Of a stretch of 55,940 nt of DNA, positions 1-55,940 are shown piece by piece. The DNA is taken from the NCBI GenBank assembly GCA_000934665.2, contig KZ538652.1:1-55940 (forward strand), read 5' to 3'. The notes beneath the pieces were generated by a model that ran no database searches, had not been told where the DNA came from, and saw only the letters and a list, made by a program, of their open reading frames with translations. The stretch comes from Catajapyx aquilonaris (taxonomy: Eukaryota). Position 1 is the first letter of the stretch; each line of letters begins with the position of its first letter. Position numbers and translations under genes: made by a program.

Positions 1-423
1 TGAAAGTATGTTCCAGTATGCGGAATATCTACCTTGAGAAATGTGCCAGACTAATATTTGCTGCAATCGTTGCATTTCGCGAAAATTAAATAAGTTTCGG
101 AGTTTTCAGATGTGACGGAGGCAAGCCACAGATAAGTATTGAATGAATTCTTGCAAAGTACCCCGATTTCAGCAAATTCGTCTGGTACAGTTCTCAATGT
201 ATATATTCTGTATATTTTAGCGTATAGGCTATTTCATAATAATTAAATCAGACTAACCGTTGGCTGGTAGCACTCGACTTTCGTTTTTTTACGACTATCT
301 CTGTGAAAATAATTTTAGGGACTTCTAAGCGACGAAAATCGTCTCCAATGCATTCATAGTGCAGACTGTATAGTGTAGACACTGTAGAGCATAAGTTATG
401 TGTACTGTCAAAAAAGAACTGAA

Positions 424-1214
424 ATTAGATCAAAAACTTTCCCTTCGGTAAAAAAAAGAGAAGTAAGACCTCCGCGGCGGAATGAAAGTACTGAAACAAG
501 GCAGGCGCACGTAAGACCTTCACCAATTGATTTAAGCTGTACCATAGGTCTTACTCAAGCAATTCTCAAGTACTGTATGGAACGGCTCGTAAAAATTACT
601 GCTGCAAACTACTCAGAGCAGTAGGTCTATTACGAAAATAAAAAATTTGGGAAAAACTAAACCCATTCTAACAGACTCGGTCCAATCGAAAAAGACCCTC
701 TAAAATTCACCAATTAACGTTTATATGTGAAAAATTAAACGTTAGACTTAAAATCAGCATCTAAAAGAGGTGACGATTCTGCATGAATGTTTCATGGCAA
801 TAATTCACACTAATCGCATATAAATTCAATGTGCTTAATATTGAAGTTCCTAATTTCATAAAACACTAATATGGAGTGGCTCATAGAAAATTAATGGGTG
901 GAATTTTCGTCGTGCTACTATTATTACTATGAACTATAGGTCTGTAGTTACTGCTAACTTATAGCAGTACCATTGCACTACACTGGTACTGCTAAGTTAG
1001 AAGTAACTAGTAGTACGACAGAAATCCCACAAATTTGTTTTCAGAAAGGAGACTTCATGAGCAGTTAATTGGAAATTGCTTGAGTAAGACCTATGGTACA
1101 GCTTAAATCAATTGGTGAAGGTCTTACGTGCGCCTGCCTTGTTTCAGTACTTTTATTCCGCCGCGGAGGTCTTACTTCTCTTTTTTTTACCGAAGGGAAA
1201 GTTTTTGATCTAAT
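424..1214. mobile_element. Non-autonomous DNA transposon / MITE with ~140-bp terminal inverted repeats
   Basis: 424-564 is the near-perfect reverse complement of 1074-1214. This explains the mirrored ORFs 400..624(+) and 1065..1280(-). No clear TSD; superfamily not assigned. Confidence 0.65.
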
Positions 1215-1372
1215 GAACAATTGAATGGAAAATATGGTAGCAAGTTGAAACTCGGGAGGTTCATTGTGGACGCCCTGCATTGTTCAGAAAATATCTTTCG
1301 CTAATAATTCGTGTTAATTCGGATATGTTAGAGGCAGCCCCCGGACACTCATACTACCTTCAGATCTTATCA

Positions 1373-1560
1373 CCTGCCGAGGAATTTTGCAGAGGGTGCG
1401 CACCTGAGATCGCCATGAGACATCCGGAGTCTCCGGATATGTGGCGACCCTACCGGACCAGGCTGATGGGACTAGTCCAGTAGGGTCGCCACATATCCAG
1501 AGACTCCGGATGTCTCATGGCGCTCTCAAGTGAGCAACTTCTGCAAAACACGTCGGCAGG
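1373..1560. repeat. Imperfect palindrome / hairpin (~190 bp), probably a small MITE
   Basis: cctgccga...gccatgagacatccggagtctccggatatgtggcgaccctac pairs with gtagggtcgccacatatccagagactccggatgtctcatggcg...tcggcagg around a short loop. Confidence 0.7.
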
Positions 1561-2374
1561 GGAGTGGGTGGGAGTGACCAGACCTTATATTCTATGGCCG
1601 TGATCAGAAGTTTGGAAATCAACTTCTCGCCATGATTTCCCCTACATATTACAGCTGCCATCTTGGAAAAGTGGCAGCAAAAACAGGTAATCTTACTTCA
1701 TGTTTTAAGCAGATAAGATTATCAAACGACAACTCAAACAAATGTTAAAGAGAGTGAGGTTAAGAATAAATACGTACTTGTCAATCTTTTGATAACTGCA
1801 ACTGTTTAGTTGAAAATCACGATTAAGATTTTTACTACCACAGGGAATTTCGAGTTGAGCAAAAGATATATATTTTCAAATTGGAGCATAGCTATCTCTA
1901 TATACCATCTATATATCATAGCTTCTCTATATACGGTATCTACATCGACAGTACACCTTTTAATTAATAAACTTAATGTTAACTGCCATTACACCGCATA
2001 CAAGAAGCCACATTCCAATATTATCAAGGAGGGCCCTTAGGACAATTCATCAGCCCTGCCTCCCCTTTCATCAACATGTCCCTTAGACTCGAAGTGCAGA
2101 TGTGTTACAAAGTTGTTTTGGCGTCCCATAATTGAAAACCACAATGTAGGGAAAATACGAGAAAGGGGACAGATTGAAGCAGAAGAGGGAGATGGCCATC
2201 ACCACAACGCTACCGATTGCAGTGGTATTAATCGGGAAAACAGGCACAGTAAATCGGCTTTTAAATAATTTTCAGCCCATGTGGAGGCCACTCATGGCCT
2301 CCTGCAGACTGAGATTTGAGAACCAACACCTGAAACAGCATTGATCAGCATCAAGTCCTCAAATAAGTACGAAC

Positions 2375-3959
2375 CTCATCCTCAGATGACTCGCTCTCAA
2401 GGTCAGACACCGCTACGTCTTCACTGCTGTCTCCACAGTCAGAGTCGCTGCCCCTTCCAGAGTGACTTTCCCTCATTTCCGACATCTTCTGTCGAGCCTT
2501 CAGTTTCGATTGCCTTGTTCCACGCTGCACTTCCACCTGAGCAAAAACCTACACCATTATTATTTTCCTCTTTGCGTAAATAAAGTACTACGCCCACAAA
2601 CTGTGGTATCTTTACAATGGCCACAGGAAAATTCTGACCGGATCAGTCACGCCATGTGCTGACCCCCTGTAACTCCCACACAATCGGTTACTCCCTCTCC
2701 ACTCTCCTTGACCAACACAGATTTTGTACCCAGCACTAGGCGGAGTCTGAAGATGACCGACACAGCATGGTTTATCATGCAGCTGCTGTACCTTTTGCAT
2801 GTCATTCCCAGGTTTAGAGGCAGCTTCTGGTGTCCCTGGATTCTTTCCAGCACCCTCGTTGTCCTGGATCTCGACCTGCAGATGAGAAGGTCACAAGAGT
2901 TGATGAGAGGTGCTGCAGAAGATGATCACAAATGCAAGACCATTTGTGTACTTGCATAATACATTTGTAGAAAACCACAATTCAAAATAATATTGTCATA
3001 GTCTTCATCCCTCCAACACATTCCGTCATGCAAGGTTTCAACAGAGATTTCTGCAGTGCTTAGTAATTTTTCCCTCCTTTATTCCCAAATTTTCAGTGTT
3101 CATTACAATGATGAATCGGCTCATGCCTCAGGGTCCTGCATATACGAGATGCTGAATGCACATGCTCTGCATCATGCAGCTGTTTTACTACACCATATTA
3201 AGTTACTTGTAGCAGCTGAAAGTCACGGCTGCCCTTCATTGTCTGAGAGAGAGGCCCAAATATGGCTTCCAAAAGAGAGACAACTGCAGGACTATCAACA
3301 CAAATGCAATGAGAACCGATGAGAACCCACTGAAACTCTACCCACATGAAAGTCTCCTAGGATTGAACTTGGAAGGCTGAGATGCTAACCACTCCGTCTC
3401 TGAAGCCCATGTGGTTGCCATAGTTGAAGCACTTACAGCCCAATCAATAATATTAACCAAGAATATTAGTCACACACATCATCTAGTTTCAGTTGCATTT
3501 TGTTTTTTTGTTTTAGTTGCTTTTGTGGAGCAGTATCTGTACAAAAAAGTTGCATGAGGAATGCAGCAGAGAAAATGGGATTTGGCATGACAAATTCTGC
3601 ATTAGCAAAATGAGTGGATCAGGGGCACCAGTTCAGACATGCCAACGTACACAGTATGTATGAAAGGCAAAGTTGGTCTGCTTGCCAATTTGATAGCAAA
3701 GGGTGTTTCGTCTATCTTGGAAGATTGACACTTTTCCCCCTCTCAGCTGGACAAGCAGGGTACAACTTTCACATTGACTATGTCCAGGGGCAATCAGAAC
3801 CCTTACCTCAACCCTGTTTACCTGAACTGGGGCTGTGTCTGGCCTCGTCTCCCCCTGGTCTAGTGAAGTGGATTCCGCTTCTGGCAGTCCCACATCGCCT
3901 GGGAGGGTTTCGCCACCATGGCCATCCTCCTTCTCATGCCCGGGCGGCAACTCATCTCC
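2375..3959 (-). CDS. Acidic/linker exon cassettes of the modular TF gene family (exons 3959-3822, 2875-2792, 2536-2375)
   Basis: Each has AG/GT boundaries, a length divisible by 3 (138, 84, 162 nt) and an open frame (GDELPPGHEK..., VEIQDNEGAG..., VEVQRGTRQ...SSEDE). Paralogous to exons at 6773-6636, 55367-55284 and 55021-54860. The transcript they belong to is unclear. Confidence 0.6.
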
Positions 3960-4186
3960 CTGAAACCAGACGTTCTGTCACAGATGCGCCTCCGTTTGCA
4001 CCACAGGAATGAGAAACTGAAACCAACCTTGAGTCCACCACTACCAGGCATCAGGTGCTCTTGGTCAGGTCTGGACTGGTGCTTCTCTGCCCTGCATTTG
4101 CCACCACCAGTCTTGCCCAAGTGTGGATCCCCATACGCTGCTTTAGGAAGGGTTTTTTTCACTCAATATTTTTTAAAGTACACAAG

Positions 4187-4768
4187 TCACACTGGGGTGT
4201 ATGTCTTACCTGCATTTTCCTTGTGGACTCTACTTTTGTGTGCATATAAGCGTTCATGGGTTGTATATTTCTTGTCACATAATTTGCAGCTATACAGACG
4301 TTGTCCAATGTGGGTTCGCTCGTGTGCTGCTAACAGGTCGCTAGCATGGAACTGTTTCCAGCAAGTGGCACATTGGTGTGGCTTCTCACTGTGCCTCCTC
4401 ACGTGATATTTCCTCAAACTTTTCGATATAAATTTTTTGGGGCACAAGGGGCACTGGTATTGTTTGTATAAATGTCTGTTGTGCACATTTTTTCTGTGAG
4501 TATACAATGCAGGTTGATTCGAGTATGTCTTGTCACATAAGTTGCAGGCAAAGGGACGCTCTCCAGTGTGAATCCGCTTGTGGGTCTTTAAGAAGCCGGC
4601 CTGGAGGAACCCCTTCCCACAAGTGTCGCATTTGTGAGGCAATCCTGTGTGAGTGCGCCTGTGATTTCTTAGGTATGTTTTGTTTCGGTAATTTCGGGGA
4701 CACAGGTCACACTGATATCTCCTTCCTGCACTTGTTGCATGTCCTGTACTGACCTTGGTCAAACGAGC
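4187..4768 (-). CDS. C2H2 zinc-finger array exon (6 fingers, next finger degenerate)
   Basis: Acceptor ttttccAG at 4769-4770. Fingers include CDLCPRNYRNKTYLRNHRRTH, CDTCGKGFLQAGFLKTHKRIH and a TGERPF linker. The stop at 4187 falls where paralogs continue KTLQCDLC. Confidence 0.8.
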   Translation of the reverse strand, partial: ARLTKVSTGHATSAGRRYQCDLCPRNYRNKTYLRNHRRTHTGLPHKCDTCGKGFLQAGFLKTHKRIHTGERPFACNLCDKTYSNQPALYTHRKNVHNRHLYKQYQCPLCPKKFISKSLRKYHVRRHSEKPHQCATCWKQFHASDLLAAHERTHIGQRLYSCKLCDKKYTTHERLYAHKSRVHKENAGKTYTPV

Positions 4769-5141
4769 CTGGAAAAAAAGAAAAATGAGGAAAAAACCAT
4801 AATGGGTCGACACTATAATCAAATCCCGTAATCCATATTTTTTAAATGCATAATGTCAATTTGGAATGTGCTGTTCCTTACTCATTCGGTGCTTGCTTCA
4901 ACACCAAACAAACAAACCCAGCATCGCATGTCTCATTTTGCCAAATGGTCATGATGACCAAGATTCGGCTAGCAAACCTCCCGGAAAATTCGCCATATAA
5001 AATATTTCACCTTTTAAGTCTTAGAATTAAAGGTGGCCAAACTCTTCTCGATGTGACACTGTCAAGCTAATGCCACAGCTCAGAAGGACTCGAAATGAGT
5101 GCTAGACAAGTTGCTCTCTGACTTGTGAGTGAATGACTTAC

Positions 5142-5378
5142 ACTTGCTGCATCTTGATTGGTTGTTCTGGGGAACTTCTGGAGTAGGTGGGGTCTCATGA
5201 CCTTGACCCAAACCTGCAGCCTTATCAGGGGGATGTTAAACTCTTCTGCTGTTTCCCTCAACTTGCCACGACATTTGGGCTCACCAAACTCATAGGCATC
5301 GAGCACTTTGTTCTTGAATTCATGGGAGTGACGGACACGTGTTGCCTTTCTTCGGGTTGCAGACCTGACTGAGGTTGA
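5142..5378 (-). CDS. Brinker-type DNA-binding domain exon
   Basis: 237-nt phase-0 exon: HSHEFKNKVLDAYEFGEPKCRGKLRETAEEFNIPLIRLQVWVK, resembling the Brinker DBD pattern (FKLQVLESY...CKGNQRATARKYNIHRRQIQKW). GTAAGT donor. Confidence 0.75.
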
Positions 5379-5703
5379 CTGCTTTGGGGGTGGAAAAAAA
5401 CTGCTTAGATAATACCAAGGTCATGCCCAGGTTAATGTGAATTTCCCCAAATTTAGTTTTGGCATGGCTGTTTAACAGTGTGAGGCAAAATACAAGGATT
5501 TGGGTCATTTTTCAACCTCATGCAATTGACCCCAGTTATAGCCCCAACTGCAGCCACGCTCCACTGATGACACCCCACATCAATATTAACATATTATGCA
5601 AGTGATATGCCTTACAGGAGGTACCCATTTTACACTGATTTAATAGGTTCTTCCACTGCATGAAGCAGTTTAATCACCATTAGTCCTTATATACGTTACG
5701 TAC

Positions 5704-6773
5704 CTCATCCTCAGAATTAGACACCACAGCGTCTTCAGAGTCGCCTCCAATGTCAGAGTCACTGCCTCTTCCTGCATGACGTTCCCTCATTTCCGTCATC
5801 CTCTGTCGAGCCTTCACTTTTGATTTCCTCGGACCAGACCGCACTTCCACCTGAGCGAAAAGAAGACAATTTGTTCCCTCTTTGACTGAATGCCTGCAAA
5901 CCATCCCATGCGTAAAATGACACCAATGACCTTAACTCTGGACCTGTCTCCCCCCAGCACATTCCAAAGATGATAGACAATATGGGGCCAGGCACAAAAT
6001 GAGTGATAGTACCTCAAACAGTTCCCAAATGACCTAATGCCTTCTGGTTACTGGGACACAAATAAACAAGCAGAATTTCCTCCGTGCTCAGTCCATGCTT
6101 CATACCTCATCCTCAGACGACTTGCTCTCGGTGCTGCCTCCCACAACGTCCCTCGTTTCCCTCTCCTCCTGCTGAGCCTCCACTTCTGAGACTCTTGGGC
6201 CAATGTCCACTTCCACCTAAATGAAAAGTCCGTTTATTAATCCACCTCCGATGAAGAAAACCGCCAGATGTTCCCACCACAAGCCCCCCAAGAATACATC
6301 ATTCCCATTCTCACATTATGCTCTCCATTCCCGGTTTGAGCATTTGTCATTCACACAGTGTAGGACAACACCATGTTGGAAAACAATAATTCTGAGCTGA
6401 GATGTTGGCCACTTCATTATTTTGAACTGTACAATCGCGTTAATAAACTTTGTCGCATCCTTGGTGAAGGTGCAACCGGTTGCACCTCCACCAAAAAAAA
6501 AAAAGGTTAGCAAAGGGTGTTTTGTCTATCTTGGAAGACTGACACTTTCCCCCCTCTCAGCTGGACAAGCAGAGTACAACTTTCACATTGACCATGTCCA
6601 GGGGCAATCAGAACCCTTACCTCAACCCTGTTTACCTGAACTGGGGCTGTGTCTGGCCTCGTCTCCCCCAGGTCTAGTGAAGTGGGTTCCGCTTCTGGCA
6701 GTCCCACATCGCCTGGGAGGGTTTCCCCACCATGGTCGTCCTCCTCCTCACGCCTGGGCGGCAACTCATCTCC
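5704..6773 (-). CDS. Acidic exon cassettes (6773-6636, 6216-6106, 5850-5704)
   Basis: AG/GT-bounded, 138/111/147 nt, open. The VEVDIGPR...SSEDE and VEVRSGPRKSKVK...SEDE exons duplicate 30906-30796 and 30518-30357. Confidence 0.6.
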
Positions 6774-6985
6774 CTGAAACCAGACGTTCTGTCACCCAGA
6801 TGCGCCTCCATTTGCACCACAGGAATGGGAAACTGAAACCAACCTTGATTCCACCACTACCAGGCATCAGGTGCTCTTGGTCAGGTCTGGACTGGTGCTT
6901 CTCTGCCCTGCATTTGCCACCACCAGTCTCGCCCAAGTGCGGATCCCCATACGCTGCTTTAGGAAGGGTTTTCATTCAATATTTT

Positions 6986-9900
6986 TTAAAGTACACAAGT
7001 CACACTGGGGTATGTCTTACCTGCCCTTTTCCTGTGGACTCTCATTTTGTGTGCATATAAGCTTTCATGGGTTGTATATTTCTTGTCACATAATTTGCAG
7101 CTATACAGACGTTGTCCCATGTGGGTTCGCTCGTGTGCTGCTAACAGGTCACTACCATGGATCTGCTTCCAGCAAGTGGCTGGACTTGTCGCATGTCCTG
7201 AATTGACCTCGGCCAGACAAGTCTGAAAGAGACCACCACCACAATTGGTCAATGAGGTCAACGTTATAGTCAAATCCTGCAACCCCTATCCTTGCACAAA
7301 ATGTCAATCCAATATGGCATGTGCTGTTCCCTATGATGTATTCGGTGCTTCATTCAACAATAAACAAACAAATTCAGTGTCTATGGGTAATAACTGGTTC
7401 TAAGCGGGGAGGCATGGTGGCCGAGTTGGCAACATCTCGGCTTACTGAGTGAAAGGTCCCGAGTCCGATGCCCGCCTGGGAGTTCCCTCAGGACCTGCCT
7501 CAGGACCGGATCTCTGACCCAGCCTTGGAGGCCTCCGGCAACCTAACCTCCTGGGAGACTGCACATTCCGACATTGCACATGAACCCGTGTCTCCTCCCC
7601 TAAAAATCCCCACCCTTACCCCCCATGTCCTTTCTTCCCTGAGTTTGAAGAAAAACACGAAAAAATGAATGGAAAATATGGTGGTGTTCCACCCCCCAAA
7701 GAGGGCCTCTGGCCCTAGCATGGGGTAATACAAGAAAAAAGGGGGGAGGGTCTAAGCCCCCACCTGCAGGTGTAGTGAAACCCCGAGATAAGCCAAACCC
7801 TGCATAATAAGGTCCTGGCTCAAGGCCTAACGGGGAACGTGATGTGGCAGAGAAGTAGATCTTACACATCGTACACCACAATTATTCACCATCACCTTCA
7901 ATGCCAACCTTTGACTTGGCATGGGGAACAGTAATGCCGTCACTGGTGCTGGAGTTGAGGCTCACAGGACTCCTCCATTGCCACAATCCATTCTATTTGG
8001 GGCACAATATACAGGGTGAACCTCCCGAGTTTCAAAGAGCAGTAAAAAATGGAAATGCAGAGGTATTTAAGGTTTTTGCTGTTTAAACAGTTTGGAGACT
8101 CAACAAGTGAGCCAAAAACTTTTCCGTCAAGAGTTGTAGACATTTAAAATACACTAAAAATCCCCCATAAAAATAAAACCAATGTTATATAACTGAAATA
8201 GTTTCTGCTGCATCCAAGGTGAAAGGCATTGAAAAGTTTCCCTCACGGCTGGTCTGTCTTAAATTATTTTGAATCATCCGAGATACAACTAAAGATTAAT
8301 ACCAGAAGCAGTGACGTGTATCTCTTGCCTCCTGGTAAACTGGCCTCGCAGTCAGCAGGTACATCACTATTGTTGCAATTGCCTTTGGTGTGTACATCAT
8401 CGTGCCCCTCCACTTCCTCCATCTGCTGTGCATTCTCAATGGCTGGATTTTCACTTTCGGGCATCCCCACCTGCAAAAGTGAACGTTTTAGTTTAGACAC
8501 TTACATTTTTGAATGAACTGGTCTTACCACAGAAGGAGACTCCATATTTGCTTCATTGGGTCCAGACTGGGATGATTTGGATCTCTTCTTCTCCCTACTT
8601 GGAAAAATCCCATTGAACAAGTGAGCTGGGCGGTTTCTGCCGTGCCTCCTGAGATACAAGGAACAAGCGTTGCACAACCGATGGTTCTTCTTATCACGCC
8701 GCCAGTCACACGAGACGGATGTGTTGCAGTTGAAGCAGCTCCGACCCCGATCACCACCCTGCAATCATCACAGAGTGTGTCATTCACACAATGTAGGACA
8801 AGACCATGTTGAAAAACAATCATTCTGAGCAGAGATATTGGCCACTTCCAGGTTTAGTTCCCCGGAGCGCCTCAACAGCAGAAAATTTCTAAATTCAGCA
8901 CCAAGACGACCAAATGATGGAAAAAAATGACACTTCAGGATTTATTATTTCCAAGACTACTAGACGTGATGTTGTCCTTCTCCAGGGGCAATGAGTAGAT
9001 GACCATGTACTCACCATATTAATTTCATACTCTTAGCATGCGTTTAACAATTTCATTGGACAACCTGAAATGTGCCCTTTTCGCACAACAATGGAAATAT
9101 TTGAGTATTTCCATTTTACGCTCTAGGTTAAAACGGTTGCCTCCAAAATGTTCATCATCTCACGGCCGTTCATTTGATATACGTATAATATAATGGGGTC
9201 ACAACAATACATTCTGAGATGGCCAAGCCACCAACTGGGCCGCCTTGTCATAGAATGACCCAGGCTCACCCGGCCACCTTATTTTTTTAAATATCTTGGA
9301 CCCTATTACGAACACAACAATGGAAATGCATACCACTGAAAGGTTATGAGTAGCAGATTACCCACAATAATATTCGTAAAATTCGACTCTGTGCTGGTTG
9401 TCACGTCAAGAGTCACGCAACTTTTATTATATTATATTATATTTATATATTTATATTATATTATATTTATTTATATATTTATATTATATTATATTTATTT
9501 ATATTACTACTATTATATTATATTATATTTATATTACTACTATTATATTATATTTATTTATATTACTACTATTATATTATATTTATTTATATTACTACTA
9601 TTATATTACTATTTATTTTTCTGTGCTGGTTGTCACGTCAAGAGTCACGCAACTTTTATTATATTATATTATATTTATATAACAATATATTATATTTTTA
9701 TATTTATATTATATTATATTTATTTATATTACTACTATTATATTACTATTTATATTTGTAATATTGGACAAAAGGGCAAAAGAGGCGCATCAGGCCTCCT
9801 TATTTACTGTATTTGATATCTCGGACCCTAAGACGCGGGGGAAAATGAAACTTGCACCCCTGAAGGGATATGACCTGCCAAAATGACACGTAATTTTAAT

Positions 9901-12900
9901 CGGAGAATCTTTTGGAGGTTGTCTGCGGGTTCGGTGTTACCTTGCAGAATTTAAAGCCCCATTTTGCATGTATCCAGGACGCATAATTATAGGTTCTTCC
10001 ACTACACGAAGCAGTTGTTGTGTATTGGGTGGCTGGTAATAAGGTCACCGGCTGATGAACATACTTACAGGTGTATTGCAAGTACAGTAAAACTTCTATA
10101 AGTCGAATCTCCATGGGACCGGAAAAAAACTTCGAGTTATATAAGATTCGAGTTAGAGAAGTTCGGAATTTTTTAAAGCACATAACGCTATAATAAAGCC
10201 TACCTTCATAGCCAGTGCTGAAAGGTGTTCATAACTTAAAAATAACTATCACTATCACGCTTACAATGTTCCTCGTTGTTTCGGTGTAAAAGAAATCTCT
10301 GTTACGGACATTGGCCTACTCTTAGATTCAAGGATTCAATTGTCACAATCGAGTCAAACACTTCTTTGGGTACGTCTGGTAGACAGAGATCAGAAAATTG
10401 AGCCTTTCTGTACATGCTGTGGCCTACTCTCGACCCTTCGGCTGGGAAATTAGAAAATTTTCCTTACTCGCCAACATGAACTTGGACTTAGGGAGACTGA
10501 AAATGCATTGATATCCCATCGTAGAATCATCTTGGGTGATTACGAGGGGTGGAAGCCGCCTAAAAAAACCTGCACAGATGTCGCAATAGGATGACGTCCC
10601 CTTCTCGTGCATAACATATGATGTGGTACATGGCTCTCTTAAAGGGACACTCCACTCAAAATACAAGTTGGGCTGTAAAAATCGGGCAAAAAATCCAGAC
10701 TCCGAGGGTATAAGCAGTTTTTCTGAGAGATGAACGGTAAGGCCAGGGCGAAAGCTGGAAGTGTGTCGTTCGAAAACCGCGCTCAATCGGGCCCGGTGCA
10801 GGTGGCGACGCCACCCCAAGGGTGACGTTGGATAGTAGCGCCGCCCTTCCCAACGGGGACATGGATAAGTTGCCTGCGGGCATGGGGATCCGTGGGGATC
10901 TGGTTGGATCTGGTTGTGTCCGAAGCCAACTTCCCCTAGCGCCCGTTGGGAAGGGTGGCGCTACTATCCAACGTCGCCTAACTTGGCCAGGTGGCCAGGC
11001 GGCGCCACCCCTTCTTCTTCTTCTTCTTCTTCTTCAGCCCCATCTTGTGCATGAATGGCGAGAGAAACCAATGTCTGTCTGTCTGTCTGTCTATCTGTCT
11101 GTCTGTCCATTTTATACCAAATGGTGTTTCAGGGACACCTCTCTACGATCTCGTATCTTGGGAGATTGACACTTTTCCCCTCCTAAGCTGGACAAGTCAA
11201 GTACAATTTTCACATTAACTGCACGTACATTCTTGTTAACAGGAGTGTTGGAGCAGAGCCGTGAAGCGGCAGATGTGGAGAGCTATACTCTCAGTGGGGT
11301 TAAGAGGGCCAACTCCTAAAAAGATGGAACTCTCTGTACCAACAAGGAAGCTGGGAAGGAGAGCTAATAATGACCCCACACCACAAGCAGAGAAGCAAAC
11401 TGGCTTGGGCAACCTGACTTACTCGTTGGATAATGAGGAGGGGAGAGATGGCCAGAGCTGCACGTGTAACAGCCATTGACCTAAGGTCTGGGCCAGAACC
11501 AATGCCATCCTCATCAACTGAAGACTCACACCGTGAAGTATTGTACCTAGTTTAATGTTGTGCGATGTAGAGGACATTTATACTGGATGGAAAATCTTTC
11601 TGAAATGCAGCGATTCCCCTACGTTTAGGTTTTAAGTTCATTAGAGCCAAAGCAACTCTGGCTATCTGGCTATGAGGAGATGAAAGGTGGGACAGACGGA
11701 GACAGAAATAAAAAAGAAAAGAGGAAAGACTGGTATCTCTCTTAGTTCACCATTCACGTGCCACACAGGAGAGGAAATTAGTGATAGTTTGATTCAACTT
11801 ACACCTGCTGTACTGCATGTCACTGCATCTGGCGTTGGGAGTTTGGATGACAATGGAGGTTGAGTTGTTCCTTCTGACGATCTTGGCTGCTGCGAGAAAA
11901 ATGGACAAAAGATTATAAAATTACAATGCCATTGTCATGCATTTTCTTCTTGACTACAATGCACCAAGTATTTTAAAATGTTCAATTTAACTCTCTGAAG
12001 CAAGAGTATTTCCCTTACACTTGCAAGGAATGGCCTGGCAGGTGGGATTCAAACAGGGTTTTTAAAAACTTGATATGCTAACATGTCATTAGCGTTTTAC
12101 TTTGCATTACATTTCCATACGCCTGAGTTCCCATTAGCTTTCAAATCCAACTTCTCCGATTTGCCAAAAGCTTGTAGGAGCAATTCGAATGGAAAACAAC
12201 AAAAATAAACGTGGCAGCTTAATCCCAACACGTGTTGTATTGCCCACCTCGTCTACACATCCAGCTTGCTTCAATAATTTGGTAATAAGTGGTGGTGGGA
12301 TCCCATCAAAGTGACACAAATTGACAATGTCTATGTGAGCATACAAAACTTATTGGAAGGGGATTCCCTTTTGTGCCCACCAAACTGTTTCAGATGTGAT
12401 ACTGTCAGCTAATTCTCAGAAGTACTCAAAATCAGTGACTCTTGCGTGAATGACTCACATTTTCTGGACTGCTAGTCGAGGCATCTTGCATTGTTGGTCT
12501 GGGGGCCTTTTTGAGTAGGTGTGGTCGTAGGGACTTGACCCAACCCTGCATAGTCCTACGGTTCACATCAAACACTCGAGCAGTTTCCTTCAAATTGCCA
12601 CGACACTTGGGCTCACCAAACTCATAGGCATCTAGCACTCTGTTCTTGAAATCCAGGGAGCGACAGACAGGTGGTGCCACAATTCTGGTCGTGGGAATTG
12701 TTGTGGTTGCCTGGTATGGGCCGGGTGAAAGAAATGCCACTTAGATAATACCGTCAAGGTCATGCACTCATTACAGGCTTAAATGTGATTTGGCATAAAT
12801 CGGGTACTTCCTGTACTGGCAAAGAGTGTTTTCAATAGTTCATTGCATGTGTGCTGAAAGGTAGACCCTGAGTGAACCTATCTGTTGCTATTGGAAAATA

Positions 12901-15900
12901 GAATTTCAGGAGCCACTTCAAAGTGGGCAGTAAACATTACCGGTTTGGCTGGATATTCTGGGATGCCAAGCTGTTCTTCAATAAATAAATGCATGACATA
13001 ATTAAAATTGGTATATGTTTACATTAACTTTTAGGCCCTTGCCACACTAGGCGGAATTTCCAGCGCGGTCCACTCAAAAAAATCAAACACACGGAAGTAA
13101 AGGGGATTCTGTCAGGTTGAGACACACACGGCGAGCACCAGCGGAAGACACAGCGGAAAAAATCCACTCAGTTTTCCGTCGGGAACAATAACCCGACTGC
13201 AATACATTGATTCTACCGGGGGAATGACACACTACCGACGGAAAAAGCGGGTTCACTGGCATGGAAACCAGGGGGATTGGTGGCTGAAAGGGCCGCAAGC
13301 CGGCAGCATGGTTGACGGAAATTCCATGTGAAAAAAAGTTGCAAAGTCAAACCGCAATGGAAATTCCATCGCGGAGATTCAGCCTCGTGTGGCAAGGGCC
13401 TTAGTGGTTTCTGTAGGTCACTCATGGCCTAACTGAATTTTGGGAAACATTACCTAAAACAGTTTTATTCATATTTATTTCTAAAATGAGTTATGCATAC
13501 CTCATCCTCAGACAACTCACTCTCATGGTCAGACACCACTAAGTCTTCACTGCTGTCTTCCAAGTCAGAGGCGCTGCCCCTTCCAGAGTGACGTTCCCTC
13601 ATTTCTGTCATCCTCTGTCGAGCCTTCAGCTTTGATTTCCTTGGTCCAGAGCGCACTTCCACCTGAGCAAAAAGGAAGACTATTTTTGCCACTTTTGCCT
13701 GGAAACGTTTCATGCCTGCTTGAAAAGGCTACACCATAACTCTGGACCTGTCACCCCCACACCAATCCCTTACTCCCTTTGCACAGACCGAAAATGATAT
13801 GGGGCCAGGCACAAAATGAGTGATAGTACCTCAAACAGTTCCCAAGTGACCTAATGCCTTCTGGTTACTGGGAAACGAATAAACAAGCTCAGAATGTCCT
13901 CCATGCTCAGTCCATGCTTCATACCTCATCCTCAGACGACTTGCTCTCAGTGCTGCCTCCCACAACGTCCCTCGTTTCCATCTCCTCCTGCTGAGCCTCC
14001 ACTTCTGAGACTCTTGGGCCAATGTCCACTTCCACCTAAATGAAAAGTCAGTGTATTAATCCACCTCCGGATGAAGAAAACCGCCAGATGTTCCCACCAC
14101 AAGCCCCCCCAAGAATCCATCATTCCCATGCTCACATTATGCTCTCCATTCCCGGTTTGAGGGACATCGTCAGGCATCTCAGGATCTGTCCCAACTCTCG
14201 TCCCTTCTTGCTCCGTCTCCGCCTAGAGAAGGGAGAGACCATTAAAAATGAAGAAGTCAAAGCTTGTTTCTTTGTCCATTGACCTAATCCATTTTATGAC
14301 TATTTAATACTCATTTCATACCCATTGGGTAAAGGCAACGGATTTTTTTTGTGTGTGTTTGTTTGTCCAGGTTCGGTTCCCATGGGAACGGACCATGGAG
14401 AGTATGGGTTCCACTGCTGGTTATGTTGTATACCAGCAGCGGAACCTGCACTTTGCATGACTTGTACAGTGCTGGACACCTTAGCCGTCTCTAAATGCTT
14501 TTTTTTTTCCCCGTCGGCGACGGCGCGCGTTACCTGGCAACCCCTGCCGGCGGGCCCATTCAAACATCAGCACATGGAGAGTGCTTAGTGTCCTTTCCAT
14601 TGTTGCCACTGTTTACAAATAGAGTGAGTGACGTATGAGGACAATCCAACGACGGGTCTCTTCCTGCTTACACATCAGTAGCAAGGGATACGCAGGGAAA
14701 AACAGGAATTATGATGGTAGAAGCAAGCCATTTTGGAGAAATGTTCCCTGCTGGACTCAAAGAAAGGTTTTCGTCCACAGCACACAAAATCCCTGAGGAG
14801 GGAGTGTCAACTATTAAGATCCGGGGTGTGCTAATTGAACGTGCGTCAACTGACGGATTCTTTCAGTTTTTGCATCTTTTCCGCATAATTCGACCACCGC
14901 TAAGACGAATGGAGACCATGCCCCGTATGTTAGAACCGCGTCTGTCTCGTAATTTGCCCCCGTAAGATGTCATATTTCAAAATGGCCTCCCCACATTTAT
15001 ACGAGTACGTGTCATTCGTGTCATATTCGCGCCAGCAAGAGGAACAGGACTACTATCGGATTTTTTAATACTGGCCCGTGTGTTTGACTCTAAAGAACTC
15101 CAAGGAAAGTGGTCCAAAAAAATAACATTATACATCGTTAAAAAGCTTGTTTAAATCTACGTAACATACATGCAAGTTGGTTACCTATCTTCATTGTGTA
15201 ATTTTTAATCTCAAGAAGAACACGGAAGAGTGTCATTTTTTGACTAGGTGCCAAAGTTACGCCTCAAAGTGAATTTTTAGGTGGTCCAAAAGAGCAGGCA
15301 AAATTAATAGCCCAAAAACTTGGTGTGACAAAATTTAGTGCTTCAAATGATGGAAAGTTTCCGCAACAGGCGCAGAATTTCCTGGAAAACAGTGCATGGT
15401 GATGCAAGTGTCGTGGATGTCAAAGAAGTAGAAAATTGGACGGAGAAGTGGGAACCGTTTGTTCAGGGTATTTCAAGGGGGACATTTTCAACGGCAACGA
15501 AAGGGCAATTTTTTAGATGTGCTGTACCCTAGGCAGTACAAACTATTCCACAAAAATGCTACTGTATGGACTCTGTTTGCATCGTATTGAGGTAATTTGC
15601 TTATTTTTGTACTACTATTTTCCTCTCTTTCTCACTGGAAAAAATATATTAGTAACGTCCTTGATCTGAATATAGCGGAATATGGAAACCTGTCCAGTAG
15701 AGAACAATTTTGGGGTGACCCCATGTGATTCCGCAATACACAAGTTTCACTGTACATGTTATGTTAAAATGCAATAGTGACTCCAGTGGGAAAGGCCCGT
15801 TTTCATTTCATGCTACGATTTATTAATGCAACAAAAATATGAAACACATCCGACGGGAAACAATGTGGGCGCATGTGTGTTAAGTGCGGCTCTTACCTGC

Positions 15901-16317
15901 CCCATCCCTTCTTGTTGGTCTGGCAAGATGAACTCTGGTTCCGGCAGGACCTGCCCGCCTTGGTCCTCCCCGTCCTCCTGTAAGCAGATGTTTCAGGACA
16001 CATGTGACTGGGCTTGCACCAGGAGCGTGAAGAATACTGACCTGCTGGTGCTCCACCTTCACCCTGCTGCACCTCCCACGACGACGACGTCCTCCTCCGA
16101 CCTGCTGCGTCCCGGCCAGATCCTCCTCTCCTTCCCGCAGCTGCGCCTTGACCTTGTCCCTTGGCCCGTGTATGAACTGGTGGTGCAACAGCTGCATCCT
16201 GGTCCTGAAGGTGGCGTCCAGGCAGTAGACGCACCTGAACGTGCCTTCCTGGCCCCAGTGGCTGCTCAGGCCCCCACCGCTCCTCAGGGACACTCTCCGA
16301 CGACGACCGCCTTCCAT
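6986..16317 (-). CDS. Copy A of modular C2H2/BrkDBD/GATA gene; exons 16317-16042, 15977-15897, 14222-14136, 14035-13925, 13662-13501, 12710-12459 (BrkDBD), 11889-11803, 8758-8528 (GATA), 8470-8303, 7222-6986 (truncated ZF exon)
   Basis: ATG at 16317 (MEGGRRR...CVYCLDATFRTRMQLLHHQFIH). All listed introns are GT-AG and all exons are phase 0 and open. Collinear with copy B. The 3' end is uncertain: the transcript may skip 7222 and continue into the exons at 6773-2375. Confidence 0.65.
8528..8758 (-). CDS. GATA-type zinc finger exon
   Basis: CFNC-x17-CNACSLYLRRHGRNRP has CX2CX17CX2C spacing and the LCNAC...RP basic tail typical of GATA fingers. 231-nt exon. Confidence 0.85.
9389..9760. repeat. 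AT-rich low-complexity/minisatellite expansion with a duplicated ~40-bp flank
   Basis: Two (TATTA/TATAT)-rich tracts, each preceded by ctgtgctggttgtcacgtcaagagtcacgcaactttt (about 9389 and 9621). Absent from the paralogous site near 22806-22845. Confidence 0.85.
10083..10170 (+). mobile_element. pogo/Tigger-like terminal sequence
   Basis: TA-CAGTAAAACTTCTATAAGTCGAA start with ttcgagtta subterminal repeats; partner end not found. Confidence 0.4.
10823..10978. repeat. Small inverted repeat (MITE-like)
   Basis: gacgttggatagtagcgccgcccttcccaacggg pairs with cccgttgggaagggtggcgctactatccaacgtc. Confidence 0.6.
12459..12710 (-). CDS. Brinker-type DNA-binding domain exon (copy A)
   Basis: SLDFKNRVLDAYEFGEPKCRGNLKETARVFDVNRRTMQGWVK; 252-nt phase-0 exon. 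Confidence 0.8.
13034..13400. mobile_element. PIF/Harbinger-like MITE
   Basis: TIRs GGCCCTTGCCACAC / GTGTGGCAAGGGCC flanked by a TTA...TTA duplication. Essentially missing at the paralogous site near 29833. Confidence 0.75.
15290..15755 (+). mobile_element. pogo/Tigger transposase relic
   Basis: Degenerate translation AKLIAQKLGVTKFSASN..ESFRNRRRISWKTVHGDASVVDVKEVENW...DIFNGNE resembles the CENP-B HTH plus the start of the DDE domain. The end ...gtttcactg-TA is Tigger-like. Confidence 0.6.
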
Positions 16318-16479
16318 CCTATTCTCTCAGGCTGCTACCACCGCCAGCCAGCCCAAGAGGCAACCCAGGGAGTGCTCCTTGGAGTGCTGTACCGGCGCGG
16401 CGCCCACAAAACAAACCGTTGGAAGGGAACAGAGCTCACCATTGTTCCTTTTGAAGGAAAACAAAATAATCTAATCCAG

Positions 16480-16500
16480 ACAGGAAGTCACGTGACTTTC
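16480..16500. promoter_or_regulatory. Candidate promoter element of copy A: palindromic AAGTCACGTGACTT (E-box) overlapping GGAAG, in a CpG-rich 5' region
   Basis: About 170 bp upstream of the ATG and conserved in copy B at about 33890-33906. Function is inferred only. Confidence 0.35.
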
Positions 16501-18240
16501 TTCAGGCCGATTGCGCGCGTAGCATAGCAGCTGCGGATAATATTTTTACCGCGCAATGCGATGCGATCGTCCCACCACCACCGCCGACCACCGCCGATAA
16601 TCGATTGATTGGCATGCTAATTACTAGCAGATGATGGCCTCTCCGAGCCAGAGCTAATTAATCCTGGCCCGAGCACTGCTCTCTCCATTTGTTTAACTCC
16701 CAATTGCGCACGTTCGAAGTGAGCGGCAAGGTGATCCGATCGATCGGTTCGCTACTGGGAATCGTTTGGAACGCGGACGATAGCCGATGGGGCGTCGTCG
16801 CTCTTGTCGATAGCACCACTTGTTGACGCCGCCGGCTTGGGATCGGCCGCCTCTCGTTTTGTTTTGTTAATTAATCGATTAATTACAGCCCCTTTCCCTC
16901 CCCCGCCCGGCCACCCACCATCCTCCCTGCACCCCTTCCCTCCTGGAAAAAGGAAGGAAGAAGCCCCTGTGGGCCATCATCATCATCTCCTAAGAATAAG
17001 AGCAAGTCTTGTTCCAAGGCCTGGCCAAAATGGCTTATTCCATCTTGGGGCCATTGCTTTCTGGAAAAAAAGATCAACTAAACTACTTAACCCAAATTCA
17101 ATTACACTTTGGCCGTCCTGAAAGTAACTTGCATTCTTTTCTTATTAGAAACACCACGATGCCTTCCATCCAGGATTTTTATTACAGTACTTGGTATACA
17201 CCTGAATGCCTGAGAATTAAAAATTTTTATCAACATAGTTTCCAACCAAATTGCATGATTTGTCATAGAGCCACACGAGATTTTGTATGCCTCTGCAGGG
17301 ATTACCGCCATTTACTCGTATATGTAAGTAATCCCTGGCCTCTGTCATAAGAGTTTGCCATTTCCACGACCCCCGGAATAAAACATTGGACTGCGATTCA
17401 CTCTTAGCAATGGTCAGACCCCTGCCTTGCAAGCCATTTTCTCATGTGCATGGCGAGATGGTAATCGCCAGGTGCTATTTTCATGCTACAGTATGTTCAT
17501 TTTTGGGATAAAGTACTGATTCAAGTTATTCTTGTCAGGCAATCGTTTGTACATGTTTGATATGCGCAGGAGAGTACTGAATACTTGATCAGAGGTGCAA
17601 TATTGAAATGCAACAGGATATGGTGAGAATAACAACACTTTCTTTATCATCATGCTGTTGCTGCAACATACATCACTGGAGAGACCTGCGTCAGGCCTGG
17701 AAACTTTGTTGCAGTATGATTGCTGTTTGCAAAATCATTGGCATAAAAAGCTGTCCTTTAATATTGGACCTCTTTTCTCTCCAATATCGTTATTATTTTA
17801 ATCAGCATAAAAATGCACTGTACTTCAAGAGGAAAGTGCATGCCTGATGTCATGACACTAATTTTCCGATCTCTCAGAGAGTCTGCAAGTAAGGTGGATA
17901 GCTTGGACATGCAGGGTGGTCGGTAAATGGCGCACTACCTTCAGGTAGCGAGATTCCTTCAGAAAAACCGGTACAAGGAAGTGAAGGTTCTATTGCTCTA
18001 CGATGCCTGGTTAGAGCTCACGAGGCCAAATCATGACGTCACATCCGCCAGCGAAAATAAAACACTGCCGTATCGCTACTGGATACCAGGTCACTTTGAT
18101 TTTTTTTAAAAGTGCAGGTGGACCAAACCTCATGCCGAGTTCGGAGCAGTGCTGACTCCTCCATCAATAATATATTCTTCCCTGTTCCAGCCTCCTGATC
18201 AGAGAAGACTCCGTATTGTTGCTCCTTCATCAGAATGTGA

Positions 18241-19386
18241 TCAATGCAGAGCCTTCATGTGGCTCTGGAGGTGGTGCTTCATCAGAAAGTCCTTCTTGCA
18301 CACGGTGCACACAAAGGGCCTCTCCCCAATGTGGAAGCGCATGTGCTGCTCCACGTGGTGCTTCATAGTAAAGCCCTTTCCACACACGAGACAGGAAAAG
18401 GGCTTCTCCCCAGTGTGAGTGCGCATGTGAATTGTTAAGGGGGTTTTCCTTGCAAATTTTTTGGGACACAAGTCACACTGGAGTGTCTTACCTCCACCTT
18501 CCGTGTGGACTCGAATTTTGTGCGCATTTAAGGCTGTAGGGGTGGCAAATGTCTTGTCACATAATTTGCAGGCATAGGGACGTTCTGAAGTGTGGGTTCG
18601 CTCATGTAATGTTAATTGGTTCGAATAATGGAACTGCTTCCCGCAAGTGGCACATTGCTTTGACTTCCCCCTTGACTTCTTACTGTGATTCCTCAGGTGC
18701 TTTTGCCATGAAATTATATTTGGCAATTTTTGGGGACACGAGGGGCACTGGTACTGTTTTGCTGGTTGCTTATTGTGTTTGTATATTTTGTGAGTACGTA
18801 ATCCACTTCGAGTTATATATGTCTTGTCACATAATTTGCAGGCAAAGGCACGCTCTCCACTGTGCGTCCGCTTGTGGGCCTTTAATTCACCAGGCCATTG
18901 ATATCTCTTCCCACAAGTGTCACATTTGTGCGGCAACTCACATATGTGAGTGCACCTGTGATCTGCCAGGTGCCTCTCATTGCTGTAATTTCGGGGACAC
19001 AGGTCACACTGATATCTCCTTCCTGCTCCCTTCCCGTGGATTTGATAATTGTGGCGGTCTAGGCTACCTAGCGATGCATACTCCCTGTCACATATGGTGC
19101 AGGTCACCTGAAGGGGTTTCATGTGGGCCTTCTTTGGGCGGGTAATATTGATGGGATCAAGGTCCCTCTTCCCACAAGTGGAGCATTCACACTGCCCCTT
19201 TCCAGTGCATTCTTGTGGCCTCACTGCCGTATGGGTTGCAGTGCCATTTGCTTCTTTCCCTGTCAGTCCTTCAGAGGTGGTTCTGCAAGCGGAACCCAAC
19301 CCGCTGCCTGATAACTCCATGCTTCCATCTTCGTCTTCTGATGCTGGACTTGTCGCATGTCCTGAATTGACCTCGGCCAGACAAGT
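18241..19386 (-). CDS. Terminal exon of copy B, 10 C2H2 fingers
   Basis: Acceptor ctctttcAG. Fingers run from CTICDREYASLGSLDRHNYQIH to CTVCKKDFLMKHHLQSHMKALH, with HTGEKPF-type linkers. Confidence 0.92.
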   Translation of the reverse strand, partial: TCLAEVNSGHATSPASEDEDGSMELSGSGLGSACRTTSEGLTGKEANGTATHTAVRPQECTGKGQCECSTCGKRDLDPINITRPKKAHMKPLQVTCTICDREYASLGSLDRHNYQIHGKGAGRRYQCDLCPRNYSNERHLADHRCTHICELPHKCDTCGKRYQWPGELKAHKRTHSGERAFACKLCDKTYITRSGLRTHKIYKHNKQPAKQYQCPSCPQKLPNIISWQKHLRNHSKKSRGKSKQCATCGKQFHYSNQLTLHERTHTSERPYACKLCDKTFATPTALNAHKIRVHTEGGGKTLQCDLCPKKFARKTPLTIHMRTHTGEKPFSCLVCGKGFTMKHHVEQHMRFHIGERPFVCTVCKKDFLMKHHLQSHMKALH

Positions 19387-22300
19387 CTGAAAGAGACCAC
19401 CACCACAATTGGTCAATGAGGTCAACGTTATAGTCAAATCCCGCAACCCCTATCCTTGCACAAAATGTCAATCCAATATGGCATGTGCTGTTCCCTATGA
19501 TGTATTCGGTGCTTCATTCAATAATAAACAAACAAATTCAGCGTCTATGGGTAATAACTGGTTCTAAGCGGGGAGGCGTGGTGGCAGAGTTGGCAACATC
19601 TCGGCTTAATGACTGTGAGCGAAAGGTCCCGGGTTCCATCCCCGCCAGGGCGTTCCCCTTCGCCTGCCTCAGGACCGGGTCTCTGACCCACGCCTTGGAG
19701 GCCTCCGGCCACCTAACCTCCTGGGAGACTGCACATTCCGACATTGCACATGAACCCGTGTCTCCTCCCCTAAAAATCCCCACCGTTACCCCCCATGTCC
19801 TTTCTTCCCCGAGTTTGAAGAAAAACACGAAAAATTGAATGGAAAATATGGTGGTGTTCCACCCCCCCAAAGAGGGCCTCTGGCCCTAGCACGGGGTAAT
19901 ACAAGCCCCCACCTGCAGGTGTAGTGAAACCCTGAGATAAGCCAAACCCTGCACAATAAGGTCCTGGCTCGAGGCCTAATGGGGAACGTGATGTGGCAGA
20001 GAAGTAGATCTTCCACATCGTACACCCCAATTCACCATCACCTTCAATTCCAACCTTTGACTTGGCATGGGGAACAGCAATGCCATCACTGGTGCTGGAG
20101 TTTGGGCTCACAGGACTGGAGCCACGTCTCCTCCATTGCCACAATCCATTATATATTTGGGGCACTATATAGAGGGTGTATGCAATGATCCTCCCTAATT
20201 TCAAAGAGCAGTAAAAATATGGAAATGCAGAGGTATTTAAGGTTTTTGTTGTTTAAACGGTCTGGAGACTCAACAAGTTTCATACTGGACTTTTGGAATG
20301 GTCTACGGCAGCGGTGAAAAAATGGTGGTATTCCACCCCCCTAAAAAGGCTAAGCCTTATCACAGGGTAATGTAAAAAAAAAACAAAAAAACAATCCATA
20401 TGGGGTCAATATGCAGGACCATGGAACTGCAAATTAGACACATCTCCCAGGTGCAAAACAAATGTGCACTTATTCCTAGATGTTAGTGATTAGTGACCCA
20501 ACTGGCGCAGCAGTTTAAGAATAATTTTCCCGAAATGTACATGTCAACGAATTGGACGGGTTCCTTATCCAGGATAAGGATCCCGTTTTGCCAATTCCAA
20601 ACATGCCAGTACAGGACCAAAAAAAAATTATCGAAATTTCAACAGACGAAAATTTAAATCAGGAATTTTGACATAAAACCCTCGTCACCTTTTGGGCACG
20701 GAAAGAATTGACGATTATGCTGGCATGGCAGGCTGTGCTTTGAAACACTAAGACTCAAGACAGTTTGTAGCCCCATTCCATTTGCCACAACCTATTTATG
20801 CCACAACCTATTTATGTGAAGCTGGCTTTTCATCATCAACAAAATACCGGAATCGACTGACTGTGGAAAACGACTTGAGACTCAAATTGACGTCACTTGT
20901 CCCAAACATTGGCCACTTGTGCGCAAGCAAGCAAGCACACCCATCACACTAACTGGTAATTAGTGCTCACAATTACTACGTATTATATGGTAGGATGAGA
21001 ATGGGGGTTCAAACTGTCTTGACATATTTTAAAAGGGGTACGCGGCGAAAAAAGTTTGGGAAGCCCTGGTCTACGGGATGGGGTGGTGCTCCTGTGGGGG
21101 ATGCTGTTGGAAGATGCAAACATAGCATCTACGGAGGGAAAAACACAGGCGGTGTGGTGGTTAGAATATCTTGCCCTACTCTGTCTTGTAGTTGTGGAAA
21201 GGCGAAATTTTAAGCATGTCCAGCACTTCTGTAATGGACTTGAGCTCAGCTAACCACCACACCGCCTGTGTTTTTCCCTCTGTAGATGCTGTGTTTGCAT
21301 CTTCCAACAGCATCCCCCACAGGAGCACCACCCCATCCCGTAGACCATTCCAAAAGTCCAGTATGAAACTTGTTGAGTCTCCAGACCCTTTAAACAACAA
21401 AAACCTTAAATACCTCTGCATTTAAAATACCCTGAAAATCCCCCATAAAAATAAAACCAATGTTATATAACTGAAATAGTTTCCTCTGCATCCAAGGTGA
21501 AAGGTATCGAAAAGTTTCCCTCACTGCTGGTCTTTCCTAAATTATTTTGAATCATCTGAGACATTTAACGAAAGATTATTACCAGAGGCAGTGACGTGGA
21601 TCCCTCGTCTCCTGGGAAATTGGCCTCGCAGTCAGCAGGTACATCACTATTGTTGCAATTGCCTTTGCTGTGTACAACATCGGGCCCCTCCACTTCCTCC
21701 ATCTGCTGTGCATTCTCATTGGCTGGATTGTCACTCTGGGGCATCCCCACCTGCAAAAGTGAACGTTTCAGTTTAGACATTAACATTTTTGAATGAACTG
21801 GTCTTACCACAGAAGCAGACTCCAGATTTGCTTCATTGGGTCCAGACTGGGATGATTTGGATATCTTCCTCTCCCTACTTGGGGAAATGACATTAAACAA
21901 GTGAGAGGGGCGGTTTCTGCCGTGCTTATTGTGATACCGCGAACAAGCATTGCACAACCACTCATTCGTCTTGAAAAGCTGCCAGCGATAGGAGACGGAT
22001 GTGCTGCAGTTGACGCAGCTCCGACCTTGATCACCACCCTGCAATCATCACAAAGTTCGTCATTCACACAATGTAGGACAACACCACGTTGAAAAACAAT
22101 AATTCTGAGCTGAGATGTTGTCCACTTCATTTGAATTGCATACTAAAAGTAATGTCGCTACTGCCCAAGCAGTGCATCCGACCAGGGGTGTGGGTGTAAC
22201 TGGAACTCCTGAAGAATCTTCCTGAAAGTCTTTTCTGATTCGTCCCACTGTTCCCAGCCCGAGGCCTTTAATACCAAACGGCAGCACGTTGGCCCTCCGA

Positions 22301-25300
22301 CTCTGGTTATATGCCTGGACCAGTTTGCAATGCAATCTCTTGCGCCTCCAAGTCATCGTTCCATTGCTCAATAGATCTCAATCTCTCCGACACTTCCTCT
22401 GTCCCCATGGATAACCTCTCCAGCTTCGCGTTCTGTCGTACCTCGAGATCCGCCAGGGCTGTCACCAACTCGGGCTGGTTTTTGCCAGGGCCCTTTCGCC
22501 TTCCACTATAATTGTCGCCATCCCACCCCGTAAGTTGCAATAAGGGTTGATAATAACGTTTGGCCTTCACTGGAGCGGCTCAAAACCTGTCTGGCCTGTG
22601 GGAATGCTCTCAAGAGAGTGGGACTACAACAATACATTCTGAGATGGCCAACTTGGCCCCCTTGTCATAGAATGACCCAGGCGCACCCCGGCCACCTTAT
22701 TTATTTTATATCTCGGAACCTAATACGAACACAACAATGGAAATGCATAGCACTGAAAGGTTATGAGTAGCAGATTACTCACAAATCTTTTCGTAAAATT
22801 CGACTCTGTGCTGGTTGTCACATCAAGGGTCACGCAACTTCGTAATACTGGGCAGAAGGGCAGAAGGGCAAACGAGGCGCATCCGGCCTACTTATTTACT
22901 GGATTTTATATCTTGGACCCTTATACGAGGGGGAAAATGAAACTTGCACCACTGAAGGGATATGACCTGCCAAAATGACACTTAAATTTAATCGTAGAAT
23001 TTTTTGGAGGTTATCTGCAGGTTCGGTGTCACCTTGCAGAATATTAAGCACCTTTTTGCTTGCATGTGGGGCGCATAATTAGAGAAATTACGGGTTTTTG
23101 TAAACATCTGAATGGAAAAGTTCCCATTTTTGACCTCGTCATTTAAATTGGTAATTGGCAATTGGTTACATACATACATACATTACATCACGGCTTAATC
23201 CCAGACTTGGGGTAGCCAGCGACGACTATGGGAATATATATGGGACGCGGGAATATGCGTGTTATGGGTGTTAGGTTCATTTTCGGAAGCTGAAACATGC
23301 GGCATTAAATTCCCTGAAAAATGCAAACCCCGATATGCTAATTTAAGGCGGTGTAGGGGCCTTCCCTTGGATTTCTATAAGGGACAAACAAACAAACTCT
23401 TAAACAAACTCACAAACTAACTAACTAAAATATAGATTAAGATAGGAGGGGCATACTAAAATTATTTGCAATTTATTTATGTGACAAATGTACAGGGCTC
23501 GCACAGGTCGGTAGTTGGGCACACATTATCGATGGAATCCTCCTGGAGTTGAATGCACTGGCATCATGGGTGTGCCAACCTCTCCAGGCCCTCCTGGAAC
23601 TAATTTTTGGTGATGCTAAGCACCCACTCCTGGACAACTGCACACAGTCAGCAACTGTCGTCATCAATGTCCTTGAAATGGTGTCGGTGAAGGGATTTTT
23701 CCATGGATCCGGGTTTAGATGATGCCACACCCGCCGTACTACCCTGGCCTGGTCCCCAGTGACTTTCACCTGTTCGGATCCATGAAAAAACCCCTTCCCC
23801 GCTGCCATTTCGAGGACATTGTTGAACAGGAAGCAGTTGTCCGGGAGTGGGTGTGCCAGACCACCAAAGAGTGGTTCCTGGAGGGCCTGGAGAGGCTGCC
23901 ACATACACCTGTGGTGCCAGTGCATTAGGCTCCAGGAGGAATCTCTATATAATGTGTGACCGGCTGCTGTCCTGTGAGAGCCCTGTATTTTTGGAGGGGA
24001 AATAAACTGTAGCCGTATACAAGAAGTCCATAGACTTGGCATTTCAGCCAGTCCCAACAAATGTATGATGATAATAAAAATAGTTCCTTTACCCTCATTT
24101 CATGAGATTCATGATTCCCTCGCCTTGATTGGTCCGTCTGACTCTGGCCTGATCGGGAAAGGAGACGAGGCAGGAGAAACTTGACCCAACGCTGCACTGT
24201 TTTGTGGTGTAGGCCAAACTTCTTTGCAGTTGCCCTCTGTTTGTGACGACTTGTGGAATCACCAAACTGGTAGGCCTCCAGCACTTTCTTCTTGAAATCC
24301 TGGGAGTATTTAGATGTGCGGATTTCCAGTTTGCCGGAGTTTGGCTGCAAAAGACGTGGAAAACCGACATCTCAGAACATAACTGTCTGTCTATCCAACA
24401 TTGATCTCTTTCTTTCCAGCTGTGAGGGCCCGGAGTTAAGCCTGTTTTAATGTTGGTGAATTTTGTATGGGGAAGAAATTATCCCACCACAAGCCCCCCA
24501 AGAATACATCATTCCCATGCTCACATTATGCTCTCCATTCCCGGTTTGAGGGACATCGTCAGGCATCTCCGGATCGGTCCCAACCCTCGTCCCTTCTTGC
24601 TCCGTCTCCACCTAGAGAAGGGAAGGATCATTAGAACTGAACAATCGACGTATGAAGATTGGTGTTGCATCATGTCAAATCTCAAATGAATTTACCTCGG
24701 CAACTCCCTCCCCAACCTTTTATGATGCATTCCAGCTGGACTGTAAAAATGTTCATGAAAGTTCTGACACCCTGTTGCTTATTGTTTGATGCACAATTAG
24801 TAACACCAAAATTAAGGCCATCAAATCTTTAAAAGACATTGATGCAATGTACATGTAGCTCCCACACTGAAGTTGAAGCACTCATTGCCACAACAACCAA
24901 CCAGGCATATTAGCCACATACATCGTCTAGTTTCAGTTGGATTTTGTTGGATGGCCGCTGCCCATGCGTAATAATTATTGCAACATTTTATGATTGGATT
25001 TTTAAAGCATCACGGCATACCTTGGAAACAGAAAGGTGTCTGCTGGATAAAAACTATGTGGTCCTGCCTGTGAGACAGAATTTACCAGCATGAATTATTG
25101 TCTGCTCCAGTAGAACTTCATTTGCGAAGAGACTGACAGCATTTGCAGGTCCCCCACTCGTAAGACCAACCTTGTGTACAGATGAATTAACCCAGCCATG
25201 ATGGCCGTATTATATTAACACCACACAAAATAGTTTTTAACAATTCACAGGTATACCCAAGGGGGCAGTCCAACGTTTTGGACGTTTGGACTTTTCCCGG

Positions 25301-27309
25301 AGTCACCAACATGTAAGCCATGGGTGTGCCAAGGTTTCAGCTGGCTGACATGTGTGGAAGTGGGTTACGGACGGTTAGGGAGGTGGGACAAACATACGTA
25401 CAAATATTGCCATTTATATTAAGAGATTACAAGCAGTAGCTTTGGACTAAGTGTACAGTACATGTAATTGTTATCAAGTATATTAGCTGCCAATGTTAGG
25501 TTGAATATGCACATCCCTTGTTCATTTGGGAGTCTGCATTTAATAATAATTCACACCCTGTTATCAGCCATCAGCTCTTTAGGGGGGAAGTTTGTTTTGC
25601 TTGGAACTCTTTGCTTTCATTTTACTGTGCTCTTTGGGATAGGATAGGTACGGAAGGAAACGGCAGTGGCCTATTAATTACGGAAGCAAATCCGGAATTT
25701 TCCTGGAAGGACCGTGGGAAGTCACAGAAAACCACGGTCAGAATTGCCGGCAACCGGGATTTGATCCCAGGACCTCCACATTAGCAGTCGGACACCATAT
25801 CCCCTCCTCCAAACTGCTTCTGTAGGAATCTGCATTTTGTCATCCATCAAAAAAATAATCTGATGATTCAGTTGCTTACCCTAGTTACGCTGGCTGCGCT
25901 TTCATCCGATTTTCGTCTTGGTTGCTTCGTCTGGCTTTGAGATGAGGAGGCAAGGAGACGGGGTCGCTGTTTCTTCACCCAATAAAACACGATTGCTTTT
26001 CCTATGCCAAACTTCCTTGCTGTTTCAGTCATGTTGTGGCGACATAAGGAATCACCAAAGTCATAGGCATCCAGAACTTTCTTCCTTAAATCTGGTGAGT
26101 AATGTGCCTTCTGTCCTCTCGATCTCCCCGAGACCCGTACGTTCTTTTGTGCTCCCTTCCGTTTTTCTCCCTCAGCAGGCAGCGTGGACTTGGGTACGAG
26201 TTCCCCATCTGGCAGGAGGTCATCTCCCTCATCTACCTTGGCATAAACACCTCTCGTATCCTTCTGAAACCAAACATCAATTACGCATGAGGAATTTGAA
26301 AATTAATTTATAGCTGAAGCTTGGTTTCAAGAACTCTGCATGCAGCGTCCCTCAGCCTTGAGGCATATGAAAACATGTCCAACCCAGCAAAAAGCCCCCC
26401 CAAACTGACCAAGACTTGTAGATTGGCCTCAGCCGCAGACTTTGAATGGACTAAGGGTATAACCCCAACAGGAAATTTCTTTCACTTTCACCATAGCCAT
26501 AGGTAACTCTTCTAGTGTCAGGGCCGGAAGTGGTCAGGTTCTTTACAAATATCGAATTTAATGACCTGAACAAGCAAATTAATGACCAATTAATGACCCA
26601 AACTTGACCATACAATGGCTTCCTGGGATTAACACTTCGCCAAAAGCAACTGAAGAAAATGTGTTTTTCAGAGGTATGGGGGTACAGTACCGTTCATAAA
26701 GAATGGTACGACTCTACATGGACGAAATGATTATTCTGTTCCCAACCCCTGGGTCGCCACACAGTGATCTAGATTCGGAAAACCCTGGTCACAATTATAG
26801 TTATCATCCTAGAAGGATAAAAATAAGTGAAACCTCCTGCAGACTGAGATTTGAGAACCAACACCTGAAACAGCATTGATCAGCACCAGTCCTCAAATAA
26901 GTACGAACCTCATCCTCAGATGACTCGCTCTCAAGGTCAGACACCACTACGTCTTCGCCGCTGTCTTCCAAGTCAGAGTCCCTGCCCCTTCCAGAGTGAC
27001 ATTCCCTCATTTCCGACATCTTCTGTCGAGCCTTCAGTTTGGATTGCCTTGTTCCACGCTGCACTTCCACCTGAGCCAAAACGTACACCATTATTATTTT
27101 CCTCTTTGCGTAAAAAAAAGTATTGCGCCCACAAACTGTTGTATCTTTACAATGGCCACAGGACAATTCTGACCCTATCAGTCACGCCATGTGCTGCCCC
27201 CCTGTCACTCCCACACACAATCGGTTACTCCCTCTCCACTCTCCTTGACCAATACAGATTTTGTACCCAGCACTAGGTGCAGTCTGAAGATGATCCACAC
27301 AGCATGGTT

Positions 27310-27381
<72 letters not shown>

Positions 27382-30300
27382 TATTCATACCCCGTTATCA
27401 GCCATCGGCTCTTTAGGGGGGAAGTGTGTTTTGCCTGGAACTCTTTGCATTCATTTTACTGTGCTCTTTGGGATAGGATAGGGACGGAAGGAGGAAACTT
27501 TTCCGTCATAAGTCGTACACATTTAAAATACACTGAAAATCCTCCATAAAAATAAAACCAACGTTATATAACTGAAATAGTTTCTGCTGCATCCAAGGTG
27601 AAAGGTATTGAAAAGTTTCCGTCAAGGCTGGTCTGTCTTAAATTATTTTGAATCATCTGAGACATTTAACGAAAGATTATTACCAGAGGCAGTGACGTGG
27701 ATCCCTCGTCTCCTGGGCAATTGGCCTCGCAGTCAGCAGGTACATCACTACTGTTGCAATTGCCTTTGGTGTGTACATCATTGTCCTCCTCCACTTCCTC
27801 CATCTGCTGTGCATTCTCATTGGCAGGATTGTCACTCTGGGGCATTCCCACCTGCAAAAGTGAACGTTTTAGTTTAGACATGTACATTTTTGAATGAACT
27901 GGTCTTACCACAGGAGGAGACTCCAGATTTGCTTCGTTGGTTCCCAACTGGAATGATTTGGATTTCTTCTTCTCCCTACTTTGGGAAATGCCATTGAACA
28001 AGTGAGCTGGGCGGTTTCTGCCATGCCTCCTGAGATACCCCGAACAAGCATTGCACAACCACTCATTCGTCTTAACAAGCTGCCAGCGACACGAGACGGA
28101 TGTGTTGCAGTTGAAGCAGCTCCGACTTAGATCACCACCCTGCAATCATCACAAAGTGTGTCATTCACACAATGTAGGACATCCTCACATTGAAAAACAA
28201 TAATAATTATGAGCTGAGATGTTGGCCACTTCATTTGAATTGCATACTATTAACCACAAAAGTAATGTCGCGACTGCTTGTGTGCTTTTGTGTCTGTGTG
28301 TTGGTAATCCTGGGCGCTGCCAGGTAAGCGTGGTTGTTTGTTTGGCGTCATTCCGGAAAGTTTAATGTTGAGTGATGTAGAGGACATTTATACAGGATGG
28401 AAAATCTTTCTGAAATGCAGTGATTCCCCTATGTTTAGGTTTAAGTTCATTAGAGCCAAAGCAACTCTGGCTATCTGGCTATAAGAAGATGAAAGGTGGG
28501 ACAGGTGGAGGCAGAAATAAGAGCGGAAAGACTGGTGTCTCCCTTAGTTCACCATTCACGTGCCACGCAGGAGAGGAAATTAGTGATGATTTGATTCAAC
28601 TTACACCTGCTGTACTGCATGTCACTGCATCTGGCGTTGGGAGTCTGGATGACAATGGAGGTTGAGTTGTTCCTTCTGACGATCTTGGCTGCTGCGACAA
28701 AAATGGAGGAAAAAAAATTATAAAATCAAAATGCCATTGTCATGCATTTTCTTCTTGACTACAATGCACCAAGTATTTTAAAATGTTCAATTTAACTCTC
28801 TGAAGCAAGAGTATTTCCCTTACACTTGCAAGGAATGGCCCAGCTGGTCATTCAAACAGGGTTTTTAAAAACTTGATATGCTAACAGTCATGTCATTAGC
28901 GTTTTTACTTTGCATTACATTTCCATACGCCTGAGTTCCCATTAGCTTTCAAATCCAACTTCTCCGATTTGCCAAAAGCTTTTAGGAGCAATTCGAATGG
29001 AAAACTACAAAAATAAATTTGGCAGCTTAATCACGACAGTTGTTGTATTGCCCACCTCTTCTACATATCCAGGTTGCTTCAATAATTTGGATAAGTGGTG
29101 GTGGGATCCCATCAACGTGACACAAATTGACAATGTTTCTGGGAGAATACTAAACTTATTGGAAGGGGATTCCCTTTTGTGCCCACCAGACTGTTTTGGA
29201 TGTGACACTGTCAGCTAACGCAACGGCTCAGAAGTACTCAAAATCAGTGACTCGTGAGTGAATGACTCACACTTTCTGGACTGCTAGTCGAGGCATCTTG
29301 CACTGTTGGTCTGGGGGCCTTTTTGAGTAGGTGTGGTCGCATGGACTTGACCCAACCCTGCATCGTCCTGCAGTTCACATCAAACACTCGCGCAGTTTCC
29401 TTCAAATTGCCACGACACTTGGGCTCACCAAACTCATAGGCATCTAGCACTCTGTTCTTGAAATCCAGGGAGCGACAGACAGGTGGTGCCACAATTCTGG
29501 TCGTGGGAATTGCTGGGGTTGCCTGGTATGGGGGGGTGAAAGAAATGCCATTTAGATAATGCTGTCAAGGTCATGCACTCATTACAGCCTTAAATGTGAT
29601 TTGGCATAAATCGGGTACCTCCTGTACTGGCAAAGAGTGTTTTCAATAGTTCATTCCATGTGTGCCGAAAGGTAGACCTTGAGTGAACCTCTCTGTTGCT
29701 ATTGGAAAATAGAATTTCAGGAGCCACTTCAAAGTGGGCAGTAAACATTACCGGTTTGGCTGGATATTCTGGGGTGCCAAGCTGTTCTTCAATAAATAAA
29801 TGCATGACATAATTAAAATTGGTATATGTTTACGGCCTTAGTGGTTTCTGGAGGTCACTCATGGCCTAAAGCCAATTGAATTTTGGGAAACATTACCTGA
29901 AACAATTTTATAGCTCTAAAATGAGTTATGCATACCTCATTCTCAGATGACTCACTCTTATGGTCAGACACCACTAAGTCTTCGCCGCTGTCTTCCAAGT
30001 CAGAGTCGCTGCCCCTTCTAGAGTGAAGTTCCCTCATGTCCGTCATCCTCTGTCGAGCCTTCAGTTTTGATTTCCTTGGTCCAGAACGCACTTCCACCTG
30101 AGAAAAAAAAAATACTATTTTTGCCACTTTTGCCTGGAAACGTTTTATGCCTGCTTAAAAAGGCTACGCCATAACTCTGGATCTGTCACCCCCACACCAA
30201 TCCCTTACTTGCACAGACTGAAGATGATTTGACAGATCCAGATTGATCACGTATCTACTGTGCCTTTTGCCACATGATTTAAACCATGGTTTAAACCAGC

Positions 30301-33300
30301 CAACCCAGCTACGTGAAGCAGTTTAATCACCATTAGTATTAATATAAGTTACGTACTTCATCTTCAGAAGACTCGCCCTCAGAGTTATACACCACCGTGT
30401 CTTCAGAGTCGCCTCCAATGTCAGAGTCACTGCCTCTTCCTGCATGACGTTCCCTCATTTCCGTCATCCTCTGTCGAGCCTTCACTTTTGATTTCCTCGG
30501 ACCAGACCGCACTTCCACCTGAGCGAAAAGAAGACAATTTGTTCCCTCTTTGACTGAATGCCTGCAAACCATCCCATGCTTAAAACGACACCAATGACCT
30601 GAACTCTGGACCTGTCACCCCCCAGTACCTATCCCTTACCCCCTCTGCACAGACCGAAGATGATAGACAATATGGGGCCAGGCACAAAATGAGTGATAGT
30701 ACCTCAAACAGTTCCCAAACGACCTAATGCCTTCTGGTTGTTGGGAAACAAATAAACAAGCAGAATTCCCTCCGTGCTCAGTCCATGCTTCATACCTCAT
30801 CCTCAGACGACTTGCTCTCGGTGCTGCCTCCCACAACGTCCCTCGTTTCCCTCTCCTCCTGCTGAGTCTCCACTTCTGAGACTCTTGGGCCAATGTCCAC
30901 TTCCACCTAAATGAAAAGTCAGTTTATTAATCCACCTCCGGATGAAGATAACCGCCAGATGTTCCCACCACAAGCCCCCCAAGAATACATCATTCCCATG
31001 CTCACATTATGCTCTCCATTCCCGGTTTGAGGGACATCGTCAGGCATCTCCGGATCTGTCCCAACACTCGCCCCTTCTTGCTCCGTCTGCACCTAGAGAA
31101 GGGAGAGACCATTAAGAATGAACAATCAACATGAAGTTTTGCATCATGTCCAGATTTCAAATGAATTTACCTCGGCAACTCCCTCCCAACCATTTCAGCA
31201 GCATTCCAGCTGGATTGTAAAAATGAATGTGAAAATTCTGACAGTCTCTTGTTGATTGTTTGCTGCACAATTATTAGGAACACCAAAATCCAAACCGCCA
31301 ATATACTTTGAAGATACATCAGGTGGAATTTTCACTCTACTGCCTAGTCTCTGCCAGCAGTCTGCTACTGCTAATCAGGGTTCTCCCACAAGCCTTTACA
31401 TCAGACACCAATTCAGAGGCATCGAGTATTGTGCACTTAGTTTTACGTCTGATGGAGAGGAAATTTGTCAGCTGTGAAAGATCTGTCCGGAATGCAGTGA
31501 TTACCCCATGCGAAGCAGTGACTGCAGCATTAAAACTTCTCCTATCACCCTCGATTAGCCTTAACCCAAATATGCCTATCGTCCACAATAGGGAACATTT
31601 GTGCAATATATTATGTTTTTATTGTTGTAGTTCTTCTTCAGCTTATGAGACGGCATCGGCATCCCCGTAACTCTATCATTATGCAAGGCAAGGCCTGTTT
31701 CTTTGTCCATTTATCTAATCCATTTAATGCCTATTTAATGCTCATTTCATACCCATTGGGGAAAGGCAACATTTTTTTTTTGTTTGTTTGTCCAGGTTTG
31801 GTTACCATAGAAACAGACGATGGGGAGAATGGCCTCCGCCGCTAGTTACATCGTACCAGCAGCGGAACCCGTACTTTGAATGGCTTGTAGGCCAATGAAA
31901 ACAACAGCAATCAATCACTGTTGATGCTGCTGAACCACTATCATTGTCCTGACTTAAGGGGGCGCATTAGTAAAAATACGGTGGGCGCACTTTTGAGGGA
32001 ATTTTATATTTTGTGGCGAAACAGACGGATAATAGGAAAAAATCACGCCGAAGGTGCCAGCTGCCCAAAGGTTTGGCCTTTACTATGGTACCATACTCGA
32101 TATGATTGCATTAAAATTGTGGACATACGGGCGCAGAAGCGTTCCCGACTTTGTCGCGTTCCTGCCGCCATGTTATTCAAATGGCCTTTTCAGGAACGCC
32201 CCTTTCACTTCAACTCGATGAAAAGGTCACTTCTAGGCTGAAAATGGTAAAATGACGCCGAAGGTGCCCTGCGCCAGATCATGTCCTATTTTTTGGTGTA
32301 AATTTTGTGTCCATTGCACCATATTTGCGGCCGTGCGGCCGCAGAAGCGTAGACATGTCGAATCCCCATATGCTGTCCATGCATACGCGAGTTTGTTTAC
32401 GTGGTCGCCAAGGGCTCGCATTGTTACCGATTGTTACCGTATTTTTTTACTAATGCGCCCCCTTAATCATGGCAACAACAAATAACAATGAAAACCAAGA
32501 CATGGCCATGGCAACAATGGGTCTATGGTGTTTGTGTCGACATTATCGCAGCAGCAACCAAATGCTGCCTGGTTCCGTGGTACTGTAAACAACAACAATC
32601 AATCAATCAATCAATCAATAATTGCTAATGCCATAGAAACTAGTTGCCATTGTAACTACACCTGGACAACCACTTGGCCTTTACCAAATGGATATGAAAT
32701 GAGCATAAAACAGGCATAAAATGGGTATGACATGTGGTAAATGGACAAAGAAACTTTGCCTTTTAATAATAACAGATATAATGAAACCTGCCCATTACAG
32801 ACCCCTGGGTACAGCGGAAATCTATCAATTACGAAAATTTTCCTGGGAACGGGCGTAACCATAGGGCATGCAGTGTTTTTTTGGGGGGATTTTACGGAAC
32901 CTGCCCAATGCGGAAATGGAAGGGATTTTTGGCTCCCTTAGGAGAAAATCTCTGTTCATAACGGAAATCAAAAGGTTCACATTATCTCCCATGAGTCAAA
33001 CATAGAAACTACAGCTGGGTTCACTCTTGGCCCTTCCAGGAGGCCTGAGTAACCCTTGATCTGAATAGAGCGGAAACAGGAAACCTATCCAGTACAGAAC
33101 ATTTTTGGGGTGACCCCGTGCGATTCCGCAATACGCAGGTTTCTCTGTACTACGTTAAGATGCAATAGTGAGTGACTCCAGTGGGAAAAGCCCGTTTTCA
33201 TTTCATGCTACGCGTTATTAATGCAACAAAAATATTAAACACATCCGACGAGAAACAATGTGAGCACACGTGTGTTAAGTGCGGCTCTTACCTGCTCCAC

Positions 33301-33706
33301 CCCTTCTTGGTGGTCTGGCAAGATGAACTCTGGTTCCGGCAGGACCTGCCCGCCTTGGTCCTCCCCGTCCTCCTGTAAGCAGATGTTTCAGGACACATGT
33401 GACTGGGCTTGCACCATGAGCGTGAAGAATACTGACCTGGCAAGTGCGGCCTCCATGGTCCTGTTGGTGCTCCACCTGACGACGACCTCCTCCGACCTGA
33501 GGCCCGGCCAGATCCTCCTCTCCTTCCCCCAGTTCCGCCTTGACCCTGTCCCTTGGCCCGTGTATGAACTGGTGGTGCAACAGCTGCATCCTGGTCCCGA
33601 AGGTGGCGTCCAGGCAGTAGACGCACCTGAACGTGCCTTCCTGGCCCCAGTGGCTGCTCAGGCCCCCACCGCTCCTCAGGGACAGCCTCCTCCGACCGCC
33701 TTCCAT
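18241..33706 (-). CDS. Copy B: 17-exon protein (~1346 aa) with 1 N-terminal C2H2, acidic repeats, 3 Brinker-type DBDs, 2 GATA fingers and 10 C-terminal C2H2 fingers
   Basis: Exons 33706-33437, 33372-33292, 31092-31006, 30906-30796, 30518-30357, 30097-29936, 29522-29271 (Brk), 28691-28605, 28139-27909 (GATA), 27851-27684, 27070-26909, 26263-25880 (Brk), 24611-24525, 24344-24093 (Brk), 22038-21808 (GATA), 21750-21583, 19386-18241 (ZF array, TGA). All are GT-AG, multiples of 3 and in frame. Joint use in one mRNA is inferred. Confidence 0.72.
19575..19650 (+). mobile_element. tRNA-derived SINE-like head (paralogous copies at ~7410 and ~52110)
   Basis: A-box-like TGGCAGAGTTGG and B-box-like GGTTCCATCCC with tRNA-like spacing; no complete cloverleaf. 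Confidence 0.45.
20222..21423. mobile_element. Foldback/Tc1-like non-autonomous element with long inverted arms (interrupted by the hAT above)
   Basis: 20222-20308 plus 21069-21163 is the reverse complement of about 21250-21423. Paralog at about 52720-53145 starts TA-CAGGGTGTCC, a Tc1/mariner-like end. Confidence 0.6.
20309..21068 (+). mobile_element. hAT (Charlie/Buster-type) deletion derivative
   Basis: 8-bp TSD GTCTACGG (20301-20308, 21069-21076) and CAG...CTG termini. Carries the C-terminal dimerisation relic PFATTYLCEAGFS...TKYRNRLTVENDLRLKLT...KQAHPSH*. Empty site in the paralog near 52848. Confidence 0.85.
21808..22038 (-). CDS. GATA finger exon (copy B, second)
   Basis: CVNCSTSVSYRWQLFKTNEWLCNACSRYHNKHGRNRP. 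Confidence 0.85.
22170..22570 (-). pseudogene. Degenerate non-LTR retrotransposon ORF1-like fragment
   Basis: A coiled-coil segment (LADLEVRQNAKLERL...RLRSIEQWNDDLE) followed, after a frameshift, by NQSRRANVLPFGI, resembling the ORF1 'RRNNxxxxGI' motif. Confidence 0.35.
23719..23905 (+). mobile_element. mariner transposase C-terminal relic
   Basis: HPPYYPGLVPSDFHLFGSMKKPL...FEDIVE...VREW...EWFLEGLERLP matches the mariner YSPDLAPSDFHLF motif region. Confidence 0.8.
24093..24344 (-). CDS. Brinker-type DBD exon (copy B, third)
   Basis: SKYSQDFKKKVLEAYQFGDSTSRHKQRATAKKFGLHHKTVQRWVK, the closest match here to the Brinker DBD pattern. Confidence 0.85.
25880..26263 (-). CDS. Brinker-type DBD exon (copy B, second); absent from the ORF track
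   Basis: Manually translated 384-nt open exon: ...HYSPDLRKKVLDAYDFGDSLCRHNMTETARKFGIGKAIVFYWVKK...; tttcAG acceptor and GTAAGC donor. Confidence 0.8.
27313..27381. repeat. (AAT)n microsatellite
   Basis: Perfect trinucleotide run. Confidence 0.95.
27909..28139 (-). CDS. GATA finger exon (copy B, first)
   Basis: CFNCNTSVSCRWQLVKTNEWLCNACSGYLRRHGRNRP. Confidence 0.85.
29271..29522 (-). CDS. Brinker-type DBD exon (copy B, first)
   Basis: Near-identical to 12710-12459; 252 nt, phase 0. Confidence 0.8.
31958..32462. mobile_element. Kolobok-like MITE
   Basis: TTAA duplication (31954-57, 32463-66) and TIRs GGGGGCGCATTAGTAAAAA / TTTTTACTAATGCGCCCCC. Purine termini plus TTAA fit Kolobok rather than piggyBac. 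Confidence 0.7.
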
Positions 33707-35672
33707 CCCTATTCTCAGGCTGCGACCACTGCCAGCCAGGCTACTCCCAGCTGAAAGAGGCAACACAGGAGGGAGTGCTCCTCCAATGCAAGCTGTATAC
33801 AAATGGCGCGGCGCCCACGAAACTTTGCCACGAAACTTAACAACCGTTTGGAAGGGAACACCTGCTCACCATTGTTCCAAATGACAGGAGGAAGTCACGT
33901 GACTTTCTTCAGGCCGATTGCGCGCGTAGCATAGCAGCTCTGCAGATAATATTTTTGCCGCACAATGAGATGCGATCGTCCCACCTACCACCGCCGATAA
34001 TCGATTGATTGGCATGCTAATTACTAGCAGACGATGGCCTCTCCGAGCCAGAGCCAATTAATCCCGGACCGCGCACTGTCCTCTACCTTGTTTATAAACT
34101 CCCAATTGCGCACGTTCGAAGTGAGCGGCAACGGGATCCGATCGATTGGTGCGCTACTGGGCATCATTTGGAACGCGGACGATGTCGGATGGCATAATTT
34201 CCAAATACCATGGTGGAAGGAAAAACGGTGGAGAAACTACCCTATCCCGCAACGCTAGAGACTTGATGCCAGAAACGAAACGCGATGTTAGTTCGGCCGA
34301 CTCCCGCCAGAGGCCCTGGCAGTGAGCATCTAGTCCTGTTTTAACAGCTGATCACAGCAGATGCATGCGGGAGTTATTGCTAATGTTGACCAAATCGGCG
34401 TCTGCGGCGAATTAAACCCGGTAAACTTCTTTGAGGAAGAAAGCAGCAGGTACGTGCTATTGTGTGAAATGGTATTGCAGCCTTTTTTTCTTACGTAAGT
34501 ACTCACATATGGGGATGCTTTCATATCGAAATAAGACCCGGTCCAGCCGGCTCAGGTTTGTGGCTCAGCTGTGTGGCTCACTGTATGTCTCATCTTGTGT
34601 TCATGTTGTATAATTACACTAACAGTAAGTTTGCCTGGTGTAGGATTATTGCAGGTTTGCGATGGAATTCGTCTCCCTGTGGTTTAGCGTCAGGTGCAGT
34701 GAAAATGTGATAGTTTTGTTTACTGCACATCACATATACGAGTATATAGACCTTGATATAGCAAGTCAAAACAGTGTAAAGAGACAAAGTGATACAGCAA
34801 TTAAAGACATTACCATTAATTGCGCAAGTCCTACAAGAAGACATCAATTTTTGTGTGCAAGTCTAGGTGTGTAAGTGCTACGTGAAGTGGACGGAGGGCG
34901 GACCGAAGCACCATCCAGCGGAGGAGAGGGGAAATAGAGGACGGTGGGGTGACCTGGCGGGAGCTTGGGGAACCAAGGGGGAGTGTGGTTGTAGAGAACA
35001 AAGAAAATAGAGTGTGGTACAAAGTGCTAGATTGTTTTCATTACTTTCCCTGTCTCCGGGTCCCGGCCGACCAAGAGGACCACTTCATGGTGTCAGGGTG
35101 GGATTGTCGGGACTGCAGGAGCAGGGACAGGGTGAGTTAAATAAGTTGTGGGGGACAGTGCCGGATCTACGAAATTTCGGAGGGGGGGCAGAAACCTTTC
35201 CTGCCGCCCCCCACCCCCGCGGTTTTAAAGTTTGGTTTCATTTTTGTGACATGGATCTTCTGGGTGCTTCAGGCAGTTGAGCACGCAGAATGTTCTTTTT
35301 GGGGGCTGGCAGGCGAGGAAGCCCGCCGCAGGCGAAATTTTTTTGTGTTCAAGGTCACACAAGCAGAAAGAAATATCATCTTCAGGGTTGTTTTGCATTT
35401 CTGGGAAGAAGTCCCTAAGATGCACTACAGTTTTGACTACCAGTCCAAATAATATACTGTTTGCAGATATTTTCGTAATACATCGTGTCATTGTCCCGGA
35501 CAATACACAAGAGAAGGAGGGTTAGCATGAAAGCTTTCTGATTCGCGACCACCACTTCCAATTCAACCCTACCTCTTTGGTGGTAGTTAATTACAATAAT
35601 CGCTAAATTAACACATCTCGTTTACGGGCAAATTTTCTAGAGAGATAGAATCAATTTGCACAAATAACTACT

Positions 35673-36683
35673 ATCCGTTTATTTAATATAGAGCCCTGTG
35701 TTTGACTCTAAATAACTCCCAGGCAAATTATCCAAAAAAATAATGGTGTGTATCGTTAGAAAGCTTGTTTAAATCCACGTTACATATATGCGAGTTGTTT
35801 TCGTATCGTCCGTCTCTAATTTTTTATCGTAAAAAGAAGGCGGAAAAGTGTCGTTTTTTGACTAGTTTCCGACGTTGCACCGTAAAGTGAATTTTTTATG
35901 ACACTTTCAGGAGGCCAAAAAAATCCCCCTGTGAAACCTGGATAGTTCACATCTTTGTCTATCTAATGATATATTTGAAACATTGAGATCGCCATTTCTG
36001 TAATCATAATTAAGTTAATTTCACACCTCTGTTATCTCGGCCGTTTATAATCCGAATTACTTCGCGAATGTATCGACGGCAAGCCAGAAATGTGTGTGAT
36101 AAGATTACATTGTGCTCTATTACACTAAAAATTTGAAAAGTGTTGTTTTAGTAAGTTTAATAGAAAAGGGCCCAGCCCGCTTTCTGGCGGGAATAGACAT
36201 CGATACTTTTAAATACGTTTAAATTTTTTAGTGTAATAGAGCACAATGTAATCTTATCACGCACATTTCTGGCTTGCCTTCGATACATTCGCGAAGTAAT
36301 TCGGATTATAAACGGCCGAGATAACAGAGGTGTGCAATTAACTTAATTATGATTACAGAAATGGCGATCTCAATGTTTCAAATATATCATTAGATAGACA
36401 AAGATGTGAACTATCCAGGTTTCACAGGGGGATTTTTTTGGCCTCCTGAAAGTGTCATAAAAAATTCACTTGGCGGTGCAACGTCGGAAACTAGTCAAAA
36501 AACGACACTTTTCCGCCTTCTTTTTACGATAAAAAATTAGAGACGGACGATACGAAAACAACTCGCATATATGTAACGTGGATTTAAACAAGCTTTCTAA
36601 CGATTAATGCCATTACCTTTTTGGATAATTTGCCTGGGAGTTATTTAGAGTCAAACACAGGGCTCTATATTAAATAAACGGAT
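35673..36683. repeat. ~1-kb near-perfect palindrome (arms ~460 bp, spacer ~90 bp); foldback element
   Basis: About 35673-36133 is the reverse complement of about 36222-36683. Confidence 0.9.
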
Positions 36684-37204
36684 TTTTTTTTTAGTAGTTA
36701 ACCTTCCTCGCGACCCAAAGTTGGGGTCGCGACCGCAAAACGGAAAAGAACACACAGACAGCGGCCGATTTCCCATTAGGCACAGTAGGCACTGGCCTAT
36801 AGGGGCGGCCGCCCTGCAGGGGCGGCCGCGAGTTGCAATAAATAATATTTATCAAATATAATAATAGGAAATTAAGGCGAGATCACAAAGAAAATCGAAT
36901 TTTTGAGAGCTTGATTTACCACTAGAGGCAGAAAAGGTAATTGCCGAAGGGCGGCCGCCCTCTGGTCGGATATAACTTTCAATATAATATTTTAAAATAA
37001 ATAACATTAAATGAAGGAGATAACACAATAAAAAATTTGCATTTTTAGGCGTCAGGCCGGGGGGAGGGGCGGCAGTATCTCAAGTGCCGAAGGGCGGCCG
37101 GGGGGGNNNNNNNNNNNNNNNNNNNNNNNNNNNNNNNNNNNNNNNNNNNNNNNNNNNNNNNNNNNNNNNNNNNNTGCCCCCCCCCCCCCCCCTAGATCCG
37201 GCCC

Positions 37205-38755
37205 TGGGTGTGGCATAGCCATGCTCTTTTGACGATTGCGGTTGGCCTTTGGGCCGCCCTAACCTCACACCCTGTCGGCCAGTTAGGGGATTTCTCTTTC
37301 GTCTCGCGTCTGCTGTTGGTTGGGTATGGATCTTTCCTCGCTTGCATCGTCCTTTTGCTGATTGTCCTGGCATGTTGGCAAATGTGTGCAAGCCGGACAC
37401 AAACCCTGACTGGGTTCGGCAATATAATGACATGTTTTTACCGAGTTTCAACATTGCCTCTTCGAAGGTTTTTGGATCATCCTTCATCAAGGCATCCAAC
37501 TTGTCATTGAATTGGTCACGAAAGCATAGTGCTTCATGTGATATTGCATGTGCCTCTCTTTCAAATGCTCCACCTTCTACATCTACTGATGTAGTCTCTT
37601 CATTTTCTGGTGACGCTGGCGCTCCTGTCAAGGGGGTTAGTGTTTGTTCTTCTAGAGGCGACTTTTTTAAGTGCGGATTGAGCCAACCCTTTCGTGGCTC
37701 GAGTCCATATGCTACCTTGAACATCATATGTTGCACAGTTGTATTTGCCTCATTGTGTGGTTCATATCGCTTTGGAAACTTCTGCATGATACCTGACATG
37801 TGCTTGCAAAGTGCCCCAGTTCTTCCCTGATGACATTCACAAGAAAATACTTCCATGTTGACCAGGTACATGGTACTAGGGTTGGTTTCACTAGGTACCG
37901 CATACAAGTGTGAGCCAAGGTCCATTATTTTTTCACTAGGAATTGCTCCTCCAGGTGGCAGAAACCTCCGAAGCTGGGACTTTGGGAACCGAGAATGGGC
38001 GAAATCAATCAATTTGGCCTGAATGAAGGGGCCATACTTAGTTATAATGAAATCGATGAGTTGAACAACATTATAGGTCTTAACTCGCTTCAAAATGCAA
38101 TCTTTGAGTATCTTGAATGTGACTTCCACATAATTGTTGGTGTGTGTATACCCCTCAACAACAAATTATTTCTGCATGCCAATGCCCATTTCTCCCTTCT
38201 CTCCCACATGAGGGCTATGTAACGCAGGAATGATGGGTACTTAGAGACTTGGGGATCTACCTGAAAGTTGGCATACTTTTCCAACAATTCCTCTTCTGAA
38301 GTGCCATAGAGCATTTCCCTGAACCGCATCATAAGGTGTTGTCGATCATCCTGATGCACGTAGTGATTTTTGTCCATAAGCCAGGTCCACACAGCTTTCA
38401 GTACGTGAAAGTTACACAACAGGCATTGAGAATTAGGCCAGTGATGTTTCAGGGCAGCTTGTTCTTTTAGGTCATCGTCGGTCATAAACACCTGTGGGTG
38501 TCCCCTGCCAAAAAAGGCTCCTTCTGGAAGGCATTCTTTCAAGAGTGACAATCCCTCCATGAAAACATCGACCTTCTCTGAATCAGTGATAACACAGCCG
38601 AGAGGAATGCCCCCAGCTGGTGTGGGCGTGATGAACATGAAGACGCGGTAATTTTCTCTGTCCATATGACCTGATGCGTCAACAAGTACCAGTTCGGCAG
38701 ACTGGGGTATGAGGGTATGTGCCCTCTTCATCAGGTCGCTGCACAATGCTATGCA
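37205..38755 (-). pseudogene. MULE transposase 3' part (DDE core plus SWIM finger), frameshifted
   Basis: LVLVDASG...FMTDDDLKEQAALKHHWPNSQCLLCNFHVLKAVW (CxxH). TNNYVE is split by a 2-nt slip in a CA run near 38140. SWIM motif CECHQGRTGALCKH. Flanked by both assembly gaps. Confidence 0.85.
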
Positions 38756-39158
38756 AGGGGGGGGGGGGGGGCACANNNNNNAATAGCATTATTGTCGCGG
38801 TTTGAGTGGCGCGGGGTGTGTATCACCTTGGGCAGTGCCATCCGGTGGCAGAAAAATAAAGTTCCTAAGAAATGCCCGTGGCGGTGATATGGTAAAATAC
38901 GAAAAGGAGGCGACCTCGATTCTTGCTTCCCCTTCATTTCGGGCTTGCGTTGATGGTGTCACGGTGCTGGACGGTGGTGTTAAATTGCTTCCATTAGTCC
39001 ATCACCTGCAGCCTGCAGGCCCTCACTGTAGTCAAGCGTGAGCCCAAGGCTAGGGCCCTTCCTGCAGGGTGATATGATACCTGGTCACTGTGCTGACATT
39101 AGTTATTAAAATGTGGCGCTACTGAAGAAGTGATAGAGGTAGAAGACAGCATGAATGC

Positions 39159-41577
39159 ATGATGGAAGGAGACGAAGCAAGAAGAAATAAGGCGCTGGTG
39201 GAATGTAAAAACTGTGGCAACAGTTTCAGCACGCATGGGAATTTGCTCAGGCATCAGAGGATTGCTCACGGAGGCCCTTTGCCTGCTGCACGTGCAGCAC
39301 CAGCTTGTGTGTGCTCTATATGCGGGAAAACATTCACCCGGGTGAGGGATTTAAAAAAAAACATAGCCGCAACTTTCATCCTGAGCCATCCATATCAGCA
39401 CCAGGGGGAGGTGATGAAAAGGAACAAGCTGGGGAGATGTGTGTAACTCCCCAAGAAATGTCCCAAGACCCAGGAAATGCAGGTGGGTGAACTCCCTGCA
39501 GCCAAAGAGGAGGGGTTTGCCATCATATTCTAATCTTTTTGTGCATTGGTGTTTCCACTTGCAGACGTGGAGATTGATCAGCGATTGAAGATGCGGCTGC
39601 AGGACATGTTGCCTGAGCTCTACCAGTATCGTTTTGAAGCCATTGAAGCCGTGGAAAATGAACATGACAGTTTCCATACTAGATTCCGAGTTGGGGGTGT
39701 GACGTCAGAGGCAGATGCCAAGGTAATGCAGGCCCTTATTCATGAAATTTCTTTTACACAATCTGCACTTCTGTAACAGTCTTCTGTAACAGTTAATTTC
39801 TGCCTGCTTTGCTCATTGTCAGCTGGTCTAGTCATCTGGTCAAAATTGAGATATATCACTGTTGCACATATTTTGCAAGTTTCATTGAACCTCACCCTTC
39901 ATTGCTGCACTTTTATTACTCAACCGCATCAATTTCTTTGCAGATGTGGTTGAAGGCCTTCATGGCAACGTCGCTAACAACTTTTCGAGTTGACAGGACA
40001 ACACCACACTGTGGAAAAGTCAATTTGTACAAAACATAATATTTTCGAGGCCAACACAATACGAGGACTCACAGCCACCAAATGAGGGCATCAAAAAACA
40101 CCGATTGTGAAGGAAGGCTCACCATCACACTCAAAAGGTAAACATCAAGCATGAAAATGATACTATTTTACAGTGTGTGCAACTACGTAGTACATTCACC
40201 GTATACTGTACAGAATAACTGACTCAGACAATAATTTTAAATAATATATATACACTTCTCCCTATATCCCAGTCTGGAATGAGTATCTAAACTTTTTTCT
40301 GGTGCCATATAGCTTACATAGAGTAGGCTACATAATTATAATTATATCAACCGAAGTGTAATGCAAAATCATTGGTTTTGCAGATACCTTCCTAAAAGCA
40401 AGGCAAAGCACATGGACCCACTTCTCAGGGATTGGCCTTGCATTGTGGACCTTCACCATGTCCAAAATCATGAGACTGACATTCCATGTGCCTTGAAGTA
40501 CAGACCCATGGGTTCAGAAGTGAGAGACAGGTTGCTTGAGTTGTTTGAGAGTCGCCATTCTCCAGCTGCAGCTAGAGACGTCATTAAAACTGAACTACAG
40601 TCGCAGCATGTGAATGACTATCCCAGGTACTCGGCTGACAATTATCATCTTCCTTCGGTGGCACAAACATTTCATCTGTACTACAAGGAATTTAAGAAAG
40701 TATATGGAGGTGGAGTGACAACAGCTGAAATGCTGCAGGATTTAGAACAGCTTCTCCTGAAATTGGACCCTAGCCTTACAGGTATGTAGAAAATGCTGCG
40801 ATGGGACCTATATTTCCTTCCAAAGGTAGCTAATAATTAACATTCTTTGCAGGTAAGGTGAAAATGAAACTTTACGGACAACACCTTTGCATAGCATTGT
40901 GCAGCGACCTGATGAAGAGGGCACATACCCTCATACCCCGAACTGGTACTTGTTGACGCATCAGGTCATATGGACAGAGAAAATTACCGCGTCTTCATGT
41001 TCATCACGCCCACACCCAGAGCTGGGCAAGCTAACCGAAATTTTTAGCTCAGCTAACTTCCGCTAACAGCTAATTCGGCTAGTAAACCGTGGGCGGCGCT
41101 AAATTGCTAATGATAAACAGCTAGAATGATTAGGGGGGTTTCCACTAACCTTTCTAGCTGTTCAGCATTAACGATTTGGTGATATCCATGGTTTTGCTGA
41201 GCCAGTTGGCTGTTATCGAAAGTTAGCTGTGCCCACCTCTGCCCACACCAGCTGGGGGCATTCCTCTCGGCTGTGTTATCACTGATTCAGAGAAGGTCGA
41301 TGTTTTCAGGGAGGGATTGTCACTCTTGAAAGAATGCCTTCCAGAAGGAGCCTTTTTTGGCAGGGGACACCCACAGGTGTTTATGACCGACGGTGACCTA
41401 AAAGAACAAGCTGCCCTGAAACATCACTGGCCTAATTCTCAATACCTGTTGTGTAACTTTCACGTACTGAAAGCTGTGTGGACCTGGCTTATGGACAAAA
41501 ATCACTACGTGCATCAGGATGATCGACAACACCTTATGATGCGGTTCAGGGAAATGCTCTATGGCACTTCAGAAGAT
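39159..41577 (+). pseudogene. Intron-containing MULE transposase 5' part (2 C2H2 fingers, WRKY/FAR1-like region, start of DDE), disrupted and 3'-truncated
   Basis: Approximate exons 39159-39482, 39565-39722, 39944-40137, 40384-40781 and 40853 onward, with GT-AG ends. Frameshift in the A-run near 39355. About 40885-41577 duplicates the minus-strand copy, with a short deletion and a MITE insertion. Confidence 0.75.
41017..41241. mobile_element. hAT MITE inserted in the transposase
   Basis: 8-bp TSD CCCACACC and TIRs CAGAGCTGGGCA / TGCCCACCTCTG. The uninterrupted sequence is seen in the minus-strand copy near 38620. Confidence 0.9.
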
Positions 41578-41812
41578 GGTGCGCTGCAAACACGACCTCG
41601 AGGTGTTCAGAAATTTTGGTAAGGGCATGTTTTATTATTTCCACCGGGCGTTATGTGACCTGAATATTAACGTGGCATCACCGGGACATCACGTGGGCAT
41701 GGCAACACCTTGGGTCACAAATGAAATGACCGTTTGTCGCACCGGAACCCGCGTTACAGGTGGAGTAAGAAGGAAATCAGTCTTGGCCCATTCAAATCTG
41801 CCGCGCAAAGAC

Positions 41813-41880
<68 letters not shown>
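41813..41880. repeat. (AAT)n microsatellite
   Basis: Perfect trinucleotide run. Confidence 0.95.
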
Positions 41881-41881
<1 letters not shown>

Positions 41882-42299
41882 TTTTATATATTATGGTCAA
41901 TATGCTGCCCATAATAGCGGGCTAAATGGTTACTGTTAAAATTATAAGTATATGCAACGCGCGCCATCGCAAAACCCGTATTTTCTCCGTTTTTATTTGC
42001 AGCCACCTGGCGGCAAATGCCGAAGCTCTTGGATTCGTCGCGCTCTGGCTGAACTATGTGTATTTGGAAATTATGCTGTCGGATGGGGCGTCCGTCGCTC
42101 TTCTTGTCGATACCACCACTTGTTGACGCCGCCGGCTTGGGATCGGCCGCCTCTCGTTTTGTCTTGTTAATTAATCGATTAATTACAGCCCTTTCCCCTC
42201 CCCTCCCGCCCGCCCACCATCCTCCCTGCACCCCTTCCCTCCTGGAAAAAGGAAGGAAGAAGCCCCTGTGGGCCATCATCATCATCTCCAAGGCAAATT

Positions 42300-43551
42300 G
42301 ATGACTTTCCAGTTGCACGCCCCTAGCGGCCAAATTTGGCCTGCCATCAAAATGGCGGCGTTAGTTGTGCAGAGGCGGGATTTTCCTATCCCTGCCCATG
42401 TTAAATGGCCTCTGCTTGCTCGCCTCTGGGGGTCTGGCCCCGGGGCAGATCTTGTTGACATATTTTTTTCTGGAGTGAGGAGGTTCCTGGCCTGCCCTCA
42501 CCAGGTTCCAAAAGTTAATTGGCCCCCGGGCGGACTGCCCCCGGAGTGATTTTGTGAGTGCGAGTTTCTCATTACTAATATCCGGTGTCTTTATTGTCCG
42601 CGTCTGATGGTTTGGCCCCGGGGCAGATCTTGCTGGTTTTTTTGAGTGACCAGAGACCGGACCTTCCCTTTTACCAGGTGCCTGAAGTGAATCGGCCCCG
42701 AGGCGAAGTGCCCCCGGACCCGGAGTGATTTTCTTTTATGGTGGTGACAGAGCTTTTCTCATTATTATCTGGGCTCCGATTGTCCGCATCTGGTGGTTTG
42801 ACCCCGTGGTAGATCTTGCTGAGCATTTTTAAAATGGTTCCACTAATTTCATAAATTACAGTGTCACCTTACACTCCCAGCATAACAGAACTGTTGCAAA
42901 AATATGCACGTATACGGTACAATCGTATCGCTAACATTCATTAGAACATAATTATGACAGATATTTTTTTTAAATGAGCAAGCTACAAACTCACACAAAC
43001 ATAGTCAAAAGGGTTCATCCTCAGCAAGATCTGCCCCGGGGCCAAACCGCCAGACGCAAACAATCGGAGCCCAGATATATACGCAATAATGAGAAAAGCG
43101 CGGTCACCACCATAAAAGAAAATCACTCCGGGTCCGGGGGCACTTCGCCTCGGGGCCGATTCACTTCAGGCACCTGGTAAAAGGGAAGGTCCGGTCTCTG
43201 GTCACTCAAAAAAACCAGCAAGATCTGCCCCGGGGCCAAACCATCAGACGCGGACAATAAAGACACCGGATATTAGTAATGAGAAACTCGCACTCACAAA
43301 ATCACTCCGGGGGCAGTCCGCCCGGGGGCCAATTAACTTTTGGAACCTGGTGAGGGCAGGCCAGGAACCTCCTCACTCCAGAAAAAAATATGTCAACAAG
43401 ATCTGCCCCGGGGCCAGACCCCCAGAGGCGAGCAAGCAGAGGCCATTTAACATGGGCAGGGATAGGAAAATCCCGCCTCTGCATATCTAACGCCGCCATT
43501 TCGATGGCAGGCCAAATTTGGCCGCTAGGGGCGTGCAACTGGAAAGTCATC
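42300..43551. mobile_element. Foldback MITE with ~520-bp arms and AATT target duplication (Sola-like)
   Basis: GATGACTTTCCAG...CTGGAAAGTCATC flanked by AATT on both sides. Removing it restores ggcaaattagac, matching the host's opposite TIR. Confidence 0.75.
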
Positions 43552-44034
43552 AATTAGACCAAAAAAAGGCCGTGCTTCCCGAAAAATCTTCCAAAGCTGG
43601 AAAGTGTTTTAATACCTTATTTAGGGGGTCCCAAATAAGAGTCCTGTGAGTTTGCGACGGATTCTGACTTCTGCTTAAGCGTTGGGAGTCAAGAAACCGC
43701 GAAATTTTCCCCCTTTTTTGTAGTTTTCCGCTTATAACTCCTACACTATGCAGCCTACCGAAATGTCTACTCTAAACATTGTTAAAGAGCATTAAATGCC
43801 GCGTCGAATGGCCTTTGGTCCGTCAAAATCGGCCCAGCCGTTTAGCCGCAATCGACTTTTTAAGTTGGGCCATTCATATTCTTTTTACAGAAAATAAATA
43901 TTCTTTCTTATTTCCAGTCGTGCAGTTCTCGGAGTGGCGAAGGAGCAAAACCGACCGTTTACATGCATACATCTTTTGTTACCTTCAATTAAACAGTATT
44001 CATTATAATGCCTTCTTATATTCTGAAACCACAT

Positions 44035-45012
44035 AACATCCGTGTTTGGAGTGTCCAGGTGCGAATCCAATAGGGGGGAGGAGCGCCACGAATCATAGAT
44101 TTTCGGAAACCCCAGAACAATTAATACAAACAAGAACAGCTACATCACGAAATTTCCCTATGGGGCGTAGTCAGCTATGAAGGGAGACGCAAGCTACCCT
44201 GACATATGAACTAATAAAACTCATGAGAATAAACCTAAAAACAACCTGTCCCACCCCTGCCCACCTCAGACATCACCTTATCCTCAGACATATTTACCTA
44301 TTTACCCATTAATTAACCTACGCCATTTACACCTATCCAAACAAACAACCCTAGCCTCAGCCACGTCCATGGTCCTATTGACACAAGAACGTCTCGGCTT
44401 AACACTAGCAACACCCTTAAGACACTGGCCCACCTGGTCCAACCATGTCTTCCTAGGCCTACCCTTGCCCCTCTTACCAACTACTCCACCCAAATAAACC
44501 TTCTTCACAATCTCCTCCTCCTTCATCCTCTCCACATGGCCAAACCACCTTAGAGTAGACCTACACACCTTATCTTTAACAGTCTCCTTAACCTTACACC
44601 TCTCCAAAATCTCCTCATTCCTAATCCTATCGAACTTGGTAACCCCACAAACAGCCCGGAGATAACGCATCTCTGTAGCCAACACCCTGCTCTTATGCCT
44701 ATCTGACCAGACCCACGCTTCACTACCATACATAAGTGAAGGAACAATAACGTGAGAATAGGCAGACAACCTACAGGCAGAAGATAAGTCCTTATTTCTA
44801 GAAAACTTACTTGTGGCACCTATTACTTTCAACCCAGCTAAATACTTTTCTATCACGAGTCTCATACAGAATATCTGATAGTCTACACAACTCTTACCCG
44901 ACATAAACCCACTCTGAATATTCAGTATTCTCTGACTTGTGACCCTCTTAACTCTTTCTATCAAAACCTTAGCATACACTTTCCCTGGTACACTTAACAA
45001 ACTAATGCCACG
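44035..45012 (-). mobile_element. RTE-clade LINE fragment (5'-truncated, RT core internally deleted)
   Basis: RGISLLSVPGKVYAKVL...QSGF..GKSCVD.QIF is joined directly to LMYGSEAW...DRIRNEEI...LRWFGHVERM...GRPRKTW, followed by a 3' UTR. Confidence 0.85.
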
Positions 45013-45490
45013 AACAATTAATAATTAATATATTATTAAAAATAAGGATTAGACTTGAAATTCCAAAGGGGGGGGGGGGGGGTCGTGCCCCTCTTCCCTC
45101 CACTCTTGGATCCGACCCTAGATGATTGTCATTGAATAAAACATCATCAAATGATTCATATGATCCATTCCAAGCGCAGTATCAAATTTTTAGCCAAGTT
45201 GGTAAAACATGGCCCAACTTAAAAGGTCGATTGCGGCTAAACGGCACCAAAAACCATTCGACGCGGCATCTAATGCTCTTTAACAATGTTTAGAGTAGAC
45301 ATTTCGGTAGGCTGCATAGTGTAGGAGTTATATGCGAAAAACTACAAAAAAGGGGGAAAACTTCGCGGTTTTTTGACTCCCAACCAACGCTTAAGCAGAA
45401 GTCAGAATCCGTCGCAAACTCACAGGACTCTTATTTGGGACCCCCTAAAGGTATTAAATCGGTATTTAAAAAGGTATTTATCGCAAAGAC

Positions 45491-46408
45491 TTGTGTATCA
45501 AGACAGTTGAATTGCACCCACAACCCACCTTTGTGGCACTTAATGACATAGGCTTATGGGCATATAATCTACCGCATCCAGTGGATATTACTGTCACATG
45601 CTTGAATGCAGAAAGCAGTACCATTGAAACGTTAACTGGAATAGGAAAAATAAATATCAAACCAGGATGTACAGGACTTACCAACAGTATGAGAATAGTA
45701 TCAGGATACCAAGGCCTAACACGAGCAAAATACCCGTTAATACAGTCAATTGTAGTTCCACGAATCTTAAGCATATTAACGCCAGAGGAAAGTAAATGGA
45801 TTGTTGCATTATCTCAAAATCAGTCGTTCATGACAAAGATGTCCAGCAAGTTCACAAAAAATATGGACATGCCAATAGCTATGCAGTCATTGCAAAGTGA
45901 GTTAGATTCCTTACATGAGATTCCAGAAACATTTCAGAGCGTTAATGGAAATAATGATTTCATGTGGCAGTCTTCAATCTCGTATTTCTGGGTGATAGTG
46001 ACTGTGGTCGCAGCAATTGCTATGATCATATGTTGCTTGGTAATGATAAAACGTTTCGATATATGTAACCTCAGCCAAAGGAACAATGCACTTCCGAAAG
46101 TTCCGAAGTTGACGCCGAGTAACCATAAATACGATATTGGGGGCATAACACCACTACCAGCCGAATCTTTGTTTGATACCTCATATAAATTTCAATCCAG
46201 TATAGCCAGAATGACAACCAATGATGATTATGTGGATATGGGCAAACCAAGCACTAGTAACGTACATGTAGTAGACGCTGATTTAATTTTAACGCCATTT
46301 GATCATGTAAAACAATTAGAAGCTAAGGAACCTACACCAGTCATAAATAAATGTAAGAATAAAAAGGACACATTGAAGACTAATGGAGTGGCAGTAATGA
46401 TTAAATAG
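45491..46408 (+). CDS. env: Envelope (baculovirus F-like / errantivirus env) C-terminal part, 5'-truncated
   Basis: FVALNDIGLWAYNLP...ITVTC....TLTGIGKINIKPGC..T pattern of the F-type env ectodomain end, then a TM helix (YFWVIVTVVAAIAMIICCLVMI) and a long cytoplasmic tail. Lies upstream of a PPT and LTR. Confidence 0.7.
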   Translation: MCIKTVELHPQPTFVALNDIGLWAYNLPHPVDITVTCLNAESSTIETLTGIGKINIKPGCTGLTNSMRIVSGYQGLTRAKYPLIQSIVVPRILSILTPEESKWIVALSQNQSFMTKMSSKFTKNMDMPIAMQSLQSELDSLHEIPETFQSVNGNNDFMWQSSISYFWVIVTVVAAIAMIICCLVMIKRFDICNLSQRNNALPKVPKLTPSNHKYDIGGITPLPAESLFDTSYKFQSSIARMTTNDDYVDMGKPSTSNVHVVDADLILTPFDHVKQLEAKEPTPVINKCKNKKDTLKTNGVAVMIK

Positions 46409-46893
46409 TTCACTCATGAAGGTAACGAGAAGAAGTATAGCCATAAATGTGATATGGAGTATATTTAAATAGTAAGAGAATAGTATATAAACAAGTCATT
46501 TATTTCCAAGTATAACTAAACGTATATAGTCACGTAATTAATGATTGTAAAGTTTGGTGATGAGTATAATCACACGATGATAGTAATAACAGTGGAGTGT
46601 TTTATGTTTCACACGCAAAAGAGTTGATGACAGTACAAATGGTCATGAGTGACGATTGAATTCATTTTTTTTAACAGAGTCTCCAAATCCCTCAATATGC
46701 CTAGAGTGAGTCACAATATTATAGATTAAGTCTGCAGCTGTGGCCGACTCTTCACTGTGTATATCCATTGACCGTAGAGGTAATAAGTTTTGTGAATGTT
46801 TATCTTAATGTCAGCTATACCTCGCTTGTGGAATCAATGTAAAAAGAAGTGTACTATATAACTACCGGAGGGAGTGTTACCGACCAGTCACAG

Positions 46894-48510
46894 ATGACCA
46901 CCATGGAAGAGAAGCAAGATGTTAGTGCGGAAGAAGAGCTGTCCAAGTTATTGGAATGGAGTAGTGAACACTATATACCGCCAGAAACACAGGTGCAGCT
47001 GTTCGAGGACTCGCATCCAGATGAGTTTTTAGTGGAAACCATGGACGACCTAATACCCATACCTGAACACGTGGCACACCAATACTCTATTACACCCGCC
47101 ACAGAAGCCATTCCAGACCTGTTATCCATTAGCAGTCCAGATACCGAAACACAGTATAATCCATCCCTACCTGTAGCACCTTCCCAGAGGGAGGAGGAAA
47201 GAAACAAGGAACACTATTCCAATGAGCAGTACCCTCAGAGAGAGGTATACACAGACGCAAGTACCAGTGTCATCGCAAGTACCAGTGACATCGCCAGCAC
47301 CAGTGTCATCGCAAGTACCAGTGACATCGCCAGCACCAGTGTCATCGCAAGTACCAGTACATATATCAGTGCCATTGCAAGTACTAGCGGCTGTGCCAGC
47401 ACCTGCGCTAGAATCCATAGTGCCATACCACGGACAAATGTCGCAAGATTGTCTTCGCAAGTGCTCAGGAAGATACCTTACTATACTACTGATTGTAATG
47501 TCACACCTAACCTCCCTGGATTCCAGTATCCATATCCTTTAGCCCGGTATACACTTGAAAAGCACATACAATGCCATCAGATTACGGTGCCTAATCACGG
47601 CATCATTCCGGTAAAGCCTGGCCGACACACATCAACGGTCATCGCCATTTGTAAACAAATGCTGGAGTTATGTCCAGAAGGGGTCTATCTGGCCACCCTC
47701 AATAGTCATATAAAAGCTGAACAAAAGGTGGAGGAGGAATGTCCATTGGCAGGATGTCATGGGAAGATAGGAAAAACAGGAATTAGTTGCCACAAGCATT
47801 TGTTACTGCATTTGAGTATCGCTACGGTGTCATGTCCCAGTTGTGGCTTAAGCTTTGAAGATTTTAGTTCAAGGTTAAGCCACATGTATACTGCACACCT
47901 TTCATGTTTGAAGGAATGTTTGGAAGCAATAGGCTTGAAGTTGTTAATGGATAGCACCATAAGAAACAGGGGAATACAAACAGAAACCGATCATACAGGG
48001 ATGGAAACAGAAACAGAAGTCGTGTACGGAAAGCCTCTTAAAGGCCCAAAAATGATACATGCAAGTTACCTACAATTACCTGCATGGGAATGGACAAACT
48101 CACAAGAAGCAGTGCAGTTAACAGTAGGGAATAAAGAACCCGCATGGATAGATTTAAAGGCAAAAGATACTCCTGCAGTCCTAGACTTAATAACTATGTT
48201 GAAAACAGTACCAAGCGGAATGGAGATAATGCCAAGGCAAAGAACTAAGCTGTACAAGGGGAGAGCAGAGAAGTGTCCAATGATAGACTGTGCTTGTTCA
48301 CTAAGCCAGCATATAAGTAGGCCACCCCACTTGGTCAGTCATTTGAACACAAATTGTATGTATTGCCCTATTTGTTGCCGGTCGTGGTACAGCATCCTGG
48401 CCTGGATAAATCATTTAGTACACACTCATACGGAGCACATGAACACGGTATTAAAACAAACTGGCTATGAACATGTTTTGCATTATGGAAGGACACAAGT
48501 GATTATGTAA
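46894..48510 (+). CDS. Retroelement accessory ORF: acidic N-terminus, 6-aa IASTS(V/D) repeats, two duplicated pairs of atypical C2H2 fingers
   Basis: Intronless open frame of 538 codons from ATG 46894 (Kozak-like ACCATGG at 46903). Fingers: CPLAGC..HLLLH, CPSC..HMYTAH, CPMIDC..HLVSH, CPIC..HLVHTH. Confidence 0.8.
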   Translation: MTTMEEKQDVSAEEELSKLLEWSSEHYIPPETQVQLFEDSHPDEFLVETMDDLIPIPEHVAHQYSITPATEAIPDLLSISSPDTETQYNPSLPVAPSQREEERNKEHYSNEQYPQREVYTDASTSVIASTSDIASTSVIASTSDIASTSVIASTSTYISAIASTSGCASTCARIHSAIPRTNVARLSSQVLRKIPYYTTDCNVTPNLPGFQYPYPLARYTLEKHIQCHQITVPNHGIIPVKPGRHTSTVIAICKQMLELCPEGVYLATLNSHIKAEQKVEEECPLAGCHGKIGKTGISCHKHLLLHLSIATVSCPSCGLSFEDFSSRLSHMYTAHLSCLKECLEAIGLKLLMDSTIRNRGIQTETDHTGMETETEVVYGKPLKGPKMIHASYLQLPAWEWTNSQEAVQLTVGNKEPAWIDLKAKDTPAVLDLITMLKTVPSGMEIMPRQRTKLYKGRAEKCPMIDCACSLSQHISRPPHLVSHLNTNCMYCPICCRSWYSILAWINHLVHTHTEHMNTVLKQTGYEHVLHYGRTQVIM

Positions 48511-48727
48511 ATGAGTTGAGGCATTTGGAGATGGAGAAGTTATTTTGTAGATATTGCTGAAACTGTCATGATTGTTTTATGAAACATGTTTATGTGAATG
48601 TAACTCTGATAAGGTTATTGTGTATGTTGAACATTTATTCATATGGTCTTATACCATCTTGTATGGATAACGTAGTAGGATAACGGTTAAGAAGCAACTG
48701 GAAATTTTCTCCTTTGTGGGTGGATAT

Positions 48728-49535
48728 TGTCATGCCGCCTACGGCATAACAAGGACTTAATTACGATATTAATTGGCATTTAATTACACACTTCATAACC
48801 CTAAAATTATTACAGTTTATTGAGAACACGCATCTAAATTAACCTAGAGAATGGGCTAGGCAGCACGGAATCTATAAAGCAGTAGACTCCCTGGCGCCAG
48901 TAATCCATACAAAAGAGCCATTAGAGTCCAAGCGCGGTGGAAAGGATAGAAAACTTACAGCATCAATATGACACACATATTACGGGATGCAAGAAGCGGA
49001 TTAATACAGATGTGAAAATACCGAACCCCACCCCAAACCGGGCACTATAAAAGCAGGGCCGAGTCATAGAATCAGACACAGAGACAGAGAGAGACAGACA
49101 GAAGCAGCAGACGCAGATCATACGCAAGTCAGGCAGTAATCAGGTAAGCCAGCCATGTTGCAAAATTTCCAGTTGCATTTATTTTACTTTTCGTGCAACC
49201 ATAGGTTGAAGTGTATGGTGCATGATTATGGTATACGGATGTAAGAGTACATGTAGTTAATCCGTTATGTGTTGTAGAAGATGAACAGAACTGTAGACGT
49301 GGTTGTTGATGTCATAATATGTGGAAAAGAAGTATTATTGGACTTGTGAACTATGTATGTATGTATATGTGTGTAGGAGAGAGAGATGTACATGGTAGTA
49401 TAACAAAGAGCCTTACGTGGCTGCATTAAATAGGTTATTTGAAATCATTCCCCGACATTATTTATTTCCGCTGATATCCGACGCAAATACCTCTACCTAA
49501 CTTAAGTTCGAGCCCGTACCTGCGTTGGTTCGACA
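48728..49535 (+). mobile_element. 3' LTR of an env-bearing Ty3/gypsy-like retroelement
   Basis: Starts TGTC after a PPT-like GTGGGTGGATAT. TATAAAA at about 49046 and ATTAAA at about 49425. Ends GACA exactly where the host TIR resumes (TAAA, also present at 45455-45458). An alternative end at 49457 is possible. Confidence 0.7.
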
Positions 49536-50809
49536 TAAAACACTTTCCAGCTTTGGAAGATTTTTCGGGAAGCATATGTCTAATTTGCCTGGACTATGGC
49601 CAAAATGGCTTGTTCCATCTTGGGGCCAATGCTTTCTGGAAAGAAATCAACTAAACTACTTCGCCCAAATAGTAATTCAATTTGGTCGTCCAGAGGGTAA
49701 CTTGCATTCTGTTCTAATTAGAGAAACAACGATGCCTTCCATCCAGGATTTTTATTACAGTACTAGGTATACACCTGAATGCCTGAGCATTAAAAAATGT
49801 TATCAACATAGTTTCCAACCAAATTGCAGCATTTGTCATAGAGCCACACAAGATCTTGCATGCCTCTGCAGGGATTACTGCCTTATCCTCCTGAGACCGT
49901 ATATGCAAGTAATCCCTGGCCTCTGTCATAACAGTTTGCCATTTCCACGACCCCCGGAATAAAACATTGGGCTGGGATTCACTCTTAGCAATGGTCAAAC
50001 CCCTGCCTTGAAAGCCATTTTCTCACGTGCATGGAGAGGTGGTAATGGCCAAGTGCTATGTTCACGATAAATTTGGGAGAAAGTACTGAATAATGTTATT
50101 CTTGTCGGACGATCGTCTGTACATGCTTGATATGCGCAGGAGAGTACTGAATACGTGACCAGAGGTGCAATATTCAAATGCAACAAGATGTGGTGAGAAA
50201 AACAACTCTTTCTCTATCATCATGCTGTTGCTGCAACATACATCACTGGAGAGACCTGCATCAGACCTGGAAACTTTGTTGCAGTATGATTGCTGTTTGC
50301 AAAAACATTGGCATAAAAAGCTGTCCTTTAATATTTGACCTCTTTTCTCTCCAATATCATTATTATTTTAATCAGCATAAAAATGTACTGTACTTCAAGA
50401 GGAAAGTGGATGCCATGTCATTACACTAATTTTCGGTCTCTCAGGGATTCTGCAAGTAAGGTGGAGAGCTTGGACATGCAGGGTGGTCGGTAAATGGTGC
50501 ACAAGCAGCAAGTAGCGAGATTCCTTCTGAAAAACCCGCACAAGGAAGTGAAGGTTCTATTGCTCTACGATGCCTGGTTAGAGCTCACGAGGCCAAATCA
50601 TGACGTCACATCCGCCAGCGAAAATAAAACACTGCCGTATCGCTACTGGATACCAGATCACTTCATGATTTTTTTTAAAAGTGCAGGTAGACCAAACCTC
50701 ATGCCGAGTTCGGAGCAGTGCTGACTACTCCATCAATAATATATTCTTTCCTGTTCCAACCTCCTGATCAGAGAAGACTCTGTATTGTTGCTGCTTCATC
50801 AGAAGGTGA

Positions 50810-51922
50810 TCAATGCAGTGCCTTCATGTGGCTCTGGAGGTGGTGCTTCATCAGAAAGTCCTTCTTGCACACGGTGCACACAAAGGGCCTCTCCCCAATG
50901 TGGAAGCGCATGTGCTGGTCCACGTGGTGCTTCATAGTAAAGCCCTTCCCACACACGAGACAGGAAAAGGGCTTCTCCCCAGTGTGAGTGCGCATGTGAA
51001 TCGTTAGGTGGGTTTTCACTGCAAATTTTTTGGGACACAAGTCGCACTGGAGTGTCTTACCTCCACCCTCCGTGTGAACTCTAATTTTGTGTGAATGTAA
51101 GGCTGTAGGGTTGGCATATGTCTTGTCACATAATTTGCAGGCATAGGGACGTTCTGAAGTGTGAGATCGCTCGTGTAATGCTAATTGGTGCATATAATGG
51201 AACTGCTTCCCGCAAGTGGCACATTGGTTTGGCTTCTCCTTACTGTGTGTCTTCAGGTGTCTTTTCAAGGAAACTATACATGCAAATTTTTTGGGACACG
51301 AGGGGCACTGTTTGGCTGGTTGCTTATTGTGTTTGCGTATTTTGTGAGTACTTAATCCACCTCGTGTTCTATATGTCTTGTCACATAAGTTGCATGCAAA
51401 GGCATGTTCTCCACTGTGCGTCCGCTTGTGGGCCAATAATTCACTATGCCATTGATATCTCTTCTCACAAATGTCACATTTGTGCGGCAAATACTGTGTG
51501 TGAATTCGCAGCCTGTGATATGTGAGGAGCCTTTCACTGCGGTAATATCCTTGACACAGGTGACATTGATATTTCCTTCCTGCTCCCTCCCCGTGGATTT
51601 GATAATTGTGGCGCTCCAGGCTACGTAGCGATGCAACCTTCCTGTCACATATGGTGCAGGTCAACTGAAGCGGTTTCTTGTGGGCCTTCTTTGGGCGGGT
51701 AATATTGATGGGATCATGCTCCCTCTTCCCAGTGCATTCCTGTGGCCTCTCTGCTGCATGGGTTGCAGCGCCATTAGCTTCTTTCCCTGTCAGTCCTGAC
51801 CGTGAATCAGAGGTGGTTCTGCAACGGGAACCCAACCCGCTGCCTGATAACTCCATGCTTCCATCCCTGTCTTCTGATGCTGGACTTGTCGCATGTCCTG
51901 AATTGACCTTGGTCAATAAAGT
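50810..51922 (-). CDS. Terminal exon of copy C, 10 C2H2 fingers
   Basis: Paralog of 19386-18241 with the same acceptor; open for 371 codons including TGA. Confidence 0.92.
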   Translation of the reverse strand, partial: TLLTKVNSGHATSPASEDRDGSMELSGSGLGSRCRTTSDSRSGLTGKEANGAATHAAERPQECTGKREHDPINITRPKKAHKKPLQLTCTICDRKVASLRSLERHNYQIHGEGAGRKYQCHLCQGYYRSERLLTYHRLRIHTQYLPHKCDICEKRYQWHSELLAHKRTHSGEHAFACNLCDKTYRTRGGLSTHKIRKHNKQPAKQCPSCPKKFACIVSLKRHLKTHSKEKPNQCATCGKQFHYMHQLALHERSHTSERPYACKLCDKTYANPTALHSHKIRVHTEGGGKTLQCDLCPKKFAVKTHLTIHMRTHTGEKPFSCLVCGKGFTMKHHVDQHMRFHIGERPFVCTVCKKDFLMKHHLQSHMKALH

Positions 51923-53361
51923 CTGAAAGAGACCCCCACAGTAGGTCAATGAGGTCAACGTTACATAGTAAAATCCTGCAACCCCTATCCTTGCACAAAA
52001 TGTCAATCCAATATGGCATGTGCTGTTCCCTATGATGTATTCGGTGCTTCATTCAATAATAAACAAACAAATTCAGTGTCTATGGGTAATAACTGGTTCT
52101 AAGCGGGGAGGCATGGTGGCCGAGTTGGCAACATCTCGGCTTACTGAGTGAAAGGTCCCGGGTTCCATCCCCGCCTGGAGTTCCCTTTCGCCTGCGTCAG
52201 GACCGGGTCTCTGACCCACGCCTTGGAGGCCTCCGGCAACCTAACCTCCTGGGAGACTGCACATTCCGACATTGCACATGAACCCGTGTCTCCTCCCCTA
52301 AAAATCCCCACCCTTACCCCCCATGTTCTTTCTTCCCTGCACGGAGTTTGAAGAAAAACACGAAAAAGTGAATGGAAAATATGGTGGTGTTCCACCCCCC
52401 AAAGAGGGCCTCTGGCCCTAGCACGGGGTAATACAAAAAAAAAATGGTCTAAGCCCCCACCTGCAGGTGTACCTTACCCCGAGATAAACCAAACCCTGCA
52501 CAATAAGGTCCTGGCTCAAGGCCTAATGGGGAACGTGATGTGGCAGAGAAGTAGATCTTACACATCGTACACCACAATTATTCACCATCACCTTCAATGC
52601 CAACCTTTGACTTGGCATGGGGAACAGTAATGCCGTCACTGGTGCTGGAGTTGAGGCTCACAGGACTGGAGCCACGTCTCCTCCATTGCCACAGTCCATT
52701 ATATTTGGGGCACAATATACAGGGTGTCCGCAATGAACCTCCCTAATTTCAAAGAGCAGTAAAAAATACACATGCAGAGGTTTTTGAGGTTTTTGTTGTT
52801 TAAACGGTCAGGAGACTCTACAAGTTTCATACTGAAATCTTGGGATGGTCTATGGGATGGGGTGGTGCTCCTGTGGGGCTGTTGGAAGACACAAACATAA
52901 CATCTACAGAGGGAAAAACACAGGCGGTGTGGTGGTTAGCTGAGCTCAAGTCCATTACAGAAGTGCTGGACATGCTTAAAATTTCGCCTTTCCACAACTA
53001 CAAGACAGAGTAGGGTAAGATATTCTAACCACCACACCACCTGTGTTTTTCCCTCCGTAGATGCTATGTTTCCAAAAGTTCAGTATGAAACTTGTTGAGT
53101 CTCCAGACCGTTTAAACAACAAAAACCTTAAATACCTCTGCATTTCTATTTTTTCCCTGCCTCCCTTTTCATCAACATGTCCCTTAGACTCGAAGTCCAG
53201 ATGTGTTACAAAGTTGTTTTGGCGTCCCGTAATTGAAAACCACAATGTGGGGAAAGTAGAGAGGGGACAGATTGAAGCAGAAGAGGGAGACGGCCACCAC
53301 CATAACGCTACTGACTGCAGTGGTATTAATCGGGAAAGCAGGCACAGTAAATCGGCTTTAA

Positions 53362-54745
53362 CCCTTTGATGGCGACGGACATCATATGATGTCCGAGCTT
53401 ACATTGCTGGAGGGCCTACGGACATCATACGATGTCCTGAGACTTGCCCTGCCAACTTGGGTCATTTTTCAACTCAAAAAATTTCAACCTCACCGATTTT
53501 CTTCAAATTCGGCGCATAGGTAGCCCACCCCAAGGGATGAAAAACGCACCTATAGTTCCCTGCTCGAAATGACCCTGTGACCCAATTTTGAGGGGGGCAG
53601 AGGTCAAATCATAAAATTTCGACCTCACCAATTTTCTTCAAATTCGGTCCATTGGTAGCCCACCCCAAGGGATGAAAAACCACCTATAATGACCTGATCA
53701 AAATGACCCTGTGACCCGATTTTGAAGGGGGCAGAGGTCAAATCATAAAATTTCGACCTCACCTATTTTTCTGAAATTCGGTCCATTGGCAGCTCACTCC
53801 AAGGGATGACAAACCCACCTATAGTTCCCTGCTCGACATGACCCTGTGACCCATATTGGAGGGGGACATATGTCAATGCACCGAATTTCAAGAAAATCGG
53901 TGAGTAGGGCTGTGCGATATCCGAAATTGCATATCGACTTTCGATACTCAAAAAATATCGAATCGAAGTCGATATATCGAAAATCGAAAAACCGACATCG
54001 AACAATATCGAAAATATCGCAAAACGACATCGCGATATTCGATACATCGCACATGCCAAGCGTCGGATATCGAAGTTGCGTTATCCGACGCTTGGCATGT
54101 GCGATGTATCGAATATCTCGATGTCGGTTTGCGATATTTTGCGATGTGCGATATTTTGCGATGTCGGTTTTTCGATTTTCGATATATCGACTTCGATGCG
54201 ATATTTTTTAAGTATCGAAAGTCGATATGCAATTTCGGATATCGCCCAGCCCTACCTATCGGTGAGGTCGAAATTTTATGATTTGACCTCTGCCCCCCTC
54301 AAAATTGGGTCACGAGGTCATTTTGATAAGGTAACGCTAGGTGCGTTTTTCATACCTTGGAGTGGGCTACCAATGCACCGAATTTCAAAAAAATCGGTGA
54401 GGTCGAAATGTGACCTCTGCTCTCCTCCATTATGGGTCATAGGGTCATTTCGAGCAGGGAACTATAGGTGCGTTTGTCATCCCTTGGTGTGGGCTATCAA
54501 TGCACCGAATTTCAAGAAAATCGGTGAGGTCGGAATTTTATGATTTGACCTCTGTACCCCTCAAAATTGGGTCACGAGGTCATTTTGATCAGGTAACTAT
54601 AGGTGCGTTTTTCATCCCTTTGGGTGGGCTACCTATGGACCGAATTTGAAGAAAATCGGTGAGGTCGCAAAATTTCCGGAAAAGGGGGAAAAAAAACTCC
54701 GGCCCTGGGGTAATGCAATCCCTCAAAAACTCCGCCATCAAAGGG
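53362..54745. mobile_element. piggyBac-like non-autonomous element with internal ~130-bp repeats in both orientations
   Basis: TTAA TSD (53358-61, 54746-49) and TIRs CCCTTTGATGGCG / CGCCATCAAAGGG. Empty site in the paralog near 2260. Confidence 0.88.
53905..54254. mobile_element. Palindromic hAT-type MITE rich in CGATA motifs, nested in the piggyBac-like element
   Basis: TAGGGCTGTGCGATAT...ATATCGCCCAGCCCTA. Approximate TSD TCGGTGAG, with 4 extra nt on the right. Confidence 0.75.
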
Positions 54746-54859
54746 TTAAAATAATTTTCAGCCCATGTGGAGGCCACTCGTGGCCTCCTGCAGACCGAGA
54801 TTTGAGAACCAACACCTGAAACAGCTTTGATCAGCACCAGTCCTCAAATAAGTACGAAC

Positions 54860-55367
54860 CTCATCCTCAGATGACTCGCTCTCAAGGTCAGAAATCGCTA
54901 TGTCTTCACTGCTGTCTCCAATGTCAGAGTCGCTGCCCCTTCCAGAGTGACTTTCCATCATTTCCGACATCTTCTGTCGAGCCTTCAGTTTGGATTGCCT
55001 TGTTCCACGCTGCACTTCCACCTGAGCAAAAACGTACACCATTATTATTTTCCTCTTTGCGTAAATAAATTATTGCGCCCACAAACTGTTGTATCTTTAC
55101 AATGGGCACAGGAAAATTCAGACCCTATCAGTCACGCCATGTGCTGCCCCCCTGTCACTCCCACACACAATCGGTTACTCCCTCTCCACTCTCCTTGTCC
55201 AATACAGATTTTGTACCCAGCACTAGGCGGAGTCTGAAGATGATCCACACGGGATGGTTTAGTTTATCATGCAGCTGCTGTACCTTTTGCGCGCCATTCC
55301 CCTGTTTCGAGGCAGCTTCTGGTGTCCCTGGATTCCTTCCAGCACCCTCGTTGACCTGGATCTCCAC
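54860..55367 (-). CDS. Upstream exons of copy C (55367-55284, 55021-54860)
   Basis: AG/GT-bounded exons of 84 and 162 nt (VEIQVNEGAG..., VEVQRGTRQ...SSEDE). The gene continues beyond the window. Confidence 0.65.
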
Positions 55368-55940
55368 CTGCGGATGAGAAGGTCACTTAGCACTGACAGT
55401 GAGTTGATACAAATGCAAGACCATTTGTGTACTTGCATAATACATTTGTAGAAAACCACATTTCAAAATAATATTGGCATAGTCTTCATCCCTCCAACAC
55501 ATTCCGTTGTGCAAGGTTTCAACAGAGATTTCTGCAGTGCTTAGTAATTTTTCCCTCCTTTATTCCCAAATTTTCAGTGTTCATTACAACGATGAATCGG
55601 CTCATGCCTACAGGGTCCTGCATATATGATCCTGAATGCACATGCTCTGCATTATGCAGCTGTTTTACAGGAATTATTACACGATATTAAGTTACTTGTA
55701 GCAGCTGAAAGTCATTGCTGCCCTTCAATGTCGGAGAGACCCAAATATGACTTCCAAAAGAGAGACAACTGCAGGACTATCAACACAAATGCAATGAGAA
55801 CCGATGAGAACCCACTGAAACTCTACCCACATGAACGTCTCCGAGGATTGAACTTGGAAGGCTGAGATGCTAACCACTCCGTCTCTGAAGCACATGTGGT
55901 TGCCATAGTTGAAGCACTTACAGCCAAATGAATATTAACC

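Follow-up and report, generated by a model that had tools for sequence, protein, structure and literature searches.

Predicted exon cassettes and encoded domains

The window analyzed here is a stretch of 55,940 nucleotides, positions 1 to 55,940 of Catajapyx aquilonaris contig KZ538652.1, in which we predict 36 exons, all on the minus strand (30 internal instances, 2 ATG exons, and 4 terminal C2H2 exons). Exon boundaries are predictions from open reading frames (ORFs), alignments between paralogs, and a generic splice matrix. The minus strand is best read as a fast-evolving set of paralogous transcription-factor genes, specific to the lineage and arranged in tandem, that would combine Brinker-type helix-turn-helix (HTH), GATA, and C2H2 domains. 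Copies B (33709 to 18241) and A (16317 to 4187) each carry an ATG exon of their own, and ∼470 nt of sequence upstream of it are conserved between the two. Three units have no recognizable first exon: A2 (6773 to 4187, within A), D (3959 to past the left window edge), and C (55367 to 50810). The building set comprises about 10 exon types, namely an ATG exon encoding one C2H2-like finger, short acidic exons (81, 87, 111, 147/162, 84, and 138 nt), Brinker-type (Brk) HTH exons (240/252/384 nt), a GATA-finger exon (231 nt) paired with a 168-nt partner, and a large last exon encoding 1, 6, or 10 C2H2 fingers. The predicted exons are as follows.

Copy B
33437-33709, minus: ATG exon ex1a, ATG at 33706, one C2H2-like finger, donor CAG/GTCAGT in phase 0
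33292-33372, minus: ex1b, acidic, 81 nt, after a 64-nt intron
31006-31092, minus: F5, acidic, 87 nt
30796-30906, minus: F3, acidic, 111 nt
30357-30518, minus: F2, acidic, 162 nt
29936-30097, minus: second F2, acidic, 162 nt
29271-29522, minus: Brinker-type HTH exon, 252 nt (Pfam)
27909-28139, minus: GATA-finger exon, 231 nt (Pfam)
27684-27851, minus: F7, 168 nt, after a 57-nt intron
26909-27070, minus: third F2, 162 nt, C/D type; an (ATT)n run replaces its F4 partner
25880-26263, minus: divergent Brk-like HTH exon, 384 nt (Pfam)
24525-24611, minus: second F5, 87 nt
24093-24344, minus: third Brk exon, 252 nt, top Pfam BrkDBD score among five (34.5 bits)
21808-22038, minus: second GATA exon, 231 nt (Pfam)
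21583-21750, minus: second F7, 168 nt
18241-19386, minus: terminal C2H2 exon, 10 fingers, stop 18241-18243 (Pfam)

Copy A
16042-16317, minus: ATG exon ex1a, 276 nt
15897-15977, minus: ex1b, 81 nt
14136-14222, minus: F5, 87 nt
13925-14035, minus: F3, 111 nt
13501-13662, minus: F2, 162 nt
12459-12710, minus: Brk exon, 252 nt (Pfam)
8528-8758, minus: GATA exon, 231 nt, Pfam GATA 40.9 bits
8303-8470, minus: F7, 168 nt
6986-7222, minus: truncated chimeric terminal C2H2 exon, 1 intact finger, B-type 5' part and A-type 3' part

Unit A2
6636-6773, minus: F0, candidate acidic exon, 138 nt, weak acceptor, 212 nt behind the truncated-ZF stop
6106-6216, minus: F3, 111 nt
5704-5850, minus: F2, 147 nt, in-frame deletion of 15 nt
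5142-5381, minus: Brk exon, 240 nt, or 237 nt if the alternative AG at 5378 is used (NAGNAG) (Pfam)
4187-4768, minus: terminal C2H2 exon, 6 fingers, acceptor score 12.0, stop 4187-4189 (Pfam)

Unit D
3822-3959, minus: F0, candidate exon of 138 nt that lies 227 nt past the stop of ZF(A)
2792-2875, minus: F4, 84 nt
2375-2536, minus: F2, 162 nt; the unit continues past the left window end

Unit C
55284-55367, minus: F4, 84 nt
54860-55021, minus: F2, 162 nt
50810-51922, minus: terminal C2H2 exon, 10 fingers (Pfam)

Predicted exon number and order differ among the copies. The orders that the initial annotation had described (A: Brk-GATA-truncated ZF-...-Brk-ZF; B: Brk-GATA-Brk-Brk-GATA-ZF; C: acidic exons and then ZF) agree with this list.

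The BrkDBD, GATA, and C2H2-array assignments are supported by Pfam. Against the BrkDBD (PF09607) gathering score of 23.4 bits, two of the five Brk-type exons score above (26.1 and 34.5) and two below (20.1 and 22.6), and the fifth matches HTH_Tnp_IS630 only. Insect brk proteins are the nearest relatives of the HTH exons in a phmmer search of 1.84 billion representatives (best E 1.8e-18, 45% identity). Of 82 Brinker relatives, 75 carry BrkDBD with one or more stretches that pass individually, and 71 of these have 2-3 such stretches; none of the 82 has a GATA or C2H2 domain. The predicted proteins depart from the canonical Brinker architecture, which consists of BrkDBD repeats only, in that GATA and C2H2 exons are added to it. 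No homolog sharing the Brk + GATA + C2H2 architecture was found among the relatives retrieved, where this predicted combination seems to be undescribed.

The GATA cysteine spacing C-X2-C-X17-C-X2-C is present in all three GATA exons, and the atlas neighbors of the GATA exon are GATA clusters; relative to the PF00320 threshold of 26.8 bits, the copy A exon scores 40.9 and the two B exons fall below (18.3 and 21.4). Tandem C-X2-C-X12-H-X3-5-H motifs with Pfam matches give the terminal exons 6, 1, 10, and 10 fingers, the three full arrays scoring 78.7-112.3 bits against a zf-C2H2 cut-off of 25.2 and the truncated exon just below it (24.2). Pfam returned no KRAB or ZAD match, and no BTB or other common 5' dimerization domain in 30 selected ORFs of at least 60 aa.

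Predicted intron phase of the cassettes

The initial annotation had counted more than 30 exons with lengths divisible by three that start at codon boundaries. This pattern extends to 30/30 predicted internal instances, each symmetric (3n long and phase 0-0 at its predicted boundaries), and these are paralogous copies of 10 types with lengths between AG/GT boundaries of 81, 84, 87, 111, 138, 147/162, 168, 231, 240 (237 at NAGNAG), 252, and 384 nt. Frame 0 is open in all 30 and is the sole open frame in 15; in the other 15, more than one frame is open and phase is deduced only via the neighboring exons. Domain homology sets the reading frame of the Brk, GATA, and ZF exons, all of which begin at a codon boundary. 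In a frame-blind ranking of splice sites, scored with a generic metazoan consensus matrix, the top acceptor is in phase 0 in 27/27 copies and the top donor in 20/23, the exceptions being near ties (26865 and 54816) or not conserved in other copies (8505). Low-scoring sites are the F2 donor GAG/GTTCGT (0.2), the F7 donors (-1.5 to 1.3), and the F0 acceptor (0.4). In a generic exon scan, 27 of 86 minus-strand candidates were 3n long and open in frame 0, versus 3 of 39 plus-strand candidates (Fisher P 0.003). If retained, the 64-nt first intron would shift the downstream exons out of frame, and frame 2 of F5 is closed.

The C2H2 exon at 4768, which the initial annotation had set apart as its open case, has the top acceptor of the set (12.0, phase 0) and reads through to a stop at 4187, and thus looks terminal, yet it contains a strong donor-like site in phase 1 at 4210.

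The 30 predicted internal exons are pseudo-replicates of 10 types, about 8 of which are independent; F2 and F3 are homologous to each other. As copies of about 8 ancestral types they carry the statistical weight of one all-phase-0 gene, not of 30 events; under the human intron phase frequencies of Table 2 in PMC3632108, P is roughly 0.001-0.01 for a single ancestral gene whose introns, about 7-9 in number, were all in phase 0. We infer that phase symmetry is a permissive property derived from these ancestral types, involving no dedicated mechanism. With every boundary in phase 0, the gain, loss, reordering, or skipping of a cassette leaves the frame intact. The suggestion that the locus acts as a combinatorial generator of DNA-binding proteins is supported in an evolutionary sense only: between copies, cassettes have been gained, lost, and reordered with frames open throughout.

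Duplication, divergence, and probable origin of the locus

Duplicated blocks that include introns, also described in the initial annotation, were reproduced by self-blastn: 8116-8848 matches 27495-28232 (89.0%), 8141-8848 matches 21419-22128 (88.9%), 5661-6340 matches 30314-31031 (91.2%), 2054-2261 matches 53155-53359 (92.8%), and 2260-3452 matches 54746-55937 (91.7%). In the right-hand copy of the 2054-3452 block, a 1.4-kb insertion separates the two matching segments. Identity of exon-plus-intron blocks ranges over 70-95%. At least two joints are, judged by sequence, illegitimate patchwork junctions: the two parts of the chimeric ZF exon meet at 7179/7180, sharing 2 nt of microhomology, and 6280-6415 is a patchwork of 71-nt and 62-nt pieces that holds an F5 remnant without acceptor (6280-6340).

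Comparison of the predicted exons shows selection holding their frames open while amino acids change fast. Across 13 non-overlapping exon pairs with 253 differences there are no stops versus 9.7 expected (joint P about 6e-5), and the 1.1-kb ZF exon pair of B and C taken alone is also free of stops (P 0.009). Indels are in-frame in 8/11 cases within exons versus 28/107 outside (Fisher P 0.003), and their density is 11 per 4932 aligned columns in exons versus 107 per 10802 outside (P 2e-8), both P values being optimistic because block pairs overlap. Amino-acid constraint on the predicted exons is nonetheless weak, with dN/dS mostly 0.4-0.9 among exon pairs and at least 1 in several (F7, some F2 and ZF pairs), and exons are no better conserved between copies than introns (91.2% vs. 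92.2% identity). The fingers of B and C differ at 14 of 40 DNA-contact positions versus 34 of 176 other finger positions (P 0.037).

We consider it probable that the locus is a tandem family of phase-0 modular genes grown by segmental and exon-block duplication. The ancestral gene would already have had phase-0 introns only, so that local segmental and exon-block duplications and deletions would have spared the reading frame, and the family would thereby have been free to diversify its set of DNA-binding modules. The locus is textbook-style exon duplication, and the mechanism is not new.

Several features could also be accommodated by a single complex locus in which alternative last exons form a chain, in the manner of lola and mod(mdg4), a reading that we regard as unlikely. 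Skipping of a C2H2 exon would lead to splicing via F0 into the next unit lacking a 5' end (A1 to A2 to D), and one promoter would yield proteins that differ in finger arrays and in Brk/GATA module number, all in frame. Such a chain is consistent with the lack of an ATG exon in A2, D, and C, with the position of the M-less, acceptor-bearing candidate F0 212-227 nt behind ZF stops, with the phase 0 of all donors and acceptors, through which any such join would be in frame, and with the absence of AATAAA/ATTAAA within ∼0.4 kb of any of the four ZF stops (0.7-1.1 kb for those at 4187 and 6986); mod(mdg4) and lola offer a precedent for alternative 3' ZF exons. However, the F0 acceptor is weak and both F0 copies stem from one recent duplication, A and B resemble separate genes in each having an ATG exon with conserved upstream sequence, and a BTB or common 5' dimerization domain is absent from the 30 ORFs scanned. 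It is doubtful that the array makes up one or two large transcription units, each C2H2 exon serving as a last exon that splicing may use or bypass, with in-frame skipping open to every Brk, GATA, and acidic cassette. If it did, a single promoter would give a graded family of multidomain DNA-binding proteins, a lola-like diversity locus without BTB but with three unrelated DNA-binding folds, a combination absent among the 82 Brinker relatives.

The similar identity of exons and introns, together with several recent pairs at dN/dS near or above 1, suggests that some copies may be dead. The locus might even be mostly a graveyard in which one or two copies work and the repeats, truncated ZF, and 5'-less units are decaying, still open because they are young. 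The truncated chimeric ZF exon with its single intact finger, the acceptor-less F5 remnant, the loss of F4 to an (ATT)n run in copy B, and the B-copy GATA scores under the Pfam threshold would all fit; the absence of stops, which extends to the 1.1-kb B/C ZF exons, the in-frame exon indels, 4-5 times rarer than those outside exons, and the divergent old Brk copies (dS about 1), which retain ORF, AG, and GT in phase 0, argue against it, and we judge it decidedly unlikely. Reads of a gene family that is dispersed or polymorphic could have been mis-joined into a mosaic, which would explain the N gaps in the window, with X runs in ORFs near 37.1 and 38.7 kb, and the abrupt joints at 7179/7180 and 6280-6415. 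Such an artifact is highly improbable given that the copies are 5-30% different, far above collapsed or duplicated haplotypes, that gaps are confined to the transposon-rich 34-49 kb outside the gene copies, and that 36/36 exons share one orientation in a consistent order.

If the gene models hold, the locus provides an unusually clear snapshot of ongoing exon duplication and shuffling, in which cassette introns can still be aligned, joints can be read to the base, and entire DNA-binding domains, of three different folds, serve as the cassettes. An all-phase-0 gene would here be exploring domain number and order with the frame kept. It also offers a concrete place to ask whether such evolutionary modularity is put to use again in RNA, by alternative last exons or by cassette skipping.

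Comparison with known systems

Tandem clusters of fast-evolving C2H2 zinc-finger genes include the KRAB-ZNF genes of vertebrates and the ZAD-ZNF genes of insects. The present locus resembles these in its local tandem duplication, whole finger array within one large exon, variable finger number (1, 6, 10, 10), and weak constraint with extra change at DNA-contact positions. It differs in lacking a KRAB or ZAD match and in an N-terminal part where Brk, GATA, and acidic cassettes form a variable series. As in insect Brinker (brk), the HTH exons match Pfam BrkDBD and have brk proteins as nearest relatives, whereas each Brk module here occupies one cassette, next to other DNA-binding domains.

In Drosophila lola and mod(mdg4), common 5' exons are spliced to one among many alternative 3' exons. 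The locus is similar to these genes in having several ZF-bearing 3' units in a row on one strand that look like alternatives, some without a start exon, and dissimilar in the absence of a BTB match in the 30 ORFs and in at least two full copies with their own ATG exon. Exon-shuffling theory already describes modular genes assembled from symmetric (phase 0-0 or 1-1) and often disordered exons whose number grows by tandem duplication inside the gene, an established pattern (PMC3632108). Like such genes, the locus has cassettes that are all symmetric, with successive exons in the same phase, many short acidic low-complexity exons, homologous neighbors (F2/F3), and paralogs that vary in copy number. 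Unlike them, its cassettes are not linkers alone but include the Brk HTH, GATA, and entry into the C2H2 array, and they have been reshuffled between young tandem copies whose introns can still be aligned.

Domains, exon types and order of the copies

Every predicted exon and DNA-binding domain of the locus is carried on the minus strand, where Pfam searches of stop-free stretches revealed three kinds of DNA-binding domain (Brinker-type HTH, GATA and C2H2).

Pfam matches in stop-free stretches
5067-5420, minus strand, Brinker-type HTH, 20.1 bits
12432-12740, minus strand, Brinker-type HTH, 26.1 bits
23925-24371, minus strand, Brinker-type HTH, 34.5 bits
29244-29564, minus strand, Brinker-type HTH, 22.6 bits
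25868-26302, minus strand, transposase-type HTH, related to Brinker-type, the sole Pfam match of the stretch
8501-8764, minus strand, GATA finger, 40.9 bits
21565-22044 and 27666-28145, minus strand, GATA fingers, 18.3 and 21.4 bits
4187-4855, 6986-7285, 18241-19449 and 50810-52048, minus strand, C2H2 arrays

About 10 predicted exon types were delimited, comprising the domain exons (Brk, GATA, ZF), the ATG exon, the short acidic exons (ex1b, F0, F2, F3, F4, F5) and F7, the partner of the GATA exon. Exon families were set by block alignments in place of all-against-all blastp of minus-strand ORFs, which proved too noisy, since recent duplicates match whatever the frame.

Predicted exon types (length, number of copies)
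ex1a (ATG exon), 276 or 273 nt, 2
ex1b, 81 nt, 2
F5, 87 nt, 3
F3, 111 nt, 3
F2, 162 nt with one of 147 nt, 7
F4, 84 nt, 2
F0 (weak acceptor), 138 nt, 2
Brk, 240, 252 or 384 nt, 5
GATA, 231 nt, 3
F7, 168 nt, 3
Terminal ZF, 237-1146 nt, 4

Order of predicted exons, 5' to 3' on the minus strand
C (unit without a recognised first exon): F4-F2-ZF10
B (gene copy with an ATG exon): ex1a-ex1b-F5-F3-F2-F2-Brk-GATA-F7-F2-Brk'-F5-Brk''-GATA-F7-ZF10; 16 exons, about 1318 codons
A (gene copy with an ATG exon): ex1a-ex1b-F5-F3-F2-Brk-GATA-F7-ZF(truncated), then A2
A2 (unit inside A, without a recognised first exon): F0-F3-F2-Brk-ZF6
D (unit without a recognised first exon): F0-F4-F2-..., extending past the window edge

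A and B have about 470 nt upstream of the ATG in common, as expected of separate genes. No convincing start exon was found upstream of A2, C and D. The candidates for C and D were all out of phase and lay within a tRNA-like repeat, and those for A2 were weak phase-0 ATGs (donor scores 1.9-2.5) not in frame with F0.

Repeats and mobile elements occur within and between the copies. An (ATT)n run at ~27320-27400 occupies the expected place of F4 in B, and a 29-nt AT-rich minisatellite (9425-9618) lies in the Brk-GATA intron of A. Two mutually inverted arrays of a 135-nt tandem repeat (53469-53876 and 54258-54667) account for the bulk of 1.4 kb inserted into the F2-ZF intron of C relative to the corresponding stretch of D. 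Adjoining the third Brk exon of B are ORFs without a Pfam match at E <=0.01 (23473-24099, minus; 23719-23928, plus), which we take, by the look of the motif, to carry mariner-like transposase motifs. The region between copies at 34-49 kb contains N gaps and is rich in transposons, including a MULE, a LINE reverse transcriptase fragment and an envelope-like ORF. MULE/ZSWIM-type transposase ORFs (37080-38788, minus; 41227-41622, plus; Pfam MULE E 1.9e-7) are interrupted by two N gaps and include an inverted copy, 38292-38627 pairing with 41241-41576 at 99% identity. A 312-aa ORF (45470-46408, plus) matches the baculovirus F/envelope family (E 7e-8) and precedes a second ORF, of 555 aa and unassigned family (46843-48510, plus), whose coding sequence contains an 18/36-nt tandem repeat (47256-47362); taken together, the two ORFs resemble a portion of an endogenous, envelope-bearing retroelement.

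Phase of the predicted exons

All 30 internal exon instances have 3n length and are open in frame 0, which is the sole open frame in 15 of them. Splice sites were ranked blind to frame, every AG and GT permitted by the open frame around the domain core being scored with a generic matrix not trained on Catajapyx aquilonaris, so that sites were not chosen by frame. The highest-ranked acceptor was phase 0 in 27/27 copies and the highest-ranked donor in 20/23; of the three exceptions, two are weak F2 donors that nearly tie and the third is a site at 8505 absent from other copies. Read in the ex1a frame, the best donor of the ATG exon (15897 / 33292) falls in phase 1; removing a 64-nt intron (16041-15978) turns it to phase 0 and gives the 81-nt ex1b, and if this intron stays unspliced, the frame that results is closed in the following exon. 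In a generic exon scan, 27 of 86 minus-strand candidates were 3n and open in frame 0 versus 3 of 39 on the plus strand (P 0.003). The initial annotation had described nearly all internal exons as phase 0-0 cassettes of 3n length, and from these exon checks, site ranking and strand scan that observation therefore stands, as a prediction.

The 57-nt (3n) intron between GATA and F7 (8471-8527, 21751-21807 and 27852-27908, minus) reads through in frame in both B copies, where its retention would keep the ORF; copy A has a stop. A strong donor-like site, CAG|GTAAGA (score 7.1, phase 1), occurs at 4210 and 7021 (minus), 23-35 nt before the A-type ZF stop, and its use would make the A-type ZF exons the sole non-3n exons.

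Duplicated blocks, joints and coding constraint

Self-blastn recovered each of the duplicated blocks, introns included, that had been named previously, together with older, exon-confined matches of 70-79% identity covering Brk, acidic and ZF exons. Within the block alignments, AG and GT dinucleotides are kept at identical columns across all copies. The truncated ZF exon is a chimera, 7179-7400 being 98.6% identical to B and 6916-7180 being 92.6% identical to the 3' end of an A-type exon, with the two parts joined in frame at a 2-nt microhomology and one intact finger left. At 6280-6415, 71 nt from the intron that precedes the GATA exon run directly into the final 62 nt of the F5 block, and the F5 acceptor is gone. 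We infer that both joints arose as illegitimate junctions and not through clean unequal crossing-over, and they show a record of the mosaic's origin. The patchwork joint at 6315-6350 (minus) also makes an ATG that reads in frame to the F5 donor (36 nt from ATG to donor, phase 0), possibly a newly made start exon for A2.

Across 13 non-overlapping exon pairs (253 differences) no stop was observed, against a mean of 9.7 expected when the same number of substitutions is placed randomly (joint zero-stop probability about 6e-5; 0.009 when only the B/C ZF pair is taken). Alignment of 18 block pairs gave 11 exon indels in 4932 columns, 8 of them in-frame, versus 107 in 10802 columns outside exons, 28 in-frame (F0 counted as non-exon); because block pairs overlap, the associated P values (2e-8 for frequency, 0.003 for in-frame share) are optimistic. 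Three exon indels are out of frame, and two of these compensate each other as a 5+5 pair in ex1a. Exons (91.2% identity) are no more alike than non-exon sequence (92.2%), which counts against strong constraint, and dN/dS is mostly 0.4-0.9, with F7 and some recent F2 and ZF pairs at or above 1. When the 10-finger arrays of B and C are compared, differences fall at 14/40 DNA-contact versus 34/176 other finger positions (P 0.037), and at 20/150 non-finger positions. This combination of guarded frame and fast-changing sequence fits what would be young, fast-evolving DNA-binding genes.

Origin of the locus and its precedents

The locus is probably best read as a fast-evolving tandem family in which an all-phase-0 ancestry would render duplication, loss and reordering of exon blocks harmless to the frame. 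The initial annotation's proposal of a combinatorial generator holds as the evolutionary logic of phase-0 boundaries, but is unproven as a cellular property. It would become more than evolutionary logic if the ZF exons were alternative last exons of longer transcription units, by analogy with what is described of lola or mod(mdg4). The 5'-less units begin 212-227 nt behind ZF stops and open with F0, a candidate exon that lacks M and bears an acceptor, and the sequence shortly after these stops lacks a canonical poly(A) signal, so the ZF exons could serve in this way; we regard such an arrangement as unlikely. Decay of many copies is more doubtful still, and misassembly is highly improbable. 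Capture of gene fragments by transposons (Pack-MULE or Helitron-like), weighed because the window contains a MULE, was rejected as the main cause, given that all 36 exons share one orientation and a gene-like order.

A search with the Brk exon retrieved 82 proteins at E <=0.001 among 1.84 billion representatives (best E 1.8e-18, 45% identity). Twelve of the 18 looked up were named, all as insect brk or 'Brinker DNA-binding domain' proteins, and no GATA or C2H2 domain was found in any of the 82 (scan of 23 at E <=1e-3 and 59 at E <=1e-5). Atlas neighbours of the GATA exon are plain GATA clusters. No homologue was found for the GATA+F7 ORF among longer proteins, or for the unique N-terminal 150-155 residues of the ZF exon among proteins of near and longer lengths. 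The predicted combination of Brk, GATA and C2H2 is therefore without precedent among the relatives retrieved, and the gene model is without outside support.

The 30 internal exons are copies of about 10 types, with F2 and F3 homologous (14/36 identical, E 4e-6) and no alignment, hence no detected relation, between F4 and F5. Because the exons are copies of few types, and F2 and F3 are related, the independent event is a single ancestral gene whose introns, about 7-9 in number, were all in phase 0. Among the exons of human genes, 46-53% have a phase-0 start and 23-36% are of the (0,0) kind (PMC3632108, Table 2); on these human frequencies the chance of an all-phase-0 ancestral gene is roughly 0.001-0.01. 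Such a gene is uncommon, yet many are expected per genome, and the pattern described in PMC3632108, of genes built from symmetric and often disordered exons that multiply by tandem duplication within the gene, matches that at the Catajapyx aquilonaris locus.

Follow-up and report, generated by a model that had tools for sequence, protein, structure and literature searches.

A tandem cluster in Catajapyx aquilonaris that probably encodes regulators combining Brk-type HTH, GATA-type and C2H2 zinc-finger domains

Organisation of the locus

The window considered here is a stretch of 55,940 nucleotides from Catajapyx aquilonaris (GCA_000934665.2, contig KZ538652.1, positions 1 to 55,940). On its minus strand, between 33706 and 18241, a stop-free chain of 17 exons bounded by AG and GT can be rebuilt, which we refer to as gene B; it encodes 1330 amino acids and runs from the A of an ATG at 33706 to a TGA stop codon at 18243-18241. 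A preliminary description of this DNA had joined 17 open GT-AG exons into about 1346 amino acids. The 17 exons could be recovered in frame, but the product is shorter and one exon (E16) is doubtful, its counterpart in a paralogous unit (C, see below) carrying a 1-nt gap; E16 was therefore rejected as a firm exon. Gene B then comprises 16 exons and 1309 amino acids. The exons are as follows.

E1, 33437..33706, minus strand: first exon, ATG at 33706-33704; 90 aa with one C2H2 finger (CVYCLDATFGTRMQLLHHQFIH); donor CAG/gtcagt
E2, 33292..33372, minus strand: acidic, 27 aa; 64-nt intron upstream; donor CAG/gtaaga
E3, 31006..31092, minus strand: acidic, 29 aa (VQTEQEG...PEMPDDVPQ...); copies at 24611-24525 and 14222-14136
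E4, 30357..30518, minus strand: acidic cassette c, 54 aa; basic PRKSKVKARQR, then rich in Ser/Asp/Glu
E5, 29936..30097, minus strand: acidic cassette b, 54 aa (..SDSDLEDSGEDLVVSDHKSESSENE)
E6, 29271..29522, minus strand: Brk-like HTH cassette 3, 84 aa; copy in unit A2 96% identical in nucleotides
E7, 28605..28691, minus strand: Ser/Thr/Pro-rich, 29 aa; strong pyrimidine tract; intact A2 copy at 11889-11803
E8, 27909..28139, minus strand: GATA-type zinc finger 2 (CX2CX17CX2C) with basic tail, 77 aa
E9, 27684..27851, minus strand: acidic, 56 aa (VGMPQSDNPANEN...)
E10, 26909..27070, minus strand: acidic cassette a, 54 aa (..GEDVVVSDLESESSEDE); weak donor gttcgt
E11, 25880..26263, minus strand: Brk-like HTH cassette 2, 128 aa; aligns with the other Brk cassettes
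E12, 24525..24611, minus strand: copy of E3, 29 aa, 95% identical to it
E13, 24093..24344, minus strand: Brk-like HTH cassette 1, 84 aa
E14, 21808..22038, minus strand: GATA-type zinc finger 1, 77 aa
E15, 21583..21750, minus strand: copy of E9, 56 aa
E16 (doubtful), 19913..19975, minus strand: open AG..GT segment, 21 aa
E17, 18241..19386, minus strand: last exon, 381 aa; about 95 unique residues, then 10 C2H2 fingers

An AG with a pyrimidine tract stands before each exon and a GT after it. The internal exons are all multiples of three nucleotides in length, contain no stops and are in phase 0-0; the splice scan was restricted to phase-0 exons, and their uniform phase is thus partly a product of the search design. 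At one fixed splice-score cut-off, 10 open phase-0 loci between AG and GT, each 81 nt or longer, were found (1968 nt in total), as against a mean of 1.0 and a maximum of 3 in 100 dinucleotide shuffles, and the exon chain therefore exceeds chance. In-frame joining alone was rejected as proof of a 17-exon mRNA, because the cassettes are all phase 0 and any subset of them stays in frame. The short intron that separates E8 from E9 (57 nt) has no stop codon and could also be read through in frame. Downstream of E17, ATTAAA and AATAAA occur at a distance of 440-1060 nt.

The three types of DNA-binding domain are thus encoded on one strand, between a single first exon bearing an ATG and a single C2H2 exon bearing a stop codon. 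Self-BLAST of the window detected first-exon similarity at 33048-34192 and 15651-16790 only, and last-exon similarity at 18.4-19.0, 4.1-4.7, 7.0-7.2 and 51.0-51.6 kb only; it found no further copy of either exon within 18241-33865, and no candidate for an internal terminal exon was found in gene B.

A tandem cluster of related units

Gene B has relatives within the same window, which include the following.

A2, 6995..16317, minus strand: paralogous unit with E1, E2, E3, one acidic cassette, Brk, E7, GATA, an E9-like exon and a short last exon
A1, 4190..5850, minus strand: partial unit with an acidic cassette, a Brk cassette (5378-5136) and a 6-finger C2H2 exon (4855-4190)
Paralog C, last exon, 50813..51922, minus strand: 10 C2H2 fingers

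The first exon of A2 is 86% identical in nucleotides to E1, its copy of E2 is intact (15977-15897), and AG and GT are intact at 9/9 of its exons; its last exon has suffered an in-frame deletion that takes out one complete C2H2 finger and a portion of a second. Unit A1 lacks a first exon, and its acidic cassette carries a 15-nt in-frame deletion. Paralog C has an acidic cassette at 55021-54860, the remainder of the unit lying past the end of the window. Copies of E10 at 2375-2536 and 54860-55021 are 93-95% identical to it in nucleotides, and within gene B itself E8 and E9 have 88-94% identical copies in E14 and E15. The family part of the earlier proposal, which had spoken of a lineage-specific chimeric family, is borne out by these comparisons: at least four or five related units can be counted in the window, and the exon order of gene B recurs in A2.

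From its sequence, the window reads as a tandem birth-and-death cluster of a Brk-GATA-C2H2 family. The basic unit consists of a first exon with one C2H2 finger, short acidic cassettes, a Brk HTH exon, a GATA exon (with basic tail) and, as its last exon, a C2H2 array, a layout that points to a unit design of one Brk, one GATA and a C2H2 array. The three Brk and two GATA copies of gene B would accordingly derive from fused or duplicated partial units and would not belong to the ancestral design. Transposable elements are abundant in and around the units, with remains of MULE, mariner and retroelements in the window. The window also contains an open reading frame for a Baculo_F-type envelope protein.

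DNA-binding domains

The preliminary description had counted three Brinker HTH domains, two GATA fingers and eleven C2H2 fingers, and these counts hold in Pfam, regular-expression and PDB profile searches. Ten of the C2H2 fingers found by regular expression lie in E17 and one in E1; the Pfam match to zf-C2H2 (PF00096) is above the gathering score (E 4.3e-33, 112 bits), and the fingers follow the spacing CX2-4CX12HX3-5H and are joined by TGEKP-like linkers.

Both GATA exons of gene B have the spacing CX2CX17CX2C. Their Pfam scores for GATA (PF00320), at 18.3 and 21.4 bits, each fall below the gathering score of 26.8; a profile built from three copies nevertheless matched GATA-3 (4hc7, E 1.8e-21) and GATA-1 (3vd6, E 9.8e-21) in the PDB, chains of GATA-3, GATA-1 and GATA-4 spanning E 1.8e-21 to 1e-18, and 16 of the 17 PDB chains listed (E up to 1) are GATA-type, with E <=0.0012. 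The landmarks C8, C11, W19, C29-N-A-C32 and N42-R-P44 are kept in E8, E14 and A2. The WRR of the canonical GATA finger is present in A2 and reads WQL in both gene B copies.

The third domain type is present in diverged copies, the three Brk cassettes of gene B sharing 31-38% amino acid identity among themselves. The open reading frame of E13 matches Pfam BrkDBD (PF09607) above the gathering score of 23.4 (34.5 bits, E 2e-8), that of E6 lies just under it (22.6 bits, E 1e-4), and the A1 copy scores 20.1 bits; E11 has no BrkDBD match, and its best Pfam match is HTH_Tnp_IS630 (22.2 bits, E 1.5e-4). A profile of five Brk copies retrieved Drosophila Brinker (2GLO) from the PDB at E 1.4e-8, with the next chain at E 0.2, which makes 2GLO the sole significant PDB sequence match for these cassettes. 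An AlphaFold model of E6 has 3-4 helices (19-31, 40-47 and 51-61) and a core pLDDT of 86-89; in a Foldseek search with the Brk cassette model, 2GLO ranked first with a probability of 0.99 but an E value of 0.18. The label 'Brinker' should be qualified to a predicted Brk-type HTH.

Pfam searches of the open reading frames and exons of the locus yielded no KRAB, SCAN, ZAD or BTB domain, and no HTH_Tnp_Tc5 or DDE_1 match in any open reading frame. No Pfam family was matched in E1, E2, E3, E7, E9 or E10, nor in 14 further open reading frames or small exons of the locus on both strands.

Search for relatives

Word-based searches for longer proteins returned no match for the open reading frame of the GATA exon (121 candidates), for that of Brk cassette 3 (E6; 66 candidates) or for the unique residues at the N-terminal end of the last exon (226 candidates); empty results of this search count as weak evidence. 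HMMER with the last exon gave 165,616 matches at E <=0.001; the best 150 of these are giant poly-zinc-finger proteins, ordered by summed finger scores, of which none has a best stretch starting before query residue 91 and none (0/150) has a GATA or Brk domain detectable with our own HMMs for these domains. A metagenome scan with the Brk profile produced at least 596 pattern matches and, among the matches listed, one confirmed locus, a bacterial IS630-type transposase with 36% identity; as a bacterial transposase it was rejected as a relative of gene B. The ESM Atlas returned only generic clusters, with best values of 0.89 for bacterial HTH and 0.88 for GATA, which say nothing about architecture, and Rfam gave no match in the window at gathering scores. 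Because these searches found no relative outside the window, the gene B model has no cross-species conservation behind it.

In the literature searched, we found no description of a Brk-type HTH, GATA and C2H2 fingers in one protein. The earlier statement that these are normally separate families without a described common architecture thus stands for the three-way mix, but the combination of GATA with C2H2 has a precedent in TRPS1.

Selection and constraint

Both copies are open in 16/16 comparisons of paralogous exons. Omega ranges from 0.19 to 1.87 among young paralogs, reaching at least 0.9 in 5/16 comparisons, and is 0.28-0.37 for the Brk HTH cores of old cassette pairs (dS 1.0-1.7). Mismatches amount to 9.2% in the last exon versus 6.5% in its flanks (p = 0.007); in the GATA blocks they amount to 9.5-12% versus 6.6-8.4% in flanking non-coding DNA, a difference that is not significant. 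Exon divergence equal to or above that of the non-coding flanks fits diversifying selection, but also relaxed constraint.

Reading frames are nevertheless kept, although the exons diverge at least as fast as the introns. When 101 random substitutions were placed in the 1143-nt last exon, it remained stop-free in 0.8% of 20000 simulations. The GATA and E9 exons, given 48 random substitutions, stayed open in 14% of simulations, and their open frame alone is therefore weak evidence. The flanks of the last exon have accumulated 21 indels in 2109 nt, of which 5 are multiples of 3, and both exon copies are in frame. In the 10 fingers of the last exon, 40/40 zinc ligands (Cys and His) are kept in B and C, and 14/40 finger contact positions have changed versus 26/130 other core sites (p = 0.058).

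One gene, several genes or decaying copies

The best explanation of these observations, in our view somewhat favoured by the sequence, is that gene B (18241-33706, minus strand) is one protein-coding gene of a young tandem family. A predicted transcript containing the C2H2 array and a minimum of one Brk and one GATA cassette is rather likely on the same basis, whereas the predicted full mRNA of 16-17 exons is possible but doubtful. The cluster as a whole probably represents a real lineage-specific family of regulators with multiple DNA-binding domains. The main competing arrangement is that the locus comprises two or more transcription units and that the three domain types are not all joined in one gene B protein, for example with a 5' gene of E1-E9 that ends in an unrecognised terminal exon and one or two 3' genes whose first exons, likewise unrecognised, lie upstream of E10 or E12 and whose last exon is the C2H2 exon. 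Gene B does look like a fusion of partial units, with E12 resembling E3 and E14/E15 resembling E8/E9; in paralog C and in the unit at 2375-2536, the 93-95% copies of E10 sit nearer the last exon; and the example of A1 demonstrates that units lacking a first exon exist. We nevertheless consider a split locus unlikely, given that gene B contains neither an internal copy of the first or last exon nor an internal terminal exon candidate, and that its cassettes, all phase 0 and bounded by AG and GT, would splice in frame. Moreover, A2 alone already brings the three domain types (Brk, GATA and C2H2) together, flanked by a single start exon and a single stop exon, so that their combination would persist in the family even with gene B split.

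It is also conceivable, but decidedly improbable, that gene B or most of the cluster consists of decaying recent segmental duplicates, whose open frames are left over from a functional ancestor. Values of omega near 1 in several young exon pairs, exons that diverge as fast as introns or faster, truncated and partial units, DNA rich in transposable elements and the failure to find a relative elsewhere would all suit such decay. They have to be set against a last exon that would be stop-free by chance at a probability of 0.008, with both copies in frame despite the 21 flanking indels (5 of them multiples of 3), against the full retention of the 40 zinc ligands and the low omega (0.28-0.37) of old Brk pairs at dS >=1, and against splice sites that are intact in all copies examined. 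Multiplication of the cassettes, as host-gene fragments or transposase parts, by a transposable element (for example a Pack-MULE-like or pogo/Passer-like one), which would make them something other than a cellular gene family, is highly improbable: neither a DDE nor an HTH_Tnp_Tc5 domain was found in or beside the units, the inverted repeats found do not bracket them, and the copies lie in tandem as collinear segments, introns and promoter-side flanks included, instead of being scattered insertions with terminal repeats. This remains so even though the Brk-type HTH is described as doubling as a DNA-binding module of transposases (PMC7386202), E11 is best matched by HTH_Tnp_IS630, the only metagenome relative among the matches listed is an IS630-type transposase, and the window contains the MULE, mariner and retroelement remains mentioned above.

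Proposed function and evolution

Since the internal exons are symmetric and in phase 0, the frame stays intact whenever a cassette is duplicated, shuffled or skipped. Gene B may have gained its extra cassettes (three Brk, two GATA and three acidic) through duplication and fusion of partial units. Turnover of the family would be quick, as in other clustered zinc-finger families. A1 is without a first exon and the last exon of A2 is shortened; in view of such partial units, some cassettes may be dead.

The gene B product would be a nuclear, sequence-specific DNA-binding regulator, which may use several independent DNA-binding modules to recognise sites that are long or composite. In the acidic cassettes, a basic stretch that we take to serve nuclear localisation precedes a hydrophobic core (VVVSD or LVVSD) within a run of Ser/Asp/Glu, a pattern that presumably resembles phospho-regulated SUMO-interaction motifs. 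The product would more likely act as a repressor. A bolder and quite unlikely extension would see in the cluster an invertebrate counterpart of the KRAB-ZFPs, that is, fast-evolving tandem repressors in which phase-0 Brk, GATA and C2H2 cassettes are shuffled and alternatively spliced, the Brk HTH is transposase-derived, acidic SUMO-interaction-like silencing cassettes replace KRAB or ZAD, and transposable elements or endogenous viruses are the likely targets. Such a system, if real, would yield many DNA-binding specificities from few genes.

If gene B is transcribed as modelled, the cluster would document, in real time, how phase-0 cassettes subject to birth and death give rise to new DNA-binding architectures, one of these cassettes (the Brk HTH) being of transposase-like ancestry, and would offer a natural system for the study of how multi-module factors read DNA. 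If its exons belong to separate or dead units, it would be one more unstable zinc-finger cluster.

Comparison with known systems

To our knowledge, transcription factors nearly always contain a single DNA-binding fold, and we know of few proteins that mix two (TRPS1, ZEB/ZFHX and POGZ). In genomic organisation, parallels are found in the KRAB-ZFPs of tetrapods and the ZAD-ZNFs of insects, which form tandem clusters, encode their finger array in a single last exon, undergo rapid birth and death and accumulate numerous changes in their finger helices. The Brk-GATA-C2H2 family is like them in its tandem cluster, its last-exon finger array and, as proposed here, its rapid birth and death. Gene B differs in its N-terminal part, which is made up of predicted HTH, GATA and acidic cassettes.

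Brinker itself has one N-terminal DNA-binding domain and co-repressor motifs and is not known to have zinc fingers. Its DNA-binding domain (2GLO) and the gene B cassettes have the pattern ..VL.AY....C.G....TA..F.....Q.W.. in common, but gene B contains three diverged HTH copies inside a zinc-finger protein. The Pfam BrkDBD family also occurs in pogo/Passer transposases and in POGK (PMC7386202). POGK and POGZ are pogo/Passer transposase genes domesticated by the host, and they join a Brk-type HTH (POGK) or C2H2 fingers (POGZ) to other modules of transcription factors or transposases (PMC7386202). Gene B, unlike POGK and POGZ, has no HTH_Tnp_Tc5 or DDE_1 domain and has GATA fingers instead.

Domain content also invites comparison with TRPS1, a vertebrate repressor of 1294 amino acids with seven C2H2 fingers, one GATA finger and two Ikaros-like C2H2 fingers (PMC7549555). 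Compared by that description, both are similar-sized proteins, nuclear in the case of TRPS1 and predicted to be so for gene B, that combine a GATA-type finger with many C2H2 fingers (PMC7549555). TRPS1, as described there, has no HTH, and its GATA finger sits between groups of C2H2 fingers. Gene B, unlike TRPS1, has the order C2H2, Brk, GATA and C2H2 array and belongs to a tandem cluster that is young and contains duplicated cassettes.

The exon chain of gene B

The analysis rested on the DNA of the window, on the paralogs within it, and on libraries of domains and structures. On the minus strand (33706-18241), 17 exons with a summed length of 1330 amino acids were reconstructed for the candidate gene B, from an ATG whose A lies at 33706 to a TGA stop codon at 18243-18241. 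All 17 exons (E1 to E17) are preceded by a pyrimidine-rich tract and AG and followed by GT, with donors mostly of the form gtaag, gtgag or gtcag, and the internal exons are all stop-free, divisible by three in length and in phase 0-0. This uniform phase is partly a product of the search, since scans took phase-0 exons only; the resulting boundaries still fall at the strongest consensus sites and where similarity between paralogs stops. With a single splice-score threshold, 10 open phase-0 AG..GT loci measuring 81 nt or more (1968 nt together) occur in the gene B region, against a mean of 1.0 and a maximum of 3 in 100 dinucleotide shuffles. The in-frame 17-exon chain of the preliminary description is upheld in its exact limits, splice sites and open frames, but its length is 1330 and not about 1346 residues, and the small exon E16 (19975-19913) is doubtful, as a 1-nt gap interrupts its counterpart in paralog C.

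Some introns are very short (57 nt at 27852-27908 and 21751-21807; 64 nt at 33373-33436). Each GATA exon is followed by one of the 57-nt introns, which is stop-free and keeps the frame; its retention would add 19 residues and leave the protein unbroken. Opposite the GC-rich first exons of gene B and its paralog A2 lie long antisense (+) open frames at 33239-33751 (171 aa; no Pfam match) and 15781-16524 (248 aa), which are probably a by-product of composition.

A tandem cluster of related units

Self-comparison of the window, together with its list of open reading frames, defines a tandem cluster of the gene B family. Besides gene B, it comprises:

16317-6995: paralog A2, with copies of E1, E2, E3, one acidic cassette, a Brk-type exon, E7, GATA exon and E9 in gene B order
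5850-4190: partial unit A1, lacking a first exon and made up of one acidic cassette, one Brk cassette and six fingers
51922-50813: last exon of paralog C, with 10 fingers
55021-54860: acidic cassette of paralog C, the remainder of the unit lying outside the window
2536-2375: an extra acidic cassette, part of a unit past the other window end

Each of the nine A2 exons is open and bounded by AG/GT, and an in-frame deletion has removed most fingers of the last one. Within the window, first-exon similarity is limited to 33.0-34.2 kb and 15.7-16.8 kb, and last-exon similarity to unit ends; neither occurs inside gene B, so that this gene has a single start exon and a single stop exon. Upstream of the paralog C last exon, 53469-54675 is a block of repeats, some direct and some inverted, each about 135-150 nt long and 80-91% identical.

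DNA-binding modules

The eleven C2H2 fingers of the preliminary description are borne out: E17 (zf-C2H2 in Pfam, E 4.3e-33) carries 10 CX2CX12HX3-5H units and E1 one more. So are its two GATA fingers, as both exons (E8 and E14) have CX2CX17CX2C spacing and the W, LCNAC and NRP landmarks. Taken singly, these exons score 18.3 and 21.4 bits, under the Pfam gathering score of 26.8 bits. Built from the three GATA copies in the window, a profile matches GATA-3, GATA-1 and GATA-4 among solved-structure chains (E 1.8e-21 to 1.1e-18). GATA-type fingers account for 16 of the 17 chains at E up to 1, none of them above 0.0012, and MTA1 (E 0.19) is the remaining one. TRPS1 provides a precedent for GATA plus C2H2 in one protein (PMC7549555).

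The proposed three Brinker domains held in part. Three related helix-turn-helix (HTH) exons exist, with 31-38% protein identity among themselves, but BrkDBD exceeds its gathering score of 23.4 bits in E13 only (34.5 bits); E6 reaches 22.6 bits, and E11 has no BrkDBD match and scores best with HTH_Tnp_IS630 (22.2 bits). The single significant solved structure for a five-copy HTH profile is the Drosophila Brinker DNA-binding domain 2GLO (E 1.4e-8), the next chain having an E of 0.2 and the Sleeping Beauty PAI domain 0.85. Modelled with AlphaFold, E6 forms a confident core of three to four helices (pLDDT 86-89), and Foldseek ranks 2GLO top for this model (probability 0.99, E only 0.18). From these matches, 'Brk-type HTH' is a fair name. 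Pfam also applies the BrkDBD label to the HTH at the N terminus of POGK and of pogo/Passer transposases (PMC7386202). The domain has been reported in pufferfish genes (PMC4263296) and features in gene tables of one cnidarian and one clam (PMC9926710, PMC9781830); it is therefore neither Brinker-specific nor arthropod-specific.

A metagenome scan with the Brk profile returned, among the matches listed, only a bacterial transposase of the IS630 family (L001, 232-1223, +). Its N-terminal HTH, YSIDLRKRVLDAYDSG, is close to Brk cassette 2 (E11), YSPDLRKKVLDAYDFG. The data fit a shared ancestry of Brk-type and IS630/Tc1 transposase HTHs. A mariner-like transposase remnant (23473-24099, +; PHPPYYPGLVPSDFHLFGSMKK) sits in the intron that directly follows Brk cassette 1 (E13); a 69-aa piece of it has no Pfam match.

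No relatives were found outside the window by protein, metagenome and Atlas searches of limited reach. Word-based searches for longer proteins, queried separately with the GATA exon, the Brk exon and the last exon's unique part, gave no match within that reach. An exhaustive HMMER search with the last exon was dominated by giant poly-zinc-finger proteins, and our own profiles detected a GATA or Brk domain in none of the 150 best-listed proteins. The ESM Atlas returned generic HTH and GATA clusters only, and no description of a Brk, GATA and C2H2 protein was found in the literature searched.

Origin of the additional cassettes

Several gene B exons are close copies of others: E12 of E3 (95%), E14 of E8 (88%) and E15 of E9 (94%). 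The two GATA blocks of gene B and that of A2 are roughly equidistant (exon identity 84-88%), and the acidic cassette E10 matches cassettes of two other units at 93-95%. Unlike these close copies, the Brk cassettes are old, Brk1 and Brk2 having a dS of 1.0-1.4 to Brk3 (E6). From the copy identities, gene B reads as an A2-like 5′ unit (E1-E9, minus the last exon) to which two partial units, E10-E11 and E12-E17, are joined. Because every cassette is in phase 0, such a fusion keeps the frame; for the same reason, in-frame joining is no proof that every cassette is used. Long (AAT)n-type microsatellites and an AT-rich, Tyr/Ile-coding low-complexity block occur at 27300-27400, 41800-41900 and 9340-9813, and one of these tracts sits at the boundary of two fused partial units in gene B.

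Selection or decay

Omega among young paralog exons ranges from 0.19 to 1.87 and is at least 0.9 in 5 of 16 comparisons, which argues against strong constraint. The last exon is more diverged than its flanks (101 of 1096 against 137 of 2109 nt mismatched, p = 0.007); in the GATA blocks the difference is not significant (exons 9.5-12.0%, flanks 6.6-8.4%). On the side of function, frames are open in both copies in all 16 comparisons. When 101 substitutions are placed at random, 0.8% of 20000 simulations leave the last exon free of stops; for the GATA and E9 exons, which are shorter and were given 48 substitutions, the share is 14%, so that their open frame is weak evidence. The last-exon flanks have 21 indels, five of them multiples of three, and both exon copies are still in frame. 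Gene B and C keep every zinc ligand of their 10 fingers, and changes tend to fall at DNA-contact positions (14 of 40 against 26 of 130 others, p = 0.058). In the HTH cores of old Brk cassette pairs, omega is 0.28-0.37 at a dS of at least 1. This mixed evidence is more in keeping with a functional, fast-diversifying family than with dead DNA, although individual cassettes or units may be dead.

Mobile elements and other sequence

The window is eukaryotic DNA of animal type, with spliced genes, transposable-element remains and microsatellites. Among the elements are:

37083-38788 (-) and 41227-41619 (+): MULE-type transposase open frames (Pfam MULE E 1.8e-7; ZSWIM1-3 RNaseH-like 9.8e-5)
44305-45024 (-): reverse-transcriptase remnant
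45470-46405 (+): adjoining envelope open frame (Baculo_F, baculovirus F envelope protein, E 7e-8), with a transmembrane tail
46843-48507: 555-aa open frame after the Baculo_F frame, family unassigned

The MULE-type frames are broken by two N runs (37107-37174 and 38776-38781), and 41241-41576 is an inverted partial copy at 99% identity; the element looks recently active. The features at 44305-48507 suggest an errantivirus-like endogenous retroelement and would point to an arthropod as host. The arms of an inverted repeat (42296-42826 / 43017-43555; about 540 nt, 96% identical) each hold the same 124-aa open frame, and a related short repeat recurs at 16786-16990 and 42082-42289.

A modular family of putative regulators

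Between a single start exon and a single stop exon, phase-0 exons encode acidic cassettes and three kinds of DNA-binding module; a second unit repeats this arrangement. The chimeric family of the preliminary description is partly supported: at the genomic level, both the family and its three-fold combination are seen, the latter twice. Its expression as a 17-exon protein and its restriction to one lineage are putative. The exons would be spliced into one nuclear DNA-binding regulator, possibly with several isoforms. The acidic cassettes contain a putative nuclear-localisation stretch and a putative SUMO-interaction-like core (PRKSKLKARQR ... GEDVVVSDLESESSEDE), which would suggest repression. 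The gene B family would belong among modular multi-DBD zinc-finger regulators and, by analogy with KRAB-ZFP and ZAD-ZNF clusters, its fast turnover may follow changing targets such as mobile elements.

What the first reader, a model, noticed from the sequence alone, without database searches (positions are those of the whole stretch)
45459..49535. Env-bearing LTR retroelement with an extra zinc-finger gene between env and the 3' LTR (complex-retrovirus-like layout)
Seen: on one strand, an env C-terminus with TM helix, then an intact intronless ORF of about 540 aa, then PPT and LTR. The extra ORF has an acidic N-terminus and two duplicated pairs of C2H2-like fingers. Known: canonical errantiviruses are gag-pol-env, whereas an accessory gene 3' of env is a hallmark of complex retroviruses (foamy virus tas/bel, deltaretrovirus tax). 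Inference: this could be an element-encoded transactivator or anti-silencing factor in an insect endogenous retrovirus lineage.
Basis: partly seen in the sequence, partly recalled or inferred. Interest (0 to 1): 0.85.

Follow-up and report, generated by a model that had tools for sequence, protein, structure and literature searches.

The report
Truncated env retroelement with extra zinc-finger gene
This is the 3' part of an envelope-carrying retrovirus-like element in an animal genome, and between its envelope gene and its terminal repeat it carries an intact extra gene with no known relatives that looks like a zinc-finger regulator.

Summary
The sequence features are real. 45470-46408 (+) matches Pfam Baculo_F above its cut-off (E 7e-8, C-terminal third only) and has a membrane anchor. 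46894-48510 (+) is an intact 538-aa ORF, the longest open frame in the window. It has an acidic N-terminus, Ser/Thr repeats and two duplicated pairs of C2H2-patterned fingers.

An uninterrupted inverted copy of the target lies 2 kb upstream. It shows that 45459-49535 is one insertion flanked by a 4-bp duplication (TAAA), so env tail, ORF and terminal repeat arrived together.

Contigs from one other DNA sample of the same organism hold at least two further versions (about 97% and 88% identical). They cover env end, spacer, ORF and the ORF-to-repeat junction, so the ORF belongs to the family and not to this copy alone.

The ORF has no relative among 1.84 billion representative proteins. This copy lacks gag, pol, the 5' repeat and two thirds of env. 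No convincing polypurine tract was found, the start of the terminal repeat is not fixed, and the host being an insect is unverified. The proposed transactivator or anti-silencing role is untested: no RNA runs were listed and the structure models were poor.

Verdict: the layout is supported at family level, the function is open. It is a new variant of a known kind, of moderate interest.

The parts
45459..49535 (+). Inserted 4,077-bp 3' fragment of an env-carrying LTR retroelement: env tail, spacer, extra ORF, spacer, terminal repeat
   Evidence: Empty-site comparison with the inverted copy of the target at 43574-43650. No other copy in the window.
45455..45458 (.). Left copy of the 4-bp target-site duplication TAAA
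   Evidence: Junction print-out.
49536..49539 (.). Right copy of the 4-bp target-site duplication TAAA
   Evidence: Junction print-out.
45470..46408 (+). C-terminal third of an F-type envelope gene (312 codons to its stop). The N-terminal two thirds are absent.
   Evidence: Pfam Baculo_F E 7.1e-8, profile 415-594 of 609. No word-based relatives found.
45992..46048 (+). Membrane-anchor helix of env (fragment residues 175-193), followed by a cytoplasmic tail of about 116 aa
   Evidence: Hydropathy window mean 3.2.
46409..46893 (+). 485-bp A+T-rich spacer between env stop and ORF start. It holds TATA-like words at 46484 and 46855 and, read by eye, a pyrimidine-tract-plus-AG word near 46660-46677.
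   Evidence: Sequence, word scan, GC 0.35. Functional meaning is inferred only.
46894..48510 (+). Extra ORF, 538 aa plus stop, intact, with no membrane helix
   Evidence: No relatives found.
46894..47247 (+). Acidic N-terminal region (net charge -21 over the first 120 residues of P0001)
47256..47406 (+). 18-nt tandem repeats encoding Ala/Ser/Thr-rich hexapeptides. Another copy has a net 45-nt (in-frame) length difference just upstream.
   Evidence: Joint 47209>47257 with 2 letters between, in 3 of 4 runs.
47740..47898 (+). First pair of C2H2-patterned fingers (47740-47811 and 47833-47898)
   Evidence: Sub-threshold Pfam zf-C2H2. Weak PDB hits, all to classical C2H2 proteins.
48274..48438 (+). 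Second pair of C2H2-patterned fingers (48274-48342 and 48364-48438), an internal duplicate of the first pair
48728..49535 (+). Putative 3' LTR. The 3' end is firm; the 5' border is uncertain (48728 by TGTC...GACA termini, or about 48906-48968). TATA at 49046, ATTAAA at 49425.
   Evidence: More contig depth than the interior, a rough indicator only.
43574..43873 (-). Left arm of the inverted-repeat element that was the target. It holds the uninterrupted (empty) version of the insertion site.
45209..45458 (+). Right arm of the same inverted-repeat element, up to the insertion. The arm resumes at 49536-49574.

Best explanation
45459-49535 is the 3' part of a low-copy, env-carrying LTR retroelement with an F-type envelope, errantivirus-like. 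The family carries a fourth gene between env and the 3' LTR. The fragment sits, with a 4-bp TAAA target duplication, in one arm of an inverted-repeat element inside a zinc-finger gene cluster.

Shown:
- Env tail, ORF and terminal repeat form one insertion.
- The same arrangement exists in other, diverged copies.
- The ORF is intact and has no known relatives.

Inferred:
- The 538-aa product is an element-encoded nuclear regulator. Its two pairs of C2H2-patterned fingers would bind nucleic acid: the element's own LTR DNA, or its RNA.
- The acidic, low-complexity N-terminal half would recruit host machinery. The outcome would be activation of LTR transcription, or handling of unspliced RNA as Cer1 CERV or Rev do.
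- It would be made from a spliced subgenomic mRNA or from a start within the env-ORF spacer.

This copy itself is dead as a retroelement, because gag, pol, the 5' LTR and most of env are missing.
For: Baculo_F match above cut-off and membrane anchor. Empty site against filled site with TAAA on both sides.

No repeats bracket the ORF within the insertion.

One search covered four runs from one sample, counted as one source. Each listed ORF position is covered by 1-5 contigs.
- X1 records 4 and 5 cover 47314/47320-47805/47780 with 60 and 15 other letters, so at least two further versions exist.
- Contigs run from env end into the spacer up to 46846 (records 3, 11, 20, 27, 28).
- A contig runs from the ORF into the terminal repeat, 48052-48935 (record 23).
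- None of the 15 displayed joints skips the ORF.
- Summed depth over env and ORF bins is alike (X1: 144-188 against 105-241).

None of the 20 listed ORF differences is a stop, and the listed length difference is a net 45 nt, in frame.

ORF length is far beyond chance. The internal finger-pair duplication keeps all 8 ligands. All 12 weak PDB hits are classical C2H2 DNA binders.

Third-position composition of the finger half (A 0.34, GC3 0.41) is nearer env (0.37, 0.36) than the host zinc-finger genes (0.24-0.25, 0.52-0.53).
Against: No gag, pol or 5' LTR is present here, so the class (Ty3/gypsy or another) is not shown.

A 5'-truncated LTR element flanked by a clean target duplication is not what integrase normally produces, and I cannot explain it.

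The fingers do not reach Pfam cut-offs. Both structure models are of low confidence, pLDDT 36.5 and 54.6.

The 20 listed differences give 7 synonymous to 13 non-synonymous, a ratio near 0.5. This is not significantly below neutral (one-sided p 0.11), and they are a shown subset of 686 differences.

Divergence of the 88% version is the same in the ORF (about 12%) as in the non-coding spacer (about 12%), so constraint since the copies separated is not visible.

Several upstream ATGs precede the ORF start. Contigs are short, and no single record links env, ORF and repeat. Whether the ORF is open in the other versions could not be read.
Confidence: 0.55

Rival explanations
1. Passenger ORF. The frame is a captured or newly arisen sequence carried along by this family. 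It has no role in the element's life cycle, and it is open only because the copies are young.
For: No relatives anywhere. About half the protein is low-complexity or repeat sequence. No significant excess of synonymous change. Equal divergence of ORF and spacer in the 88% version.
Against: A 555-codon open frame is kept in a copy that differs by 2-3% and about 12% from the other versions. All 8 zinc ligands are kept in both duplicated finger pairs at only 26% identity, which implies a long period of constraint after the internal duplication. The 88% contigs show 12-14 gap letters in the spacer but 0-2 in the ORF.
Confidence: 0.2
2. Host-retained remnant. After truncation, the ORF of this or similar fragments was kept by the host as a gene of its own, for example a zinc-finger regulator or a restriction factor. 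Its intactness would then reflect host selection.
For: The copy is dead as an element yet the ORF is intact. It lies in a cluster of host C2H2 genes. TATA-like words lie in the spacer.
Against: The exact copy is not in the other DNA sample: only half of the sampled words are held, and every contig at the listed positions differs from the window. This argues against a fixed host gene. No RNA holder was listed. The env tail, which a host gene would not need, is open too.
Confidence: 0.08
3. Separate unit. The ORF belongs to another mobile element, or to a LINE-mediated retrocopy of a subgenomic RNA, and is not part of an LTR provirus layout. The 4,077-bp unit would be a retroposed RNA copy and not a truncated provirus.
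For: The insertion is 5'-truncated with a short target duplication at a TTAAAA word, the kind of site LINE endonucleases use (site preference recalled; sequence). A LINE fragment of very high contig depth lies nearby.
Against: There is no poly(A) tail. The only poly(A) signal in the repeat (ATTAAA, 49425) lies 110 nt before the end, so the end at ...CA 49535 looks like a DNA-level LTR end and not an RNA end. Even under this reading the source RNA would carry env, ORF and repeat in this order, so the family layout would stand. No repeats bracket the ORF alone.
Confidence: 0.1
4. Assembly artefact. The junctions in this rearranged, palindrome-rich stretch are mis-joins.
For: Near-perfect palindromes and inverted duplications lie close by (42296-43555, 38292-41576), with N gaps at 37107-37174 and 38776-38781.
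Against: Independent contigs from another sample cover env end to spacer and ORF to repeat. The insertion has clean borders with a target duplication.
Confidence: 0.03

Closest known systems
Errantiviruses and other env-carrying Ty3/gypsy elements of metazoans (insect gypsy/ZAM group; the 'ancient errantiviruses' of PMC13524379)
   Same: F-type envelope with membrane anchor upstream of the 3' LTR. 4-bp target duplication (the 4-bp figure for gypsy is recalled). A-rich coding strand.
   Different: An extra 538-aa ORF lies between env and the LTR. The 2012 review (PMC3383448, section 9, read in full) says accessory genes are 'not shown for the errantiviruses'. Passages of the 2026 survey retrieved by term search mention none. 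Pol is missing here, so membership is untested.
Complex retroviruses with regulatory genes 3' of env (spumavirus tas/bel, deltaretrovirus tax/rex)
   Same: Position of the extra gene between env and the 3' LTR. The modular look of an activator: an acidic region plus a nucleic-acid-binding region.
   Different: No sequence similarity to anything. The fingers are C2H2-patterned, which those proteins are not (recalled). The envelope is of another class. Splicing and transactivation are untested.
Cer1 CERV of C. elegans (PMC10309623; abstract and passages read)
   Same: An element-encoded protein about 500 aa long, found only in a narrow lineage, 3' of pol in an invertebrate LTR element. It has a Cys-rich putative finger and regulates the element's own RNA.
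   Different: CERV occupies the env position and is made from a 5-exon spliced mRNA that shares gag exons. Here a true env is present as well, and the ORF is one continuous frame. There is no similarity in sequence.
LTR retrotransposons with captured additional ORFs (bdelloid rotifer ORF3 types, PMC5408684, abstract and passages; plant aORFs, PMC7264820, search listing only)
   Same: Family-specific extra ORF downstream of pol, carried through amplification.
   Different: Those ORFs stand in place of env (GDSL lipase, DEDDy exonuclease, TM proteins) or are plant-specific. Term searches of the rotifer paper for 'zinc finger' and 'C2H2' gave 0 occurrences.

Membership tests
Env-carrying LTR retroelement of the errantivirus type | Envelope gene homologous to baculovirus F / errantivirus Env (Pfam PF12259) | tested here: met
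   E 7.1e-8, 31.9 bits against cut-off 24.1, but only profile positions 415-594 of 609.
Env-carrying LTR retroelement of the errantivirus type | C-terminal membrane anchor of Env | tested here: met
   Residues 175-193 of the fragment, mean hydropathy 3.2.
Env-carrying LTR retroelement of the errantivirus type | Cleavage site and fusion peptide in Env | tested here: inconclusive
   The N-terminal two thirds of env are absent from this copy. Other copies could not be read.
Env-carrying LTR retroelement of the errantivirus type | gag and a Ty3/gypsy-order pol (PR-RT-RH-IN) upstream of env | tested here: inconclusive
   None in the window. Scans gave only a weak RVT_1 hit (E 0.007) in an unrelated minus-strand LINE fragment. 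No genome is held.
Env-carrying LTR retroelement of the errantivirus type | Two LTRs in direct orientation | tested here: inconclusive
   Only one copy in the window. The stretch 48850-49671 has about 3 times the summed contig depth of the interior, a rough indicator only.
Env-carrying LTR retroelement of the errantivirus type | Short (4-bp) target-site duplication and TG...CA ends | tested here: met
   TAAA on both sides and a 3' end ...CA. The 5' end of the insertion is not an LTR end.
Env-carrying LTR retroelement of the errantivirus type | Polypurine tract directly upstream of the 3' LTR | tested here: inconclusive
   No purine run of 8 or more before 48728. The candidate at 48939-48953 would imply a shorter LTR.
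Classical C2H2 zinc finger (Pfam PF00096 / PF13894) | Ligand spacing C-x2-4-C-x12-13-H-x3-5-H | tested here: met
   Four motifs. All 8 ligand columns are invariant between the two pairs.
Classical C2H2 zinc finger (Pfam PF00096 / PF13894) | Score at or above Pfam's gathering cut-off | tested here: not met
   17.2 bits against 27 (PF13894) and 12.2 against 25.2 (PF00096) for the whole ORF. Sub-segments do no better.
Classical C2H2 zinc finger (Pfam PF00096 / PF13894) | Beta-beta-alpha fold | tested here: inconclusive
   The model of the second pair shows a hairpin plus helix over the second finger, but mean pLDDT is 54.6. No fold search was run on it.
Complex-retrovirus transactivators (Tas/Bel1, Tax) | Gene located between env and the 3' LTR | tested here: met
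   Order env tail, ORF, terminal repeat within one insertion.
Complex-retrovirus transactivators (Tas/Bel1, Tax) | Sequence or fold homology to those proteins | tested here: not met
   0 hits at E 0.001 or better among 1.84 billion representatives. The PDB search gave only weak C2H2 hits.
Complex-retrovirus transactivators (Tas/Bel1, Tax) | Expression from a spliced or internally promoted mRNA, and activation of the element's own LTR | not testable with these tools
   No RNA holder was listed. Needs RNA-seq and a reporter assay.

The most novel reading that the evidence does not exclude
An invertebrate lineage of F-env-carrying LTR retroelements has independently evolved a complex-retrovirus genome plan: gag-pol-env plus a fourth gene. 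That gene would encode a sequence-specific zinc-finger regulator acting on the element's own LTR or RNA, or blocking host silencing. It would be the first accessory regulatory gene found in an errantivirus-like element.
Probability: 0.2. Interest if true: 0.8.

Novelty: new variant of a known kind. Interest (0 to 1): 0.55.

Why it matters
Accessory regulatory genes are the feature that separates complex from simple retroviruses, and they are known almost only from vertebrate viruses. The 2012 review of Drosophila errantiviruses states that none is shown for that group.

A family-level fourth gene in an F-env retroelement would have three consequences:
- It would show that this step in complexity arose more than once.
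- It would offer a small, testable protein-LTR pair.
- It would add a fast-evolving zinc-finger protein on the element's side of the conflict with host silencing, a conflict usually described with zinc-finger proteins on the host's side.

If the ORF is only a passenger, the locus is an ordinary dead retroelement fragment.

Tried and rejected
- **Whole-genome search for other copies:** no genome is held for this window.
- **Relatives of the ORF:** the word-indexed search of 5.8 billion proteins scored 8000 candidates with none at E 0.001 or better. The exhaustive phmmer over 1.84 billion representatives gave 0 hits. The viral contigs and metagenome-contig scans gave 6 and 85 pattern matches, none confirmed.
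- **Relatives of the env fragment:** none among 476 candidates of near length or 1356 longer candidates. None among 12 pattern matches in viral contigs.
- **Earlier notes of this scan:** nothing by place or by sequence.
- **RNA evidence:** no RNA holder was listed, so expression and splicing are open.
- **Structure:** the whole-ORF model had pLDDT 36.5 and the finger-pair model 54.6. Both are too poor for a fold search, so none was run.
- **ESM Atlas:** the ORF's nearest clusters are C2H2-type at 0.91-0.94 but with low recognition. Env's nearest are arthropod clusters at 0.80, one with Baculo_F in 14% of members. These are leads only.
- **Rfam and tRNA scans of the window:** 0 matches each.
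- **Bacterial promoter/terminator scan of the spacer:** not meaningful for a eukaryote and disregarded.
- **ORF as a copy of the neighbouring host zinc-finger gene:** rejected, best E 0.31.
- **ORF on a nested transposon:** no bracketing repeats.
- **Contig depth as copy number:** used only as a rough indicator, because the tool warns against it. Parts were not shown (646 further differences, 185 indels, 46 joints, 1336 loose ends), so ORF-less copies or frame breaks in other copies cannot be excluded.
- **Literature:** three full-text searches found no report of a post-env ORF in an errantivirus-like element. This covers only open-access text. I did not open the supplements of PMC13524379, which may list element structures.


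Full report
**What is in the sequence**

On the + strand, 45470-46408 is open for 312 codons and 46843-48510 for 555 codons, 538 aa from the ATG at 46894. The second frame is the longest open frame in the whole window. The next longest are host zinc-finger genes of 412 and 402 codons. At the window's stop-codon frequency a 555-codon open frame has a chance of about 1e-11.

The first frame matches Pfam Baculo_F (PF12259) above the curated cut-off: E 7.1e-8, 31.9 bits against 24.1. The match covers only profile positions 415-594 of 609, so it is the C-terminal third of an F-type envelope protein. It has a strong hydrophobic helix at residues 175-193 and a tail of about 116 residues. Word-based searches found no close relative of this fragment: none among 476 near-length candidates or 1356 longer ones.

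**The extra ORF**

- The first 120 residues have net charge -21.
- Next come 18-nt tandem repeats at 47256-47406 that encode Ala/Ser/Thr-rich hexapeptides.
- The C-terminal 330 residues hold 17 Cys and 22 His. Four motifs have classical C2H2 spacing and are arranged as two pairs.
- The two pairs are an internal duplication: 26% identity, E 2e-7, with all eight metal-ligand columns invariant.
- Pfam sees only sub-threshold C2H2 matches, 17.2 bits against 27 at best.
- A PDB sequence search gave 12 weak hits (E 0.04-1.4), all classical C2H2 DNA-binding proteins, aligned over one or other pair.
- There is no membrane helix.
- There is no relative in the word-indexed search of 5.8 billion proteins, in the exhaustive search of 1.84 billion representatives, or in viral or metagenome contigs.
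- It does not resemble the neighbouring host zinc-finger gene, best E 0.31.
- Single-sequence structure models were poor, pLDDT 36.5 and 54.6. I ran no fold search on them.

**Borders and context**

A paralogous copy of this zinc-finger gene region lies 32.5 kb upstream. 16786-16990 matches 42082-42289 (94%) and 17022-20308 matches 49597-52855 (89%). Everything from 42290 to 49596 is therefore extra relative to the paralogue, a 7.3-kb block of nested insertions.

Within the block, 43608-43873 and 45209-45458 are inverted copies of each other. The 39 bases just outside the left arm are the reverse complement of the 39 bases that follow 49535. Read together, the left arm is an uninterrupted copy of the site into which 45459-49535 was inserted:
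- Empty site: GGTAT-TAAA-ACAC.
- Filled site: GGTAT-TAAA, then the insert, then TAAA-ACAC.

Env tail, spacer, ORF and terminal repeat are thus one 4,077-bp insertion with a 4-bp target duplication, ending in ...CA. Inside it no direct or inverted repeats bracket the ORF, so nothing marks the ORF as a second, nested element.

**The terminal repeat**

It occurs once in the window. It has a TATA word at 49046 and ATTAAA at 49425.

Its 5' border is not fixed. 48728 gives TGTC...GACA termini but no polypurine tract. The only purine-rich run is at 48939-48953, and contigs from other copies break near 48906-48935.

**What is missing**

There is no gag, pol or 5' LTR in the window. Of the 18 ORFs of 150 aa or more in 1-40000, 15 were scanned. 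Env starts at about two thirds of its length.

A 5'-truncated LTR element with a clean target duplication is unusual, and I cannot explain it. One possibility is a later deletion that happened to end at the element's 5' border. Another is a LINE-mediated copy of an RNA, since the target contains TTAAAA. Against the second, there is no A-tail, and the only poly(A) signal lies 110 nt before the end.

**Other copies**

One search found four DNA runs from a single sample of the same, coded organism. They hold about half of the sampled words of the stretch, so the exact copy is not there but close relatives are.

Laid at 80% likeness or more, each listed position of the ORF is covered by 1-5 contigs, and at those positions every contig differs from the window. 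Two versions stand out:
- One version is about 97% identical: 15 other letters in 461, 19 in 567, 11 in 441.
- The other is about 88% identical: 60 in 492, 53 in 442, 46 in 390.

Contigs of both versions run from the end of env into the spacer: 46364-46846 with 57 other letters, and 46466-46816 with 10. A contig of the closer version runs from the ORF into the terminal repeat, 48052-48935 with 19. None of the 15 displayed joints skips the ORF, although 46 joints were not shown.

Summed depth is alike over env and ORF (X1: 144-188 and 105-241) and about three times higher over 48850-49671. The tool warns that this depth is not a copy number. All of this comes from one sample and short contigs. 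No record spans the whole unit.

**Selection**

Of the 686 differences only 40 were shown, and 20 of those lie in the ORF. They are 7 synonymous and 13 non-synonymous, with no stops. That gives a ratio of about 0.5, not significantly below neutral (p 0.11). Five of the seven synonymous changes fall at or after residue 293, in the finger half.

The one listed length difference in the ORF is a net 45 nt, in frame. The 88% version is as diverged in the ORF as in the spacer (both about 12%). It shows 12-14 gap letters in the spacer contigs against 0-2 in the ORF contigs. These are hints, not proof, of constraint.

Third-position composition of the finger half resembles env more than it does the host genes.

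**How it most likely works**

The shown facts support a family-level genome plan of env, extra ORF, then LTR.

From the architecture I infer an element-encoded nucleic-acid-binding regulator. The acidic, disordered N-terminal half would be an effector region and the two finger pairs the binding part. It would act on the element's LTR as a transactivator, or on its RNA. It would be expressed from a spliced subgenomic RNA, for which a pyrimidine tract plus AG lies near 46660-46677, or from the spacer, which has TATA-like words at 46484 and 46855. No RNA holder was listed, so none of this could be tested.

**Comparison with what is known**

Env-carrying Ty3/gypsy elements are now reported across metazoans, with F-type and gB-type envelopes (PMC13524379; abstract, outline and term passages read). 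The Atlas lead to arthropod clusters scored only 0.80.

The 2012 review of Drosophila errantiviruses says accessory genes are not shown for the group (PMC3383448, section 9 read). Extra ORFs are known in rotifer and plant LTR elements, but in place of env. Cer1 of C. elegans encodes a regulator, CERV, in the env position (PMC5408684 and PMC10309623, abstracts and passages).

Three full-text searches gave no report of a gene after env in an errantivirus-like element. Subscription journals and the supplements of the 2026 survey were not seen.

**Verdict**

The complex-retrovirus-like layout is supported for the family, on limited evidence, but this copy is a dead fragment. The proposed function is plausible and untested. 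It is a new variant of a known kind, with interest 0.55.

Noticed in passing
window 17022-20308 and 49597-52855; also 16786-16990 and 42082-42289: A segmental duplication of a C2H2 zinc-finger gene region (89-94% identical). Relative to the upstream paralogue, 42290-49596 is a 7.3-kb block of nested insertions. Contigs from the other sample show the paralogue-type junction and a third variant of it (table 5c).
   Followed up: partly
window 42296-42766 and 43085-43555: A near-perfect palindrome: 471-nt arms, 99% complementary, 318 nt apart. It lies right at the left edge of the inserted block. Related sequence is repeated elsewhere in the window, and contigs of the other sample join the two strands here.
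   Followed up: no
window 38292-38627 and 41241-41576 (with 38619-38759 / 40884-41016): Inverted duplication (99%) of a MULE-transposase-like coding region. Both arms hit Pfam MULE at about 1e-7. N gaps lie nearby at 37107-37174 and 38776-38781, so it is either a foldback arrangement or an assembly problem.
   Followed up: no
window 44192-45013 (- strand ORF 44302-45024): A LINE-type reverse-transcriptase tail fragment. Its summed contig depth in the other sample is about 45,000-90,000, against about 35-55 for apparently single-copy contigs. It is a very abundant repeat of this genome.
   Followed up: no
window 48694-48708 and 49162-49176: A perfect 15-nt inverted repeat. One arm lies just upstream of the putative LTR start and the other in the transcribed part of the LTR. 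About 0.008 such pairs are expected by chance in this stretch. It could pair the two ends of a genomic RNA, as the cyclisation sequences of yeast Ty1 do (recalled).
   Followed up: no
window 53469-54675: An array of units of about 135 bp in both direct and inverted orientation, 65-91% identical, downstream of the zinc-finger gene.
   Followed up: no
window 45459-49535 against flank 43834-44231: The other DNA sample holds a 398-nt contig identical to the flank (0 differences). Every contig over the element differs from the window by 2-3% or more. This particular insertion may therefore be absent from that individual, that is, polymorphic and fairly recent.
   Followed up: partly
window, host genes and repeats generally: CpG observed/expected is about 0.41-0.53 in the host zinc-finger genes, the MULE and LINE fragments and the extra ORF. 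It is 0.66-0.84 in the env fragment, spacer and LTR. The genome appears CpG-depleted, which suggests DNA methylation.
   Followed up: no
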